Shown here: positions 1 through 64,000 of the stretch, piece after piece
How the letters are laid out: every line of letters starts with the position of its first letter
How positions within the stretch are numbered: position 1 is the first letter of the stretch
NCBI GenBank assembly: GCA_944392665.1
Contig: CALXXJ010000003.1
Coordinates: forward strand, 3,797-67,796
Reading direction: 5' to 3'
Length of the DNA stretch: 64,000 nt
From: an uncultured Clostridia bacterium
GTDB taxonomy: Bacteria; Bacillota; Clostridia; TANB77; CAG-508
Translations under genes and position numbers: made by a program
Notes under the pieces: model-generated
Told to the model about the DNA's origin: nothing
Databases searched by the model: none
The model's input: only the letters and a program-made list of their open reading frames with translations

Positions 1-87
1 AATAATATTTAATCTTTTAGTTAATTGTTTCTTTTCTTCTTCATCTCTATATGTTTTCTTCTTAGAAGTACAACAATTCTCTTTCAT
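1..87 (-). CDS. CsoR/RcnR-family metal-sensing repressor, N-terminal part only; the gene runs off the left edge
   Basis: Minus-strand ATG at 85-87 preceded by a GAGGTGAGAAAA RBS. The translation MKENCCTSKKKTYRDEEEKKQLTKRLNII resembles the CsoR N-terminus (the ...L..RL..IEGQ region follows off-window). A CsoR-type operator lies in its promoter. Confidence 0.4.
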   Translation of the reverse strand, partial: MKENCCTSKKKTYRDEEEKKQLTKRLNII

Positions 88-99
88 TTTTCTCACCTC

Positions 100-140
100 T
101 CAAAAAGATTATATACCCCATAGGGGTATGTGTCAAGTCT
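100..140 (-). promoter_or_regulatory. SigA-type promoter (TTGACA, 17 bp spacer, TATAAT) with an embedded GC-rich palindrome ATACCCC-ATA-GGGGTAT, a CsoR-type operator
   Basis: The minus strand reads CTTGACAcatacccctatggggTATATAATc upstream of the RBS. The palindrome resembles the B. subtilis copZA CsoR operator (TACCC..GGGGTA). Confidence 0.4.
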
Positions 141-266
141 ATAAAAATATTTTATCCAATTAAATATGCATTATCAATTTTTCTATGTAACGTTTTTTGT
201 TGAATAGAAAAAAATCACTTTTCCTATTCAACAAAAAAACACTTCCTATAAGAAGTGTTCTTTATC

Positions 267-803
267 TTATTCATCTAAATAATTTTGAATTTTTTTCATA
301 AATATTAATCTTGCAATAATATCTAATACTGCATAAATAACAATCGCAATACCAACAATTCTAATTGCTAAAGTTGAACTTACCAATATGACAATTCCTG
401 CCATAATCATGAATAAAGCACAAAGTACAGTTATTGTCCAAAGTCCAGATTTCACTTCTTTCCATACTAAAGAAGTTTGGAAATTTCTAATTCCTGAAGC
501 AATTATCCAGATTCCTAATGCTACTCTAAAAATTCCTGTAATTACATCTGAACAGCATAGAACAATCACACCCAATACAGTTGCTATTAATGCAAATGTT
601 AATAAGTAATCTTCTTTATCTTTAGATGTGAAATAATCTACCAATTTTAAAAATCCCATGATAAATAAAACCATTCCTAAAAGTATATATATAACAGACA
701 TCATTTCAGAAGGTTTTATAATTAGCAATACTCCTAATATCACAAATAAGATAGATATTATAATATCTGTCCAGCTTGTTCTTTTTAAAAAATTTTCAAA
801 CAT
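267..803 (-). CDS. HdeD/DUF308-family membrane protein
   Basis: 178-aa polytopic membrane protein with a repeated hydrophobic pattern typical of HdeD. A rho-independent terminator (AACACTTC..GAAGTGTT plus T-run) follows at about 225-260. Confidence 0.5.
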   Translation of the reverse strand: MFENFLKRTSWTDIIISILFVILGVLLIIKPSEMMSVIYILLGMVLFIMGFLKLVDYFTSKDKEDYLLTFALIATVLGVIVLCCSDVITGIFRVALGIWIIASGIRNFQTSLVWKEVKSGLWTITVLCALFMIMAGIVILVSSTLAIRIVGIAIVIYAVLDIIARLIFMKKIQNYLDE

Positions 804-906
804 TTATATCTCCCCTCTTTCTTTTGTATTTACCTTAAAATTATATCATAAAAACAGATTTTCATGTTTTTATTTTGCCATTCCTTTTTTTAAAATTTCT
901 ATTTGC

Positions 907-1488
907 TTAGATAATTCTTCTTTTCCGTTCTTCCTTTGATACCTTCTTATGCATGACATCAATAATTTCTGCTCGTAAAATACAAGTTAGTATTCTTAAC
1001 ATATATTCTATATCTTCATTATTTTCAATCGCTAATAGACTTGTATTAATATAGCAATTATTTTTATCCATATCTTTTAAATCTGTAATTTTTTTTAACT
1101 TTATATTTTTATAGATATTCACATTTTCATTGCGTAATTTATTAATAATATTTTGAAATAATTTTACTTCTGCTTCATGATAACTTTTATCTACAAAATA
1201 AGAATATAAATCTAATGTTGTTAAAAATATGTCTCCTTCATTTTGTATTAATAATTTTTTGATTTCTTCTTTTTCATCATTTAAAAAATCTTCTATAATA
1301 TATTTTAAGGCATCTTCTTTATCTTCAAAATATTGATAAAAACTCCCTCTTGGTATGTTAGCTTCTTCTATAATATTACTAATTGATGCTTTTTCAAATG
1401 TATGTTTTGTAAATTCATTTTTTAAAGCTCTTTTTATTTTTTCTCTTTTTTCTTCATTTAGATTATAAAACGTAGATTTTGGCATCAT
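907..1488 (-). CDS. TetR/AcrR-family transcriptional regulator
   Basis: N-terminal HTH ...FTKHTFEKASISNIIEEANIPRGSFYQYFEDKEDAL is a TetR signature. 193 aa. Confidence 0.8.
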   Translation of the reverse strand: MMPKSTFYNLNEEKREKIKRALKNEFTKHTFEKASISNIIEEANIPRGSFYQYFEDKEDALKYIIEDFLNDEKEEIKKLLIQNEGDIFLTTLDLYSYFVDKSYHEAEVKLFQNIINKLRNENVNIYKNIKLKKITDLKDMDKNNCYINTSLLAIENNEDIEYMLRILTCILRAEIIDVMHKKVSKEERKRRII

Positions 1489-1554
1489 ACACCTCCATAT
1501 ACACTATTAGATAACAAAAAATAGTACTTCTATAAAGCACTACTTTCCCCTTCA

Positions 1555-1746
1555 TTATGCATCTTTATTTTCTTTTTTAGCAATTACTTCTTTTCCATCA
1601 TAATATCCGCAGTTTTTGCATACTCTGTGTGGCATTACTGGTTCATGACAATGTGGACAAGTTGTATATGCTGGTTGTTCTTTTTTCCATGTTGATCTTT
1701 TAGCATGTGTTCTTGCTTTAGACCATCTTCTTTTTGGTTGTGCCAT
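1555..1746 (-). CDS. rpmF: 50S ribosomal protein L32
   Basis: MAQPKRRWSKARTHAKRSTW... with a C4 zinc knuckle (CPHC...CKNC). 63 aa. Confidence 0.9.
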   Translation of the reverse strand: MAQPKRRWSKARTHAKRSTWKKEQPAYTTCPHCHEPVMPHRVCKNCGYYDGKEVIAKKENKDA

Positions 1747-1843
1747 CTAAATCCCTCCTTGCTTAAGATATATGTATATATCTATTGTTATTTTTATCGA
1801 TATTTTAGTCACTATAAGATTATACAAGTATTTTCATTTTTTG

Positions 1844-2401
1844 TCAACTGTTGCCACAATATTTTTTATATAATTCTTGAACATTTTTCCTTGTTAATAC
1901 CTTGTCTATCCCTTCTATACTGACTTGTGTAAAAAATTCTGTTAACATATCTTTTAATTTTTCATTGATAAATAATTTTTCTCTTTCCTTTTTCCAATAT
2001 GTTAGAGGATACTCTTTATTCCAATTTTTTCCTTGATAAGTGATTCCTGCTGCCAATTTATCACATATCATTTCTGCTGTATATACATATGGCATAATTG
2101 GTGTCTGTTCTGGTGCATTCCTATCTACCCAATATTCACTATGATGCTTATTTCTTCCTTTATGGTGTAACCATGCTTCAGAATATCCTTTATCTTGTTT
2201 TGTACTGACAATTGGTGAACGATTTCCTTCATAATATCGGACACTTTCTAAAAATTCTGTTGGCGAATATTTGGATAAATCATGTACGAAACCTCTCCAA
2301 TATAATCCGAGTCTACAACATAGTTTAAAAACCAACCATCTATGTTTAGTAATTAATATAAAATGTTTTATTACATTTTTGAATTTTATTTTTCGTTTCA
2401 T
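1844..2401 (-). CDS. hypothetical protein (His/Trp-rich, possibly a DUF5662-like family)
   Basis: 185-aa ORF with RBS context. No confident family assignment from sequence alone. Confidence 0.35.
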   Translation of the reverse strand: MKRKIKFKNVIKHFILITKHRWLVFKLCCRLGLYWRGFVHDLSKYSPTEFLESVRYYEGNRSPIVSTKQDKGYSEAWLHHKGRNKHHSEYWVDRNAPEQTPIMPYVYTAEMICDKLAAGITYQGKNWNKEYPLTYWKKEREKLFINEKLKDMLTEFFTQVSIEGIDKVLTRKNVQELYKKYCGNS

Positions 2402-2561
2402 TTTTATACTCAGTCCTTTCTTAGTAGTAAAATCCTTCTATTTTTCTTTCTGAATATAGCAATTAACTTTTCTTTGTTAAGTCTACTATACTTTTTTTCT
2501 AAAATCAATAAATTTTATTTCTTTTTTTGCATATGATATATAGATTGGAGGTATAAAATAC

Positions 2562-4412
2562 ATGTGTGGTTTTGCTGGATTTGTGAATATAAAAGAAAAA
2601 TTAGATCAAGATTCTAAAATAATTTTAGAGAATATGAATGGTACATTATCAAAAAGAGGTCCTGATGAGGATGGATATTTTGTTTCAGATAATGCCTATT
2701 TAGCACATAAACGATTAATTGTGATTGATCCTAATGGTGGTAAACAACCAATGATAGAACATACATCATATGGAGATTATATTATTTGTTATAATGGGCA
2801 GATATATAACACAAAAGAACTTAGAGATATCTTAATCCAAAATGGGTTTACTTTTAAAGGACATTGTGATACAGAAGTCATCTTAAAAGGATATATTCAT
2901 TTTGGAAAAGAAATTGTCCATCATCTAAATGGTATCTTTGCTTTTGCCATTTGGAATACCAAAGATAAGGAATTATTTATGGCAAGAGATCATTTTGGTG
3001 TAAAACCATTATTTTATTCTGTCCTTCATAATACCCTAGTATTTGGTTCAGAAATAAAAGCGATATTTCAATATCCTGGAATTGAAAAAATTTTAGATAG
3101 CCAAGGTATATCCGAATTATTGGGAATTGGTCCTAGTCATACACCTGGTACAACAATTTTTAAGAATATCTATGAATTAAAGCCTGCTCATTTTGCTGTA
3201 TTTAATGAATATGGATTAAAGATAAAACGATATTGGAAGTTACATTCGGAAGAACATACAGATAATTTAGCACAAACTTGTCATCATGTTCGTTATTTGT
3301 TAAAAGATGCAATCGAACGACAATTGGTTTCAGATGTTCCTTTGTGTACTTTCTTATCTGGTGGTTTAGATTCTAGTATCATCACAAAATTTGCTGCTGA
3401 TTTTTACGAAAAAGAAAAATTACCACCTTTAGATACCTATTCCATTGATTATGTAGATAATGATAAAAATTTTGTTAAAAGTGATTTTCAGCCAAATTCA
3501 GATAATTATTATATAAATTTAATGTGTAAAAATTTGCATACCAAACATCATAATGTTGTAATTGACACCCCAGAACTTGCCTCTTATTTATATGATAGTA
3601 TGATTGCAAGAGATATGCCTGGTATGGCTGACATTGATTCTTCTTTATTGTTGTTCTGCAAACATGTAAAACCAGAGCAAACGGTTGCTCTAACAGGTGA
3701 ATGTGCTGATGAAATCTTTGGAGGTTACCCATGGTTTTTTAGAGAAGATGCTTTAAATAGTGGTACATTTCCTTGGTCAATTGCCATCAACGAAAGGCAA
3801 ACCTTATTACATTCTGATTTAAGTAAAAAAGTACATTTAAGAGAATATATTGATTATCGTTATAACGAAAGTTTAGAAGAGGTTGAAATATTAGATACAG
3901 ATTCTAAGGAAACTGCTGAAAAACGAAAAATTTCTTATTTAACTTTAAATTGGTTTATGCAAACATTGTTAGATCGTTCTGATAGAATGGCTATGTATAA
4001 TGGATTTGAACTTCGTGTTCCTTTCTGTGATTACAGATTAGCACAATATGTATGGAATATTCCTTGGGAAATGAAGGCTTTAAATGGTAGAGAAAAAGGA
4101 TTACTTCGTTATATTTGTAAAGATTTTTTACCTGCTGAAATTGTGGATAGAAAAAAATCACCATATCCTAAAACACATAATCCTACGTATTTAACTAAAG
4201 TAAAAGATATGTTGACAAATATTATGCAAAATCCAAATGCATCGATTAATGATTTATTAAATAGAAAATATATTTTAGAAATCTTAGATACAAATGGTTC
4301 TAGTTTTTCTAGACCTTGGTTTGGTCAATTGATGACTGGACCTCAGCTTATGGCATATCTTTGTCAAGTGAATATGTGGCTTGAGAGATATCAGCCTAAG
4401 ATTGAAATATAA
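2562..4412 (+). CDS. asnB: asparagine synthase (glutamine-hydrolysing)
   Basis: Starts MCGFAGFV (class II glutamine amidotransferase Cys2), has the SGGLDSS PP-loop, and is 616 aa. Confidence 0.9.
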   Translation: MCGFAGFVNIKEKLDQDSKIILENMNGTLSKRGPDEDGYFVSDNAYLAHKRLIVIDPNGGKQPMIEHTSYGDYIICYNGQIYNTKELRDILIQNGFTFKGHCDTEVILKGYIHFGKEIVHHLNGIFAFAIWNTKDKELFMARDHFGVKPLFYSVLHNTLVFGSEIKAIFQYPGIEKILDSQGISELLGIGPSHTPGTTIFKNIYELKPAHFAVFNEYGLKIKRYWKLHSEEHTDNLAQTCHHVRYLLKDAIERQLVSDVPLCTFLSGGLDSSIITKFAADFYEKEKLPPLDTYSIDYVDNDKNFVKSDFQPNSDNYYINLMCKNLHTKHHNVVIDTPELASYLYDSMIARDMPGMADIDSSLLLFCKHVKPEQTVALTGECADEIFGGYPWFFREDALNSGTFPWSIAINERQTLLHSDLSKKVHLREYIDYRYNESLEEVEILDTDSKETAEKRKISYLTLNWFMQTLLDRSDRMAMYNGFELRVPFCDYRLAQYVWNIPWEMKALNGREKGLLRYICKDFLPAEIVDRKKSPYPKTHNPTYLTKVKDMLTNIMQNPNASINDLLNRKYILEILDTNGSSFSRPWFGQLMTGPQLMAYLCQVNMWLERYQPKIEI

Positions 4413-4418
4413 TTTTTA

Positions 4419-4449
4419 ACTTGAGGTCGTAATTTGCACCCTCAAGTTT
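4419..4449. terminator. bidirectional hairpin (AACTTGAGG-N13-CCTCAAGTT) between convergent asnB and the dinD-like gene
   Basis: A 9-bp stem seen directly in the sequence. It is 87% identical to an intragenic palindrome at 5965-5997. Confidence 0.4.
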
Positions 4450-5156
4450 TACAATTCTTTATAATCTTCTTTTGGCAATTTATTACTATCAGCTATTTTC
4501 TTACTTTCTGACTTAACTCTTCTCTCTAATTTCTTTAAATCTTCTGCTGGTTTTAAATTTTCTGGTTTAATTCCTCTTTTATTTAACATATTTCTTACAC
4601 TTAAGTTATTATCTACATGCTCATCAGTTATACTTTCTTCACCATACATATCTTTTTCAGTCACATTGTAATTTGTCATTTCTGTTGCTAGATTTTTTGC
4701 TGCAATTGTTAATGTTGGTAAAAAATCTGCAAGAGGTCTATTTTCTTTTACTCCGTATTTTGCTTTCATCTGCATTGTATTTAATCCACCAAATAATGCT
4801 GAATCACCTTTTGAACGTATTCTTGCAAAACCTAAATCATCCACTCCTCTTTCATAAATATTTTTAGATAACTGCTGTTCAGATTCTTTTAGTTTTTCTC
4901 TTGCTTCTAATCGGTTCATTAGTCTTATCCTGTCTTCAATTATTTCTTGTTTTCTAGTTTGTACTGCAAAATATGTTTGAGCAAATGCAATTTCTTCTTT
5001 TTTAGAGTCTCCATTTTGAGCTATTAAATAACAAGCATATCTTGTTAACATATAGTCTTCAACTTGTCTTTTAGCACCTTTTCCTAAATCTATCATTTTG
5101 CTGACCTTAGCAAAATGATCACTTACACTTATACCAGCACTTTCACAAGATATCAT
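4449..5156 (-). pseudogene. dinD: DNA-damage-inducible protein D (DinD)-like gene, 5'-truncated and frameshifted in an A-run
   Basis: The translation aligns with E. coli DinD from about residue 46 (..[37 protein letters not shown].. versus ..HFVDVNKMVQIGSGAQRKVKDVHLSRYACYLVVQNGD..). An upstream short [11 protein letters not shown] joins in-frame if the poly-A tract (plus-strand T-run at 5164-5169) is one base longer. The first roughly 35 aa of the Bro-N domain are absent. Confidence 0.55.
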
Positions 5157-5281
5157 AGCTTTGTTTTTTCAAATTCCATAAATATCCCTTCCTCAATCCT
5201 TAAATATAATATATCCTATTATTATAAGCAATTTTTTCCTATGACTTTTAAATTGTAATTGCAAGTTTTTCTGAGGACTTT

Positions 5282-6256
5282 TCAACTGTAATTGCTTATT
5301 TTCTTTATATATTCATTATCTTCTATTCTTGAAATTGCAAAACATTTTTTACCCAAATCTTTTAAAGAAGCTCCTATATGATACAATTCTTTATTATCTA
5401 TTACGATAAATCTATCATGAAATTTATTGGTATATGCTAATTTTAACACTGGATACTGCTTATTAAATTTTTGAATATCTAATTTTCTTATATTGCTATT
5501 TTGTGTTGTTAATATTACTACTTCTACTTCTTTATTTTTCTTTGATAACATTTTCAAAATACTATCATCTATGTAATTATCTATAATTAAGATTTTTTGT
5601 TTTGCTTTCTTTATAATATCTATAATTAAACTATATGCGTCATAAATTTGTTCATCGAAAAATATGCTTTGTTTTAATTCTATTTTTTCATTTTTTTGAA
5701 GTTCATCAAAAACTTTTTCAAACTTTTTTTCATGCTCTGTTAACATTTTGTTTTGTTCCAATATTTTATATTCTACGTTTGTTAGTCTTTCAAATACTTG
5801 TCCATTTCTTGCAATAAATTTTCGCATTTCAACAAAGGCATTCATAATACTAATACTTACTTGTATTGCTACTTGATTTCTTAGCAATCCTGAAAGCATT
5901 GCAATTCCCTGTTCTGTAAATACATATGGTAATGTTCTTCTGCCTCCATAGTTTTCTTTTTCCAAACTTGAGGTTGCAAATTGCAACCTCAAGTTTTCTG
6001 TCTCATTCTCTGTTAATTGAAAGCAAAAATTTTCTGGAAATCTTTCTTTATTCCTTCTTACAGCTAAATTAATATATTTTGTTTCATAATGATATAACAT
6101 AGCTACATCACTATCTAACATTACTTGTTTTCCTCTAATTGTATAAATTAAATTTTTTATGTTTTCTGTTTCAGATTTTGTTGTATTTAAATTTTCATCT
6201 ATTGGTACCATATTATTTTCTTCATTCATAATTACCACATCCTTCATTTGTTGCAT
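5282..6256 (-). CDS. ORF6N/KilA-N domain protein (RhuM-like)
   Basis: The N-terminal IRGKQVMLDSDVAMLYHYETKYINLAVRRNKERFPENFCFQLT is the ORF6N DNA-binding domain signature. 324 aa. Confidence 0.6.
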   Translation of the reverse strand: MQQMKDVVIMNEENNMVPIDENLNTTKSETENIKNLIYTIRGKQVMLDSDVAMLYHYETKYINLAVRRNKERFPENFCFQLTENETENLRLQFATSSLEKENYGGRRTLPYVFTEQGIAMLSGLLRNQVAIQVSISIMNAFVEMRKFIARNGQVFERLTNVEYKILEQNKMLTEHEKKFEKVFDELQKNEKIELKQSIFFDEQIYDAYSLIIDIIKKAKQKILIIDNYIDDSILKMLSKKNKEVEVVILTTQNSNIRKLDIQKFNKQYPVLKLAYTNKFHDRFIVIDNKELYHIGASLKDLGKKCFAISRIEDNEYIKKISNYS

Positions 6257-6427
6257 GTATTATAGAACATATGTTCTTGAATATCAAGTGGTTTTTTCCA
6301 AAATTACATCTTTGTTATTTGTTCATACTTTGATCAATTTTTAGTCATGTATGCACTTAGAATTAAGTTATAAATTGTAAAATCACTGGGTTCTATTATT
6401 TTGCTAACTTCAGCAAAATGATTTCAC

Positions 6428-8668
6428 TTAATTATCTACAAATTCAAATCTATCCTCTAAAACATTTACAGAATCTCCTCCCACAAAAGCTTTAAACTCT
6501 CCACTTTCTGCTACCAATTCTAGTTTTTCATTCCAGAATTTTAACATATGCATATCAATATTAAAATGTATATATTTTATTTCATGTGGCTTAAAATATT
6601 CTTTTTTAAATGCTTTTAATTCTTTTACTGGTCTTACCACACTTCCATATAAATCTTGTATATATAACTGTATCACTTCATATCCTGCATAATCACTTTG
6701 ATTTTCTATCTTTATAGTTACAGTAATCGTTTCGTTTTTATTCATTTTATGGTTGTTTAAATATAACTCTGTATATTTAAAATCACAATATGACAAACCA
6801 TATCCAAATGGGTAAAAACTTTCTGTTGGAATATCTTGATATCTGGATAGATATCGAAGATTATCATGGTGTGGCCTACCAGTATTGTAATGATTATAAT
6901 ATACTGGGCATTGTCCTACATTCTGAGGAAAGCTCATAGTTAATTTTCCTGATGGATTTTCTTCTCCTAATATCATTTCTGTAATGGCTTTTGCTCCTGT
7001 TGTTCCTGGAAACCATACTTCTAAAATGGCATCTAATTTTGGTTCTATCGTATTAAGTTCAATTGGCCTACCATTAAATAGAATTAATATCATTGGCTTT
7101 GATAATGTATATAATTCATTAATTAATTGTATTTGATTTTCTGGTAAAGCAATATTAGAACGTGAACATGCTTCTCCACTTTGTTTATAATGCTCTCCTA
7201 GTGCCAAAAGAATGACATCTGCCTTTTTTGCAGTTTGCATGGCTGAAGCAATCATGTCTTGTTCTTTTTGTCTTTCATTTTCTACATGCACGATAGGTGA
7301 TCCATCTGCTGATAGTATTTTATTAATTTCTTCTTGTCGTAAAATTTCACACCCTTTTGCATATATCACTTGATTTCCCATTTTTTCTTTAAATATGTCC
7401 AAGATGGTACCATTTTTGGTTCTATCAGAAAACATAGACCATGATCCAGTGATTCCAATATTATCTATATATGGTCCAATTAAAGCAATCTTTTTACTTT
7501 TTTGTAATGGTAATACATGGTTCTTATTTTTCAATAATACAAATGTTTCTTGTGTTAATTTTTTTGCTTTTTCTAAATTTATTGGATTCATTATATATGT
7601 CTTTTCTTTTTCTTCATTTGTATTTCCATATGGATTTTCAAATAATCCTAATTTATTTTTTAAGGTTAATATTCTTAAAACACTTTCATTTACTTTGTTT
7701 TCTATTTCTTGATTTTGTAAACACAAGTCTTTTAAATGATTTGCATATATACCAGACATCATATCAATATCAATTCCTGCAGTGATGGCATTTTTTGCTG
7801 CTTCTGTTTCATTTGCAGAATACCCATGTGTTATAGTTTCTTCAACAGCCCCATAGTCTGAAATGACAATTCCTTTAAATCCTAATTCTTTTCTGATTAC
7901 CTCTTGAATTAGCCATTTATTTACTGTAGAAGGAATTCCATTTAATATATTAAATGATGTCATTAACATTTCTGCTCCTGCTTCTATTGCTGCTTTATAT
8001 GCTGGTAAATAATATTGTCTAAATTCTCTTTCTGACATGTCTACTGTGTTGTAGTCTCTTCCAGCTTCTACTGCTCCATATGCTGCTATATGTTTTACAC
8101 AAGATGCCATTTTTCCTACCTCAAAAAGATTTTTTCCTTGATATGCTTTCACCATTGTTCTCGCATAAATTTCTCCTAGAAGAGGATCTTCTCCTCCTAT
8201 GGATTCCATGACTCTTCCCCATCTAGCATCTCTTGATAAGTCTACCATTGGTGAAAAATTAACATTAGCACCTGCTATGCTAGATTCCATGCTAGATATT
8301 TCTGTCATCTCTTTTATCGCTTTCGTATTCCATGAACAGCCTTGTGCAATTGGTATGGGAAATGCAATCTTATATCCATTAATAATATCATCCATAAATA
8401 GAAGAGGTATTTTTAATCTGCTTTTAGATAAATATTCATCTTGTACCTTTTTTACTTTTTCTGCTCCTATAATATTTAAAACAGAACCTACATGATATAT
8501 TTTTTCCTTAGATAGATGTAAATTCTTTAATGGGCCTGTTAATACACTGTTTGTATCTTCTGATAAGAATACATCTCCTGTAATTTGTACCATTTGACCT
8601 ATTTTTTCTTCTATTGTCATTTTGTTTAATAATTCTAGTATTTCCTTATGTTTCATAGGCACCTCCAT
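6428..8668 (-). CDS. glycoside hydrolase family 3 beta-glucosidase (BglX-like)
   Basis: 746 aa with the GH3 N-terminal domain (..KIGQMVQ..), a catalytic SDYGAV region and a C-terminal FnIII-like domain. Confidence 0.85.
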   Translation of the reverse strand: MEVPMKHKEILELLNKMTIEEKIGQMVQITGDVFLSEDTNSVLTGPLKNLHLSKEKIYHVGSVLNIIGAEKVKKVQDEYLSKSRLKIPLLFMDDIINGYKIAFPIPIAQGCSWNTKAIKEMTEISSMESSIAGANVNFSPMVDLSRDARWGRVMESIGGEDPLLGEIYARTMVKAYQGKNLFEVGKMASCVKHIAAYGAVEAGRDYNTVDMSEREFRQYYLPAYKAAIEAGAEMLMTSFNILNGIPSTVNKWLIQEVIRKELGFKGIVISDYGAVEETITHGYSANETEAAKNAITAGIDIDMMSGIYANHLKDLCLQNQEIENKVNESVLRILTLKNKLGLFENPYGNTNEEKEKTYIMNPINLEKAKKLTQETFVLLKNKNHVLPLQKSKKIALIGPYIDNIGITGSWSMFSDRTKNGTILDIFKEKMGNQVIYAKGCEILRQEEINKILSADGSPIVHVENERQKEQDMIASAMQTAKKADVILLALGEHYKQSGEACSRSNIALPENQIQLINELYTLSKPMILILFNGRPIELNTIEPKLDAILEVWFPGTTGAKAITEMILGEENPSGKLTMSFPQNVGQCPVYYNHYNTGRPHHDNLRYLSRYQDIPTESFYPFGYGLSYCDFKYTELYLNNHKMNKNETITVTIKIENQSDYAGYEVIQLYIQDLYGSVVRPVKELKAFKKEYFKPHEIKYIHFNIDMHMLKFWNEKLELVAESGEFKAFVGGDSVNVLEDRFEFVDN

Positions 8669-9910
8669 TCAAGCAATTTGACTCTCTATATAGGATTTCT
8701 TTTTAATATTTAAGATTTCTAATCCTTTTTGTATATATTCATTTTTCATAAAATGCTTCCATAGTAATTGAGATAAATAGTTTTCTATCATCATCATAGA
8801 TATGCCTTTATCTATTCCAATCACTTCTTTTGAATACCATTCTCCATTTTCTAAATTATATCCATCGATAAAACCATATTTTCCCCATAATTTGGGATAA
8901 TGGTTGTAATAATTTTCTAATGCCTTTATACTTAATTCTGGTGTAAATACAATTGAACCTGCTGCACTACAAGGACTAACTGTTCCATCATTTTGTTTAT
9001 CCACATCTGCTAAAGCTGGCATTGCTCCATATTCTCCAGAATATCCCTTAGGTCCTAAACATGGTGTCAGTCCCCATGAATCTTCACCAAATGTTTTAAA
9101 TCTATCTTTATTTTTAATGCAATATGTCCTATTTGCTATGGTTGCTTTTTTTGAGTTTTCAAACCAGTCAATTCCATTTTCATCTTTTCTATCTCTAAAA
9201 TCTATCCATGCATGAGAAAATTGGTAAGTAAATAATGTTCCACAATATGTATAAATAATATCTTTTATTCCTTCATATGTGCATTTTTCTTTTTTTATAT
9301 CATCATACATTGTTTTTTGAATTGGATATGTTGGAGAAGCTACACCTAAAACATATAGCATCAGCTGCTCAGCATACATATCCCAATGTCCCCAAAATCC
9401 CATTTCTGGTTTATATCCCATATAAAAATAATTACTTTCTTTATTTCGATACCATTCCCAATCCACTCTTTTATATAGTTCTTCTGCTTTTTGTTTTACT
9501 TGTCCTTGAAAATATTCGCCGACTAATATGGCTCCACATATAAAAATAGCTGTGTCAATGATTGATATTTCACAATTCCATTCTCTCTTTCCTGTATGTA
9601 TATTTACAAAATGATAATAAAATCCGTTTTTTCCTTCTACATAGTTTAAAAAAGTATCTAGAGTTTTACTTGCTCTTTTATAAGCTTCTGGATAAGCAAT
9701 CCAGTTTCTATTAGCTCCAATCACTAAAGCTGCTAACCCATATCCAACAGATGCAATACTTGCAATTTCATCTGCATACATGTCCTTATCTTTTATTAAT
9801 CCATATCCTCTACTTTTTGAGTCTACATTTGCTTCTTTTATGAAGAAATGATAACTTGCTTTCAACTCTTTTAATAATAATGTGTCTCCATATTTCTTTA
9901 GTAATCTCAT
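8669..9910 (-). CDS. six-hairpin glycosidase-like protein (putative glucoamylase/GH144-like, possibly a beta-1,2-glucanase)
   Basis: 413 aa, adjacent to and co-oriented with GH3. Trp/Tyr-rich, with the character of an (alpha/alpha)6 barrel. The family call is from memory only. Confidence 0.4.
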   Translation of the reverse strand: MRLLKKYGDTLLLKELKASYHFFIKEANVDSKSRGYGLIKDKDMYADEIASIASVGYGLAALVIGANRNWIAYPEAYKRASKTLDTFLNYVEGKNGFYYHFVNIHTGKREWNCEISIIDTAIFICGAILVGEYFQGQVKQKAEELYKRVDWEWYRNKESNYFYMGYKPEMGFWGHWDMYAEQLMLYVLGVASPTYPIQKTMYDDIKKEKCTYEGIKDIIYTYCGTLFTYQFSHAWIDFRDRKDENGIDWFENSKKATIANRTYCIKNKDRFKTFGEDSWGLTPCLGPKGYSGEYGAMPALADVDKQNDGTVSPCSAAGSIVFTPELSIKALENYYNHYPKLWGKYGFIDGYNLENGEWYSKEVIGIDKGISMMMIENYLSQLLWKHFMKNEYIQKGLEILNIKKKSYIESQIA

Positions 9911-10036
9911 ATATATTTTTCACCTCTAATATTATCTTAGCATGTCTTTTTGCTTTTTCCTATGGGAATTTTTGGCGAACTTTAGACCAATATTTTAGAG
10001 GCCACAAACTGTGACCTCTATACATTTTTTCTATTA

Positions 10037-11173
10037 TTATTTATATTCTTCCATAAGTTCATCTCTCACTTTTTTATCTAATGCTAAAATTTCTTCCACA
10101 GATGTTAATGGTATTACTTTATGATTATCTAAAGCTTTTTCAATCATTCTTGGTATCTCTGTATAAGTAATTTCTTTATCTAAAAATTTCTTTACTGCCA
10201 CTTCATTTGCCGCATTTAAAACAACTTGTGCACTATGTCCCATTTCTATTGCCTTAAAAGCTAATTTTAAACATTTAAATTTTTCTAAATCTGGCTTTTC
10301 AAATTTTAGTGTTTGCACTTCAAATAAATCTAATTTTTCAATTCTATTTTCTAATCTTGTTGGATAATTTAATGCATATGCGATTGGAATTTGCATATCT
10401 TTTGGTCCAATATTCGCCATAATGGTTCCGTCTTTAAATTGTACCATAGAATGTACTAAACTTTGTCTATGCACAACTACTTGAATATTTGATGGATCTA
10501 CATCAAATAACCATCTAGCCTCTATGACTTCAAAACCTTTATTCATCATTGTAGATGAGTCAATGGTAACTTTTGGTCCCATTTTCCATGTTGGATGGTT
10601 TAGAGCTTGTTCTGGTGTAATATCATCTGTAATTGGTTTATCAAAAAATGGTCCTCCAGATGCAGTTAATAATATTTTATCAATTGGATTGGTTTCCTCT
10701 CCTCTTAAGCATTGCATAATAGCACTATGCTCACTATCTACTGTAAGTAACTCTGTTTTACATTCTTTTGCTAAATTCATAATCAAAGAACCACCTGTTA
10801 CCAATACTTCTTTATTCGCTAGTGCAACTTGTTTGGTATGTTTTATCATGTTGTAAGTTGGTTCTAATCCTGAAACTCCAACTAAAGCTGATACAGCAAT
10901 ATCTGCATCTTCTAATTTAGAAATTTCTCTTAATCCGTCTTCCCCATAATAAATATCTAAATTAGGAAATTCTTTTTTCAATCTGTCAGCATTTTCTTTT
11001 GCTGTAATATACACATGTTTTGGTTGAAATTTATGAATTTGCTCAATCAATCTTTCAATATTTCTTCCAGCAACTAATGTAATTGCTTGAAACAAATCAG
11101 GATTTTCCTCCACAATTCTTAATGTTGTTGTTCCAATGGAACCTGTTGAACCAAAAATAGATATTTTTTTCAT
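10037..11173 (-). CDS. dxr: 1-deoxy-D-xylulose 5-phosphate reductoisomerase
   Basis: MKKISIFGSTGSIGTTTL... NADPH-binding N-terminus. 378 aa. Confidence 0.9.
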   Translation of the reverse strand: MKKISIFGSTGSIGTTTLRIVEENPDLFQAITLVAGRNIERLIEQIHKFQPKHVYITAKENADRLKKEFPNLDIYYGEDGLREISKLEDADIAVSALVGVSGLEPTYNMIKHTKQVALANKEVLVTGGSLIMNLAKECKTELLTVDSEHSAIMQCLRGEETNPIDKILLTASGGPFFDKPITDDITPEQALNHPTWKMGPKVTIDSSTMMNKGFEVIEARWLFDVDPSNIQVVVHRQSLVHSMVQFKDGTIMANIGPKDMQIPIAYALNYPTRLENRIEKLDLFEVQTLKFEKPDLEKFKCLKLAFKAIEMGHSAQVVLNAANEVAVKKFLDKEITYTEIPRMIEKALDNHKVIPLTSVEEILALDKKVRDELMEEYK

Positions 11174-11343
11174 TTATAATTCCTCCTATAATTTTTTTAT
11201 CATTTCTTCTATTTGTTTATCTTCCTTTATTTTTTCTTTAATTATATCAGTCATTCATTTTTTTAGCAATTATTTTCCTTAAAATAACAAAGAAGTAGAT
11301 CAATCATTTGATTTCTTAGATTAAGCTACCCCGTTTTGCTTCT

Positions 11344-13684
11344 TTAATGTGAAATATCTTCATTTATATTTTCAATATAATATTCTCTAATTTTCATTAT
11401 TAGCTCATTTTTATCACATCCTAGTTTATCTGATAAATCTTCTAACACATCATCGACATCTTCTCCCATATCAATTCTCTTAAGAATTTCCGTTTTTATT
11501 TGTGCTATATCTTTATCTTCATCATATACTCTATTTAAAGCTTCATTTTCTACATCTGATTTATCATCTTTTACTTCAAGATTTCCATACTTATCTGTAT
11601 TGTAACATGTTCTAGTTTCTCTTATTACAAAATTATCCAATATTATTTTGCCTTTCATTGCCAATTTGGCTCTCAGTGTTATTTTTCTAAAAAGTGTGTC
11701 TTCATCATCTTCATGATTTTTTTCTAAATCACCACATTTTTCTATAATATATAGAAATGTATCTGATGCATAATCATCTATCTTTGAAGCAATTTTATAA
11801 TTGTTGCACAATTTTACTGCTATAGCTCTAGAAATATTTGTAATTCTATTTACATATTTCTGTATAAATTCTGTTGAACACCCTATTTTTTTCTTGCCAT
11901 ACCAACATCCATTTTGTTTTTCTAATATTTCTTTAATTTCCTTTACATCATAAATAAATATTGTCAATATATATTTTAAGCACTCTTCAAATGTAATATC
12001 ATTTTCCTCTGCAAATGTTTTTATTTCTTGTTTTGAATGAAATTCTACATTTGTATTTTTTATACTATTTTTAAAATTATCTTTTGCTTTTTTTATTCTT
12101 TTGTTTAAAATTGGTTGTTTTAAGCCTTTTCGTAAAATTCCGTATATCAACACCGATTACTTCAGCAAAAGTTCTTCTAGTTCCTTGTTTACCAAATTTT
12201 TCATGAATTTTTTCAAATTCTTCTAAGTCTATCCTATATCCTAAATAATAACCATTACTATCAAGAGATTTAGATATCTCTGTACCATATTTTTCTAGCA
12301 GTCCTAAAAAAATTCTTGCTTTGATTTTTCTTTTTCCTCTCATATCATGCAATTTACTTTTAGGAATTTCTAATATTTGTTCTGCATAATCCCTTTCTAA
12401 TAATCTAATAGGATATTTTATATATATTTCTCTCAAACAATCTATATCTATCCATTCACCTATTTGTAATTCCTTTAATATTCCTTGTTGTAAAGCTTTA
12501 ATTTCATCTGGAGAAATTTTTTCATTTTGTAGTATAATCACTTTCTTTTTTGCGTTATTAGTAAATTTCAAACTATAAAATACTTCTTGTTTAATATCTA
12601 ATATTTTCTCTGCAAATTCTTTTTCATTTAATGGGAAATAATTCTCATCATATATCCTTTTAAATTGTTCATAAGTTATCATCTCTCCTATATGTAAATT
12701 TTCTTTTTGGATAAGTTTTTTTCTAAAATTAGATACTGTATTCTCGTCTATTTCTAAGTTTTTTAATATAACTGCTTTATTCCCATTGCTTTTGATTGTT
12801 CTGAGACTTGCTTCAGTTATATCTAACATTTTTTCAGCAAATTCTTTTTCTGATAAAACAGTATAATATTTATCAAAAATTGCTTTAAATTCATCATAAT
12901 TCATTCCTTGTTTTTTATAAAGTTTTTCTTTCCAAATAATATATCTTCTAATTTTTAAAATTAATTCTTCACTTATAGTAGTTTTCTTTAAAATCCACAC
13001 TCTTTTTTGTGGATAGCATCTAGCCTCTGTGTATACTTTATTAGTTATATCCAATATTTTATTCATAAAATCTATTTCTGATATTCTGATATGATGTTTT
13101 TCAAATAAATTTCTACATTGTTCATATGTTAATGTATCACCTGAATGCAGTTTTTCTTCTTTTAAAAGTTTTTCTTTAAAACTTCTAATTTCTTCATCAC
13201 TAACTTCCTCATTTTCCAATATTGATGTCTTTGCTTTATCTGGTTTGGCTTTTATATTTCTAAGTCTAAAATTTGTAATATCTAGCATTTTTTCAAAATA
13301 TTCCTTTTCTTCTAAAGGTAAGAAATATTGCTCATTTTCAAAAAACTGTCTTATTTTATTATAAGTTAGTTGTTGGTCTTTATGTAATCTTTCTTGACAA
13401 ATCAGTTTTTCTCTTATATTTTTTATTCCTTGAGAATCGACTTGATAGTTTTTCAATATTTTTGCCGAACCCTTTGCATATTTCATGGCTTTTAAGGATA
13501 GTAAAGTAATCTCTAATATTTTTTCTGCAAATTCTTTCTCATTTAAAAAAATCCCTTCTTGCCCTAATATTTCTTGTGATTTTTTATAAATTTCAAGAAA
13601 TTCTTGATAATATATGCTATCGTTTTTGCGCAGTTTTAGTGTGTATATTATTAATCTTTTACATTTTTCTAACTTATCTTTCAA
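11344..13684 (-). pseudogene. large hypothetical protein of tandem ~76-aa HTH-like modules, split by a frameshift in a homopolymer (T7 at 12088-12094)
   Basis: ORFs 12077..13684 and 11344..12153 overlap by 77 nt. The modules (consensus ..EKEFAEKILDIT..L..IK....K..IL.N..I....I...R.KL..E..LH.G..ITYEQ..) continue across the junction (..RTFAEVIGVDIRNFTKRL.. then ..QEIKTFAEENDITFEECLKYI..). The downstream ORF has only a TTG 'start' inside the upstream ORF. Confidence 0.45.
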
Positions 13685-13765
13685 AATTTTCTCCTCTAAT
13701 CAAAATTTTCCGTATATTATTGTATCACTTTTATGAACATTATGTCAATTTGTAGCCATATAAGT

Positions 13766-13793
13766 AATACCTATCCGCACTTGGATAGGTATT
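13766..13793. terminator. perfect 11-bp stem hairpin (AATACCTATCC-gcactt-GGATAGGTATT) just downstream of mutS
   Basis: Seen directly. It lies between the mutS stop (13800) and the start of the upstream HTH-repeat gene. No strong T-run follows. Confidence 0.35.
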
Positions 13794-13799
13794 ATCAAA

Positions 13800-16427
13800 T
13801 TACTTCATCTTTTCTTTTATTCTTACCAATGTATTTAATGCATCAATTGGTGTTAATTCATTTAAATTAATTTTATCAATTTCATGAGCAATTTCTGCTA
13901 ATTTGAAATTATACATATCAAATTGGCCTTCTACTTGCTTCTTATCTTTCTTTTCTTCTTTTTTTCCTGTTAAGATATTTTTTCTTTCTAAAGATTTTAA
14001 GATTTTATTTGCCTCTTCTGTTACTAATTTTGGAACACCTGCTAATCTTGCTACATGAATACCATAGCTTTCATCTGTTCCTCCTCTAACAATCTTTCTT
14101 AAAAAGATAATATCTTCTCCTTTTTCTTTAACGGCAATAGAATAGTTTTTTACACCTTCTATTTTTTCTTCTAGTTCAGTTAATTCATGATAATGTGTTG
14201 CAAATAAAGTTTTTGCTCCGCATTTTTCTTTGTTGGCAATATATTCTGCTACTGCCCAAGCAATTGATAATCCATCATAGGTAGATGTTCCTCTTCCAAT
14301 TTCATCTAAAATAACTAAACTGTTTGGTGTTGCTTCTTTTAAAATCGTTGCTACTTCCATCATTTCTACCATAAAAGTACTTTGTCCCATACTTAAATCA
14401 TCAGATGCCCCTACTCTTGTAAAAATTTTATCTACTACCCCAATTTTTGCTTCTTCTGCTGGTACAAAACTTCCGACTTGTGCCATTAAGGTAATCAATG
14501 CCACTTGTCTCATATATGTTGATTTACCAGCCATGTTAGGTCCTGTTATGATAGATAATCTATTTTCATTTTTATCTAAATAGGTATCATTTTCAACAAA
14601 TTCTCCTGCACCTAGCATTTTTTCGATAACAGGATGCCTTCCTCCCTTGATATCAATAATACCTGAATTATCTACTTGTGGCATACAGTAATTCATATCT
14701 TCTGCTACCTGTGCAAATGATGCTAATACATCTAAAGTAGATATCATTGTTGCTGTTTTTTGTAATCTGATAACATTTTTAGCAATTTCTTCCCTTATTT
14801 TCGTAAATAAATCATATTCTAGGCTAACGACTTTTTCTTCTGCTCCTAAAATTTGGTTTTCTAAGTTTTTTAGTTCTTCTGTAATATATCTTTCTGCATT
14901 TGTTAAGGTTTGTTTTCTGATATATCTTTCAGGAACTTGATCTAAGTTTGATTTGGTAACTTCTATAAAATAGCCAAATACCTTATTAAATCCTACTTTT
15001 AAGTTCTTAATTCCTGTTTTTTCTTTTTCATCAGCTTCTAATTGAATAATCCAATTTTTTCCTTCTGTTGTTGCTGTTTTTAATTTATCAACCTCTTCAT
15101 TATATCCCATTTTAATGATTCCACCATCTTTTACAGTCATTGGTGGATCATCTATAATGGATTTTTCAATCAATTCATAAATATCTTGTAATTCATCTAG
15201 ATTCTCATATATATCTTTTAACATTGGAGATTCCGTGGTTTGCAAAACACTTTTTACTTCTGGTAATCTTGCTAAAGAATTTTTTAATGTAATCATATCT
15301 CTTGCATTGGCATTACCATAAGCCATTTTACCTGCTAATCTTTCAATATCATAAACTTTTTTTAGATTATCTACAACATCTCCTCTTAGCATGACATTTT
15401 CTTTTAATTCTTTGACAGCTTCTAATCTTCTATTAATCTCTAAAGTATCAATTAATGGATCATTTAACCATCTTCTTAAGTGTCTTCCTCCCATAGAAGT
15501 TGATGTTTTATCTAACACCCATAATAAAGTTCCTTTTTTAGATTTATCTCTCATCTTTTCTGTGATTTCTAGATTTCTTCTAGCATTAATATCTAATGAC
15601 ATATATTTTGATATTTGATAAACCGTAATTTTATTAATATGGTCTAAACTCGTCATTTGCGTTTGTTCTATGTATTCAATTAATGCATTGATACTTGCTA
15701 CTGCAAAACTTCTTTCTTCTATATTTTCAATTGGTTTTTGATTGGTATCTACTAAATTAAATCTTAATTTAATAATATCTGGTTTACTATCAAAAAATTT
15801 ATCTTGAAATCTTGTAATATATGTACTAAAACGTTCTCTAATTTTACTCATTTCTTCTGTGCAATCTGCTAAATTAGAGTTGATTACTAACTCTGATGGT
15901 GAATATCTTGCAATCTCATCTAATAATTGTGGAAAATTATTATTGTCTTTAATTTCTGCTGCATAAAATTCTCCCGTTGATATATCACATACACTAATAC
16001 CAAAATAGATTCCAGATTTAAAAATAGACATGATATAGTTATTTTTTCTTTCTTCAAGCATATTACTTTCTACAATGGTACCTGGTGTAACTACTCTAAT
16101 AACCCCTCTTTTGACAATGCCTTTTGCATTTTTAGGGTCTTCTAATTGTTCACATATAGCCACTTTGTATCCTTTTGCAATTAATCTGGAAATATACATT
16201 TCAGCTGCATGATGTGGTACACCTGCCATTGGTGCTCTTTCTTCTTGTCCACAATCTTTTCCTGTTAATGTAATTTCTAGTTCTCTTGCTGCAGTAATGG
16301 CATCATCAAAAAACATTTCGTAAAAGTCACCTAATCTATAAAACAAGATGCAATCTTTGTATTGTTCTTTGGTTTCAAGATATCTCTGCATCATAGGTGA
16401 AAATTCTTTGTTTTTATTTTCTGACAT
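13800..16427 (-). CDS. mutS: DNA mismatch repair protein MutS
   Basis: 875 aa with the mismatch-binding N-terminus (GDFYEMF) and a Walker A motif (GPNMAGKST). Confidence 0.95.
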   Translation of the reverse strand: MSENKNKEFSPMMQRYLETKEQYKDCILFYRLGDFYEMFFDDAITAARELEITLTGKDCGQEERAPMAGVPHHAAEMYISRLIAKGYKVAICEQLEDPKNAKGIVKRGVIRVVTPGTIVESNMLEERKNNYIMSIFKSGIYFGISVCDISTGEFYAAEIKDNNNFPQLLDEIARYSPSELVINSNLADCTEEMSKIRERFSTYITRFQDKFFDSKPDIIKLRFNLVDTNQKPIENIEERSFAVASINALIEYIEQTQMTSLDHINKITVYQISKYMSLDINARRNLEITEKMRDKSKKGTLLWVLDKTSTSMGGRHLRRWLNDPLIDTLEINRRLEAVKELKENVMLRGDVVDNLKKVYDIERLAGKMAYGNANARDMITLKNSLARLPEVKSVLQTTESPMLKDIYENLDELQDIYELIEKSIIDDPPMTVKDGGIIKMGYNEEVDKLKTATTEGKNWIIQLEADEKEKTGIKNLKVGFNKVFGYFIEVTKSNLDQVPERYIRKQTLTNAERYITEELKNLENQILGAEEKVVSLEYDLFTKIREEIAKNVIRLQKTATMISTLDVLASFAQVAEDMNYCMPQVDNSGIIDIKGGRHPVIEKMLGAGEFVENDTYLDKNENRLSIITGPNMAGKSTYMRQVALITLMAQVGSFVPAEEAKIGVVDKIFTRVGASDDLSMGQSTFMVEMMEVATILKEATPNSLVILDEIGRGTSTYDGLSIAWAVAEYIANKEKCGAKTLFATHYHELTELEEKIEGVKNYSIAVKEKGEDIIFLRKIVRGGTDESYGIHVARLAGVPKLVTEEANKILKSLERKNILTGKKEEKKDKKQVEGQFDMYNFKLAEIAHEIDKINLNELTPIDALNTLVRIKEKMK

Positions 16428-16991
16428 TTATATTTCTTCTCCTTTTTCTTCTTTTTCTCTTTGCTTTTTTTCTCTGGCTAATTCTCTTTTTATTTCTTGG
16501 TAATGTTTCATATTTTTTTCTACTCCAGTATGTGAAATCGTTACATTTCCCAGTAAAGTCGTTCCTGAGCTAATAATTCTAGCTGCTTCAGCATAACTTC
16601 CATTAGCCTGTTCTACAATTTTCTCCATAATACTTAGCTTTCTTAGCAAGTCTTCTAATTCTGGTTTTGTAACAACAGGTCTACTAGGTAAATCCTCTAT
16701 CTTCTGCTGCAATTTCTCAGGTAATTCCTCTTTTTGTATATTCGGTACATACTGTTTTTCATACAAATCTATGATAGATAAATCTCCTCCACTTTCTTTT
16801 ATTTTTCTAATATTTCTAATTACTGTAGATCTTGCAATTTTTAGTTCATTTCTTGCTAAACATTCTTCAATTGAGCATCTTTCTTTCATAGCTTGTATCA
16901 ATAATGCTTCATAATCTATGTGTGTGTATTGCTTTGGTTTTATTCTACCTTGCTTATTATTTTTTTTATTTTTTTCCTCCATTACATACAC
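16428..16991 (-). CDS. hypothetical HTH-domain protein, translationally coupled to mutS
   Basis: 187 aa with a putative HTH (IEECLARNELKIARSTVIRNIRKI). Its stop abuts the mutS start. Confidence 0.4.
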   Translation of the reverse strand: MYVMEEKNKKNNKQGRIKPKQYTHIDYEALLIQAMKERCSIEECLARNELKIARSTVIRNIRKIKESGGDLSIIDLYEKQYVPNIQKEELPEKLQQKIEDLPSRPVVTKPELEDLLRKLSIMEKIVEQANGSYAEAARIISSGTTLLGNVTISHTGVEKNMKHYQEIKRELAREKKQREKEEKGEEI

Positions 16992-18396
16992 TTCCTTTTA
17001 AATACCACATATGTTCTGATACAATCTTTAAATCTATCATTTGGTTGATCAAGCTTTTGTCTCCTTCAAAGATAACCACTTTATTGCTATCTGTTCTTCC
17101 TGTTAACATGTTTTCATTATTCTTACTTGTTCCTTCAACTAACACTTTTTGAACAGTTCCTACATATTTTTGGTTATTCTCTTCGATTTGGCTTTCTACC
17201 AATGCTTTTAATCTATCAAAACGTTTGTGTTTGATTTCTTCTGGAATTTGATTTTCCATTTTATCTCCTGGTGTTCCTACTCTTCTTGAATAGATAAACA
17301 TATATACTTGTTCAAACCTTACTTTTCTTACAACATCTAATGTATCTTCAAATTCTTCCTCTGTCTCTCCTGGAAATCCAACAATAATATCTGTTGATAA
17401 TGTTAAATTTGGTATTTTTGCTTTCATCTTTTCCACTAGATTTAGATATTGTTCTTTCGTATATTTACGATTCATTGCTTTTAATACATTTGTATTTCCA
17501 GATTGTAATGGTAAATGTACTAATTTACATACTTTATCACAATTAGCAATTGCTTCAATTACATCATCTGTAAAATCTTTTGGATGTGGTGAAACAAATC
17601 GAATTCTCTCAATTCTATCTATTTTGTTAATTGCTTTTAATAATGTAGCAAAAGAATTAACACCATCATATTCTTCAAATGGTTTTCCTTTTTCTTTTTC
17701 CACTCGTAAATAGGAATTGACATTTTGCCCTAATAAAGTAATTTCTTTGTATCCTTGTTTTGCTAATTCTTCTACTTCTTTAATAATCTCTCTAGGTTCT
17801 CTACTTCTTTCTCTTCCCCTTACATAAGGGACAATACAATAGGTGCAAAAATTGTTACAACCATTCATAATGGTAACAGATGCTTTTATATTGCTATCTC
17901 TTTTAATTGGTAAGCCTTCATATATTTCTCCATCAATATCTAAAATATCTTCTTGTTTTTTCTTTTCCATTAATGCTTTGTATAAGTCTTCTGGAAAACG
18001 ATATAATGTATGTGTTCCAAATAAGATATCTACAAAAGGATAGCTTTCTTTAATTTTATCTGTTATATGTTTTTCTTGCATCATACAACCGCCAATCGCG
18101 ATAATGGTCCCTTTTTCCTCTTTTACGCGTTTTAATTCTCCCAATTTTCCAAATAGTTTATCTTCTGCATTTTCTCTTACACAACAGGTATTAAATAAGT
18201 TTAAATCAGCATCTTGAAAGTCATCAGTTCTAATATATCCCATTTTTTCCAACATACCACAAAGTTTTTCTGAATCATTTTCATTTAATTGACATCCCAT
18301 TGTCAAAATATGATATTTTAACGTTTTTCCTTGATTTAATTCTTTCACTTTTTCTATATATTCTTCTTGTTTTTTTACTTCTTTTATTGTATTCAC
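16966..18396 (-). CDS. miaB: tRNA-2-methylthio-N6-dimethylallyladenosine synthase
   Basis: MTTase N-terminal domain (ILTMGCQLNENDSE), a radical-SAM CxxxCxxC motif and a TRAM domain. 476 aa. Confidence 0.9.
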   Translation of the reverse strand: MNTIKEVKKQEEYIEKVKELNQGKTLKYHILTMGCQLNENDSEKLCGMLEKMGYIRTDDFQDADLNLFNTCCVRENAEDKLFGKLGELKRVKEEKGTIIAIGGCMMQEKHITDKIKESYPFVDILFGTHTLYRFPEDLYKALMEKKKQEDILDIDGEIYEGLPIKRDSNIKASVTIMNGCNNFCTYCIVPYVRGRERSREPREIIKEVEELAKQGYKEITLLGQNVNSYLRVEKEKGKPFEEYDGVNSFATLLKAINKIDRIERIRFVSPHPKDFTDDVIEAIANCDKVCKLVHLPLQSGNTNVLKAMNRKYTKEQYLNLVEKMKAKIPNLTLSTDIIVGFPGETEEEFEDTLDVVRKVRFEQVYMFIYSRRVGTPGDKMENQIPEEIKHKRFDRLKALVESQIEENNQKYVGTVQKVLVEGTSKNNENMLTGRTDSNKVVIFEGDKSLINQMIDLKIVSEHMWYLKGSVCNGGKK

Positions 18397-18531
18397 GCTT
18401 ATACCTCCATCATCTGCATATTTTATTATATTTTGGCGATTTTTGCAAGAAATTTGTCAGTAAAATCTTTTTTTAACTTGTTTTTAATGGTATAATATAT
18501 TAAAAGATGTACGAAGGAGGATTTTAGGAAT

Positions 18532-19200
18532 ATGGGAGATTTTGATTCTTTACAAAAAACAAAAATGTCTAAAAGAGCTGGAACTTCTAATGTAATTGAA
18601 CTATATAGACAAGCAAAAAAAACAAATAGAAGTATTACACTTACAGAATTACAAACTTTAAATATTGAATATTTGCAAAAGAATGATATAAGAAGAAAAA
18701 TAAATTCCACTTTACTTGCTTTATGGGGAATGCTTGATATGAAGTCCTATATAGATGCTATATTTGGTAATACAATAAATCCATATTTTTTGAACACAAA
18801 AGACTTACTTCCTATAAAAGATTTACCAGAATATACATATCTTTCTGATGAATCAAGACTTTTAAATTTACTAGATATTAAATATATTAAAGGTTTTGAA
18901 TTAGAGGGGGTTTCATTTAATGAAGTATTTTTAGTAACTTACGAAATTGCAGATAAAGATAATTATTTTAGACCGTATGTAACATTTTTAACACTAAATC
19001 AAGATAACCAATTTATTGAATTTGGATATGGATATGATACAAATGATAATGGAAATGTAGAACTGTTCCTATCTGCATATAATTATTTGGTTTATTTAAC
19101 TCCAAAAGGAACGATTCTGTCTCCTTTATCTGGTAAAATGACAAAATTAAAAATTCAAGATATTTTAACTTCTGAAGAAATTTCAAGATTATATAAATAA
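18532..19200 (+). CDS. hypothetical protein
   Basis: 222-aa ORF with a GGAGG RBS (AAGGAGGATTTTAGGAATATG), followed by a strong terminator. Confidence 0.4.
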   Translation: MGDFDSLQKTKMSKRAGTSNVIELYRQAKKTNRSITLTELQTLNIEYLQKNDIRRKINSTLLALWGMLDMKSYIDAIFGNTINPYFLNTKDLLPIKDLPEYTYLSDESRLLNLLDIKYIKGFELEGVSFNEVFLVTYEIADKDNYFRPYVTFLTLNQDNQFIEFGYGYDTNDNGNVELFLSAYNYLVYLTPKGTILSPLSGKMTKLKIQDILTSEEISRLYK

Positions 19201-19205
19201 ATATG

Positions 19206-19241
19206 AAACCACTTCTCGAAAATGGAGGTGGTTTCTTTTTT
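19206..19241 (+). terminator. rho-independent terminator (AAACCACtTC..GAgGTGGTTT plus T6)
   Basis: Stem-loop followed by TTTTTT immediately after the stop of the 18532..19200 gene. Confidence 0.6.
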
Positions 19242-19323
19242 AGAAATACCTTCCTTACAGATATTTTTTTATTTTAAAAAAAATAAAAGTAGAGATTTTC
19301 TACTTCCATTTTTATAACTTTTC

Positions 19324-19524
19324 CTATGCAAGTCCATATTTTTTCTTAAATCTATCTGCTCTACCACCAGCTGTCTCTTGTCTTAAGTTTCCTGTCCAGA
19401 ATGGATGACATTTAGAGCATATATCTACTTTGATATCTTTTTTTGTTGAACCAACTTCTAAAACATTTCCACATGCACATGTGATTGTAGTTTGGTTGTA
19501 ATTTGGATGTATTCCTTCTTTCAT
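19324..19524 (-). CDS. rpmE: 50S ribosomal protein L31
   Basis: [20 protein letters not shown]...[10 protein letters not shown]. 66 aa. Confidence 0.9.
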
Positions 19525-19602
19525 TGATTGTTCACCTCTTTCTTAAATTGAAATAATATGACTGTTTTTCATCATAACATATTTTTTTATATTTTTCAAG
19601 AC

Positions 19603-19782
19603 CTAATTTGTGTTATTTTCATTATTATTTGTTTCATTTTGTTGTTGGTCATATATATATTGCGCAGAAGACAACATTTCACTGTTTAGTGAAAGTTTGT
19701 GTACTAATTTATTCATGATATTAAACACACAAGCTATAATTAAAATAAGCATTCCAATTTTTTTCCAATATTTAGCAAGCAT
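19603..19782 (-). CDS. putative small membrane protein (59 aa), below the ORF-track size cut-off
   Basis: Minus-strand ATG with an AGGAAG RBS 8 nt upstream. The product MLAKYWKKIGMLILIIACVFNIMNKLVHKL... has one TM helix and an Asn/Gln-rich tail. Confidence 0.3.
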   Translation of the reverse strand: MLAKYWKKIGMLILIIACVFNIMNKLVHKLSLNSEMLSSAQYIYDQQQNETNNNENNTN

Positions 19783-19886
19783 ATGTTTTTCTTCCTTTCA
19801 TAAATATCCATATATAATTATATATATTTTTTCGTGAATTGTCAATATTTTTTTAAGTTTTGGTTACAATAAAATTGGTGATTTAA

Positions 19887-20636
19887 ATGAATAAAAAGTT
19901 AAAAATCTTTATCATCATTGGACTAGTTGCATTAATTGGAATTGGTGTTTATGTTTATATACAAAACACTAATAAAAATAATGAACAAAGCAATTATGAA
20001 GCTGATAAAACTTCAGCAGAAAACAATGCATCTAGTGAAGAAAATACAGATAATACAGAAAATACATCTAATAATGAATCTACTACCAATTCAAATACTT
20101 CAGATAATACATCAGAAGCTACAAATGTAACCTCTGAAAACACTTCAAGTACAGAAAGCGCAACAAAAACAGTCGAAGAACAACTCTCTGCTTTTTCCAC
20201 AAAAATCTATTCCAATGATACAAATAGAACAAAAAATATGGAAATTACAACTTCCACATTAAATGGAACTATTGTAAAAAATGGTGAAACATTTTCTTTT
20301 TGTAATACGGTTGGTCCTGCCACAAGTAGTAAAGGTTATTTAGAAGCTGATATCTATGATCATGACGGTAACAAGAAAAAAGGTTATGGCGGTGGCAATT
20401 GTCAAGTTAGCAGTACTTTATATAACGCTGTATTAGCCGTTTCTAGCTTGACTGTTATTGAGAGACATCCACATAGTAATCATGTCCCATATGTAGCCGA
20501 TGGTAAAGATGCTGCTGTTGCTTCTGGTAGTTATGATTTTAAGTTTCGAAATGATACAGGAAATGATATAAAAATCTTATCTTCTGTTACAGAAGGTTTA
20601 GTAAATGTTACATTAATGAGTTTAAAAACACAATAA
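19887..20636 (+). CDS. VanW-family protein
   Basis: N-terminal TM, an S/T/N-rich linker, then the VanW domain (..GETFSFCNTVGP...GYGGGNCQVSSTLYNAVL...ERHPHS). 249 aa. Confidence 0.7.
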   Translation: MNKKLKIFIIIGLVALIGIGVYVYIQNTNKNNEQSNYEADKTSAENNASSEENTDNTENTSNNESTTNSNTSDNTSEATNVTSENTSSTESATKTVEEQLSAFSTKIYSNDTNRTKNMEITTSTLNGTIVKNGETFSFCNTVGPATSSKGYLEADIYDHDGNKKKGYGGGNCQVSSTLYNAVLAVSSLTVIERHPHSNHVPYVADGKDAAVASGSYDFKFRNDTGNDIKILSSVTEGLVNVTLMSLKTQ

Positions 20637-20686
20637 GGGATTTTGGGGACGGACTCAAATTTCCCTTTTTTCTTTTGCGAACATTT

Positions 20687-20718
20687 TGTCCTTTTGGGGA
20701 CGTTTCTGTTTGGGACAT
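20687..20718 (+). repeat. REP-like palindromic repeat, copy A (TGTCCTTTTGGGGACGTTTCTGTTTGGGACAT)
   Basis: Exact 32-mer. The flanking TTTTGGGGACGG at 20641-20652 is a partial extra copy. Confidence 0.75.
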
Positions 20719-20875
20719 TTTTATATAAAATTAATTTTAGAAAAGTAAATGTATTAAATTTTATTTATTCTGCAACGCATGCTAAGTAAAACAAATAAAA
20801 TTGAATATATTTACTTTGTTTTTTTGTTGTAAGTGAAAAAAACGTCCAAATGGAAACGTCCCCAATTGTCCCAAA

Positions 20876-20908
20876 ATGTCCCAAACAGAAACGTCCCCAA
20901 AAGGACAT
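20876..20908 (-). repeat. REP-like repeat, copy B (inverted relative to A); fragments precede it at 20840-20875
   Basis: ATGTCCCAAACAGAAACGTCCCCAAAAGGACAT is the reverse complement of the consensus. AAACGTCCAAATGG and GAAACGTCCCCAATTGTCCCAAA are partial copies. Confidence 0.75.
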
Positions 20909-20950
20909 AATTTTTGTTTTTCTTAATATCATTTAAAAAGGTGATATTTT

Positions 20951-22462
20951 TTGAGAAAGACAAAACTATTTTTTATTAATGGTATTATTTTAACCATAAC
21001 CGCACTTAGCATGCGTGGTATTGGATTAATTTTTAATATATATGTAGCTAATAAAGTAGGTTCTGAAGCTATTGGTATCTTTAGCTTAATTATGTCTGTT
21101 TATAATTTTGCAATTACAGTTGCTACTTCTGGGATTGGAATTGCTTGTACTTGTATTGTTTCAGAGGAATTTGCAAAAGGAAATTATATTACTGGCATTA
21201 AAGCTGTAAAAACCTCTATTATATTTGCTGTATTGTTAGGGTTTCTTTCTTCTGGTCTTGTGATTCTATTTGCCCCTATCATTTCTACTATCTGGTTAAA
21301 AAATATGGTTTCTGAAATTCCTCTTTACCTAATTTCACTAGGACTACCATTGATTTCTGTTTCCTCTGTGATTGGTGGGTATTTTTCTTCTGTTGAAAAA
21401 CCATACAAAAGTGCTATTTCACAAATTTTAGAAACCAGTGTAAAAATCATCGCTACTGTTTGTTTACTGTATTTCAATCCTTCAAAAGATGTAGAATCCA
21501 TTTGTATTTACCTTATCTTAGCTGATGTCATTTCTGAAATATTCTCCTTTAGTTTAAATATCATCTTTTATCTGATTGATAGAAGAAAATACATATCTAA
21601 AAGAAGTTTACCAGTACAGATGAAGAAAAAGATTTTTACGATTGCTTTTCCAATTAGTATCACTTCTTGCATCCGTTCTGGGCTTTCTTCTTTAAAACAA
21701 TTTCTAATTCCAATTCGATTAGAATTGTCCGGCATTTCCTATTCTTTAGCTGTTTCTAACTATGGATTAATTAGTGGAATGGTTATGCCTGTTATTATGT
21801 TTGCAAATGTTTTAATTGGCTCTTTTAGTGGTTTATTAGTTCCAGAATTTTCACGATTGCTTGCTGGTGGAAATTATAATAGACTAAAAACAGTTTGTGA
21901 TACGATTTTTAAAGTTACATTTATTTTTTCTATTTGTGTGACAGGTGTTTTTATTATATTTGCTAATGAAATTAGCCTTATGGTGTATCAATCTATAGAA
22001 GCTGGTAAATGGATAAAAATATTAGCACCTCTTATCTTTTTTATGTATATTGACAATATTATTGATAATATGTTAAAAGGCATCAATGAACAAGTAAGTG
22101 TTATGATTTGTAACATTATTGATTTATTAGTTACTATTTCGATTATCTTTTTTCTTGTTCCGATTATGGGAATGTATGGATATATTTTAAGTATTTTTGT
22201 AAGTGAACTTTTAAATTTTACGATTAGTAGTATTCAACTAAAGAAAAAAATTAATTATTCTGTGAATTTTAAAAAATTTATTATAAGACCTATTTTTGCT
22301 TGTCTAGTGTCTTATTTACTGATTAAACTATTACCTATCACTTTTTCAAATTTTTCATTAAATACCATTATGCAAATTGCCTTATTCATCTTGTTTTATT
22401 TGATTTTTATGATTGTATTTGATAGAAAACGTGTTTATATGAAAATAAAAGAATTTTATTGA
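20951..22462 (+). CDS. MOP-superfamily polysaccharide-biosynthesis flippase (SpoVB/MurJ-like)
   Basis: 503 aa and about 14 TM helices. The N-terminus resembles SpoVB and polysaccharide biosynthesis proteins. It has a TTG start with an AAGGTGA RBS. Confidence 0.5.
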   Translation: MRKTKLFFINGIILTITALSMRGIGLIFNIYVANKVGSEAIGIFSLIMSVYNFAITVATSGIGIACTCIVSEEFAKGNYITGIKAVKTSIIFAVLLGFLSSGLVILFAPIISTIWLKNMVSEIPLYLISLGLPLISVSSVIGGYFSSVEKPYKSAISQILETSVKIIATVCLLYFNPSKDVESICIYLILADVISEIFSFSLNIIFYLIDRRKYISKRSLPVQMKKKIFTIAFPISITSCIRSGLSSLKQFLIPIRLELSGISYSLAVSNYGLISGMVMPVIMFANVLIGSFSGLLVPEFSRLLAGGNYNRLKTVCDTIFKVTFIFSICVTGVFIIFANEISLMVYQSIEAGKWIKILAPLIFFMYIDNIIDNMLKGINEQVSVMICNIIDLLVTISIIFFLVPIMGMYGYILSIFVSELLNFTISSIQLKKKINYSVNFKKFIIRPIFACLVSYLLIKLLPITFSNFSLNTIMQIALFILFYLIFMIVFDRKRVYMKIKEFY

Positions 22463-22535
22463 TTTAAAATCATTTTATAAAATATGTTCAAGCAGAGACT
22501 AAAAAAAGTCTCTACTTGAACTAATGCAATGAATT

Positions 22536-23525
22536 TTACTCTACTCCTGTAGCAATAACTGTAACAACAACTTTGTCATCTAAAGATTCATCTGTAATCG
22601 TTCCAAATACAACATTAGCATCTTCATTAATTAAATCATTAATTTTACCTATACCATCATTAATTTCACTTAATGCCAATTCAGAGTTTCCTCGAACATT
22701 AAAGATAACCCCTTTTGCATTATTAATTTTATTTTCTGTAAGAGCATTGTCGATGGCTTGATTAACTGCATCTATCATTCTGCCTTCTCCTTCGGCCTCT
22801 CCGATTCCCATATAAGCCATTCCTTTATATGTCAACATAGTTGTAATATCTGCAAAATCAACATTAATATCTCCTACTGATGTAATTAAATCTGTAATAC
22901 TTTTGATTCCTTGTTCTAATACATCATCTGCCATTTTAAACGCATTAATGACACTCATCTTTTGAGTTCCAGCAATTTTCAATAATTTATCATTTGAAAT
23001 TAGAATTAAGCTATTAACATGTTGTTTTAATTTTTCAATTCCTGCATCTGCTCTACTTGATCTCAATCTTCCTTCAAAAAGAAATGGTTTTGTAACAATC
23101 GCAATTGTTTGAATTCCCATTTCTTGTGCAATTTCTGCAACTACTGGGATTGCTCCTGTTCCAGTTCCTCCTCCCATTCCTGCTGTTAAGAATAATAATT
23201 GTGTACCTTCTAATAATTTCTTAATATCTTCTTTACTTTCAATTGCTGCTTTTTCTCCCATATCAGGATTAGCTCCTGCTCCTAATCCTTTAGTGGTTTC
23301 TTTTCCAATTTGTAATACATTTTCCATTTTTGTTTTATTTAACATCGCAAGCTCTGTGTTGATAAAATAAAATTCAACATCTTTTACTTTATCTTCAACC
23401 ATTTGTCTAACAGCATTATTGCCACCTCCACCAATTCCAATGACTTTTATTTTTGGGATTGACGTTTTTATTTCTCCATATATATTTCCATAATTGTTTC
23501 CATATTTATTTTCTATTTGTATCAT
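22536..23525 (-). CDS. FtsZ-like tubulin-family GTPase, a paralog without a C-terminal tail
   Basis: [13 protein letters not shown], the GGGTGTG tubulin signature, GLGAGANP and a T7-loop NVDFAD are all present. At 329 aa it ends at the globular core (..VTVIATGVE) with no linker or C-terminal peptide, and it has a 25-aa N-terminal extension. It is monocistronic and outside any dcw cluster. Confidence 0.8.
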
Positions 23526-23757
23526 TTTTACAACCTTCCTTTTCTAATTTACTTTTGTATGTATCGTTTAGTATTATATAGTTTCCTTTTAAAATTTTCA
23601 ATACCAATCTGTACTTTTTTGAAAACTTCATAGATAAATACCAATATTTTATCACATAAACCATACTTAAAGATATTTTTACGAAAATTTGTTTTTAAAA
23701 ACTATTGCATTTTAATTTTTTGAATGATATAATCGTACATATGTTTGGAGGTATGTT

Positions 23758-25056
23758 ATGGATATTTTTGATAAATTAAAAATACTTGCTGATTCTGCTA
23801 AATATGATGCTTCTTGCAGTTCTAGTGGTAGTGATCGAAAAAATATAAACAATGGAATTGGAAATGGCCATGTTTCTGGTATTTGTCATAGCTGGGGTGC
23901 AGATGGTAGATGCATTTCTCTTTTAAAAATTTTATTTACAAATGCCTGTATGTATGATTGCAAATATTGTATTAATCGCTCTTCCAATTCTGTACCTAGA
24001 GCTACCTTTACGCCTCGTGAAGTTGCAGATTTAACCATTCATTTTTATAAACGAAATTACATAGAAGGACTATTTTTAAGTTCAGCAGTTATCAAATCTC
24101 CTGATTATACAATGGAAAGATTAGTTGAAACAGCATCTATACTAAGGAATGAATATCATTTTAATGGATATATTCACTGTAAAACTATTCCTGGTTGTAG
24201 TCAAGAATTAATTGATAAATTAGGGGTTTTAGTAGACAGGATGAGTATTAATATAGAACTTCCTTCAAATGATAGTTTGAAATTATTAGCGCCACAAAAA
24301 GAAAAAGATGGAATTTTAAAACCAATGACCTATATTTCCAATACCCTAAAATTAAATAAAATGGATAAATCGAAATATAAAAAGAAATTTGTTCCAGCAG
24401 GTCAAACTACACAATTAATGGTTGGTGCTACACCTGAAACAGATTTAAAAATATTAAAACTTTCTGAAGGAATGTATAAATCTTTAAAACTAAAAAGAGT
24501 CTATTATTCTGCTTATGTTTCTATTAATAATGATAAAAACTTACCTACTTTAGAAAAGCCTCCCCTTTTGAGGGAAAATAGACTTTATCAAGCAGATTGG
24601 CTACTTCGATTTTATGGATTTCAAGCAGATGAATTATTAAATGAAGAACATCCAAATTTCAACACTTTATTAGACCCTAAATGTGATTGGGCTTTAAGAA
24701 ATTTAGATAAATTCCCAATAGAAATCAATACTGCCAATTATCACACTTTACTTAGAATTCCTGGAATTGGTGTCATTAGTGCCAAGAAAATTATTACTGC
24801 TAGAAGAGAATTCTTGTTAGATTTTGAAAGTCTAAAAAAATTAGGTGTTGTCTTAAAAAGAGCACAATATTTTATAACTTGCAAAGGAAAATATTTTTAT
24901 GAAGTCAATAAATTTAACAAAAAATTTATTGAAACCAATTTATTATATACTGAAAGAAACACCATTCCACAAAAGAAATTTGAACAATTATCTATGTTTG
25001 ATACATTGTTACCTACAAAGGAGGATAAAATAAAATGTCTAACTGGAAGCTTGTAA
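23758..25056 (+). CDS. putative DNA modification/repair radical SAM protein (TIGR03916-like) with a C-terminal HhH
   Basis: CxxxCxxC (CMYDCKYC), an N-terminal Cys cluster and an HhH (LLRIPGIGVISAKKI). It forms a conserved pair with the downstream gene. Confidence 0.7.
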   Translation: MDIFDKLKILADSAKYDASCSSSGSDRKNINNGIGNGHVSGICHSWGADGRCISLLKILFTNACMYDCKYCINRSSNSVPRATFTPREVADLTIHFYKRNYIEGLFLSSAVIKSPDYTMERLVETASILRNEYHFNGYIHCKTIPGCSQELIDKLGVLVDRMSINIELPSNDSLKLLAPQKEKDGILKPMTYISNTLKLNKMDKSKYKKKFVPAGQTTQLMVGATPETDLKILKLSEGMYKSLKLKRVYYSAYVSINNDKNLPTLEKPPLLRENRLYQADWLLRFYGFQADELLNEEHPNFNTLLDPKCDWALRNLDKFPIEINTANYHTLLRIPGIGVISAKKIITARREFLLDFESLKKLGVVLKRAQYFITCKGKYFYEVNKFNKKFIETNLLYTERNTIPQKKFEQLSMFDTLLPTKEDKIKCLTGSL

Positions 25057-25793
25057 ACACAACCTATTTATATGATGGTACATTTGATGGATTATTAACC
25101 ATTGTTTTTGAGAGCTATTCTCATAAAACATTACCACAAAAAATTGTTTCAGAGGAGGAATATACACAAAATTTTTTAGATAAAACACAATATATAAATA
25201 CCAATTATGAAAAGGCAAAACGTGTTTTTGAAGGAATCAACAAAAATATTTGCTATGAAGCTTTATATAATAGTTTTTATGCTTTTTTATCAGATGGAAA
25301 AGAAAAAGAAATTAAAATTTTAAAATATTTATGTGATGGGTTTGACATTGGTCCTAAAATTAACACCATGCTTACTATTTCTTATGTCTTTTCTGTTATT
25401 AATATGAGAAAAAGAGCTTTATCAGAATGCCATAAGTTAAAAGGATTGCTTCGATTTATGGAAATTGGAGAAAATCTATATTATGCTTCTATTCATCCAG
25501 ATAATAATATCATAGAACCTTTAGGACATCACTTTATTAGAAGGCTACCTACACAAAACTTTATCATACACGATAAAAATAGAAATATTTGTTTTTTATA
25601 CAATACACAAGAATACAAAATTATTGATAGTACTAATTTAACAATTCCTGATATTACTGAAGAAGAACAAAAATATCAAGAACTTTGGAAACTATTTTTC
25701 AAAACCATTGCCATACAAGAAAGAAAAAATACTAGATGTCAAATACAGTTTATGCCTAAAAAATATTGGCAAGATTTAATTGAAGAACCATAA
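25035..25793 (+). CDS. TIGR03915/DUF4130-family putative DNA-metabolism protein, partner of the radical SAM protein
   Basis: 252 aa, overlapping the upstream gene by 22 nt (translational coupling). This is the canonical pair arrangement. Confidence 0.6.
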   Translation: MSNWKLVNTTYLYDGTFDGLLTIVFESYSHKTLPQKIVSEEEYTQNFLDKTQYINTNYEKAKRVFEGINKNICYEALYNSFYAFLSDGKEKEIKILKYLCDGFDIGPKINTMLTISYVFSVINMRKRALSECHKLKGLLRFMEIGENLYYASIHPDNNIIEPLGHHFIRRLPTQNFIIHDKNRNICFLYNTQEYKIIDSTNLTIPDITEEEQKYQELWKLFFKTIAIQERKNTRCQIQFMPKKYWQDLIEEP

Positions 25794-25795
25794 AA

Positions 25796-25824
25796 TTGCC
25801 AAAGGGGACATGCCATTTTGGCAA
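25796..25824 (+). repeat. hairpin repeat family 2 (TTGCCAAAGGGGACATGCCATTTTGGCAA), terminator for the radical-SAM pair
   Basis: Self-complementary 9-bp stem followed by CTTTTC. Confidence 0.6.
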
Positions 25825-25911
25825 CTTTTCTTAAATAAGTTTTAAGTCAATCAGAAATTTATAAAATTTTAAATTTTTGATTGACTTTTATTAATTGATT
25901 AAAATTAAGGG

Positions 25912-25940
25912 TTGCCAAAATGGCACGTCCCCTTTGGCAA
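25912..25940 (-). repeat. hairpin repeat family 2, inverted copy (TTGCCAAAATGGCACGTCCCCTTTGGCAA), abutting the permease stop
   Basis: Reverse complement of the 25796 copy with one mismatch. Another palindrome (AGTCAATCAGAAATTT..AAATTTTTGATTGACT) is nested between the copies. Confidence 0.6.
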
Positions 25941-25943
25941 CTT

Positions 25944-28535
25944 TTAAATATTTTCTTTTCTAATGGTTTCAATAATATTCTGATTTTTAGTTTTCTTAAC
26001 AGCATATCGCATCGTCATAAAGATAATGGCAAATACAAATATAATAGAAATCAAAATTGGTATTATAGGAAGTTCATAATCTGTTGTATAGACATCTGCT
26101 GTAACTGTATAGATTAGATAAGATAATGCAACACCTACTGGCAATCCAAATATAAGTGCTTTTAAGCCATATATAAAACTTTCATAATGAATCATTCTCT
26201 TAAATTCTTTGTTTGTCATACCTATAGATTTTAATATGGCAAATTCTCTATTTCTAAGTGCCATATTAGTAGTTATCGTATTAAATATATTAGTTACACC
26301 AATAACGCTAATCACAGCTATAAATCCATATATAAATATCGATACAATTAGATTCATATTTCTTGCTGCTCTTACATCCTCTTCTGTATTATAAATATTA
26401 TCTTGATTGGTTTTATCAATTTCTACAATTTCTTCTTGTAATTTATATGGATCTTCTGCATTTATATGCATAGCAACAACATTATGTTCAAAGTTTTCCA
26501 TCATTTCATCTGAGATAATAATAATCGGATGTGTATCTTCTTGAAAAGATAGGCCTAATGGATATTTATCTGCTCTTTTAGCAATTTTAATACTTCCTTT
26601 TTCTGTTAAATTTCCTTCTTCATCTTGCATTTTATAATATTCTAATGTATCTCCCGCATTTAAATTCGTTAGATTTGTTTCTACTCGTTTGACACCATCT
26701 CTTCCCTCTTCATATTCATATAAAATTCTTGTATCAGAAAGAATTGCTTCATCTTTTACTTCATCATAATTTAATCCTAATTCTGCTACATAATTTCTAT
26801 AAGCTTCATCACCAAGTGAATAAATAATAAGTATGGTATTCACTTCTTCTGAATAATATTCTAATGCTTCCTCTGTATATATATCAGGATTATCCATATG
26901 TACATATGTATCTTTTAAAATCATATATTCTTTGATTCCATCTAAATTTTTAATCTTATCAAAATAGGCTTCTGTATCTTCTTCATATTGATTACTATAT
27001 ACTGTTAAATTAATCCTAGATTCTTGATACTCTAAAGAAGATACTCCAAATACACTTTCTGCAAAGGCATTCATAGAGATAAATAAGACAATACTTAGAA
27101 ATATGGAAAATATAGTTGTTCTATATCTTTTTCTACTTCTTCTAAAATTCTTTCTGGCAATCACACCTTCTATTCCAAATAATTTTTTCGTTAGTTTATA
27201 TTCCTTATGTTTATGCTTATTCTTTTTTACTTTTACATCTGAACTTTCTCTTATGGCATCAATTGGTGAAATTTTTCCTGCTCGATAACTTGGTCTAATT
27301 AGTGAGATGATAATCATAACAATGGATACAATGATTGCAACGATAATTGCTCCCCATGATATGGTTAACTGTAATTCAAAATTATCAATTAATGGTGTAC
27401 TTCCTGAATTGATAATTCCATTAACAATTGCTAACACGATTCCTATTGCTACAATTCCTATCACAATTCCTAATGGTATAGAAATTAGACCTAATACAGC
27501 ACCTTCAAAAAGGATACTTTTTCTAATTTGTTTTGCCGTTGCTCCTACACTTGCTATCATTCCTAATTCTCTTGTTTTTTCTGTAAGAGATATACTAAAA
27601 CTATTCTTGATAACAAAGGCAGAAGTGAAAACAATAATACCAATTACAATCACTAACATAGTTATCACAAAAGTTTCTACTCTATCACTTTTGAAAATTC
27701 CCATGTAATATAATAAATCTTGGTTTTCAGAAATATTTGTCTCGTCAATTTGTAAATCATTTTTCAAATAATCTTCAAAGTCATATACTTCTGTTGGATC
27801 TTTTAATATAATAGACATATTTACATTTCTGGTATCATCAATCTTGTCTAATTTTGTTATCATGGTATACCCTGGAGCAGAATAACTCTCACTATTTAAT
27901 CGTTCCATGATACCTACAATTGTATATGTTTTTTTGGTACTTGCAACAAATGTTTCTTGTTCTAAATCATCTTCAATTCCACTTTCTTTTCTATCTAATC
28001 TATCTTGGTCTGTATAATATGGATTGGTTTGATTTAATATATATTCTCCTTTATATCGATTACCAATATCAAATTCTATGGTATCACCAACATTCCACTC
28101 TACTTTTCCATTTTGAATAACATGTTCTGGTATCACAATCTCATTTTCATTTTCTGGTAATCTTCCTTCTAATAAAACAATTCCTCCATTTTGCAAAAGT
28201 TTTTCATCATATCCTTCAATATAGGCATAAGGTTTGTTTTCATTTTGAGATTCTTCTAATGGTGCATATCCAATCTCTTGTGATATTTGTAATTCCTCTA
28301 TTTTTGCATTATTCTCCAAATATTTTTCATTTTCTTTTGATACATCTTGTATACGAATATGATAATTTCCATTTGTTTTAATTTCTCTTTCTAGCATTGT
28401 TTTTTGAATACTAACTGTAAATGTAGTGATTGCACATATTAAAGCAACAGAAAGAGAAATTCCAATAATGGTAACAATGGTTCTTTTTTTATTCAATTTT
28501 AAATTTTTCAGTGTCAATGTATTTAAAATTTTCAT
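25944..28535 (-). CDS. FtsX-family ABC transporter permease (BceB/MacB-like) with a large extracytoplasmic domain
   Basis: 863 aa with N- and C-terminal FtsX 4-TM bundles flanking a large extracytoplasmic domain. Confidence 0.8.
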   Translation of the reverse strand: MKILNTLTLKNLKLNKKRTIVTIIGISLSVALICAITTFTVSIQKTMLEREIKTNGNYHIRIQDVSKENEKYLENNAKIEELQISQEIGYAPLEESQNENKPYAYIEGYDEKLLQNGGIVLLEGRLPENENEIVIPEHVIQNGKVEWNVGDTIEFDIGNRYKGEYILNQTNPYYTDQDRLDRKESGIEDDLEQETFVASTKKTYTIVGIMERLNSESYSAPGYTMITKLDKIDDTRNVNMSIILKDPTEVYDFEDYLKNDLQIDETNISENQDLLYYMGIFKSDRVETFVITMLVIVIGIIVFTSAFVIKNSFSISLTEKTRELGMIASVGATAKQIRKSILFEGAVLGLISIPLGIVIGIVAIGIVLAIVNGIINSGSTPLIDNFELQLTISWGAIIVAIIVSIVMIIISLIRPSYRAGKISPIDAIRESSDVKVKKNKHKHKEYKLTKKLFGIEGVIARKNFRRSRKRYRTTIFSIFLSIVLFISMNAFAESVFGVSSLEYQESRINLTVYSNQYEEDTEAYFDKIKNLDGIKEYMILKDTYVHMDNPDIYTEEALEYYSEEVNTILIIYSLGDEAYRNYVAELGLNYDEVKDEAILSDTRILYEYEEGRDGVKRVETNLTNLNAGDTLEYYKMQDEEGNLTEKGSIKIAKRADKYPLGLSFQEDTHPIIIISDEMMENFEHNVVAMHINAEDPYKLQEEIVEIDKTNQDNIYNTEEDVRAARNMNLIVSIFIYGFIAVISVIGVTNIFNTITTNMALRNREFAILKSIGMTNKEFKRMIHYESFIYGLKALIFGLPVGVALSYLIYTVTADVYTTDYELPIIPILISIIFVFAIIFMTMRYAVKKTKNQNIIETIRKENI

Positions 28536-28564
28536 TTTATTTCACTTCCTTTTCAAGCATCCCT

Positions 28565-29251
28565 TTATTTTATTTTCTCATCACTAATTAACTTTCCATC
28601 TTGTATTGTAATAATTCTATCTGCTTCTAGAGCAATATTTTCATCATGTGTAATCACAATTAAAGTTTGATTATATTTCTGATTCGATACTTTTAATAAA
28701 TCAATAATTTCTCTTGAAACTTTACTATCCAAATTTCCAGTTGGTTCATCTGCTAATACAATACTTGGATGATTAATCATAGCCCTTCCAATGGAAACTC
28801 TTTGTTGTTGTCCTCCTGATAACTCATTTGGTAAGTGATTAATTCTTTTTTCTAGTCCAAGGATATATAACAATTCATTTAATCGCTTTTCATCTACCTT
28901 TTGCCCATCTAAATCACATGGCAATGTAATATTTTCTTTTACATTTAGTATAGGAATTAAGTTGTAAAATTGATAGATAAGTCCCACTTGTCTTCTTCTG
29001 AAAATTGCTAAATTATCATTATTTAAAGAATAGATATCTGTTCCATTAATGTATACCTTTCCACTTGTTGGTTTATCTACCCCTCCGATTAAATGTAATA
29101 AGGTGGATTTTCCACTTCCAGAAGCACCTACAATCGCTACAAATTCTCCTTTTTTCACACTAAAAGACACATTGTCTAATGCAACAACCTCTGTATCTTT
29201 TTTACCATATTTTTTAGTTAGATTTTCTACTTTTAATATTTCCATAAACAA
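28565..29251 (-). CDS. ABC transporter ATP-binding protein (BceA/MacB-type)
   Basis: Walker A GASGSGKST, signature LSGGQQQRV and Walker B VLADEPTGNLD. Confidence 0.9.
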   Translation of the reverse strand: MFMEILKVENLTKKYGKKDTEVVALDNVSFSVKKGEFVAIVGASGSGKSTLLHLIGGVDKPTSGKVYINGTDIYSLNNDNLAIFRRRQVGLIYQFYNLIPILNVKENITLPCDLDGQKVDEKRLNELLYILGLEKRINHLPNELSGGQQQRVSIGRAMINHPSIVLADEPTGNLDSKVSREIIDLLKVSNQKYNQTLIVITHDENIALEADRIITIQDGKLISDEKIK

Positions 29252-29539
29252 TCTCCTTTCTTTAATTAAGTAAAACAGGTCAAATCTCGCTTCTTTATGA
29301 CTTTTCTTATTTATCTACTTGCTTTTTAATTATAAAAGAAACATAAAGATTTGTTGGCATAAAAAATTACTTTTTGCTATTTAATAAAAATGTCACTTTT
29401 ATTGTTAGTATTATATTACTACATAAAAGTGACTCTAAAATGACTTTAAAAAAAGAAGAGAATTTTTAAGAAATTCTTAATAAATTCCTCTTCTGATTTT
29501 ATTATAAAAAAATTTGTACGTTGAAATATTTGATTTCAT

Positions 29540-30775
29540 TTATTCATGCCTTTCTTGTAATTTATACAATTTAATCACAAATTCCGTCCAACTATCTTTT
29601 TCCTTCTTAGAACTTTTTACACGAATATCTCCATCTTGGTTTCTAATAATACTTTTGCAAAAAGCAAGTCCAATGCCTAAACTACTTTCTTTACTATTTT
29701 TTGCTTTATAAAATCTATCAAAAATATGTCCTAAATCTTCTTTGTCAATACCTTCTCCATCATCTTTTATACTTATTTTCGTATACATGGTATTTTCTTC
29801 GATTTTTATTGTTATCGTTTTCGCACCATGCTCGATTGCATTTTTTACAATATTATTCATGGCTTCTATTGTCCATTTTTTGTCACAGTTTATTGTTTCT
29901 TCTTTATTAGATACAATTTCTATATCCGCATCATTTATCTCACACATAGCTTTAAAATTGTTTTTCACTTCCAAACATAAATGATATGCGTTTTCATTCT
30001 TTTTGTCTAAAATCAGTGTTTTCGAGTCTAATTTGGCTATATTTAAAACAGTTTTTATTAACCAATTAATTTTTTCCAATTCTTTTTGACTACTATCTAA
30101 AAATTCTTTTTTCTTTTCTTCTGGTAAATCTGTATATAAAATGTCATTGATTAGATTTAAAGAAGTCAGTGGTGTTTTCAATTGATGAGAAATATCTGCT
30201 ATTAATTTTTCAATATCTTTATTATTTTTTTCTAGTAAACTATTTTTTTCTTTCAACATAATGGTCATATCATAAATATCATTTTTTAATCTACTAAAAT
30301 CACTTTCATCTTGTTCTTTTAAATCTATGATATAGTTTCCTTTTAATATTTCTTTACAATAGGCATCTAAATCTTTTAACTTCTGATTTTGTTTTCGGAT
30401 ATAAATAGTATATATACATATGACACCTAAAGTTGCTAAGATAAAGAAAATAGAAAATAAAATAATTAATTTATAGATAATTTCAAACTGAGCATTTTCT
30501 ATGTCAATATTTCCAGCATTAAATCCATATTTACTTAAAATATCTTCTACCTTTTCATGGCTTTCCTGGCTATTTAGAAATATATCTTGTATCATTTTTT
30601 CTTCTTGCTCAGGATATTCTTCTACAATTTTTGCTATTACTTGATTTGTATAATCATATAAACTTTCTTTATAGTTTTTTTGTATATAATAAATAGTAAA
30701 TATGGTTAACAATATGATGGCTACTAATAGCATGATAATATAGATATATAAATTTCTTTTTTGTTTTGTATTCAT
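29540..30775 (-). CDS. sensor histidine kinase (two TM helices, HisKA plus HATPase_c)
   Basis: H-box (ISHQLKTPLTS) with N, G1 and G2 boxes. The ORF-track start at 30838 reads through a REP repeat (MSQTETSPKG..). The likely true start is the downstream ATG at 30773-30775 (MNTKQKRNLYIYIIMLL..). Confidence 0.75.
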   Translation of the reverse strand: MNTKQKRNLYIYIIMLLVAIILLTIFTIYYIQKNYKESLYDYTNQVIAKIVEEYPEQEEKMIQDIFLNSQESHEKVEDILSKYGFNAGNIDIENAQFEIIYKLIILFSIFFILATLGVICIYTIYIRKQNQKLKDLDAYCKEILKGNYIIDLKEQDESDFSRLKNDIYDMTIMLKEKNSLLEKNNKDIEKLIADISHQLKTPLTSLNLINDILYTDLPEEKKKEFLDSSQKELEKINWLIKTVLNIAKLDSKTLILDKKNENAYHLCLEVKNNFKAMCEINDADIEIVSNKEETINCDKKWTIEAMNNIVKNAIEHGAKTITIKIEENTMYTKISIKDDGEGIDKEDLGHIFDRFYKAKNSKESSLGIGLAFCKSIIRNQDGDIRVKSSKKEKDSWTEFVIKLYKLQERHE

Positions 30776-30806
30776 ATTTCTCCTTTTGTCCTTTTGAAAT
30801 TGTTTC

Positions 30807-30838
30807 TGTCCTTTTGGGGACGTTTCTGTTTGGGACAT
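30807..30838 (+). repeat. REP-like repeat, copy C, in the response regulator-to-kinase spacer
   Basis: Exact 32-mer. A partial duplication (TGTCCTTTTG...GTTTCTG) lies just upstream at 30786-30806. Confidence 0.75.
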
Positions 30839-30923
30839 TTTTATGTAAATCTTTCTGTATGATTCATAAATCTATGGTAATAACTGTCCCTTGGAATCAA
30901 TTTTTAAACAATTTAGTACGTCC

Positions 30924-31602
30924 CTATCGTTCAATCTTGTAACCTAATCCTCTGACTGTTTTAATAATTTCTGGTTTATTAGGATCGTTTTCTATTTTTT
31001 CTCGAATTCTTTTAATATATACTGTTAAGGTATTATCGTTTACGAAGTTTTCTTCATTATCCCAGATATAAGATAATATTTGCTCTCTTGTTATAATTTT
31101 TCCTCTGTTTTCAAATAGCATTACTAAAATCTTGTATTCTAATGCTGTTAATTCTAATTCTTGGTTATCTTTTAATACTTTTCCGTGTTGTATAATTGAT
31201 TTCTACATTTTTAATTTTTATTGTTTCTTCTTTTTCTTTCTTTACATTATGTCTTAATACATTTTTTATCCTAGATAATAATTCTCCTGCATGAAATGGT
31301 TTGGTAATATAATCATCTGCTCCTAAGTCAAATCCTTTTACTATATCTTTTTCTTCATCTAATGCTGTTAAAAATATAGTCGGAATTTCTTGTATGTTTT
31401 TCATTTTTTGATATAAATCATATCCTGTACCATCTGGTAAATTAATATCTAACAACATTAAGTCATAATCATTGTTTTCGATTTTTTCAATACCTTCTTT
31501 TACAGTTTTTGCTGTATGAATAACAAATCCCTCTGATTGTAAATAATAAGAAACGGTATTTGATATATTTTTATCATCTTCTATTAATAATATTTTTAAC
31601 AT
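30924..31602 (-). pseudogene. OmpR-family response regulator, frameshifted in a homopolymer (T4 at 31179-31182)
   Basis: The receiver domain (31165..31602) and the winged-helix domain (30924..31121) are in different frames. Removing one A from GAAAAG restores ..NYTTRKVLKDNQELELTALEYKILVMLFENRG.. Confidence 0.7.
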
Positions 31603-31613
31603 ACTCTATTTTC

Positions 31614-42722: not shown

Positions 42723-43145
42723 TTAAACAATTGCAAAAGTTAATTCACCTTTTACTGCTACTTTTCCATCAACAGTTGCTAATGCTTCTCCTATTCCGAT
42801 AGGTCCTTTTCTTTTTATGATTTTTACTTCTAATTTTAATCTATCTCCAGGAACCACTTGTCTTTTAAATCTTAATTTGTCGATTCCACCAAATAAAGCA
42901 TTTCTTCCTTTATTTTCTTCCATAGAAAGAATGGCAACTGCACCAGTTTGTGCTAAAGATTCTACAATTAAAACTCCTGGCATAATTGGATTTCCAGGAA
43001 AATGGCCTTTAAAATAATATTCATCTTCACTAACATTTTTATATGCTACTGCACTTTCTCCTGGTACATATTCTTCTACTTCATCTATCATTAAAAATGG
43101 TTCTCTTTGTGGTATAATTTCTTTAATTTGTTCTTTATTTAACAT
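42723..43145 (-). CDS. fabZ: 3-hydroxyacyl-ACP dehydratase
   Basis: 140 aa with the hotdog fold and a catalytic His ([13 protein letters not shown]). Confidence 0.9.
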
Positions 43146-43251
43146 TTTAATTATATCCTTTCTTCACTTTTAAATTACTATCAATCTTCATTCTTTTAAG
43201 TTAAATTCTTTTATCAATATTTTTTTAAATTCTAAATCTATTTAAAACAAA

Positions 43252-43284
43252 ATGTCCCAAACAGAAACGTCCCCAAAAGGACAT
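43252..43284 (-). repeat. REP-like repeat, copy D, abutting the accB stop codon
   Basis: ATGTCCCAAACAGAAACGTCCCCAAAAGGACAT. It generates the spurious ORF 43252..43482. Confidence 0.75.
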
Positions 43285-43748
43285 TATTTAATTTTAAATA
43301 ATGGTGTACCATATTCTACAACATCTTCATTTTTTACACAAATTTCTACAACTTCACCATCAAATTCTGATTCGATTTCGTTCATTAATTTCATTGCTTC
43401 TACAATACATACAACTTGTCCTTTTGAAATTTTATCTCCAACTTTTACATATGGATCTTTATCTGGTGATGAACTTGCATAAAAAGTACCTACCATTGGT
43501 GATTTAATAACTTTATAGTTTTCTTCTTTTTTATCTTCTACTGCAACTATTCCTTTTTCTTCTTGTGGTCTTACAGCAGGAACAGACATTGGCGCACTTG
43601 CTTCTATAACGTGTGGCTCTAGGATAACTTCTCTTTTTTCACTTTTTTTCATACTGATTTTTACACCGTCTGGAAATTCAATTTCTAATTCTTCTAATTT
43701 TGAATTTCCCATATCGTCCATTAATTTTTTAATTTCCTTATAATCCAT
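43285..43748 (-). CDS. accB: biotin carboxyl carrier protein
   Basis: Biotinyl-lysine motif EAMKLMN. 154 aa. Confidence 0.85.
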
Positions 43749-44072
43749 ATTTCTACCTCCGTTTTTATTTTTATTTTATACTATTTTTTGAAATTTGAAA
43801 AGTAGCAAATATAAAAATATTATAAAATAAACTTTTGCAAGGATGATGATATTTTAGATTGAATAAATTTTGAATGTGATTGGAGATATCTTAGAATTTG
43901 TTAATCATATATTGAGGGATGTTCACGGTACTCACATAGTGAGGGTCTGAGTGAAAGAGGCTCAATATATGATGTTACAAATTCTTAAATATCGTATTGA
44001 ACCGAAAAATTTATAAAATCTAAAATAACATCATCCTAATTCAATTTATACTTTCAAAATGATAAAATGTTT

Positions 44073-45314
44073 CTATTCTTCATATTTCTTTAATAAAATA
44101 CTACTATTGTGTCCTCCAAATCCTAATGAATTAGACATTGCATATTTTACATCTACTTTTCTTCCTTCATTTGGAACCACATCTAAATCACATTCTTCAT
44201 CTGGGACTTTATAATTAATAGTTGCTGGAACAAATCCTTCTTCGATTGCTTTTGCACAGACAATGGCTTCTACTCCTCCTGCTGCACCTAATAAATGTCC
44301 TGTATGACCTTTTGTTGAACTTACCATTACTTTTTTAGCTGCTTCTTCTCCTAATGCTGTTTTTATTGCTTGTGTCTCATATGAATCATTTAAATGTGTT
44401 GATGTACCATGTGCATTAATATAAGTAATTTCTTCTGGATTTACTTTTGCTTCTTCTATAGCAATTTTCATAGCTCTTGCACCGCCTTCTCCTCCTGGAG
44501 CAGGTGATGTGATATGATATGCATCAGATGTTGCACCATATCCGACGATTTCAGCATAAATTTTAGCACCTCTTTTTTTCGCATGCTCTAGTTCTTCTAA
44601 AACAATAACACCAGCACCTTCTCCCATAACAAAGCCACTTCTCTCTTTGTCAAATGGAATACTTGCTCTTGTTTTATCTTCAGATTTTGTTAAAGCTTTT
44701 ATATTTGCAAATCCTGCTATTCCAAGTGGCGTTATTCCTGCTTCTGTTCCTCCTGCTAATACAACATCTTGATATCCATGTTTAATCATTCTGAAACTTT
44801 CTCCAATACTATGTGTCCCTGTAGCACATGCTGTAACCATAGCTATAGATTCTCCTTTTGCTCCAATATCAATTGCTACATTTCCTGTTGCCATATTAGA
44901 AATTCCCATAGGAATATACATTGGTGAAACTCTATCTGGTCCTTTTGACATACATTTTTCATGTTCTGTTTCGATTGTTTGTATTCCTCCAATTCCTGAT
45001 CCTATAATAATTCCTACTCTTTCCATATTTTCATTTTCTTTATCTAGTCCACTATCTTTCCAAGCTTCTCTAGCAGCTATCATTGCATATTGAGAAAATT
45101 TATCTAATCTTTTTGCTTCTCTTTTATCAAAATAATCTTCTGGATTGTATTCTTTCAATTCAGCTGCTAATTTTACTTTAAAGTCTGTTACATCAAAACT
45201 CTTTATTACGTCAACTCCACATTTACCTTCTTTGATTCCTTTCCAAAAGTCATTTGCATTATTTCCTATTGGAGTTACAGCTCCTAATCCTGTAATAACA
45301 ACTCTTCTTTCCAT
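44073..45314 (-). CDS. fabF: 3-oxoacyl-ACP synthase II
   Basis: 413 aa with the KAS II active-site Cys region and the HGTSTxxND and GHxxGAAG motifs. Confidence 0.9.
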   Translation of the reverse strand: MERRVVITGLGAVTPIGNNANDFWKGIKEGKCGVDVIKSFDVTDFKVKLAAELKEYNPEDYFDKREAKRLDKFSQYAMIAAREAWKDSGLDKENENMERVGIIIGSGIGGIQTIETEHEKCMSKGPDRVSPMYIPMGISNMATGNVAIDIGAKGESIAMVTACATGTHSIGESFRMIKHGYQDVVLAGGTEAGITPLGIAGFANIKALTKSEDKTRASIPFDKERSGFVMGEGAGVIVLEELEHAKKRGAKIYAEIVGYGATSDAYHITSPAPGGEGGARAMKIAIEEAKVNPEEITYINAHGTSTHLNDSYETQAIKTALGEEAAKKVMVSSTKGHTGHLLGAAGGVEAIVCAKAIEEGFVPATINYKVPDEECDLDVVPNEGRKVDVKYAMSNSLGFGGHNSSILLKKYEE

Positions 45315-45504
45315 CTTTCTCTTCCTTTCATTTTTTCATACTACTATTATTATTTCACATATATTATATTATTTTAAAACAAATTCAAAGTAGTATATTG
45401 TGCATTTTTGATGTCAACTTCAAGCTGAAGGCATACTTTTTGTATGTCAAAGTTTGAAGTTGATATCGAAAATGTGCAAGATGCTGCTTTCAATTTATTT
45501 TTTA

Positions 45505-45560
45505 TTGTATAGGAAAAATCTGCTTTTATCTTGACCCTATATGGATTTTTCCGTATACAA
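45505..45560 (+). repeat. repeat family 3, copy 2, in the fabG-fabF spacer
   Basis: TTGTATAGGAAAAATCTGCTTTTATCTTGACCCTATATGGATTTTTCCGTATACAA. Confidence 0.6.
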
Positions 45561-45631
45561 CAAGGTTAAGCTTCTTATATTCGTGAAGTACTGCGAAGCA
45601 GTCTTCACATTTGTGCGTCGAAACGCCTTTC

Positions 45632-46372
45632 TTACATGACCATTCCACCATCTATATTGATTACTTGGCCAGTGATATAAGCACTTTCATCTGATCCTAA
45701 GAAATAGATTAAATTTGCTACCTCTTTTGCTGTTCCCATTCTCTTCAATGGAATTTGGTTATGTATATTTTCTTTTATTTCGTCTGATAACACAGCAGTC
45801 ATATCTGTCTCTATAAATCCAGGTGCTACTGCATTTGCTCTAATATTTCTTGAAGCTAATTCTTTTGCTACACTTTTTGTAAATCCAATAATTCCAGCTT
45901 TTGATGCTGCATAATTACATTGTCCAGCATTTCCTGCAACACCTACAACTGATGATAAATTAATAATACTTCCTTTTCTTTTTTTCATCATATATTTTGT
46001 AACTGCTTTTGTGACAATATATGTTCCTTTTAAATTCACTTCTATTACTTTATCAAATTCTTCTTCACTCATTCTCATTAATAAGTTATCTTTGTTAATA
46101 CCTGCATTATTAACTAATACATCTATACTTCCAAATTCTTCAATTGCTTTTTTCACCAATTCTTCAATTGCTTCTTTATCTGTTACATCTGCTTGCATAA
46201 TAAGTGCCTTTACACCTTTATTTTCAAATTCAGCTTTTAATTCTTCTACATTTGTTTTACTTGAAACATAGTTAATGACAACATTATATCCATTGTCTGC
46301 AAATTTTAAAGCTACTTCTTTTCCAATTCCTCTTGAAGCGCCTGTTACAAATACAGTTTTATTTTCTTCCAT
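45632..46372 (-). CDS. fabG: 3-oxoacyl-ACP reductase
   Basis: SDR Rossmann motif TGASRGIGK and catalytic YxxxK. 246 aa. Confidence 0.9.
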   Translation of the reverse strand: MEENKTVFVTGASRGIGKEVALKFADNGYNVVINYVSSKTNVEELKAEFENKGVKALIMQADVTDKEAIEELVKKAIEEFGSIDVLVNNAGINKDNLLMRMSEEEFDKVIEVNLKGTYIVTKAVTKYMMKKRKGSIINLSSVVGVAGNAGQCNYAASKAGIIGFTKSVAKELASRNIRANAVAPGFIETDMTAVLSDEIKENIHNQIPLKRMGTAKEVANLIYFLGSDESAYITGQVINIDGGMVM

Positions 46373-46374
46373 CT

Positions 46375-47310
46375 TTATTCATTCCCTTCTAAAAATTTCT
46401 CTAAACTATCCACATTATTTATATTAAATGTCTTGGCTTCTTTATTATCTTTCTTTACAAATCCTGTTAAAGTTCTTCCTGGTCCAATTTCCAAATATTC
46501 CTCTACTTGCTCTTGTTCCATTAATTTGATTGCTTTATCAAATCTTACTGGACTAATAATATGATTTGCTAAAATTTCTTTTATATTATCATTTTCAGTA
46601 TAATATGTACCATCAATATTTTTTATAACTTTAACCTTTGTATCAAGATTAAAATCAATATTTACTAATTCTTTCTCATATGCTTCTTTTGCTTTTTCTA
46701 GTTTTATTGTATGGAATGGCCCACTTGTATTTAATTTTAAAGCTCTTTTTGCTCCTTGTGCTTTTAATACTTCCATTGCTTCATCAATGGCATCTTCTTG
46801 TCCTGATATAACTGTTTGCACACTGCAATTATAATTAGCAACTACAATAAATTTATTATTGTTTGAAATTTCTTTACAAACTTCTTCTATTTTTTCTGAA
46901 TCTAATCCAATAATCGCTGCCATCGAAAATTTCTCATCTGGTAAAAGATTTCCCATGTAATAACCTCTTTTTTGAATTAGATTTATTCCATCTTCAAAAC
47001 TGATGATTCCAGCATAGATTAAAGCACCATATTCTCCTAAACTCAATCCTGTTGCAATATCTGCTTCTATTCCTTTTGATTTTAAAACTTCTAATATTGC
47101 TAAACTTGTTGTTAGTATAGCAATTTGTGTGTTTTCTGTTTTATTTAACTCTTCTTCTGGACCTTCAAAACAAAGTTTTTTTACATCAATTCCAGATATT
47201 CTTGAAGCCTCATCATAAATCTTTTTTGCTTCATCATATTTTTCATAAATATCTTTTCCCATTCCTACAACTTGTGCGCCTTGTCCTGGAAATAAAAATG
47301 CTCTTTTCAT
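46375..47310 (-). CDS. fabD: malonyl-CoA:ACP transacylase
   Basis: GQGAQ motif and a GLSLGEY active-site Ser. 311 aa. Confidence 0.9.
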   Translation of the reverse strand: MKRAFLFPGQGAQVVGMGKDIYEKYDEAKKIYDEASRISGIDVKKLCFEGPEEELNKTENTQIAILTTSLAILEVLKSKGIEADIATGLSLGEYGALIYAGIISFEDGINLIQKRGYYMGNLLPDEKFSMAAIIGLDSEKIEEVCKEISNNNKFIVVANYNCSVQTVISGQEDAIDEAMEVLKAQGAKRALKLNTSGPFHTIKLEKAKEAYEKELVNIDFNLDTKVKVIKNIDGTYYTENDNIKEILANHIISPVRFDKAIKLMEQEQVEEYLEIGPGRTLTGFVKKDNKEAKTFNINNVDSLEKFLEGNE

Positions 47311-47332
47311 TCTTTCTTCATCCTTTCTTTTT

Positions 47333-47362
47333 TGTCCATTAGGGACGTTTCCTTTTGGACAT
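47333..47362 (+). repeat. REP-like repeat, variant copy E (TGTCCATTAGGGACGTTTCCTTTTGGACAT)
   Basis: A variant of the consensus. It forms a perfect 30-bp inverted pair with 47434-47463. Confidence 0.7.
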
Positions 47363-47433
47363 TTTATATGAATTTATAATCGTAAAATGTTATATAAATA
47401 TTTTTTATTAAAAATGAATGTGTTTTACAAAAA

Positions 47434-47463
47434 ATGTCCAAAAGGAAACGTCCCTAATGGACA
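47434..47463 (-). repeat. REP-like repeat, variant copy F, the exact reverse complement of copy E, abutting the fabH stop
   Basis: ATGTCCAAAAGGAAACGTCCCTAATGGACA. Confidence 0.7.
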
Positions 47464-47464
47464 A

Positions 47465-48400
47465 TTATATTTCCATCAAAATACTTCCTGTGTTTAATCC
47501 TCCACCATATCCTAATAGAATAATTTTATCACCTGTTCTTAAAAGTCCGCTTTTTTGCATATCATATAAAGCAATTGGTATACTGGCACAAAAGGTATTT
47601 CCTCTTTCCTGTATATTTGTATACATCTTTTCCATTTGTATATGGAGTCTTGATGCAATTGCTTTCATAATTTTTAAGTTTGACTGATGTGCTACTATAT
47701 ATTTTACATCATGTAATGATATATTCGCTTTTTCTAGTAACTCATTTATATTTTCAACTGTTTTGGTAACTGCATATTTGTATACTTCTTTTCCGTTCAT
47801 ATATACGTTTTGTCCATATCGATATATTAAAATATTATTTTTGTCTTCCTCAGCTTTAATATTAGATATATACATTTTTGGATGAGTGGTTATTTCTTCT
47901 TTTTCTATTAGTGTTGCTCCTGCACCATCAGATAAAACAACAGCTGTTCCTATATCTTTTTTATCAACAATTTCAGATAATTTATCTACACCAATAATTA
48001 AAGCTCTTTTTATATTTCGTGAATCTATATATGTTTTTGCAATATCAAATGCATTTATATATCCTCCACATCCAGCTAATATATCGAAACATATACATGG
48101 AAAGAGGTTTAATTTCTTTTGCACATAATTTGATATTCCTGGCATTAACATATCTGTACTTGTTGTTGCTGCTATAATAAGGTCGATATCTTGTTTATCT
48201 TCTTCTGAAGAAATCAGTATCTTTACTGCCTCTACTGCCATATCTTGTATAGTCTCATCGATTGCATAATATCTATTTTTTATTCCTGTTCTTTTTTCAA
48301 TGTATCCATTTTCTAAATTTAATATTTTTTCTAATTCATTATTTTCAATTTGTTTTTCAGGAAAATATATTCCATTGCCTACTATACGTATATTGCTCAC
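47465..48400 (-). CDS. fabH: 3-oxoacyl-ACP synthase III
   Basis: 311 aa with a KAS III fold and an active-site Cys (AGCGGY). Confidence 0.9.
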   Translation of the reverse strand: MSNIRIVGNGIYFPEKQIENNELEKILNLENGYIEKRTGIKNRYYAIDETIQDMAVEAVKILISSEEDKQDIDLIIAATTSTDMLMPGISNYVQKKLNLFPCICFDILAGCGGYINAFDIAKTYIDSRNIKRALIIGVDKLSEIVDKKDIGTAVVLSDGAGATLIEKEEITTHPKMYISNIKAEEDKNNILIYRYGQNVYMNGKEVYKYAVTKTVENINELLEKANISLHDVKYIVAHQSNLKIMKAIASRLHIQMEKMYTNIQERGNTFCASIPIALYDMQKSGLLRTGDKIILLGYGGGLNTGSILMEI

Positions 48401-48504
48401 TTGCTACCTCTTTTCGCTTTTAATACAAACTATTCCTTATATATTTATATACTATTTTTGTATTTTTTTCTATTAGTATGACTGGTCAAAAATAAGAATT
48501 AAAA

Positions 48505-48537
48505 AGAATATCTACTTGAAATTCAAGCAAATATTCT
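48505..48537 (-). terminator. terminator downstream of the WG-repeat gene (near-palindromic AGAATAT..CTTGAAaTTCAAG..ATATTCT plus U-run)
   Basis: Nested palindrome followed, on the minus strand, by TTTTAATTCTTATTTTT. Confidence 0.45.
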
Positions 48538-48554
48538 TCATTGTTTCTTATTAT

Positions 48555-50093
48555 TTATTGTTCATTTCCTTGTTGTTCTTCGCTATTTTGAGTTTCCTCA
48601 TTATTTTGCTCTTCCCCACTACTTTGTTGTTCTTCATTACTTTGTTCCTCTCCATTACTTTGTTCACTATTTTCTTGTGTTGTTTCATTATTTACTTGAT
48701 TATTATTCTCATTACTATTCGTGGTTGTATTATCAGATGAAGTATTTGTAGTATTATTGCTATTTGATGTAGATTCCAATACACCTAATCTGTCTAAATA
48801 TTCTTCTACATCATAAGTTTTATCATTAGCATTCATTAAGTATTGTTTTTCTCCTCCACTAATTACCATATAAATATCATCTACAAATGCTCTGATTGGT
48901 TGTTCTCCTAATGCATTTAATAATGTATATCGATTATCTATACATGCTACAATCACATTATATCCTGGTATTACCAATAGGTTTGTCGCTTCTCTATTAC
49001 TGCTTGCAATATATCCAAAGCTGTCATATTCAAAATCCACCACTTGTTTTCCTTTAGTATCAAATAATCCCCATTTATTATTTTTCATAACAGGTATTAA
49101 ATTATCTATTAAAATATATCCTGTTTTCAAGTCATTTTCTTCAAATCTAGATATATCTACTCCAATTTGATCATTTTCTGCATAAATGACATTATTTCCG
49201 TTTAAATCTACAACTCCATATCGGTTATTTCTAGCAACTAAATATAATCCCGCATCATAATCCATTAATTCTATACTATCATAATTAATACTAACTTTTG
49301 TTTTCTTATCTGTTCCTATAATTCCATATTTATCTCCACTACTTACAATGAAATCACCTGTAGATTCTTGATATCTAACATCATCATATTTACATTCTAG
49401 GATTTCTGTTCCATCTGATGCATTGATTACTCCATAATATCTGTCATCTGAAACAACTAACATATTTTTGGCCACTGCTTTTTCATTTTCAAATACTTCA
49501 CTTAATTTTGTATATCCATAGTCTAAAATAGTGTTTGTATAAGAAGTGATTAAATATGGCGTTGTATAAATTGTAATTGTATTATTTTCTTGATCATAGA
49601 AAAAAGTAGAATTGAATGCTTTTTGCATTCCATCAGTTGTTATATATAATTGTCCATCGATTGCTTTTACAGGCTTGTCCATATATATATATGTATAATT
49701 ATTACTATTTTCTTCTAAATTTAATTTATATATTTTATTAGAATTTAATGTAAGATTTGCTACTTCTTCTGTCGTTTCTACATAACATTTACTATTATCC
49801 TCTGATTTATTACTGTATTCTCCACTATAACTGTTGTATCCTAAATACGTAGAAATAGCTCTTACGTTTACATATATTGTTCCATCTTCTTCAAATACTA
49901 GCGAATTTTTAATTTCTGCATTTTCCATGCCATTAACATATACACGCAAAACGCTTCCTTCCAAATACATCATATAGGAAATAACTCCTATAATTGCCAT
50001 GACAATTAATACAATAAAAACAATTATTATTTTAATAATGTTTTTTGTCTTATTTCCTTTATTGTTTGAAACTTCTTCATCTAATAAATTCAT
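48555..50093 (-). CDS. membrane-anchored WG-repeat (KWG) protein with an S/N/E/Q-rich low-complexity tail
   Basis: 512 aa with an N-terminal TM helix, multiple ..YG(V/I)(I/V)D..G..(V/I).. WG-type repeats (KWGLFDTKGKQVVDFEYD), and an acidic Q/E/N/S-rich C-terminus. Confidence 0.5.
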   Translation of the reverse strand: MNLLDEEVSNNKGNKTKNIIKIIIVFIVLIVMAIIGVISYMMYLEGSVLRVYVNGMENAEIKNSLVFEEDGTIYVNVRAISTYLGYNSYSGEYSNKSEDNSKCYVETTEEVANLTLNSNKIYKLNLEENSNNYTYIYMDKPVKAIDGQLYITTDGMQKAFNSTFFYDQENNTITIYTTPYLITSYTNTILDYGYTKLSEVFENEKAVAKNMLVVSDDRYYGVINASDGTEILECKYDDVRYQESTGDFIVSSGDKYGIIGTDKKTKVSINYDSIELMDYDAGLYLVARNNRYGVVDLNGNNVIYAENDQIGVDISRFEENDLKTGYILIDNLIPVMKNNKWGLFDTKGKQVVDFEYDSFGYIASSNREATNLLVIPGYNVIVACIDNRYTLLNALGEQPIRAFVDDIYMVISGGEKQYLMNANDKTYDVEEYLDRLGVLESTSNSNNTTNTSSDNTTTNSNENNNQVNNETTQENSEQSNGEEQSNEEQQSSGEEQNNEETQNSEEQQGNEQ

Positions 50094-50109
50094 ATACCCC
50101 TCCTACTTT

Positions 50110-51252
<1,143 letters not shown>

Positions 51253-51307
51253 TTATTTGCTTTTTCTTTATTTGCTTTTTCCATATTTCATTTTTCGTAG
51301 CTTTATT

Positions 51308-51781
51308 TTATGCTTTATTCTTATCTTCTTGGTATAGCATTTGAAGATTACACTTTTCAAATCCTAATCCTTCATAAAATTTTATTGCTTTACTATTTTT
51401 GTTAAATGTATCTAGTTGAATATTTGTTATTCCTACTTCTTTTAAAGCATTTATCATCGTTTTCATCAATGCTTTTCCAATTCCTTTATTTCTGTATTCT
51501 TCTAAAACAAATATATTATTTATTGAACCTAATTGCACATTATACCACACTTTTTTTTTCAATATTTCTGCTGTTATGAATCCAACAATCTTCTCATTTT
51601 CTTCTGCTACATAGATATATTGCTGATTCAAAAAATACTCCAAATCTTTTTCTCCAATTTCAGTATATCCCCATTCAGGTGCAACAATATTTAATCCTAA
51701 ATCTTTTTCATATTTTGCAAGCAAATATCTTAAATCTTGTATATCTTTTATATCTTCTTTTTCAGCTTTTCTTATATTCAT
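51308..51781 (-). CDS. GNAT-family N-acetyltransferase
   Basis: 157 aa with acetyl-CoA motif A (RNKGIGKALM). Confidence 0.8.
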   Translation of the reverse strand: MNIRKAEKEDIKDIQDLRYLLAKYEKDLGLNIVAPEWGYTEIGEKDLEYFLNQQYIYVAEENEKIVGFITAEILKKKVWYNVQLGSINNIFVLEEYRNKGIGKALMKTMINALKEVGITNIQLDTFNKNSKAIKFYEGLGFEKCNLQMLYQEDKNKA

Positions 51782-51812
51782 TTTATCACCTACTTAATTC
51801 TTGTTTTTAGAT

Positions 51813-52835
51813 TTATTGAATAAACATAGCATCTCCAAAACTAAAAAATCGATATTTTTCTTTTACTGCTTCATTATATGCTTTCATAATGTAGTCTTTT
51901 CCTGCTAAGGCAGATACCAACATTAATAAAGTAGATTGTGGCAAATGGAAATTGGTAATTAATCCATCTAGACATTTAAATTGATAACCTGGATATATAA
52001 AGATACTTGTATCTGCTTCTGTTTCTTTTACAAATCCATTTTCATCTGCAATCGTTTCTAATACTCTACAAGAAGTCGTTCCAACAGCAATCACTCTTTT
52101 TCCTTGTTTTTTTGTTTCATTGATTTTGTCAACATCTTCCTGTTTGATATAGAAATGTTCTGTATGCATTTCATGGTTTTCTACATTTTCTTCTTTTACA
52201 GGTCTAAAAGTTCCAATACCAACATGTAGTGTTACATTAGCAATTTTGACACCCTTTTTTTCTATTTTCTTTAATAATTCTGGTGTAAAATGTAACCCTG
52301 CTGTTGGTGCTGCTGCTGATCCATTATATTTTGCATAAACTGTTTGATATCTGTCATTATCTTTTAATTCTTCATGGATATATGGTGGTAATGGCATTAA
52401 CCCTATCTTATCTAATATTTCATTAAATATTCCTTCATATGAAAATTTAACTTTCCTTGTTCCTCCTGGCATAATCTCTAAAATTTCAGCTGTTAATAAT
52501 CCATCACCAAAAATAACTTTTGTTCCTACATGAAGCTTATTACCTGGTCTTACAATCGTTTCCCAAATATCGCCTTCCATATTTTTCAATAATAAAAACT
52601 CTACTTTTGCTCCTGTTTCTTTTTTCCCATAAATTCTAGCAGGAATAACTTTTGTGTTGTTTCTTACTAAACAATCTCCTGGTTCTAAATAGTCAATAAT
52701 ATCTTTAAATGTTTTATGTTCAATGGTTTGTTTACTTCTATCTAAAACCATTAATCTTGATTCATCTCTTTTTTCTATTGGTGTTTGTGCAATTAATTCT
52801 TCTGGTAATTCATAATTAAATTCTGATACTTTCAT
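51813..52835 (-). CDS. queA: S-adenosylmethionine:tRNA ribosyltransferase-isomerase
   Basis: 340 aa starting [19 protein letters not shown]. Confidence 0.9.
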
Positions 52836-52892
52836 GATTCCTCCTCAACGCTTTTCTTTTAATGTAATATTGTCCCTTCTTGTTTTTAACAA

Positions 52893-52921
52893 GGTATAGG
52901 AAAAGCGATTTTTCCTATACC
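52893..52921. repeat. hairpin GGTATAGGAAAA-gcgat-TTTTCCTATACC, a core-less relative of the family 3 arms
   Basis: A 12-bp perfect stem. The arms resemble TGTATAGGAAAAATC/GATTTTTCCGTATACA of the 45505 copy. Confidence 0.45.
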
Positions 52922-52928
52922 ATAAAAA

Positions 52929-52961
52929 ATGTCCCAAACAGAAACGTCCCCAAAAGGACAT
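52929..52961 (-). repeat. REP-like repeat, copy G, abutting the stop of the 52963..54315 gene
   Basis: ATGTCCCAAACAGAAACGTCCCCAAAAGGACAT. Confidence 0.75.
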
Positions 52962-52962
52962 T

Positions 52963-54315
52963 TTATACTTTTGCTAATAACAATCCTATATTCATAAATA
53001 AATTGCTGAAAATTCCTCTAATTTCCTCAATTATATTTTGTGGTTCTGTATAAACTTCTAACTCATAAGCATATTCAAAATTTGATTTCTTGGCAGGCTT
53101 TAATGTATATATTTCATTTGGTAACCCTACATATCCATTTGATGTATATATTTCTTTATTCATATAATCTTTATACCACTCTCTTTGTCCTATTAAATAT
53201 TCATTCTCATACCCGTATTCTTTATAATCATGTAATGCAGGTACTGTATATCCATATTCTTTTGCTGTTCTTTCCAATGAATGTAGAAATTCATGTAAAA
53301 ATACTTCTTCTGGAAATTGATTTACACTCGTATCATATTTATATATATAACTTTTTGAACTATTTGGTAATCGAATATTGGAAAATCCAATTCCATAATA
53401 ATCCATAGATCCTAAACCTATCCAATCTTTGATTTCTATATCATCTTCATATTCTTCATTTCCTAGTCTTACAACAATGAAAATATGGTCATAATTATTT
53501 TTATTAATGATATCTTTAATTTGTTCCTCTATATCTTCTGGCGCAACATAATAACCAAATTCATCATCATATGATAAAGAAGTGATTGGTTCTTGTATTT
53601 CATATATATCACAATCTGCTGTCATTTTTCCATCTGATAACTGATTACAAGAATTTTCAAATCGTTCTATTGTATTTTTTATATCTTCTATATCTGTATT
53701 TGTTACTTGTATATCAATTTGCTTATTATCTACTACAACATTTGTATTTTCAAAGATAAAGCAAGCAAAATTCCAATCACTATCTTCTTCAGTTTGTCCT
53801 TTTTCTATTTTAAAATCGGAAAACCAAACTTCTCCTTTTGCATATCCTTCTGTTCCTCCTAATCGAAAAACAATGTCTACCATTTCTCTATTTTTCGAAT
53901 TAAATATAAATTCTACTTGTTGCCAATCACTATCTCCATTAATTGCTACAGATCTTTCTACTGTGTTAGAAATAGAAATTTGTGCCCCTATGCTAGAAAC
54001 ATTCTTATCTGCTTCTACACCTTTTGTTTTTATCATGCAAGTTACTTTATATGGTGTATTTTTTTCTACTTCTATTTCTTTTGAAAACATCGCATCATTA
54101 AATTCATTTGATGTTATTTTATAACTATTGCTATCAGAATATTTTACTGTTTTATCTCTTTTGAATTCTGATATATTTAATTTAGCTTCACTTCGTATAA
54201 AACCATTAAAATTATTACTTTGATAGAATTGATATGCGAAATATATAGCAATCATTAAAATGACAAAAGTAAATATATTTATGATTAATCCTTTTGCACT
54301 TTCATTTTTTCTCAT
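52963..54315 (-). CDS. hypothetical membrane-anchored protein with a C-terminal HExxH motif
   Basis: 450 aa with an N-terminal TM helix and HEFLHSLE. No family call. Confidence 0.4.
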   Translation of the reverse strand: MRKNESAKGLIINIFTFVILMIAIYFAYQFYQSNNFNGFIRSEAKLNISEFKRDKTVKYSDSNSYKITSNEFNDAMFSKEIEVEKNTPYKVTCMIKTKGVEADKNVSSIGAQISISNTVERSVAINGDSDWQQVEFIFNSKNREMVDIVFRLGGTEGYAKGEVWFSDFKIEKGQTEEDSDWNFACFIFENTNVVVDNKQIDIQVTNTDIEDIKNTIERFENSCNQLSDGKMTADCDIYEIQEPITSLSYDDEFGYYVAPEDIEEQIKDIINKNNYDHIFIVVRLGNEEYEDDIEIKDWIGLGSMDYYGIGFSNIRLPNSSKSYIYKYDTSVNQFPEEVFLHEFLHSLERTAKEYGYTVPALHDYKEYGYENEYLIGQREWYKDYMNKEIYTSNGYVGLPNEIYTLKPAKKSNFEYAYELEVYTEPQNIIEEIRGIFSNLFMNIGLLLAKV

Positions 54316-54340
54316 ACTCTATTTTCCTTTATCTTTTATT

Positions 54341-55973
54341 CTACTTTTTTTCAAATAACGTAAATTGATAACTACAATTTTGATATGCTATTTTATATTC
54401 TTTTGCTTCTATGATTATATTCATATTTTCTGTTGGTACTTCTTTATATATATTACTTCCCACTGTTCCTACAACCCATACTCTTCCTTGATAATCATCT
54501 AATGCTTCATCATAACTATATACTGTTTCCATTGCTGGTGCATATGCCTTATATGCTTCTTCTACATCCCAATTCCATTGGTTATAGAAGTATTGTTTAT
54601 TATCTGGAAAATATGAGGCTAATACTCCTCCGTACTCCTATTTCGTTGTATATGATAATATCACCTTTTTGTATATTTTCTTCCATAAAACTCATTACTT
54701 CTTGGTTTGTTGTATCATAATTGTTTTTTATAGTATTATAGTTTCCAATAAAACTTAAGATTAATATTATTGCACATATCATTTTAGTTACCCATTTTCT
54801 CTCTTCTTTTGCCATGAAAAAGGCAAAAACAAAAATGTATAGTCCTGTCAATGTTAGCAAATATCTTCCTACTAATATTGGACTTCCTATTAATGATATG
54901 ATTAAAACTGCTGCTATTACTGTTATATATATGATAATAGATATAACAGCTGGTAAAATTTTTTCTTTGTTTTTCTTTGCCTTATATATTCTGTACCCTA
55001 TGTAAATATATAATAATATGGATACTATTAATGAAATAATGGCTGTGGCATTAATCGTTGAATCTGTTTGTACTCTAAATTGAAAACTTGGTACCTCTAT
55101 TAAAGTGTTTAAATTTAATTGAATCCAAAATCCTCCACCTACACGTGTCATTTGTTCTATTAAAAATAATAGCCAAGGAATATATAATATTACTTGAATG
55201 ATTGCTGCTATTATAAATTTTTTTAATGGTTTTGATATCTCTTTTTTGTCTTTTATGTCTAAATCTTTTTGTTTTCTTGCTTTTAATACATTTTTTATTA
55301 AGAATATAAATAATATCAAATTTATAAGTCCTGCTGTTGCTAGAGCATAATAATGCGTATAACATGATAATATGCTAAATATAGCAAATATAATCAAGTT
55401 TTTGTTTTGATTTTTCATTACATTTTTATCTTTTACTGATTTGTAAAATCTATATGCATATATAGCCATGATTGTTACCAATAAATATGCTAATGAATAC
55501 ATTCTAATCTCTTGACTATATATACATATAACTGGTAAGAAATACACTAAAAACGAAAATAGCATTCCTACCTTTTCTCCAAAATCTTTTCGTATATGTG
55601 TATATCCTAATACTCCTAAAATAGCTATTGCTAAAACAGAAAATAATCGAAAAGCAATGTTTTGATCTCCAAAAATCATCCATATAATATGTAAAATCCA
55701 GTAATATAGTGGTGGATGAACATCATGTCCTGTTATGTTCCATATTTCGCTAAAACTATGTCTCGCAATAGAAACAGAATAACTTTCATCAAACCAAATA
55801 TTTTCATGAAAAGCTGATAAACTGATAAATACAATTCCTAATACAATAATTCCTATATGTATATATTTATTTTTTTTGTCAATTTTTTTTAGTTGGCCCA
55901 TATTTATTCCTTTCTCCACTCTATTATTATTTTTCAACAATAATAAGTGGAACATTATTTTATTATTGTCCAT
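54341..55973 (-). pseudogene. GT-C fold glycosyltransferase (family 39/PMT-ArnT-like), frameshifted near 54619-54645
   Basis: The N-terminal polytopic GT39-like region (..YSVSIARHSF..DVHPPLYYW..) ends at 54600. The C-terminal soluble domain continues in another frame (open 54341-54618). An imperfect 10-bp direct repeat TACTCCTCCG/TACTCCTATT lies at the junction. Confidence 0.5.
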
Positions 55974-56024
55974 TAAACAACATTAAAAACGTCCACTTAT
56001 CTTTTTTAATTTATTCTATTTAGT

Positions 56025-57290
56025 TTAAACCAATTCTTTTTCAGTTTGTGCTTCATGATTATCAGAAACATCTGCTATTTTTATACTTCTTACATGGTTT
56101 ATCTTCTCCCAAGAAGTATTTCTAATAAATAAGCACTTAAAGTTTATACATATCCATGTTAATAAAAATAGTGGATAACATAGTAGTCCTTTTGCCATTG
56201 GCTTTATCTTTCTTCCATCTAACCACATTGCAAATATTCCTACAAATATTGGTAAAACAAATGTTGGAACTAAATACATAATTAGATTCTTAATTAGTTC
56301 TGCAGTTGTGATAGATGCTGAATTATACATAATAAAGTTTGTTAATAATAATGCAATTGTTATGATAAACATTGGTATACTTCCAACAATATATAGTAAA
56401 CCATCAAGATTTATCATTTTCTTGTTTTCTTTAGCTGCTATTGCTAATTCCTTTGTATATCTTTTTATACATTGAATATGACCAACTGTCCATCTACTTC
56501 TTTGTGACCAACTTTGTCTAAATCCTGTAGGTTGTTCATCATACACAATTGCATCTGTTGCCCAACCTAGTTTTTTACCTTTTATAATTCTTTTTAAAGA
56601 AAACTCAATATCTTCTGTTAAAGTTTCTGTATCCCAACCTTGTGGTTTGATAACATCAAATTTCACCATAAAACCTGTACCATTTAATAATGGTGATAAT
56701 CCGATATTATATCTAGCTAAATGATAAAATCTATGCATTTGCCAATAGAAAATAGCATATCCTGCTGTTATCCAGTTATCAGATGGGTTCTTAATATCTC
56801 TGTAACCTTGTACTACATCTTCTCCTTGGCATAGTTTTTTATTCATATTTTTTATAAAGTTCTTATCAACGATATTATCTGCATCAAATACAAAGAAAGC
56901 GTCATATGGTGCATTTTCTGCAATTTTTTGTTGTAAAAACCAATTTAAAGCATATCCTTTTGTTTTCTTAGTTTCATCAAATCTTTCATAAACAATTGCA
57001 CCAGCTTCTTTTGCAATTTTTGCTGTGTTATCTGTGCAGTTATCTGCAATAACATATATGTCATATAAATCTTTATCATATGTTTGATTTTTTAAACTCT
57101 CAATTAAATTTCCTACAACCGCTTCTTCATTATGTGCTGGTATAATTGCCATAAAACGATGGTCTTTTTTTACTTTTAAAGGTTTATCCTTTAATTTTAC
57201 TAAAGAACATAAACTAACAACAACTTGATATAACCAAAATATTGTTACCATCCATACTAAAGCTTCTCTTAGTATATATAAATAATCCAT
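56025..57290 (-). CDS. processive family-2 glycosyltransferase (PgaC/IcaA/cellulose-synthase-like)
   Basis: 421 aa with an N-terminal TM helix, D,D,D motifs, QRSRW, and C-terminal TM helices. Confidence 0.75.
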   Translation of the reverse strand: MDYLYILREALVWMVTIFWLYQVVVSLCSLVKLKDKPLKVKKDHRFMAIIPAHNEEAVVGNLIESLKNQTYDKDLYDIYVIADNCTDNTAKIAKEAGAIVYERFDETKKTKGYALNWFLQQKIAENAPYDAFFVFDADNIVDKNFIKNMNKKLCQGEDVVQGYRDIKNPSDNWITAGYAIFYWQMHRFYHLARYNIGLSPLLNGTGFMVKFDVIKPQGWDTETLTEDIEFSLKRIIKGKKLGWATDAIVYDEQPTGFRQSWSQRSRWTVGHIQCIKRYTKELAIAAKENKKMINLDGLLYIVGSIPMFIITIALLLTNFIMYNSASITTAELIKNLIMYLVPTFVLPIFVGIFAMWLDGRKIKPMAKGLLCYPLFLLTWICINFKCLFIRNTSWEKINHVRSIKIADVSDNHEAQTEKELV

Positions 57291-57410
57291 TTTTCTACCT
57301 CTCTTTTTAATAATACTTTCTATATATTATTATACTACCTTTTATATTATACTATTATTGGCAAAATATTGCAACTTTTTTAGTAAAATTTAATATATTT
57401 TTAATAAATA

Positions 57411-58718
57411 TTATCTACCTCTTTCTCCACGCATGTTTTCAGCATCTGCTTCTATATCTTCTTCTATGTTTTTTTGGAATTCTTCTAAAGTTTTATCTTC
57501 ATCCCTATTTTCCCATGCTCTTTCTACCATTCCTCTAACTTCTCTTTCCGTAAACTTATCGGCAATTTGTTCATTTTTCATTAATAGAGCTACTGTATCA
57601 TCTACATGATTATGATTTGATGTATTTGGGTTTCCGTCCATATCTTCTTGTTGCATTTCTTCACATGGTTCTTCCTTGGCCTTTTCATGCTGTTTTGCTT
57701 CTTGGTATGAAGCTTCTACTGAACGATATCCATCTTGATATTCTTGTGATAATTTTTGCGTTTGTTCATCCATACCTTCTACTGCATTTTTCGAATTTGA
57801 AGTTTCTAATTGCTTATCTAAACTTTTATTTCCTTCAATACCATTTCCACCTATTGTTTTATTAGCTGAATGATATACTTCTACTTCTCCATATTGCCCT
57901 TTTTCTATTCCAATTGTTTCTTGGCCTTGTACTCTTAATCTAGTTAATACATCTCCTTTTTTTGCAGGTTGATTCTTATTTTGACTTACTTGGTAAGTTT
58001 GCTCTTCTGGATTAGTTCCTTCTTGTGTATCATTTTCTAAATCTAAGGCTCTCACAATTGGTTTTCCATCTCTTCCTGTTTTATTGGTTATAACAACTGC
58101 TTCATATCTTGATGAATGTCCTTCTATTCTTTCTCCATTTTCGTCTCTTAAATTGTCTAACTCATCTGATTCTACAATTCCTAGTTTTCCACCTTTTTCA
58201 TCTGAACCTTTAATTTTTCCTGCCTTTTCTAATTTTTCTCCTAGTGAGTCCATGTCTGTTGCCATACTTCTCATATCTACTTCTTGTTTTATTTGTATAT
58301 CTCCTGTTGTATTTTCTATTTTGTCTTCTTTTCCTCTGATTGTCTCATCTTTTCTTCTATCTCTCTTTTGTGTTAAATCCTCTTTTTCTGGTTCTTTTTT
58401 TTCTTCTCTTCCTACTGTCTTTTGATATCCCATTTGCCTATCATAAACATTTTCTTCTTTTTCCTTTTCTGGTTCTGTTTCTAAAATTTCTTCTTTTCCT
58501 GCTGTTTCTATTGTTTGTGTTATTTCATCTCTTATTTGATCAGATAACTCATTTTCTAATGTATTTTCTCTAAATACAATTAATGTATCTGCCATAATAT
58601 CTGGGTCAAACACACCAACAACTTCATTCCCTAAAACATATTTATATAAATCTCCCTCTTTCGTGACACCCAATTGTTTATTTTCGCCATTCACATTTAT
58701 ATTACCTAAAACTTTCAT
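57411..58718 (-). CDS. hypothetical acidic, E/K/D/G-rich low-complexity protein (predicted largely disordered)
   Basis: 435 aa with no TM helix and a structured N-terminal ~50 aa. Co-oriented upstream of the GT2 gene. Confidence 0.4.
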   Translation of the reverse strand: MKVLGNINVNGENKQLGVTKEGDLYKYVLGNEVVGVFDPDIMADTLIVFRENTLENELSDQIRDEITQTIETAGKEEILETEPEKEKEENVYDRQMGYQKTVGREEKKEPEKEDLTQKRDRRKDETIRGKEDKIENTTGDIQIKQEVDMRSMATDMDSLGEKLEKAGKIKGSDEKGGKLGIVESDELDNLRDENGERIEGHSSRYEAVVITNKTGRDGKPIVRALDLENDTQEGTNPEEQTYQVSQNKNQPAKKGDVLTRLRVQGQETIGIEKGQYGEVEVYHSANKTIGGNGIEGNKSLDKQLETSNSKNAVEGMDEQTQKLSQEYQDGYRSVEASYQEAKQHEKAKEEPCEEMQQEDMDGNPNTSNHNHVDDTVALLMKNEQIADKFTEREVRGMVERAWENRDEDKTLEEFQKNIEEDIEADAENMRGERGR

Positions 58719-59016
58719 AACTTTTTTTATGTATATATAATATACATATCTCCTTTCTTTTATTCTAGTACCTGGTTTTTTCTCTTTCCCTCATTTCTAT
58801 TATAGTATAATTCTCATTTTTCTTCAAGAATTTAAGGAAATTTTAATTTACTATTTTTGTATTTTATGGTATAATAAAAGGTAGAGATAAATATTTACTT
58901 AAATAGGAATTTAACCTTGTTACATAACGGAAACTCTTAATAAAATTAATGTAAAAAATAAATTTCCTATATAATAGCAAACATTTCTCAAAATCATAAA
59001 ATAAAAAGGGGTTTTT

Positions 59017-59556
59017 ATGAAAAAAGAAATGAAAGAATATAATTCTATAAGTAATCAAGAATTCTTAAATATTATTGAAGAATTAGTAAATAATAAGACC
59101 GTACAAGAAATGAAAAAGTATAGACAACATTATGAAACCACCTGTTTTGACCACTGTTATATGGTTTCTTATTATTGTTATTTAATATGCAAAAAATACC
59201 ATTTAGATTATATATCAGCCACAAGGGCAGCCATGTTACATGACTTATTCTTATATGACTGGCGTGTTCGTCAACCTGGCAGAAAAGGTTTACATGCTTT
59301 CACTCATGGAAAAACAGCTTGTGAAAATGCAAGTAAACTATTTGATTTGAACCAAAAAGAAAAAGATATGATTCTTACCCATATGTGGCCTGTAACAATG
59401 CAATTCCCTACATCAGTTGAAGGATTCATTCTAACTTTTGTTGATAAGTATTGTGCAGTTTCTGAAACTTTAGAAGTTATAAAATCTAGAATGTTCATGA
59501 AAAAAGCTTTCAGATATGCTTATGTTTTCTTTAGTCTATTAATAATACGATTTTAA
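59017..59556 (+). CDS. HD-domain phosphohydrolase-family protein
   Basis: H..HD motif (AAMLHDLFLYDW). 179 aa. A terminator follows at 59578-59607. Confidence 0.55.
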   Translation: MKKEMKEYNSISNQEFLNIIEELVNNKTVQEMKKYRQHYETTCFDHCYMVSYYCYLICKKYHLDYISATRAAMLHDLFLYDWRVRQPGRKGLHAFTHGKTACENASKLFDLNQKEKDMILTHMWPVTMQFPTSVEGFILTFVDKYCAVSETLEVIKSRMFMKKAFRYAYVFFSLLIIRF

Positions 59557-59577
59557 AAATTTGTTTTATATATAAAA

Positions 59578-59607
59578 AACGTTTCTTATCCAAGAAACGT
59601 TTTTTTG
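59578..59607 (+). terminator. rho-independent terminator (AACGTTTCTTATCCAAGAAACGTT plus T7)
   Basis: Seen directly, downstream of the HD gene. Confidence 0.65.
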
Positions 59608-59731
59608 TTGAATAGGAAAAATAAAGTTTTCATTTTCTATTCTCTTTTTGCTATTTTTGTAATATAATGGCAATGTATAAGAAATATAAATATATTTCTT
59701 ATCTACTATTTAAGAAAATCAGGTGATTTTT

Positions 59732-60610
59732 ATGAAAAAAATTTTATTCAAAGGCTGTGGAACAGCTATCAGTACACCTTTTGATGAAAACGGTGTTAAT
59801 CTTAAAGAATTTGAAAGACTTGTTAATTTTCAAATTGAAAATGGTGTAGATGCCATTATTGTATGCGGAACGACAGGAGAATCTTCTACCATGACAGAAG
59901 AAGAAAAAGATGCTACCATTTCTTGTGCTGTCAAAACTGCTAATGGAAGAGTACCAATTATCGCAGGCACTGGTGGTAATAATACCATGAAAGTTATTGA
60001 AAATTCTAAAAAAGCAGAAGCTTTAGGTGTTGATGGACTTTTGATTGTTACACCCTATTACAACAAATGTACTCAAAAAGGATTAATTGAACATTATAAA
60101 GTAATTGCTGAAAGTGTATCTTTACCAATCATACTATACAGTGTACCAAGTAGAACTGGTGTCAATATCTTACCAGAAACTTGTTTAGAATTGTCCAAAA
60201 TAGATAATATTGTTGCTATTAAAGAAGCAAGCGGCAATTTATCACAAGTTGCTGAAATTGCACATTTATGTGGAGATAATTTACATATTTATTCAGGAAA
60301 TGATGATCAAATATTACCAGTATTATCATTAGGCGGACTTGGTGTGATATCTGTTTTATCAAATGTAAAACCACAATATACACATGACATGGTTCAAAAC
60401 TTTTTTGATGGTAATATTGAAAAAGCAACAAAAATGCAATTAGATGCTTTACCTTTAGTAAAAGCCTTGTTCTCAGAGGTTAACCCTATTCCTGTTAAAG
60501 CTGCTTTAAATCATATTGGCTATAACTATGGAATTCCTAGATTACCACTTACTAAAATGAGTAGTGATAAAGAACAAAGATTGATTGAGGAATTGGATAA
60601 ATTGGATTAA
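59732..60610 (+). CDS. dapA: 4-hydroxy-tetrahydrodipicolinate synthase
   Basis: Start MKKILFKG with an AGGTGA RBS, GTTGES, and an active-site Lys region. 293 aa. Confidence 0.9.
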   Translation: MKKILFKGCGTAISTPFDENGVNLKEFERLVNFQIENGVDAIIVCGTTGESSTMTEEEKDATISCAVKTANGRVPIIAGTGGNNTMKVIENSKKAEALGVDGLLIVTPYYNKCTQKGLIEHYKVIAESVSLPIILYSVPSRTGVNILPETCLELSKIDNIVAIKEASGNLSQVAEIAHLCGDNLHIYSGNDDQILPVLSLGGLGVISVLSNVKPQYTHDMVQNFFDGNIEKATKMQLDALPLVKALFSEVNPIPVKAALNHIGYNYGIPRLPLTKMSSDKEQRLIEELDKLD

Positions 60611-60725
60611 TTAGATTAATATAAATAAAATAAATGAAATTAAAAATGCTATGAGCAACAAATATATAGTAAAAATACAAATTAGAAAACATAACACTAA
60701 ATTTTATAAAATATGGAGGTATCAA

Positions 60726-61475
60726 ATGTTAAACGTATTCGTAAATGGTTGTAATGGAAAAATGGGAAATGTGGTATGTAGTTTAGTAGAAGAAAATGAA
60801 AATATGCAAGTCATTGGTGGATTTGACAAAGTAAGTTATTCTGATTCTAAATTCCCAATTTTTACAGAAGTAGAAAATATTGATGTAAAACCAGATGTCA
60901 TCATTGACTTTTCACTTCCTGTTGCAACACTAAATATATTAAATTATGCAAAAACAAATAAAATACCAATGGTTATTGCCACAACTGGATTTACAGATGA
61001 AGAAACAAAAATAATTGAAGAAGCAAGTAAAACAATTCCTATCTTTAAATCTGCTAATATGTCCTTTGACATTATGCTTATGAAAAAAGTTGTTTCTTGG
61101 CTTGCACCACTTTTAAAAAATACAGATATTGAAATTATTGAAGCACATCATAATAGAAAAGTGGATAGTCCAAGTGGTACTGCCCAAATGTTAGCAGATA
61201 GTATTAATGAATCTTTAGGAAATACGCTTCATTGCGAATATAACAGACATGATAAACATGAAAAAAGAGATAAAAACGAAATTGGTATGTCTTCTATCAG
61301 AGGTGGAAATATTGTTGGTGAGCATTCTGTTCAATTTATTGGCAATTTTGAAACTTTCGAAATTAAGCATACCAGCTATTCTAGAAATGTATTTGCAGAA
61401 GGTGCTTTAAGAGCTGCTGAATTTATTGCCAGCCAACAGCCTGGTATGTATGCTATGGAAGATATGTCCTTTTAG
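60726..61475 (+). CDS. dapB: 4-hydroxy-tetrahydrodipicolinate reductase
   Basis: Start MLNVFVNGCNGKMG with a GGAGG RBS and EAHHNRKVDSPSGTA. The stop codon TAG (61473-61475) lies inside REP copy H. Confidence 0.9.
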   Translation: MLNVFVNGCNGKMGNVVCSLVEENENMQVIGGFDKVSYSDSKFPIFTEVENIDVKPDVIIDFSLPVATLNILNYAKTNKIPMVIATTGFTDEETKIIEEASKTIPIFKSANMSFDIMLMKKVVSWLAPLLKNTDIEIIEAHHNRKVDSPSGTAQMLADSINESLGNTLHCEYNRHDKHEKRDKNEIGMSSIRGGNIVGEHSVQFIGNFETFEIKHTSYSRNVFAEGALRAAEFIASQQPGMYAMEDMSF

Positions 61476-61496
61476 GGATGTTTCTGTTTGGGACAT
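61465..61496 (+). repeat. REP-like repeat, copy H (two substitutions), overlapping the last 4 codons and stop of dapB
   Basis: TGTCCTTTTAGGGATGTTTCTGTTTGGGACAT. Confidence 0.7.
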
Positions 61497-61525
61497 TTTT
61501 ATGTTAATCATCTGTATTAAGTTAA

Positions 61526-61567
61526 AACCAGAAAATCTTTTTACAAGATTTTCTGGTTGATATTTTT
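61526..61567. terminator. bidirectional terminator (AACCAGAAAATCTTT-tac-AAGATTTTCTGGTT plus T-run) between dapB and the convergent membrane-protein gene
   Basis: 14-bp stem followed by GATATTTTTTT. Confidence 0.65.
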
Positions 61568-61580
61568 TTACCTTTATTTT

Positions 61581-62222
61581 TTAAATTATATTTGTCATTA
61601 CATAATATATTCCCCAACAAACTGCTATAAGGATAACAATAATAAATAATATTAAGATTAAAGTTATAATTTTTTCTTTTATCGTTCCTTTACTTTTCTT
61701 AAAAAATATAATACTACCTACAATAAAAATAATAAAAAATAATGATATAGGTAATATATATGTTTTTACCATTTTCCATATTGATTCTATAAATGTTGGT
61801 TCATTTACTACTTCTGGCGAATCATATAATTCTACAAACTCACCAGGTTCACTCGAATCAATAGCTGTAACTATCTTTTCAGGTATCATCACATAATATC
61901 TTACCAATCCGATTGATACAAGAATAACAATACTAAAAAATATTAAGATTAAGGTTGTAATTTTTTCTTTTATTGTTCTTTTGCTTTTCTTAAAAAATAT
62001 AATACTACCTATAATAAATGCAATAAAAAATAATGATATAGGTAATATATATGTTTTTACTATTTTCCATACTGATTCTATAAAAGTTGATTTGTCTATT
62101 ATGTTGGTTGATCTATTTAATACTTCTGGTGGACCATACAGAGAAGCTCTCGCAGCTACTTTTTCATGTAGCAACATTATTGAAATTGCAACTGATATAA
62201 ACATTTTTTTAATTTTTTTCAT
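61581..62222 (-). CDS. secreted/membrane protein built from two tandemly duplicated ~95-aa two-TM modules
   Basis: A signal peptide, then two modules: PEVLN..TFIESVWKIVKTYILPISLFFIAFIIGSIIFFKKSKRTIKEKITTLILIFF.. and PEVVNEPTFIESIWKMVKTYILPISLFFIIFIVGSIIFFKKSKGTIKEKIITLILILF... The nucleotide repeat is about 290 bp at more than 90% identity. Confidence 0.5.
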   Translation of the reverse strand: MKKIKKMFISVAISIMLLHEKVAARASLYGPPEVLNRSTNIIDKSTFIESVWKIVKTYILPISLFFIAFIIGSIIFFKKSKRTIKEKITTLILIFFSIVILVSIGLVRYYVMIPEKIVTAIDSSEPGEFVELYDSPEVVNEPTFIESIWKMVKTYILPISLFFIIFIVGSIIFFKKSKGTIKEKIITLILILFIIVILIAVCWGIYYVMTNII

Positions 62223-62233
62223 TTGGTATCCCC

Positions 62234-63322
62234 CTATTTTCCATACATCATCTTATATGGACATTTATTTTGTTCATTATTCTCAAAATCCCAAGTATGA
62301 TATGCTCCTCCTAAACAATATTCCCAATATTCACACTTTTCACATGTATCACTTTTAGTTCTATCTTTACTTCTAAATTCTTTATATTTATTATCCCATA
62401 CATCTTTAAAATTATCTGTTCTAATATTTCCTTGTATTAATCTCTTTATCCTAGGAACATTCGGACATACAAATAAATCACCATTGTATAAAATACTGGC
62501 AACATTGATTCCTGTTCTACAATAAAAGTAATATTTTCTGACCTCTTTTTCATAATCTAATCCTAAAAATCCTGGACAACCATATGTCAATTCTAATTTT
62601 TTATTGTGCTTTTTAGATTTTATAAAGTCTAATAATCTTTTGATTTCTTTACCATCTAATAACAAATCATTATTTTCATTTGCTCTTCCAATGGGATCCA
62701 TAGAAGCTAATCTCCAAGAATCTAATCCTAAGCCTAGCATAACTTGATATAATTCTTCCATTTGGTTTATATTTCCTTTATGAAATACAGTTGTTACTTG
62801 TATATGTTTTACAAATCCTGCTTGTTTTAGTTTTTTTATATTCTCAATGATTGTTTGATAAGAATTTGGGACTCCTCTAAATTTATCATGTGTTTCTTCT
62901 AAGCCATCAATACTAATAGATATAGTTTCCATATTTGCTTTTTTTAATTTTTGAATATTTTCCTCAGTTAATAATATTCCGTTTGTTGTCATTCCCCAAT
63001 GAAATCCCAACTCATTTGTTGCATATTCCATAACTTCGCATAAATCTTTTCTAACTAATGGCTCTCCACCAGTCACATTAATTAATATCTTACTTGCATC
63101 CATATCATTTGCAATTTGTTGAAATGCATTTTTTATCTCTTCTGTTATTAATTCCCCATCATATTTTTTCTTTTCAGCACTACTCCCACAATGCTTACAA
63201 TTTGCATTACAAGTTAATGTGCATTCCCAAAATAAATCTATTAATTCATGATTTTTCCTGTCTTGTTCTTTATACTTTTGCATTAAGTATAATTCACCTA
63301 GTTTATATATTTCCTTAAACAT
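62234..63322 (-). CDS. radical SAM/SPASM-domain protein (peptide/protein-modifying maturase-like)
   Basis: CTLTCNANCKHC (Cx3Cx2C) and a C-terminal Cys-rich SPASM region (CEKCEYWEYCLGG...CPY). The start is placed at the ATG with an AAGGTG RBS. The ORF-track start at 63331 is a GTG. Confidence 0.7.
   Translation of the reverse strand: MFKEIYKLGELYLMQKYKEQDRKNHELIDLFWECTLTCNANCKHCGSSAEKKKYDGELITEEIKNAFQQIANDMDASKILINVTGGEPLVRKDLCEVMEYATNELGFHWGMTTNGILLTEENIQKLKKANMETISISIDGLEETHDKFRGVPNSYQTIIENIKKLKQAGFVKHIQVTTVFHKGNINQMEELYQVMLGLGLDSWRLASMDPIGRANENNDLLLDGKEIKRLLDFIKSKKHNKKLELTYGCPGFLGLDYEKEVRKYYFYCRTGINVASILYNGDLFVCPNVPRIKRLIQGNIRTDNFKDVWDNKYKEFRSKDRTKSDTCEKCEYWEYCLGGAYHTWDFENNEQNKCPYKMMYGK

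Positions 63323-64000: not shown

Follow-up and report, generated by a model that had tools for sequence, protein, structure and literature searches.

A dispersed 32-bp inverted repeat in low-GC gut Clostridia: a probable REP/REPIN-like family with a candidate RAYT-class Y1 transposase

We analyzed a 64-kb stretch of DNA from an uncultured Clostridia bacterium (hereafter, the window), in which copies of a 32-bp repeat lie near genes encoding a VanW-like protein, a flippase-like protein and a histidine kinase, inside the fab operon, upstream of queA and at the end of dapB (Table 1). When the whole 64 kb was scanned, five exact copies of the 32-mer TGTCCTTTTGGGGACGTTTCTGTTTGGGACAT were found. 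Together with one copy carrying two mismatches and two copies of a 30-nt variant, TGTCCATTAGGGACGTTTCCTTTTGGACAT, which are identical to each other, the window holds eight copies, compared with zero expected. The 32-mer was not matched in any of 100 dinucleotide-preserving shuffles of the window, in agreement with the initial annotation, which had judged the motif unlikely to arise by chance. The eight near-identical copies listed there were all real, although three of their ends had been placed one base too far; a possible degenerate copy at 55967-55996 was no better than chance.

Table 1. Positions of repeat copies and related modules in the 64-kb window.
Position	Strand	Feature	Mismatches or folding
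20637..20665	+	Gamma module, GGGATTTTGGGGACGGACTCAAATTTCCC then T-run; second GGGGAC-containing repeat	Hairpin -13.6 kcal/mol, then U-run
20687..20718	+	Canonical copy, left arm of doublet, forward orientation	0 mismatches
20840..20875	-	Partial-copy array, a GTCCC/GTCCCC unit recurring every 10-15 nt; adjoins right arm	
20876..20907	-	Canonical copy, right arm of doublet, 43 nt upstream of flippase-like gene start	0 mismatches
25796..25825	+	Family-2 repeat TTGCCAAAGGGGACATGCCATTTTGGCAAC, left doublet arm between convergent genes	9-bp stem, GGGGAC in loop
25911..25941	-	Family-2 repeat, right doublet arm	
30786..30806	+	Truncated or decayed 5' piece (TGTCCTTTTG..GTTTC); directly abuts full copy at 30807	
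30807..30838	+	Canonical solo copy; TGTCC end toward RBS/start (30775) of minus-strand histidine-kinase gene	0 mismatches
43252..43283	-	Canonical solo copy directly after accB TAA stop, inside fab operon (accB-F-fabZ)	0 mismatches
47333..47362	+	30-nt variant, one doublet arm; abuts fabD RBS	-13.9 kcal/mol, z -4.1
47434..47463	-	30-nt variant, other doublet arm; 1 nt past fabH TAA stop	
52929..52960	-	Canonical solo copy, 2 nt past stop codon, upstream of queA	0 mismatches
61465..61496	+	Copy in which a G10A change makes the dapB TAG stop inside the repeat	2 mismatches

Alignment of copies across the sampled loci gave a conserved unit of 35 nt, TGTCC-WW-TTGGGGACGTTTCTGTTTGGGACATTTT, with a sharp 5' boundary. 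The 3' extension TTTTATGTAAA was kept in about one third of the copies, which corrects the earlier description. The inverted termini described previously were present (ATGTCC/GGACAT, together with GTCC/GGAC), but the palindrome that they form is only weak. The terminal inverted repeats (TIRs) were 32-57 nt long. Among the suspected partial copies, the array at 20840-20875 and the 5' piece at 30786-30806 were confirmed, whereas 20641-20652 belongs to the gamma module. Nested or tandem pieces resembling that at 30786-30806 also occurred in L016, L027 and L048. Further, the adjoining full copy was conserved in L095, and the arrangement of dapB end and repeat was seen likewise in L077.

Other modules accompany the canonical repeat. 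The gamma module, an insertion that separates the TAA codon ending the VanW-like gene from the F copy, was found in 37 copies among the sampled loci and was absent from the orthologous locus L053. A second repeat family related to the canonical one (family 2) had not been listed previously. The canonical family forms inverted pairs at two loci, not at three as reported; a third inverted pair, at 25796-25825/25911-25941, is of family 2. The canonical copy reads GGGGACGT, which agrees with the published box GGGGWSAS at six of eight positions; a beta module and the variants of L111, L113 and L115 read GGGGACAC or GGGGACAG and agree at all eight. The repeat had no Rfam match at the gathering score, and the only hit in the window was a T-box at 38337-38564. 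Several other MITE-like palindromic insertions were seen in the related genomes.

Rarity of the motif, which the initial annotation had named as evidence against its reading, was not what we observed: among the matches listed, a 20-nt core of the repeat was present at more than 110 loci in approximately 21 species of uncultured gut Clostridia (as MAGs), a count that is a lower bound. The density was approximately one copy per 5-8 kb in both orientations, and copies showed no preference for either strand with respect to GC skew. In the sampled loci, 176 of 187 copies lay outside called ORFs. The TGTCC end points toward a gene, either 0-5 nt past its stop codon or just upstream of its RBS. A co-directional ORF preceded 109 copies; 65 of these began no more than 5 nt past its stop codon or overlapped that codon, and the others abutted an RBS. 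An ORF was called on the TGTCC side of 166 copies, of which 57 faced gene starts. The copies had been described as extragenic or at gene 3' ends. The latter position was confirmed, but the copies at 20876, 30807 and 47333 lie directly upstream of an RBS or start.

Approximately 46% of the copies (86 of 187) had an inverted partner within 450 nt, forming convergent doublets (F-spacer-R) with TGTCC outermost, and the remainder, more than half, were solo. The spacers varied from 19 to 448 bp and often contained other elements. Whole doublets, 88-98% identical, recurred at unrelated sites both within one genome and across species, and their flanks showed background similarity only. Because the flanks were unrelated, the copies did not originate from a single segmental duplication, an origin that had been considered previously. 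Further, no target-site duplication (TSD) of 2-9 nt was detected above a shuffled control.

We compared the window sites with those of other strains and species. The window copies were fixed and identical in every same-species contig examined; therefore, no recent movement was caught. The accB-fabZ copy (43252-43283) was fixed throughout the strains and species examined, with a variable spacer downstream. Strains L127 and L129 lack 36 nt between direct repeat units of the array at 20840-20875, a deletion that also removed most of the adjacent right arm (20876-20907), and the fabH-fabD site of L104 and L035 carried an unrelated spacer. The interior of an orthologous doublet was inverted between two species (L014 and L067), and a 765-bp segment between two direct copies was precisely present or absent among related genomes. 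The last two observations, together with inverted repeats separated by 19-448 bp between genes, would suit convergent pairs that serve as site-specific inversion repeats around promoter-containing cassettes undergoing phase variation (invertons). We find this explanation hardly credible, however: solo copies form the majority, repeats at about one per 8 kb in both orientations would, if recombinationally active, scramble the chromosome, and no associated invertase gene was present. Further, both window doublets had a single orientation in 8-10 same-species contigs, although this comparison is a weak test, since an assembly displays just the majority form.

The initial annotation had proposed looking for an IS200-like RAYT gene with copies of the repeat on its flanks, and this search was positive in six related genomes. 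An ORF of 256-262 aa lay between F(+) and R(-) copies in six sampled genomes, with a complete bracket in five; the F(+)-gene-R(-) order was seen at L068, L105, L090, L109, L056 and L145. At L058, one flank was visible and the contig ended on the other side. The encoded protein matched Pfam Y1_Tnp (E 1e-15 to 1e-17) and scored 59.6-74.4 bits against NCBIfam REP_Tyr_transpos, compared with 20-25 bits for IS200. This was by far its best family, although the score was under the equivalog threshold of NF047646 (80 bits). HxH, Y and NP were invariant, and Y---NP is the class 2 signature (PMC6006769). In structure comparison, the predicted fold was closest to that of E. coli TnpA_REP, which supports the earlier suggestion of BIME- or MITE-style REP elements of a RAYT-type transposase. 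The C-terminal ~130 aa of the 256-aa protein were predicted to be all-helical with high pLDDT; this domain gave only sub-threshold HTH_26/HTH_3 profile matches and no sequence match in the PDB.

The RAYT-like gene gave one match per genome, with the same synteny each time, in the parts of each MAG that were examined. The order mreB, radical-SAM, small ORF, RAYT, radA and disA was kept from 51% to 100% protein identity; because of this conservation, the bracket of gene and repeats could descend from one ancestral event. Lineages with RAYTs of 55-63% identity had different flanking repeats, all containing GGGGAC. Lineage-specific variants flanked the gene in L111, L113 and L115, and in L111 and L113 the variant was also dispersed nearby. 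The gene was absent from the 64-kb window. The closest species, CAJFLB (L058), whose DNA is ~95% identical to the window, carries it, as do candidate contigs L145/L146, which share their sample cohorts with the window. Judging from the ~95% identical relatives and from the candidate contig, the genome of the window may carry it too.

These results bear on whether the elements are classical MITEs with TIRs of 32-44 bp (TG...CA), moved by the DDE transposase of an unsampled autonomous IS. Such MITEs would account for the long perfect inverted repeats with 5'-TG...CA-3' termini and for the variable spacers, and the same genomes carry the other MITE-like insertions mentioned above. Yet no TSD of 2-9 bp exceeded the shuffled control, and the 728 ORFs of the sampled loci included no multi-copy transposase. 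In the single-gene brackets examined, the single-locus Y1 gene alone recurred between TIRs across genomes. Further, lineages with only 51% identity between their RAYT proteins have kept the repeat, and such persistence is atypical for MITEs. We therefore regard this explanation as very improbable.

We also considered the transcript. The forward-strand RNA of the repeat is predicted to form a two-tier hairpin and then a U4-5 stretch, at -11 kcal/mol for the canonical copy (z about -2.2 to -2.6; -4.8 kcal/mol as DNA) and -13.9 kcal/mol for the variant (z -4.1). The fold is specific to the forward strand because of G·U pairs, and a terminator scan called the 5' hairpin terminator-like. Further, at orthologous sites the 32-mer was better conserved than neighboring coding DNA. 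These properties, and the 65 of 109 copies at upstream stop codons, would be expected if the repeats were unmobilised host RNA or DNA signals under selection, namely weak intrinsic terminators or 3'-UTR exonuclease barriers behind stop codons, 5'-UTR stabilisers ahead of an RBS, or sites for a GGGGAC-binding protein. In contrast, approximately one third of the copies are reversed, toward gene starts, and copies lie within the fab operon. Separate, better terminator hairpins follow two window copies: a hairpin (ggtataggaaaa..ttttcctatacc) follows that at 52929-52960, and a terminator-like hairpin judged genuine lies at 61526-61558, after that at 61465-61496. The loop sequence is conserved, which terminators do not need; whole doublets are dispersed to unrelated sites, and the RAYT-like gene is bracketed by the repeat and co-varies with it. 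Host signals are thus improbable as the full explanation. They are nevertheless compatible with mobile elements, because known REPs have such secondary roles; here, terminator, mRNA-hairpin and binding-site roles are possible as secondary ones, and the repeat may act in the host as a 3'-UTR hairpin, partial terminator or 5'-UTR stabiliser.

Sequence comparison supports the 32-bp repeat as the terminal repeat of a small, non-coding, REP/REPIN-like mobile family of many low-GC gut Clostridia. We consider it quite probable that the motif of 32-36 bp is the REP/TIR inverted repeat of non-autonomous REPIN-like elements with a cognate RAYT-class Y1 transposase. Elements would occur singly or in convergent doublets with the TGTCC ends outermost. 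The putative enzyme would be a Y1 HUH tyrosine transposase of the RAYT/TnpA_REP class, encoded at a single locus and passed on vertically. If it works as IS608 TnpA and E. coli TnpA_REP do, it may recognise the GGGGAC-containing hairpin in single-stranded DNA, and would cut and rejoin at the element ends. Mobilisation by this protein would copy doublets to new intergenic sites without target duplication. In these compact genomes, selection may spare only insertions that fit into the gap from a stop codon to the following RBS.

Among known systems, TnpA of IS200/IS605 elements (IS608, ISDra2) and their PATE derivatives have the HUH/Y1 catalytic fold in common with the present system. Neither duplicates its target, and subterminal hairpins are recognised as single-stranded DNA there and presumably also here. 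IS200/IS605 elements are autonomous and occur in many copies, with asymmetric ends that are not inverted repeats, a specific 4-5-nt target and strand bias, whereas here the gene was found at a single locus, the ends are symmetric, strand bias is absent and IS200 scores are far lower. Correia/NEMIS elements of Neisseria and other bacterial MITEs resemble the present elements in length (100-300 bp), TIRs of 26-40 bp, location at gene boundaries and potential transcript effects. However, insertion of Correia elements duplicates a TA, and a dedicated Y1 enzyme is lacking there, in contrast to the lack of TSD and the RAYT-like gene found here.

The likeness to the E. coli REP/BIME-TnpA_REP (PDB 4ER8) and Pseudomonas REPIN-RAYT systems (Groups 2 and 3) extends to short extragenic repeats in hundreds of copies, a convergent doublet as the replicating unit, the absence of TSD, a probably single-copy and vertically inherited Y1 gene with the Y---NP motif amid the repeats, frequent location beside stop codons, and mosaic clusters with other modules. 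In contrast to those systems, our consensus has no 5' GT[AG]G tag and forms a weak, AT-rich stem rather than a stable GC-rich hairpin, its arm is 32-44 nt long with two or three GGGAC/GTCC boxes, and its spacers span 19-448 bp, often with other elements inside. Further, the protein has ~130 extra C-terminal residues and falls below the NCBIfam equivalog cut-off, and the host is a low-GC Firmicute. Without the canonical anatomy of GTAG plus strong hairpin, the element is closer to the TIR/TIRYT subtype.

Di Nocera et al. (2013, PMC3733652) described RAYT-like genes that lie between long TIRs with GGGGWSAS in common and whose TIR families are also scattered through the genome. The enzymes are known as TIRYTs (TIR-associated tyrosine transposases); the published TIR families have been characterised as only "moderately abundant" and TIRYTs as "less productive". 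As in these TIRtrons, a RAYT-like Y1 gene lies inside long inverted repeats and not GTAG REPs, a GGGG-A-C-type box is present (GGGGWSAS as published, GGGGACAG/GGGGACAC here in relatives and the beta module, GGGGACGT in the canonical copy), and the repeats are also dispersed singly, as dimers and in clusters. The protein is likewise long, with a C-terminal helical extension. The cognate enzyme is most probably of the TIRYT/subclass 2.1 type, a likeness drawn from features and not from phylogeny. TnpA_Y1 subclass 2.1 carries a C-terminal HTH (Bac_DnaA_C/HTH_23/HTH_28-like), and REP-like sequences were reported absent near its genes (Quentin et al., 2018, PMC6006769). RAYT Group 1 was reported in Clostridia and said to be unassociated with REPINs (Bertels et al., 2017, PMC5581495). 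TIRtrons/TIRYTs correspond to both of these classes. Unlike TIRtrons, the repeats here reach approximately one per 5-8 kb, as do classical REPs, and doublets are common. A more far-reaching reading, which we hold to be doubtful, is that a RAYT-like protein of Group 1/subclass 2.1 sustains dense, ancient GGGGAC-box doublets co-opted as gene-boundary "punctuation" set exactly behind stop codons and ahead of an RBS, which would also drive modular replacement, inversion and deletion of intergenic cassettes. If so, a REPIN-like symbiosis with a host function would have evolved a second time, independently, in Firmicutes, in contrast to the literature on this lineage. Judged by its sequence features, the system is most probably a TIRtron/TIRYT-type REP/REPIN-RAYT system in Firmicutes, a new member of a kind already known.

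The dispersed repeat of about 32 bp described in the initial annotation is genuine. The 32-mer TGTCCTTTTGGGGACGTTTCTGTTTGGGACAT occurred in five exact copies in the window and in a sixth with two mismatches, whereas no match was obtained in 100 dinucleotide-preserving shuffles (table below). Two of the partial copies proposed earlier were also real. A third, at 20641-20652, turned out to be part of a different module, GGGATTTTGGGGACGGACTCAAATTTCCC, and a degenerate copy suggested at 55967-55996 did not exceed chance. The DNA of the window is chromosomal, with housekeeping genes and a GC content of 24-33% per 2-kb step (mostly 27-30%). Rfam at the gathering threshold gave no match at the repeats, and a tRNA/tmRNA scan of the window found none; the sole Rfam match in the window was a T-box leader (RF00230, 111 bits) upstream of an 888-aa ORF. 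A literature search with the repeat sequence itself returned chance primer matches only.

Coordinates of the repeat copies and associated features (L-numbers, sampled loci or contigs from related uncultured Clostridia MAGs)
Feature	Location	Strand	Remark
32-mer TGTCCTTTTGGGGACGTTTCTGTTTGGGACAT, exact	window 20687	+
32-mer, exact	window 20876	-
32-mer, exact	window 30807	+
32-mer, exact	window 43252	-
32-mer, exact	window 52929	-
32-mer, two mismatches	window 61465	+
30-nt variant TGTCCATTAGGGACGTTTCCTTTTGGACAT	window 47333 and 47434	+ and -	two mutually identical copies
Partial copies	window 20840-20875; 30786-30806
Module GGGATTTTGGGGACGGACTCAAATTTCCC	window 20637-20665
Gamma module GGGATTTTGGGGACGGACTCATTTT			37 copies in sampled loci
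Beta module TTTGTCCCATTGGGGACACATCTTA			in two species, always fused to main motif
Family 2 TTGCCAAAGGGGACGTGCCATTTTGGCAAC			always convergent pairs
Family 2 TTGCCAAAGGGGACRTGCCATTTTGGCAAC	window 25796-25825 and 25911-25941	+ and -	9-bp stem, GGGGAC in loop
Palindrome upstream of RAYT-like gene	L068 ~6000-6045		equivalent in L105, L058, L090, L109, L056, L111, L113, L115, L145
MITE-like insertion sites	window 45385-45524; within window 43749-44072; L077 3530-3790; L123 850-1060
T-box leader	window 38337-38564	-	RF00230
888-aa ORF	window 35583-38249

A 20-nt core of the repeat, GGGAYGTTTCTGTTTGGGAC, was present in at least 110 stretches, and the matches listed came from about 21 uncultured 'Clostridia/Bacillota/Eubacteriales' MAG species, the MAGs being derived from gut samples (chicken, goat and other). 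Because of this number and spread, the motif is neither rare nor explained by a single segmental duplication. Several of these loci were orthologous to the window, with 82-95% DNA identity.

The anatomy of the repeat was determined from 187 copies with up to six mismatches, pooled from the window and 110 loci. The conserved unit was TGTCC-WW-TTGGGGACGTTTCTGTTTGGGACATTTT, with a sharp 5' boundary at T1 of TGTCC and an extent to about position 35; positions 6-7 varied (TT, AA or CA), and an extension, TTTTATGTAAA, was present in about one third of the copies. The repeat contains a weak palindrome (ATGTCC/GGACAT or GTCC/GGAC), and its canonical form folded modestly (RNA, -11 kcal/mol, z -2.4; DNA, -4.8 kcal/mol), while the 30-nt variant folded better (-13.9 kcal/mol, z -4.1). 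Other readings of the motif were rejected. A promoter reading lacked consistent -35/-10 elements, and promoter scan sites were fewer than in shuffles; a dif/Xer-like reading of TTATGTAAA lacked XerC-arm symmetry; and the resemblance to CRISPR repeats (GGGGACG, GTCCCAAA) was dismissed, as the copies are dispersed and not in arrays.

The TGTCC end invariably pointed to a gene, with GGGACATTTT at the end pointing into the spacer. Among the 109 copies with a co-directional upstream ORF, 61 started 0-4 nt past its stop codon, and in four, including the window copy at the end of dapB (61465), the stop codon lay inside the repeat through a G10A change (TTTTAGGG). Another 57 copies adjoined an RBS, the gene being read divergently and its start codon typically lying 12-90 nt away. 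The 5' flank was TTT in 38% and TAA in 20% of the copies, and neither strand was favored with respect to GC skew. Window copies neighbored VanW-like, flippase-like, histidine kinase, queA and dapB genes, and also lay within a fatty-acid operon, singly between accB and fabZ (forward copy) and as a forward-reverse pair between fabH and fabD. Upstream of the histidine kinase gene, an OmpR-type response regulator (30924-31602, reverse strand) was split in two, with ORFs at 31165-31602 and 30924-31121; a frameshift, pseudogenization or misassembly may be the reason.

An inverted partner was found within 450 nt for 86 of the 187 copies, always in convergent orientation with TGTCC outermost, and 38 clear doublets had spacers of 19-448 bp. 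Entire doublets, including the interior, recurred at separate sites of one genome, as in the MAGs CAJFRV (L007 3785-4078, L051 2266-2560 and L051 7240-7534) and CAWVJB (L045 and L052). They recurred across species as well, the elements being 88-98% identical and the 150-nt flanks at background similarity. Target-site duplications of 2-9 bp were not found above the shuffled control, and a paralogue search of the sampled loci detected no multi-copy transposase.

The search for a cognate gene covered ORFs enclosed by a forward and a reverse copy at about 1 kb. The same ORF of 256-262 aa was enclosed in this manner in five species. An IS608 TnpA sequence gave no tblastn match, this query being too distant. 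In Pfam, the ORF matched Y1_Tnp (E 1e-15 to 1e-17), and the best NCBIfam model was NF047646, 'REP-associated tyrosine transposase', at 60-74 bits, under the equivalog cut-off of 80 bits; the IS200 model scored just 20-25 bits. HxH (H60/H62), Y119 and N123-P124 were invariant in 36 homologues and together constitute the Y---NP signature of class 2, the TnpA_REP-like proteins (Quentin et al., PMC6006769). A single-sequence PDB search gave noise only, and the sole match of a PDB profile search was 4ER8, in which E. coli TnpA_REP is in complex with a REP hairpin. The C-terminal ~130 further residues form a helical domain, for which Pfam yielded only sub-threshold HTH matches and the PDB profile none. 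Public data contained 845 homologues, one of them named 'REP element-mobilizing transposase RayT' by one source. The initial annotation had put REP elements with a RAYT-type transposase first among the possible roles, and the Y1 gene bracketed by the repeat in related genomes bears this out. In six sampled genomes tblastn detected a single RAYT-like copy per genome; the window had none. The CAJFRV copy (L109 4004-4771) has an in-frame stop, leaving an ORF of 196 aa within a full-length tblastn alignment, and may be a pseudogene. Repeat decay connected with loss of such a gene is reported for Neisseria gonorrhoeae.

Over the whole range of 51-100% protein identity, the RAYT-like gene had a constant neighborhood, in the order mreB, radical-SAM (MiaB-like), small ORF, RAYT, radA, disA and PPIase. 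Each RAYT-like gene examined was preceded, at a distance of 50-150 bp, by a palindrome, AAAAGTATAGCA-N13-15-TGCTATACTTTT(T), which was kept even where the flanking repeats differed; it may terminate the preceding gene or serve as an operator for RAYT. The repeat was conserved across lineages with RAYT proteins only 51% identical. Three homologues of 55-63% identity (L111, L113 and L115) had other inverted repeats on their flanks, namely GGGACGTTTCCTTTTGCTCCTTTTGGAGCAATTAGGGACACATC, GGGGACAGTCCCCATGCCTATAAAATGTCGCATTGGGGACAGA and TGTCCTTTTGGGGACAGGTCCAAATGGACATCTA, and in L111 and L113 the respective variant was also dispersed across the surrounding 20 kb. In these variants the short stem TGTCC/GGACA was changed to TGCTCC/GGAGCA and the GGGGAC box was retained. 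A repeat that changes together with the Y1 gene it flanks is the hallmark of REP-RAYT systems (PMC6006769, PMC3116915).

Further repeat modules shared a GGGGAC box and frequently adjoined the main motif. In the window, the gamma module GGGATTTTGGGGACGGACTCAAATTTCCC with its T-run (20637-20676) sat exactly between a TAA stop codon and a forward copy, whereas L053 lacked it at the orthologous position; the module looks like an intrinsic terminator. The Family 2 pair of the window was convergent and lay between two convergent genes, and pairs 50-85 bp apart with loop variants were observed in L013, L071 and L098.

At orthologous sites the motif was identical, and the adjoining spacer was replaced, inverted or supplied with added MITE-like insertions. 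Recombination or excision through the copies was visible. In L068 (5027-5823), two direct copies bracketed a 183-aa ORF without a Pfam match; a 765-bp segment of this locus was exactly missing from the related contig L145, where a single hybrid copy remained (2145-2176), and the two contigs differ by a deletion or insertion made precisely through the repeats. At one orthologous site (L014 3659-3810 and L067 4249-4400), an 88-bp doublet interior was inverted between two species, with identity at 69 of 88 positions in reverse versus 60 of 88 in the forward direction. Among same-species contigs, no inversion of the window's doublets was detected and the window's copies were fixed in all contigs examined. 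The strain-level search for fresh insertions or inversions at these copies found only unrelated MITE polymorphisms and a 36-nt deletion in two strains of this species, L127 and L129 (relative to window 20858-20893), between direct GTCCCC units of the array beside the right arm. Several unrelated MITE-like palindromic insertions varied in presence among strains or species, and small mobile elements make up a mosaic in the intergenic regions of these genomes. In L015 (3934-5366), a PD-(D/E)XK 'transposase' gene (PF12784, Rpn/YhgA-like) was bracketed by diverged inverted copies, probably by coincidence because of the density of the repeat.

If the enzyme acts like IS608 TnpA and TnpA_REP, its HUH domain would bind a GGGGAC-containing hairpin on single-stranded DNA and would cut and rejoin at the element ends; doublets, which are capable of folding back, would be copied elsewhere. 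These genomes are compact, and an insertion would survive only in the gap from a stop codon to the following RBS; this would explain why element ends abut both. A preference for T-W-W, a pattern that covers TAA, may contribute. Secondary host roles, as a 3'-UTR hairpin, partial terminator or 5'-UTR stabilizer, are plausible but not required; separate terminator-like hairpins lay downstream of two window copies, and one third of the copies were oriented the 'wrong' way for a terminator.

To our knowledge, studies of REP/REPIN-RAYT systems have been almost confined to Proteobacteria. The present element extends their host range to uncultured, low-GC Clostridia of the gut, an entire clade in which a RAYT-like gene occupies a fixed place on the chromosome. 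Its interest lies in the host phylum, the density matching that of classical REPs and the deep conservation of the 32-mer. Further, it accounts for many of the short breaks in the assemblies of these MAGs and many of their intergenic rearrangements. Since the repeat sequence varies with the RAYT lineage, the clade offers a natural comparative series that could reveal what the enzyme recognizes, the GGGGAC box being the candidate.

The element is a REP/TIR-RAYT system, probably of the TIRtron type, and not a new kind. It resembles REP/REPIN-RAYT systems in its extragenic repeats, convergent doublets as units, lack of target-site duplication and single-locus Y1 gene bracketed by repeats. Unlike canonical REPs in the narrow definition, the repeat has neither a GT[AG]G tag nor a strong hairpin. 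The system agrees with the TIRtron/TIRYT class described by Di Nocera et al. (PMC3733652), RAYT-like genes with long flanking TIRs, many sharing GGGGWSAS, whose TIR families are also dispersed as singles, dimers or clusters. TIRYTs form subclass 2.1, long proteins with a C-terminal HTH whose genes were not found to adjoin REP-like sequences (Quentin et al., PMC6006769); this subclass is RAYT Group 1 of Bertels et al., 'also found in the Clostridia' (PMC5581495). We infer the assignment to this subclass from three features: the length of the protein, its C-terminal extension and the GGGGAC box. Only RAYT Groups 2 and 3 have been associated with REPINs (PMC5581495; bioRxiv 10.1101/2021.07.10.451892), and the statement that REPIN populations occur only with these groups may conflict with the present system. 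The repeats of TIRYT/subclass 2.1 genes are described as moderately abundant at most (PMC3733652, PMC6006769); the density around the RAYT-like gene studied here is comparable to that of the classical REPs of E. coli.

Follow-up and report, generated by a model that had tools for sequence, protein, structure and literature searches.

A REP-like repeat cluster between a VanW-domain gene and a flippase gene in uncultured gut Clostridia, probably a BIME/REPIN-like part of a REP-RAYT system

What are the inverted repeats that crowd the spacer between a VanW-domain gene and a SpoVB-like flippase gene in an uncultured gut clostridium? The original prediction left two identities side by side: a compound mobile element of MITE or BIME-like kind, or an operator array that controls the flippase gene. 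We examined the spacer within a 64-kb window (the whole stretch of DNA that was analyzed) and compared it with related genomes and metagenome contigs, whose loci carry L numbers here. We propose, with a probability of roughly 85%, that the cluster in this spacer is BIME/REPIN-like and belongs to a REP-RAYT system of the “TIRYT” type, which is without a GTAG tag.

The element occupies positions 20637-20914 of the window and consists of four repeat units, A', A, B' and B (Table 1). Unit A' begins directly after the TAA stop of the VanW ORF (20634-20636), while unit B points its GTCC end at the flippase gene, whose TTG start lies 41 nt away. Both flanking genes are as originally named, with the ORF list and Pfam agreeing on the VanW domain (PF04294) and on the flippase, which matches PF01943 (Polysacc_synt) and, weakly, MatE. 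A and B are two near-perfect 37-nt type-1 units, and their predicted inverted orientation is real: the arms of the inverted repeat I1 (20680-20721 and 20873-20914) are 42 nt each, 95% complementary and 151 nt apart, a spacing that replaces the 157 bp given earlier. The three fragments reported beside these copies all exist, but they amount to only two further units: TTTTGGGGACGG is part of the type-2 unit A', and AAACGTCCAAATGG and GAAACGTCCCCAATTGTCCCAAA together make up one variant unit, B', on the minus strand at 20836-20872. B' and B form a tandem in which B' is the inner unit, and the variant sequence of B' also flanks a transposase gene in the relative L125. An expectation of at least five GGGAC/GTCCC sites is exceeded, as seven lie from 20646 to 20893, and there are 36 in the full 64 kb.

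The repeat of unit A', GGGATTTTGGGGACGGACTCAAATTTCCC, spans 20637-20665 and forms a hairpin with a GGGA/TCCC foot. We rejected the idea that A' is a type-1 unit split by an insertion; it is a complete member of a distinct family, type 2, which is itself dispersed (41 matches in the fetched related loci) and forms “+-” pairs of its own. The remnant between A' and A is 79% identical to 20703-20721 and is kept in the orthologous spacer (L071) of CAWVJG, the genome closest to the window, 98.5% identical on one side of the element and about 93% on the other. An Rfam scan of the window at the gathering threshold returned a T-box (38337-38564) as its sole match and none in the element, and when the element and a full-length relative were scanned permissively, all matches stayed below threshold, most of them to plant miRNA precursors because of the long hairpin. 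We assign no promoter, because a scan of 20500-21100 found sites at the chance level (3 vs 3.5 expected), none of them directed at the flippase gene. No recombinase gene adjoins the element in the ORF list or by Pfam.

Table 1. Features of the repeat cluster, its flanking genes and the further units of the 64-kb window
Feature	Position	Strand	Evidence or remark
Upstream VanW domain protein gene	19887..20636	+	ORF list; PF04294 match on identical gene in L001
Unit A', type-2 REP-like, GGGATTTTGGGGACGGACTCAAATTTCCC + T-run	20637..20671	+	single exact match in window
Remnant like type-1 3' half, TTTCTTTTGCGAACATTTT, between A' and A	20669..20687	+	direct repeat D2
Unit A, type-1 REP-like, TTTGTCCTTTTGGGGACGTTTCTGTTTGGGACATTTT	20685..20721	+	nhmmer 44.7 bits; I1 left arm; exact 29-mer core
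AT-rich interior, centrally deleted remnant of palindromic “module” repeat family	20722..20835	.	I2; BLAST similarity
Unit B', variant type-1, GGGACAATTGGGGACGTTTCCATTTGGACGTTTTTTT	20836..20872	-	nhmmer match 20846-20868, 17.1 bits
Unit B, type-1 REP-like, inverted vs A	20873..20909	-	nhmmer 46.2 bits; I1 right arm
Downstream SpoVB-like flippase gene, TTG start, outside element	20951..22462	+	ORF list; Pfam domains on identical protein
Solo type-1 unit	30807..30841	+	GTCC end toward start of minus-strand gene; partial copy 30786-30808
Solo type-1 unit	43249..43285	-	2-nt overlap with TAA stop of minus-strand ORF 43284-43748; nhmmer
Second doublet, left unit, variant TTGTCCATTAGGGACGTTTCCTTTTGGACATTTT	47332..47365	+	nhmmer; 21 nt from start of ORF 46375-47310
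Second doublet, right unit	47431..47464	-	abuts stop of minus-strand ORF 47465-48400; nhmmer
Solo type-1 unit	52926..52962	-	abuts TAA stop of minus-strand ORF 52963-54315; nhmmer
Solo type-1 unit, 2 mismatches	61463..61499	+	gives ORF 60651-61475 its last four codons and TAG stop

At the level of the single unit we find an imperfect palindrome of about 37 nt, with an outer stem (AATGTCC/GGACATT), an internal loop and then a T-run, and with a weak inner stem around GGGGA-CGT-TTCT. The outer stem of a type-1 unit is predicted to have 7-8 bp beside this inner stem, and the unit folds at -11 kcal/mol as RNA (z = -2.5) and weakly as DNA (-3.7 to -3.9 kcal/mol, z about -2.1 to -2.2). The variant unit at 47332 reaches -15.2 kcal/mol as RNA (z = -5.2), and the type-2 unit A' -11.8 to -13.6 kcal/mol. 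The unit is thus predicted to form a stem-loop, one weaker than those of canonical REPs. Type-1 and type-2 units have the loop core TTTTGGGGACG in common and differ in their foot stems, each of which is internally complementary; altogether, three or more related types of unit have the core TTGGGGACG, and the unit starts with (A)ATGTCC, without GTAG or GTGG. A terminator scan flags the sense-oriented hairpin with its T-run. Folded as single-stranded DNA, the entire element (20637-20914) attains -67.1 kcal/mol, compared with -27.4 +/- 3.4 for shuffled sequences (z = -11.6).

The spacer is not the only place in the window where these units are found. The type-1 unit, (A)ATGTCCTTTTGGGGACGTTTCTGTTTGGGACATTTT, has six further copies there, including a second doublet of the variant type, and its 21-nt core GGGGACGTTTCTGTTTGGGAC occurs 6 times against 0.00 expected from shuffles. 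With nhmmer we count 8 full units plus fragments in 64 kb, or about one unit per 8 kb. A stronger conventional hairpin lies after the unit at 52926, which is therefore not the sole 3' structure at that site.

Across related genomes, the exact 29-nt core was found in more than 110 stretches from at least 18 species-level MAGs of uncultured gut Clostridia among the matches listed, and the fetched parts of four MAGs hold at least 42, 40, 33 and 25 units. Conservation among 180 unique copies drops to background just beyond about 37 nt, which gives the unit sharp boundaries. Pairing is strikingly one-sided: neighboring units within 1.5 kb of each other form 43 “+-” pairs and no “-+” pair, with spacers that range from 12 nt (in L065) to 1373 nt and hold unrelated contents. 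These inverted pairs also flank housekeeping spacers, the transposase gene and spacers of 12-60 nt; about half of all units are solo, and tandem units occur too. Placement is predominantly extragenic (143 units, against 5 inside ORFs) and often precise to the nucleotide, as 65 of 162 units (40%) start 1-4 nt past a stop codon in the sense direction, where random non-coding placement would give 1.5%. The trinucleotide AAT, which lengthens the stem, precedes GTCC in 58 of 75 stop-adjacent copies, and TTTT stands there in 55 of the 87 others. Roughly 24 of the 65 units that lie upstream of a gene abut a Shine-Dalgarno site.

The AT-rich interior between A and B' contains an inner inverted repeat, I2 (20742-20769 and 20790-20817), and by BLAST it resembles the 224-248-nt interiors of L052, L064, L071 and L093; alignment with the ortholog shows that the window copy has suffered a central deletion of about 96 nt. 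Within a single genome, the loci L052 and L064 have interiors between their units that are 97.8% identical. This module is found at some loci without REP units: the fabH-fabD spacer carries a doublet in the window, and L047 and L016 have the palindromic module there with no REP unit at all. Its orientation also varies, as L087 and L104 have flanks that are 89.7% identical and interiors that are 89% identical only when one is reversed.

An unvarying arrangement in all related genomes had been named as the sign of an immobile element. The orthologous VanW-flippase spacers show the opposite, being polymorphic in the presence of units, in the content of the interior and in its orientation, with seven different states among the relatives. 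The spacer of CAWVJG (L071) reads A'-A-module-B, and L064 reads A-module-B; L025 has A and B around another interior, L114 an inverted module, L113 unit B only, L115 a 9-nt remnant of unit B, and L123 nothing. Because L115 retains 9 nt of unit B, it is a deletion product and offers no clean pre-insertion site. L115, which is without units, still conserves the flippase leader that follows unit B in the window. Interior orientation differs only between species, and two other assemblies of the strain (L001 and L002) have the same orientation as the window.

The family has a candidate partner enzyme. In L033, L048 and L027 a “+-” pair of units encloses an ORF of 256-257 aa, a transposase gene that in sister genomes is single-copy, adjacent to radA and bracketed by inverted units of the type-1 family. 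Flanked loci of this kind (L033, L048, L027, L125, L128, L131, L133 and L134) come from sister genomes and metagenome contigs, and both the position beside radA and the inverted flanking units are kept in relatives at 58-98% identity. The flanking units are exact or near-exact 29-mer cores in L033, L048 and L131-L134, and arms of 37-42 nt with 81-86% complementarity in L125 and L128. On the sequences compared, the transposase is vertically inherited, single-copy and syntenic. The 64-kb window itself does not contain the gene, and when we sought it in metagenome samples with the exact strain, the closest matches came from other samples, one of them from the same BRZ cohort. CAWVJG has both the transposase gene (L033) and the orthologous spacer element, and from this 93-98% identical MAG we infer that the gene is also present in the genome of the window.

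The 256-aa protein matches the Pfam family Y1_Tnp at 57.7 bits (cut-off 23), and its best NCBIfam model is REP_Tyr_transpos, with 61.5 bits, below the curated cut-off of 80, against 22.6 bits for IS200. A single-sequence search of the PDB with the transposase gave no match, and a family profile matched only E. coli TnpA_REP (4ER8), where H60/H62, Y119 and N123 align with the catalytic H59/H61, Y115 and N119. Because the E-value of that match was just 0.019, a structure prediction and fold search were added. The AlphaFold model (pLDDT 92.4) has 4ER8_A as its best PDB fold match (E = 1.7e-6). Four of the five residues that contact GTAG in E. coli are replaced (W94, E100, H101 and R104 by F, S, K and E). 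Within the family YIHQNP (Y119, N123 and P124) and W137-S138-S139 are invariant; the distance from the HUH motif to the tyrosine is about 57 aa, and a serine motif, YKWSS, follows the catalytic tyrosine. Past the core, the C-terminal part is a confidently modelled and mostly helical region, and 4 of 26 family members have weak HTH_23 matches. DNA-uptake sequences, CRISPR-like solitary repeats, integron attC sites and global-regulator boxes had been considered as identities of the repeats and were dropped once a Y1 transposase was found between unit pairs.

Hypothetically, by analogy with E. coli TnpA_REP and the IS200/IS605 transposases, the enzyme would recognize the unit where it folds on single-stranded DNA, for instance at a replication fork, and would cleave and rejoin it, thereby multiplying or maintaining units and doublets. 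The link between enzyme and units, drawn from their co-inheritance and from the flanking, is circumstantial. What the dispersed extragenic family, the fixed inverted pairing, the RAYT flanking and the polymorphic orthologs together uphold is the predicted identity of a BIME-like compound or non-autonomous mobile element, and read this way the cluster is a new example, from gut Clostridia, of miniature mobile DNA of a kind already known.

Several other explanations account for parts of this pattern. Had a DDE insertion sequence given rise to a deletion derivative, mobilized in trans by its transposase, with A and B as the terminal inverted repeats, we would expect just what the spacer first suggests: 42-nt inverted repeats around 151 nt, an interior common to other loci and nearly identical at two loci in one genome, and presence or absence that differs among species. 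The boundaries say otherwise. Target-site duplications, whose presence was to be checked, are lacking in all 41 pairs at boundary offsets 0-4, where identity is mostly 0-2 nt, as expected in AT-rich DNA. The many sharply bounded solo units and the tandem units are unexpected for insertion sequence ends, pair spacers vary from 12 to 1373 nt with unrelated contents, and the module interior is also seen without units. Between the unit pairs examined no DDE transposase was found, the HUH-Y1 enzyme being the only one. Because target-site duplications and a DDE transposase are both lacking, we do not regard the element as a MITE in the classical sense, an identity that we now consider highly improbable. 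The inverted geometry could also be that of an inverton, in which A and B are invertase sites and the AT-rich interior is an invertible promoter that phase-varies the flippase gene and with it a surface polysaccharide. Long and perfect inverted repeats around an AT-rich segment just 5' of a polysaccharide flippase gene fit this idea, as do the opposite interior orientations at orthologous loci across species (L087 vs L104; L114 vs L064 and L071). We nevertheless give it very little credence, as inverted pairs likewise flank housekeeping spacers, the transposase gene and spacers of only 12-60 nt, about half of the units have no partner, no adjacent recombinase gene was found, promoter-like sites are at chance with none toward the flippase gene, and the other assemblies of the strain keep a single orientation. 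Moreover, a segment that lies between long inverted repeats can also flip through ordinary recombination or template switching.

The operator array of the original prediction, in which GGGAC/GTCCC pentamers are transcription-factor sites that regulate the flippase gene, draws on the seven pentamers in about 250 bp directly 5' of that gene and on the transposase's predicted C-terminal helical, HTH-like domain, which could bind double-stranded DNA. It is in our view the least probable reading of all, because each motif belongs to a 37-nt unit of a family spread over dozens of unrelated loci, two-fifths of the units are sense-oriented right after stop codons and not in promoter regions, and orthologs retain the flippase leader, even the unit-less L115, while their units vary from four to none. 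A further alternative, unlikely but less so than these, is that the units are host-selected RNA elements at cistron boundaries, whose hairpins terminate, insulate or stabilize mRNAs and whose transposase is a domesticated maintenance factor. Such a view agrees with a REP-RAYT origin; where it departs is in the reason for the units' persistence. It would explain the excess of units 1-4 nt past a stop, the stem-lengthening AAT in just those copies, the T-run that the terminator scan flags after the sense hairpin, the units that abut Shine-Dalgarno sites, the 29-mer that is identical in 18 species among the matches listed, and a transposase that is single-copy, syntenic and vertically inherited. 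In E. coli, as cited in PMC12306157, about half of the REPs lie at most 15 nt from a stop codon, and those so placed are reported to make ribosomes stall and to reduce expression of the gene before them. On the other side, the stems are short and weak, the unit at 52926 has its stronger conventional hairpin 3' of it, and closely related species freely lose or replace units. The extreme conservation across 18 species and the exact abutment on stops and Shine-Dalgarno sites could come from selection for some role in the host rather than from ongoing transposition.

In the REP-RAYT reading, which we prefer, consequences for the neighboring genes may still follow from where the cluster has come to lie. 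A' and A stand in sense orientation after vanW and would place a 3' hairpin followed by a U-run on its mRNA, which could act as a partial terminator or as a stabilizer. With read-through, A and B may pair into a long stem that is possibly processed, which would uncouple expression of the flippase from that of vanW. An effect on the flippase gene, whether by an mRNA hairpin or by a partial terminator, is something that we infer only.

REP-RAYT systems have been well studied in Proteobacteria. For the largest RAYT class (group 1 or subclass 2.1, the TIRYTs), systematic surveys have turned up no convincing repeat partner, and it has no known role. The window and its relatives provide a clean and repeat-rich example from an uncultured, low-GC gut lineage of Clostridia, with a syntenic, radA-adjacent transposase, at least three unit types, a strict doublet geometry and placement at stops and ribosome-binding sites that is precise to the nucleotide. 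On a bolder view, which we regard as doubtful, this would be the first clear case of a RAYT of subclass 2.1/group 1 (“TIRYT”) that drives or maintains a large REP-like population, with units co-opted clade-wide as cistron-boundary elements (after stops as TAA-T-GTCC, and before Shine-Dalgarno sites as GGACAAAA-GGAGG) that terminate, insulate or stabilize mRNAs, and with the module as a further structured element, not described before, that would serve either as a non-coding RNA or as a mobile terminator working in both directions. In practical terms, the units cause breaks in assemblies and make intergenic regions harder to annotate in these MAGs, are handy markers for strain typing, and provide a system in which one can ask if repeats of this kind are selfish, domesticated or both. 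As for the flippase gene, it adjoins a spacer of generic repeat DNA, not a regulator dedicated to it.

Among known systems, the TIRYTs and TIRtrons come closest. These are RAYT-like genes between inverted repeats that are without GTAG, some of which are dispersed as dimers or clusters (Di Nocera, De Gregorio & Rocco 2013; PMC3733652); they have been equated with TnpA-Y1 subclass 2.1, whose proteins are long and carry a C-terminal HTH (Quentin et al. 2018; PMC6006769). RAYT group 1 maps to the same subclass and is found in Clostridia (PMC6006769; Bertels et al. 2017, PMC5581495). Our system shares with them a RAYT-like HUH-Y1 gene between long inverted repeats that have no GTAG tag, repeats dispersed as singles, dimers and clusters, and a long protein (256 aa) with a C-terminal helical extension and weak HTH_23 similarity. 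It also shares the Y---NP motif and the YKWSS motif after the catalytic tyrosine, which, like the protein length and the C-terminal extension, are criteria of PMC6006769, as well as the HUH-to-tyrosine distance and a single-copy, syntenic gene in a lineage where group 1 is reported. These features suggest that the transposase belongs to subclass 2.1/RAYT group 1. Differences are nonetheless evident. The reported TIR motif is GGGGWSAS (PMC3733652), whereas the unit here has GGGGACGT, which matches at 6 of 8 positions; units hold either GGGGACGT or GGGGACGG, in which the first six positions of the motif fit and the last two do not. That study describes no examples from Clostridia or Firmicutes and calls TIR families “moderately abundant”, whereas we find 40 copies or more in partial genomes. 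For subclass 2.1, no REP-like sequences were reported near its genes (PMC6006769), in contrast to the dense family described here.

Small elements with inverted repeats beside coding sequences, such as the Correia elements of Neisseria and the RUP, ERIC and Bcr1 MITEs, resemble the cluster in forming long hairpins once transcribed and in being able to carry or disrupt promoters and terminators. They have target-site duplications, fixed lengths and an origin in DDE insertion sequences, whereas our units lack duplications, are commonly solo and have an HUH-Y1 partner. The E. coli REPs and BIMEs and the Pseudomonas REPINs are likewise extragenic, imperfect palindromes of about 35-40 nt, they combine several related unit types in mosaic clusters (compare Y, Z1 and Z2 of BIMEs), and inverted doublets are typical of REPINs. 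As in REPtrons, the units bracket a single-copy, vertically inherited transposase gene, and as in E. coli, many units lie within a few nucleotides of stop codons; the closest fold to that predicted for the transposase is E. coli TnpA_REP, a RAYT of group 2. Unlike E. coli REPs, the units lack a 5' GTAG at the stem foot and instead hold an invariant GGGGACG inside the hairpin, their stems are much weaker, and the enzyme has replaced most of the residues with which TnpA_REP contacts GTAG. In contrast to REPs and REPINs, the doublets here have spacers of widely varying length that often contain a second, independent palindromic repeat, and their host is a low-GC (28%) lineage of uncultured gut Clostridia.

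The 314-nt spacer between the VanW-domain gene and the Polysacc_synt/MatE flippase gene contains a 42-nt inverted repeat whose arms (20680-20721 and 20873-20914) are 95% complementary, and 7 of the 36 GGGAC/GTCCC pentamers in the window (28% G+C) lie between 20646 and 20893, where the original prediction had counted at least five. A 21-nt core, GGGGACGTTTCTGTTTGGGAC, is present in 6 copies in the window versus none expected from shuffles. Together, these features confirm the original observation. The two inverted copies had been recognized correctly, although 151 nt rather than 157 bp separate them. The three half-copies noted beside them are real sequences but not separate fragments, since they are pieces of two further units: the type-2 copy A' and the variant B', which accompany A and B, inverted copies of a ~37-nt REP-like (type-1) unit. 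The type-2 unit is itself dispersed, with 41 matches in the fetched loci, and makes its own inverted pairs; the B' variant also flanks a transposase gene in a relative. E. coli BIMEs are defined by a mosaic of related unit types, as in this spacer. As single-stranded DNA the whole element folds at -67.1 kcal/mol (z = -11.6).

Coordinates of repeat units, modules and orthologous spacers in the window and in related loci (L numbers, fetched loci)
Feature	Locus	Position	Strand	Remarks
VanW-domain gene	window	19887-20636	+	
A', full type-2 copy	window	20637-20671	+	GGGATTTTGGGGACGGACTCAAATTTCCC + T-run; directly abuts VanW TAA
Remnant of type-1 3' half	window	20669-20687		between A' and A
A, type 1	window	20685-20721	+	
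AT-rich interior (module remnant)	window	20722-20835		own inverted repeat
B', variant	window	20836-20872	-	GGGACAATTGGGGACGTTTCCATTTGGAC
B, type 1	window	20873-20909	-	41 nt before flippase TTG
Flippase gene	window	20951-22462	+	TTG start
Solo unit	window	30807	+	at Shine-Dalgarno (30807-30841)
Solo unit	window	43249	-	
Solo unit	window	52926	-	
Solo unit	window	61463	+	
Second doublet, variant GTCCATTAGGGACGTTTCCTTTTGGAC	window	47332; 47431	+; -	fills fabH-fabD spacer
Unit	L108	4281		GGAC end abuts Shine-Dalgarno
Unit	L100	3270		GGAC end abuts Shine-Dalgarno
Unit	L041	5141		GGAC end abuts Shine-Dalgarno
Unit	L033	7033-7061		at Shine-Dalgarno, before radA
Module	L052	1586-1790		
Module	L064	1108-1312		
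Module	L047	3184-3388	-	
Module	L016	~7810-8000		
Orthologous spacer	L071			A'-A-[248-nt module]-B
Orthologous spacer	L064			A-[226-nt module]-B; A directly on stop codon
Orthologous spacer	L025			A-[93-nt palindromic interior, unrelated]-B
Orthologous spacer	L114			A and B diverged, module inverted
Orthologous spacer	L113			B alone + A' remnant
Orthologous spacer	L115			only AAGGACATA, last 9 nt of B
Spacer, more distant relative	L123			without units

We propose, with a probability of about 85%, that the spacer carries a BIME/REPIN-like cluster belonging to a REP-RAYT system. The type-1 family is widespread: among the matches listed from a one-genome-per-species collection, the exact 29-mer GTCCTTTTGGGGACGTTTCTGTTTGGGAC occurs in more than 110 stretches of 18 MAGs, which are labelled uncultured Clostridia, Eubacteriales or Bacillota and derive from gut samples of human, mouse, chicken and other origin. 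When 180 unique copies were aligned with their flanks, conservation fell to background beyond ~37 nt, (A)ATGTCCTTTTGGGGACGTTTCTGTTTGGGACATTTT. A profile search found 8 full units in the window, and at least 42, 40, 33 and 25 were counted in the fetched portions of four MAGs. Folded as RNA, the type-1 unit has an outer stem of 8 bp and a weak inner one (-11 kcal/mol, z = -2.5); its DNA fold is marginal (-3.9 kcal/mol, z = -2.2). The variant at 47332 folds well, into a hairpin-loop-hairpin (-15.2 kcal/mol, z = -5.2). Type 2 retains the loop core TTTTGGGGACG with a different yet self-complementary foot stem (GGGA/TCCC), which argues that the unit stem is a real feature. Each unit is closed in the sense orientation by a T-run that was flagged by the terminator scan.

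Two other structured elements were noted in the window. A hairpin at 25895-25945, GTTGCCAAA...TTTGGCAAC, contains GGCACGTCCCC, which explains one extra GGGGACG match; it resembles a conventional terminator separating convergent genes more than a member of the REP family. Upstream of the minus-strand ORF 35583-38249, at 38337-38564 (-), is a T-box leader (Rfam RF00230, 111 bits).

The units follow strict rules of geometry. Neighbouring type-1 units up to 1.5 kb apart are arranged '+-' in 43 cases and '-+' in none, with 6 '++' and 7 '--' tandems and spacers of 12 to 1373 nt. They are mostly extragenic, with the GTCC end outward, toward genes. Of 162 units, 75 lie no more than 12 nt from the end of an ORF of 80 codons or longer, versus 9% of random non-coding placements, and for 65/162 (40% versus 1.5%) the ORF ends 1-4 nt before GTCC, most commonly as TAA-T-GTCC (n = 35) or TAA-AAT-GTCC (n = 19). 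AAT precedes GTCC in 58 of the 75 stop-adjacent copies, lengthening the outer stem to AATGTCC/GGACATT; others mostly have TTTT. Where the GTCC end points toward a gene start, ~24/65 units abut the Shine-Dalgarno site, as GGACAAAA-GGAGG-N-ATG. Because units adjoin both stop codons and ribosome-binding sites, cistrons are bracketed at both ends. All eight window units obey these rules. The final four codons and TAG stop of ORF 60651-61475 lie inside unit 61463-61499, where TTTTGG is altered to TTTTAG. We consider it unlikely, but worth keeping in mind, that a group-1 RAYT maintains the units as domesticated elements of cistron boundaries.

A candidate mobilizing enzyme accompanies the repeats. 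ORFs of 256-257 aa lie inside '+-' pairs in three MAGs of sister genomes (L033 in CAWVJG, L048 in CAWVJB and L027 in CAJFLB) and match Pfam Y1_Tnp at 57.7 bits (cut-off 23). Among NCBIfam models REP_Tyr_transpos scores highest, with 61.5 bits; this is below its curated cut-off of 80 yet far exceeds IS200 (22.6 bits). A profile of 26 relatives matched a sole PDB entry, E. coli TnpA_REP (4ER8), whose catalytic H59/H61, Y115 and N119 align with H60/H62, Y119 and N123, while at the positions of its GTAG-contacting W94, E100, H101 and R104 the new protein carries F, S, K and E. In a fold search with the AlphaFold model (pLDDT 92.4), 4ER8_A ranked first (E = 1.7e-6) and the IS608 and ISDra2 transposases came after it. 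Beyond the catalytic core the C-terminal part is mostly helical, with weak HTH_23 matches in 4/26 members. There are 845 homologues at E <= 1e-5; the 120 listed are ~200-310 aa long, and JGI names one of them 'REP element-mobilizing transposase RayT'. Gene order (radical-SAM gene, small ORF, transposase, radA) is constant in relatives of 58-98% identity, and inverted units bracket the transposase gene in every assembly with flanks present, usually as REP(+)-gene-REP(-)REP(-)-radA. The gene is absent from the 64-kb window; in CAWVJG, the closest genome, it is present (L033), as is the element in the orthologous spacer (L071).

Identity to CAWVJG falls across the element, from 98.5% on its left to about 93% on its right (with L071 and L068, 98.5% over 13436-20722 and about 93-94% over 21349-25793). 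This drop in sequence identity suggests either that a recombination breakpoint lies in or close to the repeat cluster or that the genome is mosaic.

Orthologous VanW-flippase spacers are clearly polymorphic rather than uniform. Two further assemblies of the window's strain (L001, L002) are identical to it. The interiors of L052 and L064, separate loci of one genome, are 97.8% identical, so the compound can travel or be duplicated in one piece. At fabH-fabD, where the window has its doublet (47332-47464), L047 and L016 have a module and no units within ~96% identical flanks, which looks like recent replacement of the entire intergenic region. Thus the family, its geometry, the transposase association and inter-species turnover support the mobile BIME-like element originally predicted. 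Target-site duplications, proposed as a check, were found at no boundary offset of the unit pairs, and a DDE-type MITE is very improbable. An inverton is equally so. Turnover is also seen between L087 and L104, which share 89.7% identity in the flanks; their interiors align at 69% identity when read forward but at 89% once one of them is reversed.

The other option originally offered for the dense pentamers, an operator array controlling the flippase gene, is not supported and seems remote. The promoter scan yielded no assignable promoter in the region. A small inverted repeat, AATATCA...TGATATT (20925-20948), surrounds the flippase Shine-Dalgarno (AAAGG) and is kept in all close orthologs, including L115, where the REP units are missing; it may form a hairpin that controls translation and has nothing to do with the repeats. 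For the REP-RAYT cluster itself, we hypothesize, from E. coli TnpA_REP and the IS200/IS605 paradigm (PMC6006769), that the transposase would recognize the folded unit on single-stranded DNA, cleave and rejoin it. Here, A' and A would give the vanW transcript a 3' hairpin with a U-run, A would pair with B in read-through RNA, and both could alter the coupling of flippase expression to vanW.

The interior is what a central deletion has left of a member of a second, separate repeat family, a palindromic module of ~170-250 nt. At the centre of the module is a conserved hairpin, CAAGTAGGAGAATCTCAAA-loop-TTTGAGAGGTGCCTGCTTG, with T-runs beyond it on either strand. Compensatory changes occur at 10/33 predicted pairs, and unpaired blocks are also conserved. 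Some copies of the module are flanked by REP units and others are not. It matches nothing in Rfam and could act as a mobile terminator working in both directions or as a structured RNA.

Stop-codon proximity is a known REP trait, since 260/496 E. coli REPs lie within 15 nt of stop codons, with reported ribosome stalling (cited in PMC12306157); the nucleotide precision here is striking. Canonical REPs are defined by a GTAG tag, whereas our units lack one and fit better the TIRtron/TIRYT systems of Di Nocera et al. 2013 (PMC3733652), in which the inverted repeats on either side of RAYT-like genes have no GTAG, share GGGGWSAS and in some cases form dispersed families; GGGGACGT matches that motif at 6/8 positions. 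Quentin et al. 2018 equated TIRYTs with subclass 2.1, whose proteins are long and have a C-terminal HTH, a serine motif and 58-67 aa between HUH and Y; Bertels group 1, present in Clostridia too, maps to this subclass, near whose genes they reported no REP-like sequences (PMC6006769, PMC5581495). By its features, our transposase fits there and is the likely partner enzyme. No Clostridial repeat family of this kind is described in PMC3733652 or in the available parts of PMC6006769, PMC5581495 and PMC12306157. What is unusual for a REP-type system, besides the missing tag, is the presence of three or more unit types, a conserved block internal to the hairpin, exact stop-codon and Shine-Dalgarno placement, long module-bearing spacers and a probable subclass-2.1 partner.

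Follow-up and report, generated by a model that had tools for sequence, protein, structure and literature searches.

A stretch of 64,000 nt from the genome of an uncultured Clostridia bacterium, referred to here as the window, carries a long perfect palindrome between fabH and fabD, inside the fatty acid synthesis cluster. The locus raises the question of whether such a structure, placed within an essential operon, is a dedicated regulatory device or an ordinary genomic repeat, and how the operon could accommodate it. The favored reading, to which a probability of roughly 0.65 is assigned, is that the element is a head-to-head doublet of REP-like units, with a layout like that of REPINs and BIMEs, which belongs to a repeat family common to a clade of uncultured low-GC gut Clostridia. 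As part of this explanation, the doublet (137 bp when a few flanking A/T are counted in) would have been inserted precisely at the boundary between the stop codon of fabH and the ribosome-binding site of fabD, in the ancestor of the window species and the species of locus L021, and would now be fixed in the window species.

Anatomy and folding of the palindrome

The arm sequence TGTCCATTAGGGACGTTTCCTTTTGGACAT is present in exactly two copies in the window, one on each strand and with 0 mismatches (Table 1), and a match of this kind was absent from 100 out of 100 dinucleotide shuffles. The preliminary description of a perfect inverted repeat, with two exact 30-nt reverse-complement arms 71 nt apart, was thus accurate. 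Complementarity extends beyond the arms to 34 unbroken base pairs (47332-47365 with 47431-47464), enclosing a 65-nt loop. The gap between fabH and fabD measures 154 nt (47311-47464), and the palindrome covers 133 of these; it begins 1 nt past the fabH TAA, in agreement with the claim that it abuts this stop codon, and ends 21 nt short of the fabD ATG. The ribosome-binding site lies within these 21 nt (AAAAGAAAGGATGAAGAAAGA). The position within the fab cluster was also borne out, but the strand had to be corrected, the genes lying on the minus strand.

Table 1. Positions of the genes and repeat units at the fabH-fabD junction and elsewhere in the window
Feature	Position	Strand	Remarks
fabH (beta-ketoacyl-ACP synthase III)	47465..48400	-	GTG start; TAA stop 47465-47467; NCBIfam PRK09352 (NF006829), 286.6 bits vs cut-off 249
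Arm 1, REP-type unit	47434..47463	-	Sense on the fab mRNA; followed by T6 (U6 in RNA)
Spacer, AT-rich	47363..47433	-	71 nt; first and last 3 nt still paired; no ORF
Arm 2	47333..47362	+	Antisense to the fab mRNA; exact reverse complement of arm 1
Residual 21 nt before the fabD ATG	47311..47331	-	Shine-Dalgarno-like AAAGGA
fabD (malonyl-CoA:ACP transacylase)	46375..47310	-	TIGR00128, 301.5 bits vs cut-off 260.9
fabG	46372..45632	-	2 nt downstream of fabD
Main-type unit	43253..43283	-	Sense, directly after the accB stop (43284-43286), same gene cluster
Main-type unit	52930..52960	-	Sense, 2 nt past the stop of a 450-aa ORF (52963..54315); this ORF is upstream of queA
REP cluster after VanW-like gene	20687..20907		The two outer units make up a 42-nt inverted repeat (20680-20721 with 20873-20914)
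Same cluster, main-type unit	20687-20717	+	
Same cluster, variant unit	about 20842-20872	-	
Same cluster, second main-type unit	20877-20907	-	
Main-type unit	30807..30837	+	Antisense to its minus-strand neighbors, the response-regulator and histidine-kinase genes
Main-type unit	61465..61495	+	Core GGGATGTTTC; sense, overlaps the stop of ORF 60651..61475 (+)
Doublet of related second type	25792..25944	.	TTGCCAAAGGGGACATGCCATTTTGGCAAC; 34-nt arms, 85-nt spacer; fills a convergent-gene gap, each arm adjoining its own gene's stop codon

The sense-strand RNA of the element is predicted to fold with -58.1 kcal/mol, compared to -24.8 +/- 3.4 kcal/mol in shuffled sequences (z = -9.9), and the single-stranded DNA with -42 kcal/mol (z = -13). 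Arm 1 alone, as sense RNA, reaches -13.9 kcal/mol, with the outer stem UGUCCA/UGGACA and the apical stem AGGGA-CGU-UUCCU; its antisense counterpart reaches -10.5 kcal/mol. Downstream of the full 34-bp hairpin comes AAAAAGAAAGG, which is A-rich and not a run of U, and a terminator consensus scan at the element flags a 5-bp inner hairpin only. A consensus scan predicted no sigma-70-like promoter in the spacer in either orientation. When the element was searched against Rfam 15 (E <= 1), the best match was a plant miRNA precursor model with 51 bits against a gathering score of 140, a spurious match due to the generic effect of long hairpins, and over the whole window the gathering score was attained by a T-box alone, which is unrelated to the element.

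A repeat family of gut Clostridia and its turnover at the junction

The main-type REP unit of the window is TGTCCTTTTGGGGACGTTTCTGTTTGGGACA, and its core GGGACGTTTCC, allowing up to one mismatch, has eight matches in the window where 0.09 are expected. In total the window contains about ten family units, nine of them core-bearing and located in six intergenic regions. The arms of the palindrome are a variant of this window-wide repeat, so the proposal that they represent an inverted pair of variant REP-type units holds. The window includes two doublets of the family and a third of the related repeat type, and doublets were likewise detected in L027, L033, L039, L041, L046, L053, and L067. In 1.43 Mb of sequence, comprising the window and 80 loci from related species, the core GGGACGTTTC (<=1 mismatch) gave 102 matches compared to 21 in shuffled sequence, and the family is present throughout the 80 related gut Clostridia MAGs. 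The variant arm, on the other hand, is confined to the fabH-fabD locus within the 64-kb window, and an exact search of JGI metagenome contigs retrieved two single copies of it (L091 and L092), both from other organisms and in other contexts. Because the family is scattered through the intergenic DNA of an entire group of uncultured gut Clostridia, the element is best regarded as an ordinary genomic repeat and not as a dedicated fatty-acid regulator. An element specific to the fab operon was considered as well and rejected, as the repeat also follows unrelated genes.

Each unit is a hairpin of ~31 nt composed of two stems, an internal loop and a CGU triloop. The apex GGGA-CGU-UYCY (in DNA, GGGACGTTYC) is invariant, and the apical stem is retained by means of G-C/G-U alternation. 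The outer stems vary by lineage yet stay complementary, as exemplified by the pairs TGTCC/GGACA, TGTCGC/GCGACA, TGTCTCA/TGAGACA, GGGATTA/TAATCCC, TGAACTTTA/TAAAGTTCA, and GAAACAAAA/TTTTGTTTC. RNAalifold, applied to ungapped units, recovered the apical stem only because the internal loops differ in length; therefore, covariation of the outer stem was tested with a script that shuffles the partners, and the best outer helix averaged 5.53 bp compared to 4.21 +/- 0.13 bp after shuffling. Between 55 and 75% of the units have a T-run after the stem. A literature search for the motif returned unrelated papers only, apparently chance occurrences, and no description of the family, which thus appears to be undescribed, REP-like doublets themselves being a known kind of element.

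The comparison of the junction among relatives supports the view that the element is an insertion, as had been suggested. In L012 and L016, whose FabD proteins are 95-96% identical to that of the window, fabH and fabD are separated by 17 nt, the stop codon and ribosome-binding site being those of the window, and this entire spacer is identical to the last 17 of the 21 nt that precede fabD in the window. The empty site reads ...GAAATATAA, GAAAGGATGAAGAAAGA, ATG and the filled site ...GAAATATAA, T-palindrome-AAAAA, GAAAGGATGAAGAAAGA, ATG. A target-site duplication is not visible between the filled site of the window and the empty site of L012 and L016, and for this reason it is by parsimony that the event is read as an insertion and not as a precise deletion from L012 and L016.

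Across 69 related junctions the element is not found at the same place in all relatives: 18 junctions are of 35 nt or less, 18 contain a REP unit of some type, and the remaining 33 are longer and free of the REP core, several of them holding unrelated small elements. One relative carries a decayed copy and another a 14-bp scar. The decayed copy, in L021, is of the same variant and at the same site; one of its arms has changed at 5 of 31 positions, the second is truncated, and its spacer is visibly unlike that of the window doublet. L031 retains TGTCCAATTGGACA only, at the place where L033 and L027 have a doublet with 43-nt arms, a remnant that fits a deletion between two copies of CCAATTGG. 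At least five unrelated inserts occupy the junction across different species. Given these empty, decayed and scarred alleles and the unrelated inserts, the fabH-fabD junction is, on comparative grounds, a turnover hot spot. The expectation that this position normally holds acpP or fabK did not stand: the junction of this clade was ancestrally just a very short spacer, and a search of the whole window for an ACP-like (DSL) motif indicative of acpP found none. Other spacers of the fab cluster are polymorphic even within the species, and the accB-adjacent unit is present in many relatives and missing in others. Between fabF and accB there is, in addition, a 198-bp MITE-like insert with terminal inverted repeats (TIRs), which is absent in L005.

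Gene-end placement, conservation and competing readings

The position of the units relative to genes is far from random. Among the 83 non-coding units, 48 begin between -3 and +16 nt from a same-strand stop codon, compared to 7.4% of random intergenic positions. Units in sense orientation (61) exceed those in antisense (19), the latter being mostly the second arm of a doublet, and in the window orientation tracks the gene and not the replichore. Typically, a unit lies in sense 0-5 nt past the stop codon and is followed by the T-run, features that make the family units look like terminators.

With regard to conservation, the element is identical in 20 out of 20 conspecific places except for two spacer changes, a SNP in L007 and a 1-nt deletion in the T-run of a single contig, which was read twice (L003/L103); this within-species test has no power, since the conspecific contigs show virtually no differences in the whole of fabD and in the adjoining 300 nt of fabH either. 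Between L027 and L033 the doublet arms show 0 changes in 88 positions, compared to 12 in 76 (16%) in the spacer and 72 in 505 (14.3%) at four-fold sites, and the Poisson probability of such arm invariance is about 5e-6. The accB-adjacent unit is identical at 35 out of 35 positions in L011, L013, L019, and L088, and the remainder of that spacer is unalignable in L013 and L019. Overall, units are identical across species that differ by 14-25% at synonymous sites. Cross-species conservation together with the placement at stop codons argues that at least the single units are not simply junk.

This evidence is shared by an explanation in which the units are selected intra-operon punctuation, that is, hairpins that the host maintains at stop codons as terminators, attenuators or 3'-end stabilizers, the doublet setting the ratio of fabH to fabD-fabG; a ribosome at the stop would possibly melt the hairpin and in this way tune the expression ratio. 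The stop-codon and sense-strand biases, the orientation of the window units, the T-runs and the identity of the units in spite of synonymous divergence are all in its favor, as are the apical G-U pairs, which render the apical stem stable in the sense strand only. Even so, it is considered unlikely, since so many junctions are very short, with many close relatives that lack any element, the orthologous copy in L021 is decaying, and some of the sites that enter the counts are orthologs of each other, hence not independent. Moreover, a strong terminator ahead of fabD-fabG-fabF needs a downstream promoter, and none was predicted.

It is rather improbable that the family is more than selfish DNA, namely, a cis-acting hairpin of the whole clade with a dedicated protein as its reader, which in these small, AT-rich genomes would be a standard gene-end signal, copied or homogenized between sites. 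In such a case the activity as terminator or attenuator would depend on whether the ribosome at the adjacent stop melts the hairpin, and the fabH-fabD doublet would act as a translation-sensitive valve, working between fabH and fabD-fabG.

The chances are slim that the element is a classical MITE, with the 30-43-nt arms as the TIRs of a DDE-type IS located elsewhere in the genome and the single units as solo ends. The length of these arms, the AT-rich interior, the total size of 130-190 bp and the presence/absence pattern among relatives would agree with this possibility, and further MITE-like elements with TIRs are present in these genomes, the fabF-accB insert being an example. But the filled and empty sites differ by no target-site duplication, and single units outnumber doublets, each of them a covarying hairpin, which is unexpected for transposase-binding TIRs; the strand and stop-codon bias of the single units also speaks against a MITE. 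A parent IS was found neither in the window nor in the loci, and 50 ORFs of the window (those outside 60651-63331) were devoid of transposase and recombinase domains when scanned with Pfam and NCBIfam. Similarly, a crude regular-expression test for the HUH and Y..NP motifs found no RAYT/IS200-like ORF in the window and loci (1.5 Mb). With neither transposase nor HUH/Y1 ORF, a mobility of the REP-RAYT type is unsupported here. A scan of IMG/VR for the unit gave five matches in contigs of 39% and 60% GC; these are devoid of the hairpin and hence are chance matches that establish no link to phages.

An invertible, phase-variable switch, with the arms as recombination sites and the spacer as an orientation-dependent signal for fabD, would account for the inverted spacer of L027 relative to L033 (64 of 76 positions identical as reverse complement, compared to 45 in the same orientation). 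Such a switch is nevertheless highly improbable: a single orientation was observed in all 20 conspecific places (assemblies reporting the majority orientation only), the spacer has no predicted promoter either way and is unconserved in sequence between species, no recombinase gene was found in the window, and one flip over about 14% synonymous divergence is to be expected from plain homologous recombination between 43-bp repeats. Lastly, the idea that the element is bound as an operator by a FabT/FapR-type regulator of fatty-acid synthesis has the position in the fab cluster and the dyad symmetry as its only arguments and can practically be dismissed, as the same sequence is also found behind the VanW-like gene, the 450-aa ORF, the response-regulator/kinase pair and the ORF that ends at 61475, and is missing from the junction in close relatives.

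Expected behavior of the doublet and comparison with known systems

If the element is a REP-like doublet, its anatomy suggests how the operon may accommodate it. During transcription, arm 1 would fold alone and be followed by U6, and could pause or terminate a fraction of the transcripts as well as shield the 3' end of fabH. In read-through RNA the 34-bp stem would form, with the insert looped out, placing the fabH stop ~22 nt from the fabD start, near the ancestral 17 nt, a spacing with which fabD would therefore still be expressed. The doublet may thus be tolerated because it folds out of the mRNA. The perfect duplex would also be the kind of substrate processed by a double-strand-specific RNase. 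Polarity, attenuation or processing, the three effects that had been anticipated, are plausible from this anatomy, although polarity cannot be complete if fabD and fabG depend on the fabH transcript; the net effect is most likely near-neutral tolerance, with at most a modest attenuation.

Under the REP-like reading, the palindrome in this essential operon represents a tolerated repeat insertion and the junction one of several fast-turnover spacers in the clade. Annotators of MAGs from these organisms should expect such elements, and not take them for regulators or assembly errors. The family combines three traits that are rarely documented together, namely, a conserved apex with covarying stems, a bias toward the sense strand and stop codons, and conservation above that of synonymous sites. 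As the same sites are already found filled, empty, decayed or scarred in dozens of related genomes, the family offers a convenient natural system to address whether the host keeps REP-type repeats for a role at the ends of genes or whether they persist by spreading themselves.

Among known repeats, the Correia elements of Neisseria and the ERIC/IRU elements of enterobacteria are inverted-repeat elements of the MITE type that are co-transcribed and cut by RNase III; Correia elements produce a TA target duplication and contain IHF sites and promoter parts. The doublet resembles them in its size (~100-150 bp), in having inverted-repeat ends, in its location between co-transcribed genes and in its long RNA duplex, a plausible substrate of RNase III. 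It differs in that no target duplication accompanies it and its arms are independent hairpin units. Like an intrinsic terminator, a single sense unit folds into a stem-loop (-13 to -18 kcal/mol) that has a U-run behind it and, in many cases, an A-run ahead of it. In contrast to terminators, which need neither, the units have an internal loop and an apex conserved across species and loci; in addition, the copies present in any one genome do not differ among themselves, and the complete doublet hairpin is followed by A-rich and not U-rich sequence.

In E. coli, REPs of the malE-malF type are mRNA stabilizers and BIMEs have been associated with attenuation, and REPs lying up to 15 nt from a stop codon lower the translation of the upstream gene. 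The fabH-fabD element has in common with these operon REPs a sense hairpin between cistrons, close to the upstream stop, and by analogy it would be expected to protect the 3' end, to terminate some of the transcripts and to affect the upstream gene. REPs inside E. coli operons are reportedly the subject of work by Newbury et al. in 1987, Espeli et al. in 2001, and Liang et al. in 2015. The sequence of the Clostridia repeat is unrelated to that of these REPs.

REPs of the GTAG class consist of a single stem of 5-13 bp with an unpaired end tag, and those of the CGTC class have a stem of 8-9 bp, a loop of 4-5 nt, a CCA tail and likewise an unpaired end tag (PMC3733652). In both super-families head-to-head dimers predominate, and the CGTC-tagged REPs are not associated with a transposase and sometimes have TGTC as their tag (Di Nocera et al., 2013, PMC3733652). 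Firmicutes and Clostridia are not mentioned in the text of that REP survey (PMC3733652). All of these are stem-loop repeats, and many units of the present family start with TGTC and have CGTC on the other strand; however, in most lineages the TGTC pairs with a GACA at the other end of the unit, and where the stems are of another type TGTC is missing altogether. Membership in the GTAG/CGTC super-family was rejected based on the two stems, the internal loop and the CGU triloop, as well as on the lack of a CCA tail.

The favored reading likens the doublet to the REPINs of the REP-RAYT system, described in Pseudomonas fluorescens SBW25 and E. coli (Bertels and Rainey, 2011, PMC3116915), and to enterobacterial BIMEs. 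The Clostridia repeat departs from these systems in that no RAYT (Y1/HUH) was found in the window and loci and the units have no unpaired GTAG tag; the apex of the hairpin is invariant across a family-level clade and it is the stems that change, the spacer is unpaired, and the host is a low-GC Firmicute lineage. Shared with them are a short, multi-copy, extragenic palindromic unit with a lineage-specific sequence, here a repeat of the same genome that forms doublets recurrently, and the occurrence of singlets beside doublets. As in REPINs and BIMEs, two inverted units surround a less conserved spacer and the whole is predicted to fold into one long hairpin, here with a 34-bp stem and a 65-nt loop, and the arms are better conserved than the spacer, as observed between L027 and L033.

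The fabH-fabD palindrome and its relatives in the window

A preliminary description had placed a perfect 30-bp inverted repeat between fabH and fabD, and this was confirmed: the 30-nt arm TGTCCATTAGGGACGTTTCCTTTTGGACAT has exactly two copies in the window, in opposite orientations and with 0 mismatches (0/100 shuffles matched it), and complementarity reaches 34 uninterrupted base pairs. Folding of the element, which had been proposed there, gave -58.1 kcal/mol as RNA in gene sense, far below shuffles (-24.8 +/- 3.4; z = -9.9), and -42 kcal/mol (z = -13) as single-stranded DNA. The repeat abuts the fabH stop codon as described, beginning 1 nt past the TAA in an intergenic gap of 154 nt; the 21 nt between palindrome and fabD ATG (AAAAGAAAGGATGAAGAAAGA) include the ribosome-binding site (RBS), and no promoter was predicted in this spacer. 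The fab genes lie on the minus strand, a point previously unstated, and their calls exceeded or came near the curated NCBIfam cut-offs. The gene order in 42723-48400 is fabH-fabD-fabG-fabF-accB-fabZ and next to these a phosphofructokinase gene; fabH is situated between a 512-aa Cu_amine_oxidN1-domain gene and fabD. The cluster is devoid of acpP, an enoyl reductase gene (fabK/fabI) and accA/C/D.

Features of the fab cluster, the repeat family and other loci in the window
Feature	Position	Strand	Basis or remark
fabH	48400..47465	-	NCBIfam
fabD	47310..46375	-	NCBIfam
fabG	46372..45632	-	NCBIfam
fabF	45314..44073	-	NCBIfam
accB	43748..43284	-	NCBIfam
fabZ	43145..42723	-	NCBIfam
fabH-fabD arm	47333-47362	+	30-mer
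fabH-fabD arm	47434-47463	-	30-mer
Palindrome stem	47332-47365 with 47431-47464		34 bp
Main-type units (5' ends)	20687, 30807, 61465	+	core match
Main-type units (5' ends)	20907, 43283, 52960	-	core match
Variant unit	~20842-20872		core match
Doublet of related second repeat type (TTGCCAAAGGGGACATGCCATTTTGGCAAC)	25792-25944		34-nt arms, 85-nt spacer
fabG-fabF spacer	45315-45631		
fabF-accB spacer	43749-44072		
Response regulator	30924-31602	-	receiver ORF 31602..31165; winged-helix part 31121..30924, other frame
D-alanyl-D-alanine carboxypeptidase	32486-33770	+	Peptidase_S11 + PBP5_C; two overlapping ORFs
T-box leader	38337-38564	-	111 bits vs gathering score 93
Valyl-tRNA synthetase	38249..35583		

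The fabH-fabD repeat is not confined to the fab operon. The family core GGGACGTTTCC, allowing at most one mismatch, has 8 matches in the window vs 0.09 expected; the main-type unit reads TGTCCTTTTGGGGACGTTTCTGTTTGGGACA and is followed by a T-run, and the two fabH-fabD arms constitute a second variant, so that their earlier description as an inverted pair of variant REP copies was borne out by the window-wide family. The doublet of the related second type occupies the entire gap between a convergent DUF4130 gene (+) and an FtsX-type permease gene (-), either arm adjoining the stop codon of its own gene.

Scanning of 50 window ORFs revealed no transposase or recombinase domain, and none of the fetched loci gave a Y1/HUH ORF when searched by motif, a crude test. 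The exact variant arm had only 2 matches in JGI metagenome contigs, both single copies in other organisms; a viral link was rejected, the viral-contig matches being chance only. No matching Rfam family was found, and searches for the motif in the searchable literature returned only unrelated papers, apparently by chance. The repeat family is undescribed and has some noteworthy regularities, the fabH-fabD doublet itself being ordinary.

Other loci of the window were also recorded. The response regulator gene is split by a frameshift, with a repeat-like GGGACGTAC after its TAG, and the main-type unit at 30807-30837, in antisense orientation, is located just ahead of the RBS of the histidine-kinase gene. 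The split of the carboxypeptidase gene reflects a frameshift or else an error of sequencing, and the T-box leader upstream of the valyl-tRNA synthetase gene is ordinary.

The junction within the species and among related species

Identical FabD is encoded on at least 21 public metagenome/MAG contigs. The 154-nt spacer was the same in 10/10 of the places read, except for one 1-nt T-run deletion and one loop SNP, and 10 places with identical FabG (6 of them on the same contigs) gave the same result, with the same orientation throughout; this conservation carries no evidential weight alone because the adjoining coding DNA is equally invariant. The fabG-fabF, fabF-accB and accB-fabZ spacers are variable within the species, with indels measuring 132, 20 and 198 bp and one replacement. 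In the fabG-fabF spacer, which holds a long imperfect hairpin (GCACATTTTCGATATCAACTTCAAACTTTGACATAC...), the 132-bp and 20-bp segments are present or absent among conspecific contigs. In the window and most conspecific contigs, but not in L005, the fabF-accB spacer includes an element of 198 bp with inverted ends (GGATGATGTTATTTTAGATTT...AAATCTAAAATATCATCATCC).

A scan of one genome per species yielded 80 loci. Every one comes from a MAG of an uncultured gut Clostridia bacterium, with chicken, rabbit and human among the hosts, and has FabD 67-98% identical to that of the window; the junction was extractable in 69/80. A family unit was present in 18/69, the spacer measured at most 35 nt in another 18/69, and 33/69 had a longer spacer without the core, several of these with unrelated small elements. 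In two relatives with FabD identities of 95-96% (L012, L016) the junction reads GAAATATAA, GAAAGGATGAAGAAAGA and ATG, and in the window GAAATATAA, T, the palindrome, AAAAA, GAAAGGATGAAGAAAGA and ATG. The stop codon and RBS are thus shared and the window has 137 bp extra, in agreement with the previous view of the palindrome as an insertion. The suggestion that it stands in place of acpP or fabK did not hold, as these relatives simply have a short spacer and no ACP-like motif was found anywhere across the 64 kb.

Other species show further states. L021 (FabD 95%) carries the same variant at the same place, with 5/31 changes in one arm and the other truncated; L027 and L033 carry another doublet, whose arms measure 43 nt; L011, L013 and L015 a ~330-bp composite; L014, L018 and L029 a ~250-bp element related to the fabF-accB element of the window, relatives of which also occur in the accB-fabZ spacer of L016 and L029; and L020 the element found between fabG and fabF in the window (132-bp part). 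The 33-nt spacer of L031 retains only a 14-bp palindrome, TGTCCAATTGGACA, at a site where sister species have spacers of 183-187 nt made up mostly of the doublet; this remnant would fit exactly what deletion between two 8-bp CCAATTGG arm copies leaves. As filled, empty, decayed and other-insert states are all found, the comparison among relatives, which had been recommended previously, identifies the fabH-fabD junction as a turnover hot spot and the element as absent from the same place in some of them.

No fabH match was found in the loci L022, L088, L069, L071, L079 and L083, although FabD of L088 is still 93% identical to that of the window. L011 is the closest species representative (FabD 98%, FabZ 100% and Tgt 99% identical), but its FabF is only 92% and its 512-aa protein only 81% identical and its fabH-fabD spacer is completely different, a mosaic similarity that suggests recombination between close lineages around the junction.

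Anatomy, placement and conservation of the units

The 10-nt core had 102 matches with at most one mismatch in the 1.43 Mb formed by the window and the 80 loci, vs 21 in shuffled sequence. Folding places it at a hairpin tip (GGGA, CGU triloop, UYCY), and in certain lineages the entire unit is a perfect 16-bp hairpin. The outer flanks are lineage-variable yet complementary (TGTCC/GGACA, TGTCGC/GCGACA, TGTCTCA/TGAGACA, CGCA/TGCG, TGAACTTTA/TAAAGTTCA, GGGATTA/TAATCCC, GAAACAAAA/TTTTGTTTC), the longest Watson-Crick helix around the core averaging 5.53 bp vs 4.21 +/- 0.13 when flanks were re-paired randomly. Across 44 aligned units, two of the apical pairs vary, being G-U vs G-C in 25/17 and 38/5 cases, without compensatory double changes; owing to these G-U pairs the hairpin of one strand is more stable, and the fabH-fabD arms fold with -13.9 kcal/mol in sense and -10.5 kcal/mol in antisense. 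Behind the 3' stem, 55-75% of units have a T-run.

With long ORFs taken to represent genes, 61 units had the orientation of both neighbouring genes and 19 the opposite one, the latter being mostly second arms of doublets. The core starts -3 to +16 nt past a same-strand ORF stop in 48/83 non-coding units (mode 9-10 nt), which are not independent events because the sites are partly orthologous (fabH, fabG, fabF, accB and a few others), vs only 7.4% of random intergenic positions; the outer stem therefore overlaps the stop or starts 0-5 nt after it. In the window alone this pattern is seen at fabH, accB, a 450-aa ORF, the ORF ending at 61475 and both genes beside the 25792-25944 doublet. The plus strand has a negative GC skew across the whole window, which thus represents a single replichore, and its units are in plus orientation behind plus genes and in minus orientation behind minus genes, evidencing that orientation tracks transcription and not replication (small n).

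The units are better kept than their surroundings. Between L027 and L033, 72/505 four-fold degenerate sites differ (14.3%) and the doublet spacer, which is inverted between the two species at the fabH-fabD junction (L027:9811-9997 and L033:8285-8467), has 64/76 identities as reverse complement vs 45 in the same orientation, so that 12/76 differ, while the arms show 0/88 changes (Poisson probability of none ~5e-6). The accB-adjacent unit is 35/35 identical in the window, L011, L013, L019 and L088 beside synonymous divergence of up to ~20-25% (only 3-20% for L011), the remainder of the spacer being unalignable in L013 and L019 and alignable in its 3' part in L011 and L088. Approximately 25% of four-fold sites differ between the window and L021, a distance over which perfect complementarity of two 30-nt arms would be unexpected under neutrality. 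Units are thus kept, through either selection or homogenisation from other copies, and spacers drift and flip.

Stop-codon placement, sense bias, G-U asymmetry, the T-run and unit conservation all point towards a signal at gene ends selected by the host (a terminator, attenuator or stabiliser), which is compatible with a mobile origin and is the serious rival; many relatives lack any element at the junction and the L021 copy is decaying, and we consider this explanation rather improbable. A DDE-type MITE is unlikely because no target duplication is visible at the 137-bp insert (window vs L012/L016) and single units are themselves hairpins. An inverton is also unlikely: the doublet has a single orientation in 20/20 places, neither promoter nor invertase was found, and the L027/L033 flip is what long inverted repeats give by recombination on an evolutionary time scale. 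A fatty-acid-specific operator was excluded by the occurrence of the motif at unrelated genes.

Possible effects on the transcript and relation to known repeats

Predicted folding points to plausible RNA effects of the doublet. The sense arm, transcribed first, could fold alone (-13.9 kcal/mol) ahead of U6 (U5 in one contig), by which it may pause or terminate a share of transcripts and protect the 3' end of fabH. Read-through RNA would pair into the 34-bp duplex. Having A-rich sequence behind it, this would not be a terminator; such a perfect duplex would be a natural target of double-strand-specific RNases. By looping out the insert, the duplex would place the fabH stop ~22 nt from the fabD ATG, not far from the ancestral 17 nt, and this is perhaps why the insertion is tolerated. 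No promoter being predicted, expression of fabD-fabG probably requires read-through, a point against strong polarity.

REP super-families have been surveyed (PMC3733652); the window family falls outside the definitions of the GTAG and CGTC super-families because it combines paired ends with two stems and a triloop and lacks a CCA tail. With the REP/REPIN/BIME kind (PMC3116915) it shares a short hairpin unit in many extragenic copies, head-to-head doublets with poorly conserved spacer and better kept arms, and lineage-specific sequence types. Based on this match in anatomy and population pattern, the fabH-fabD element is read as a REP-type doublet, probably inserted between stop codon and RBS and fixed in the species.
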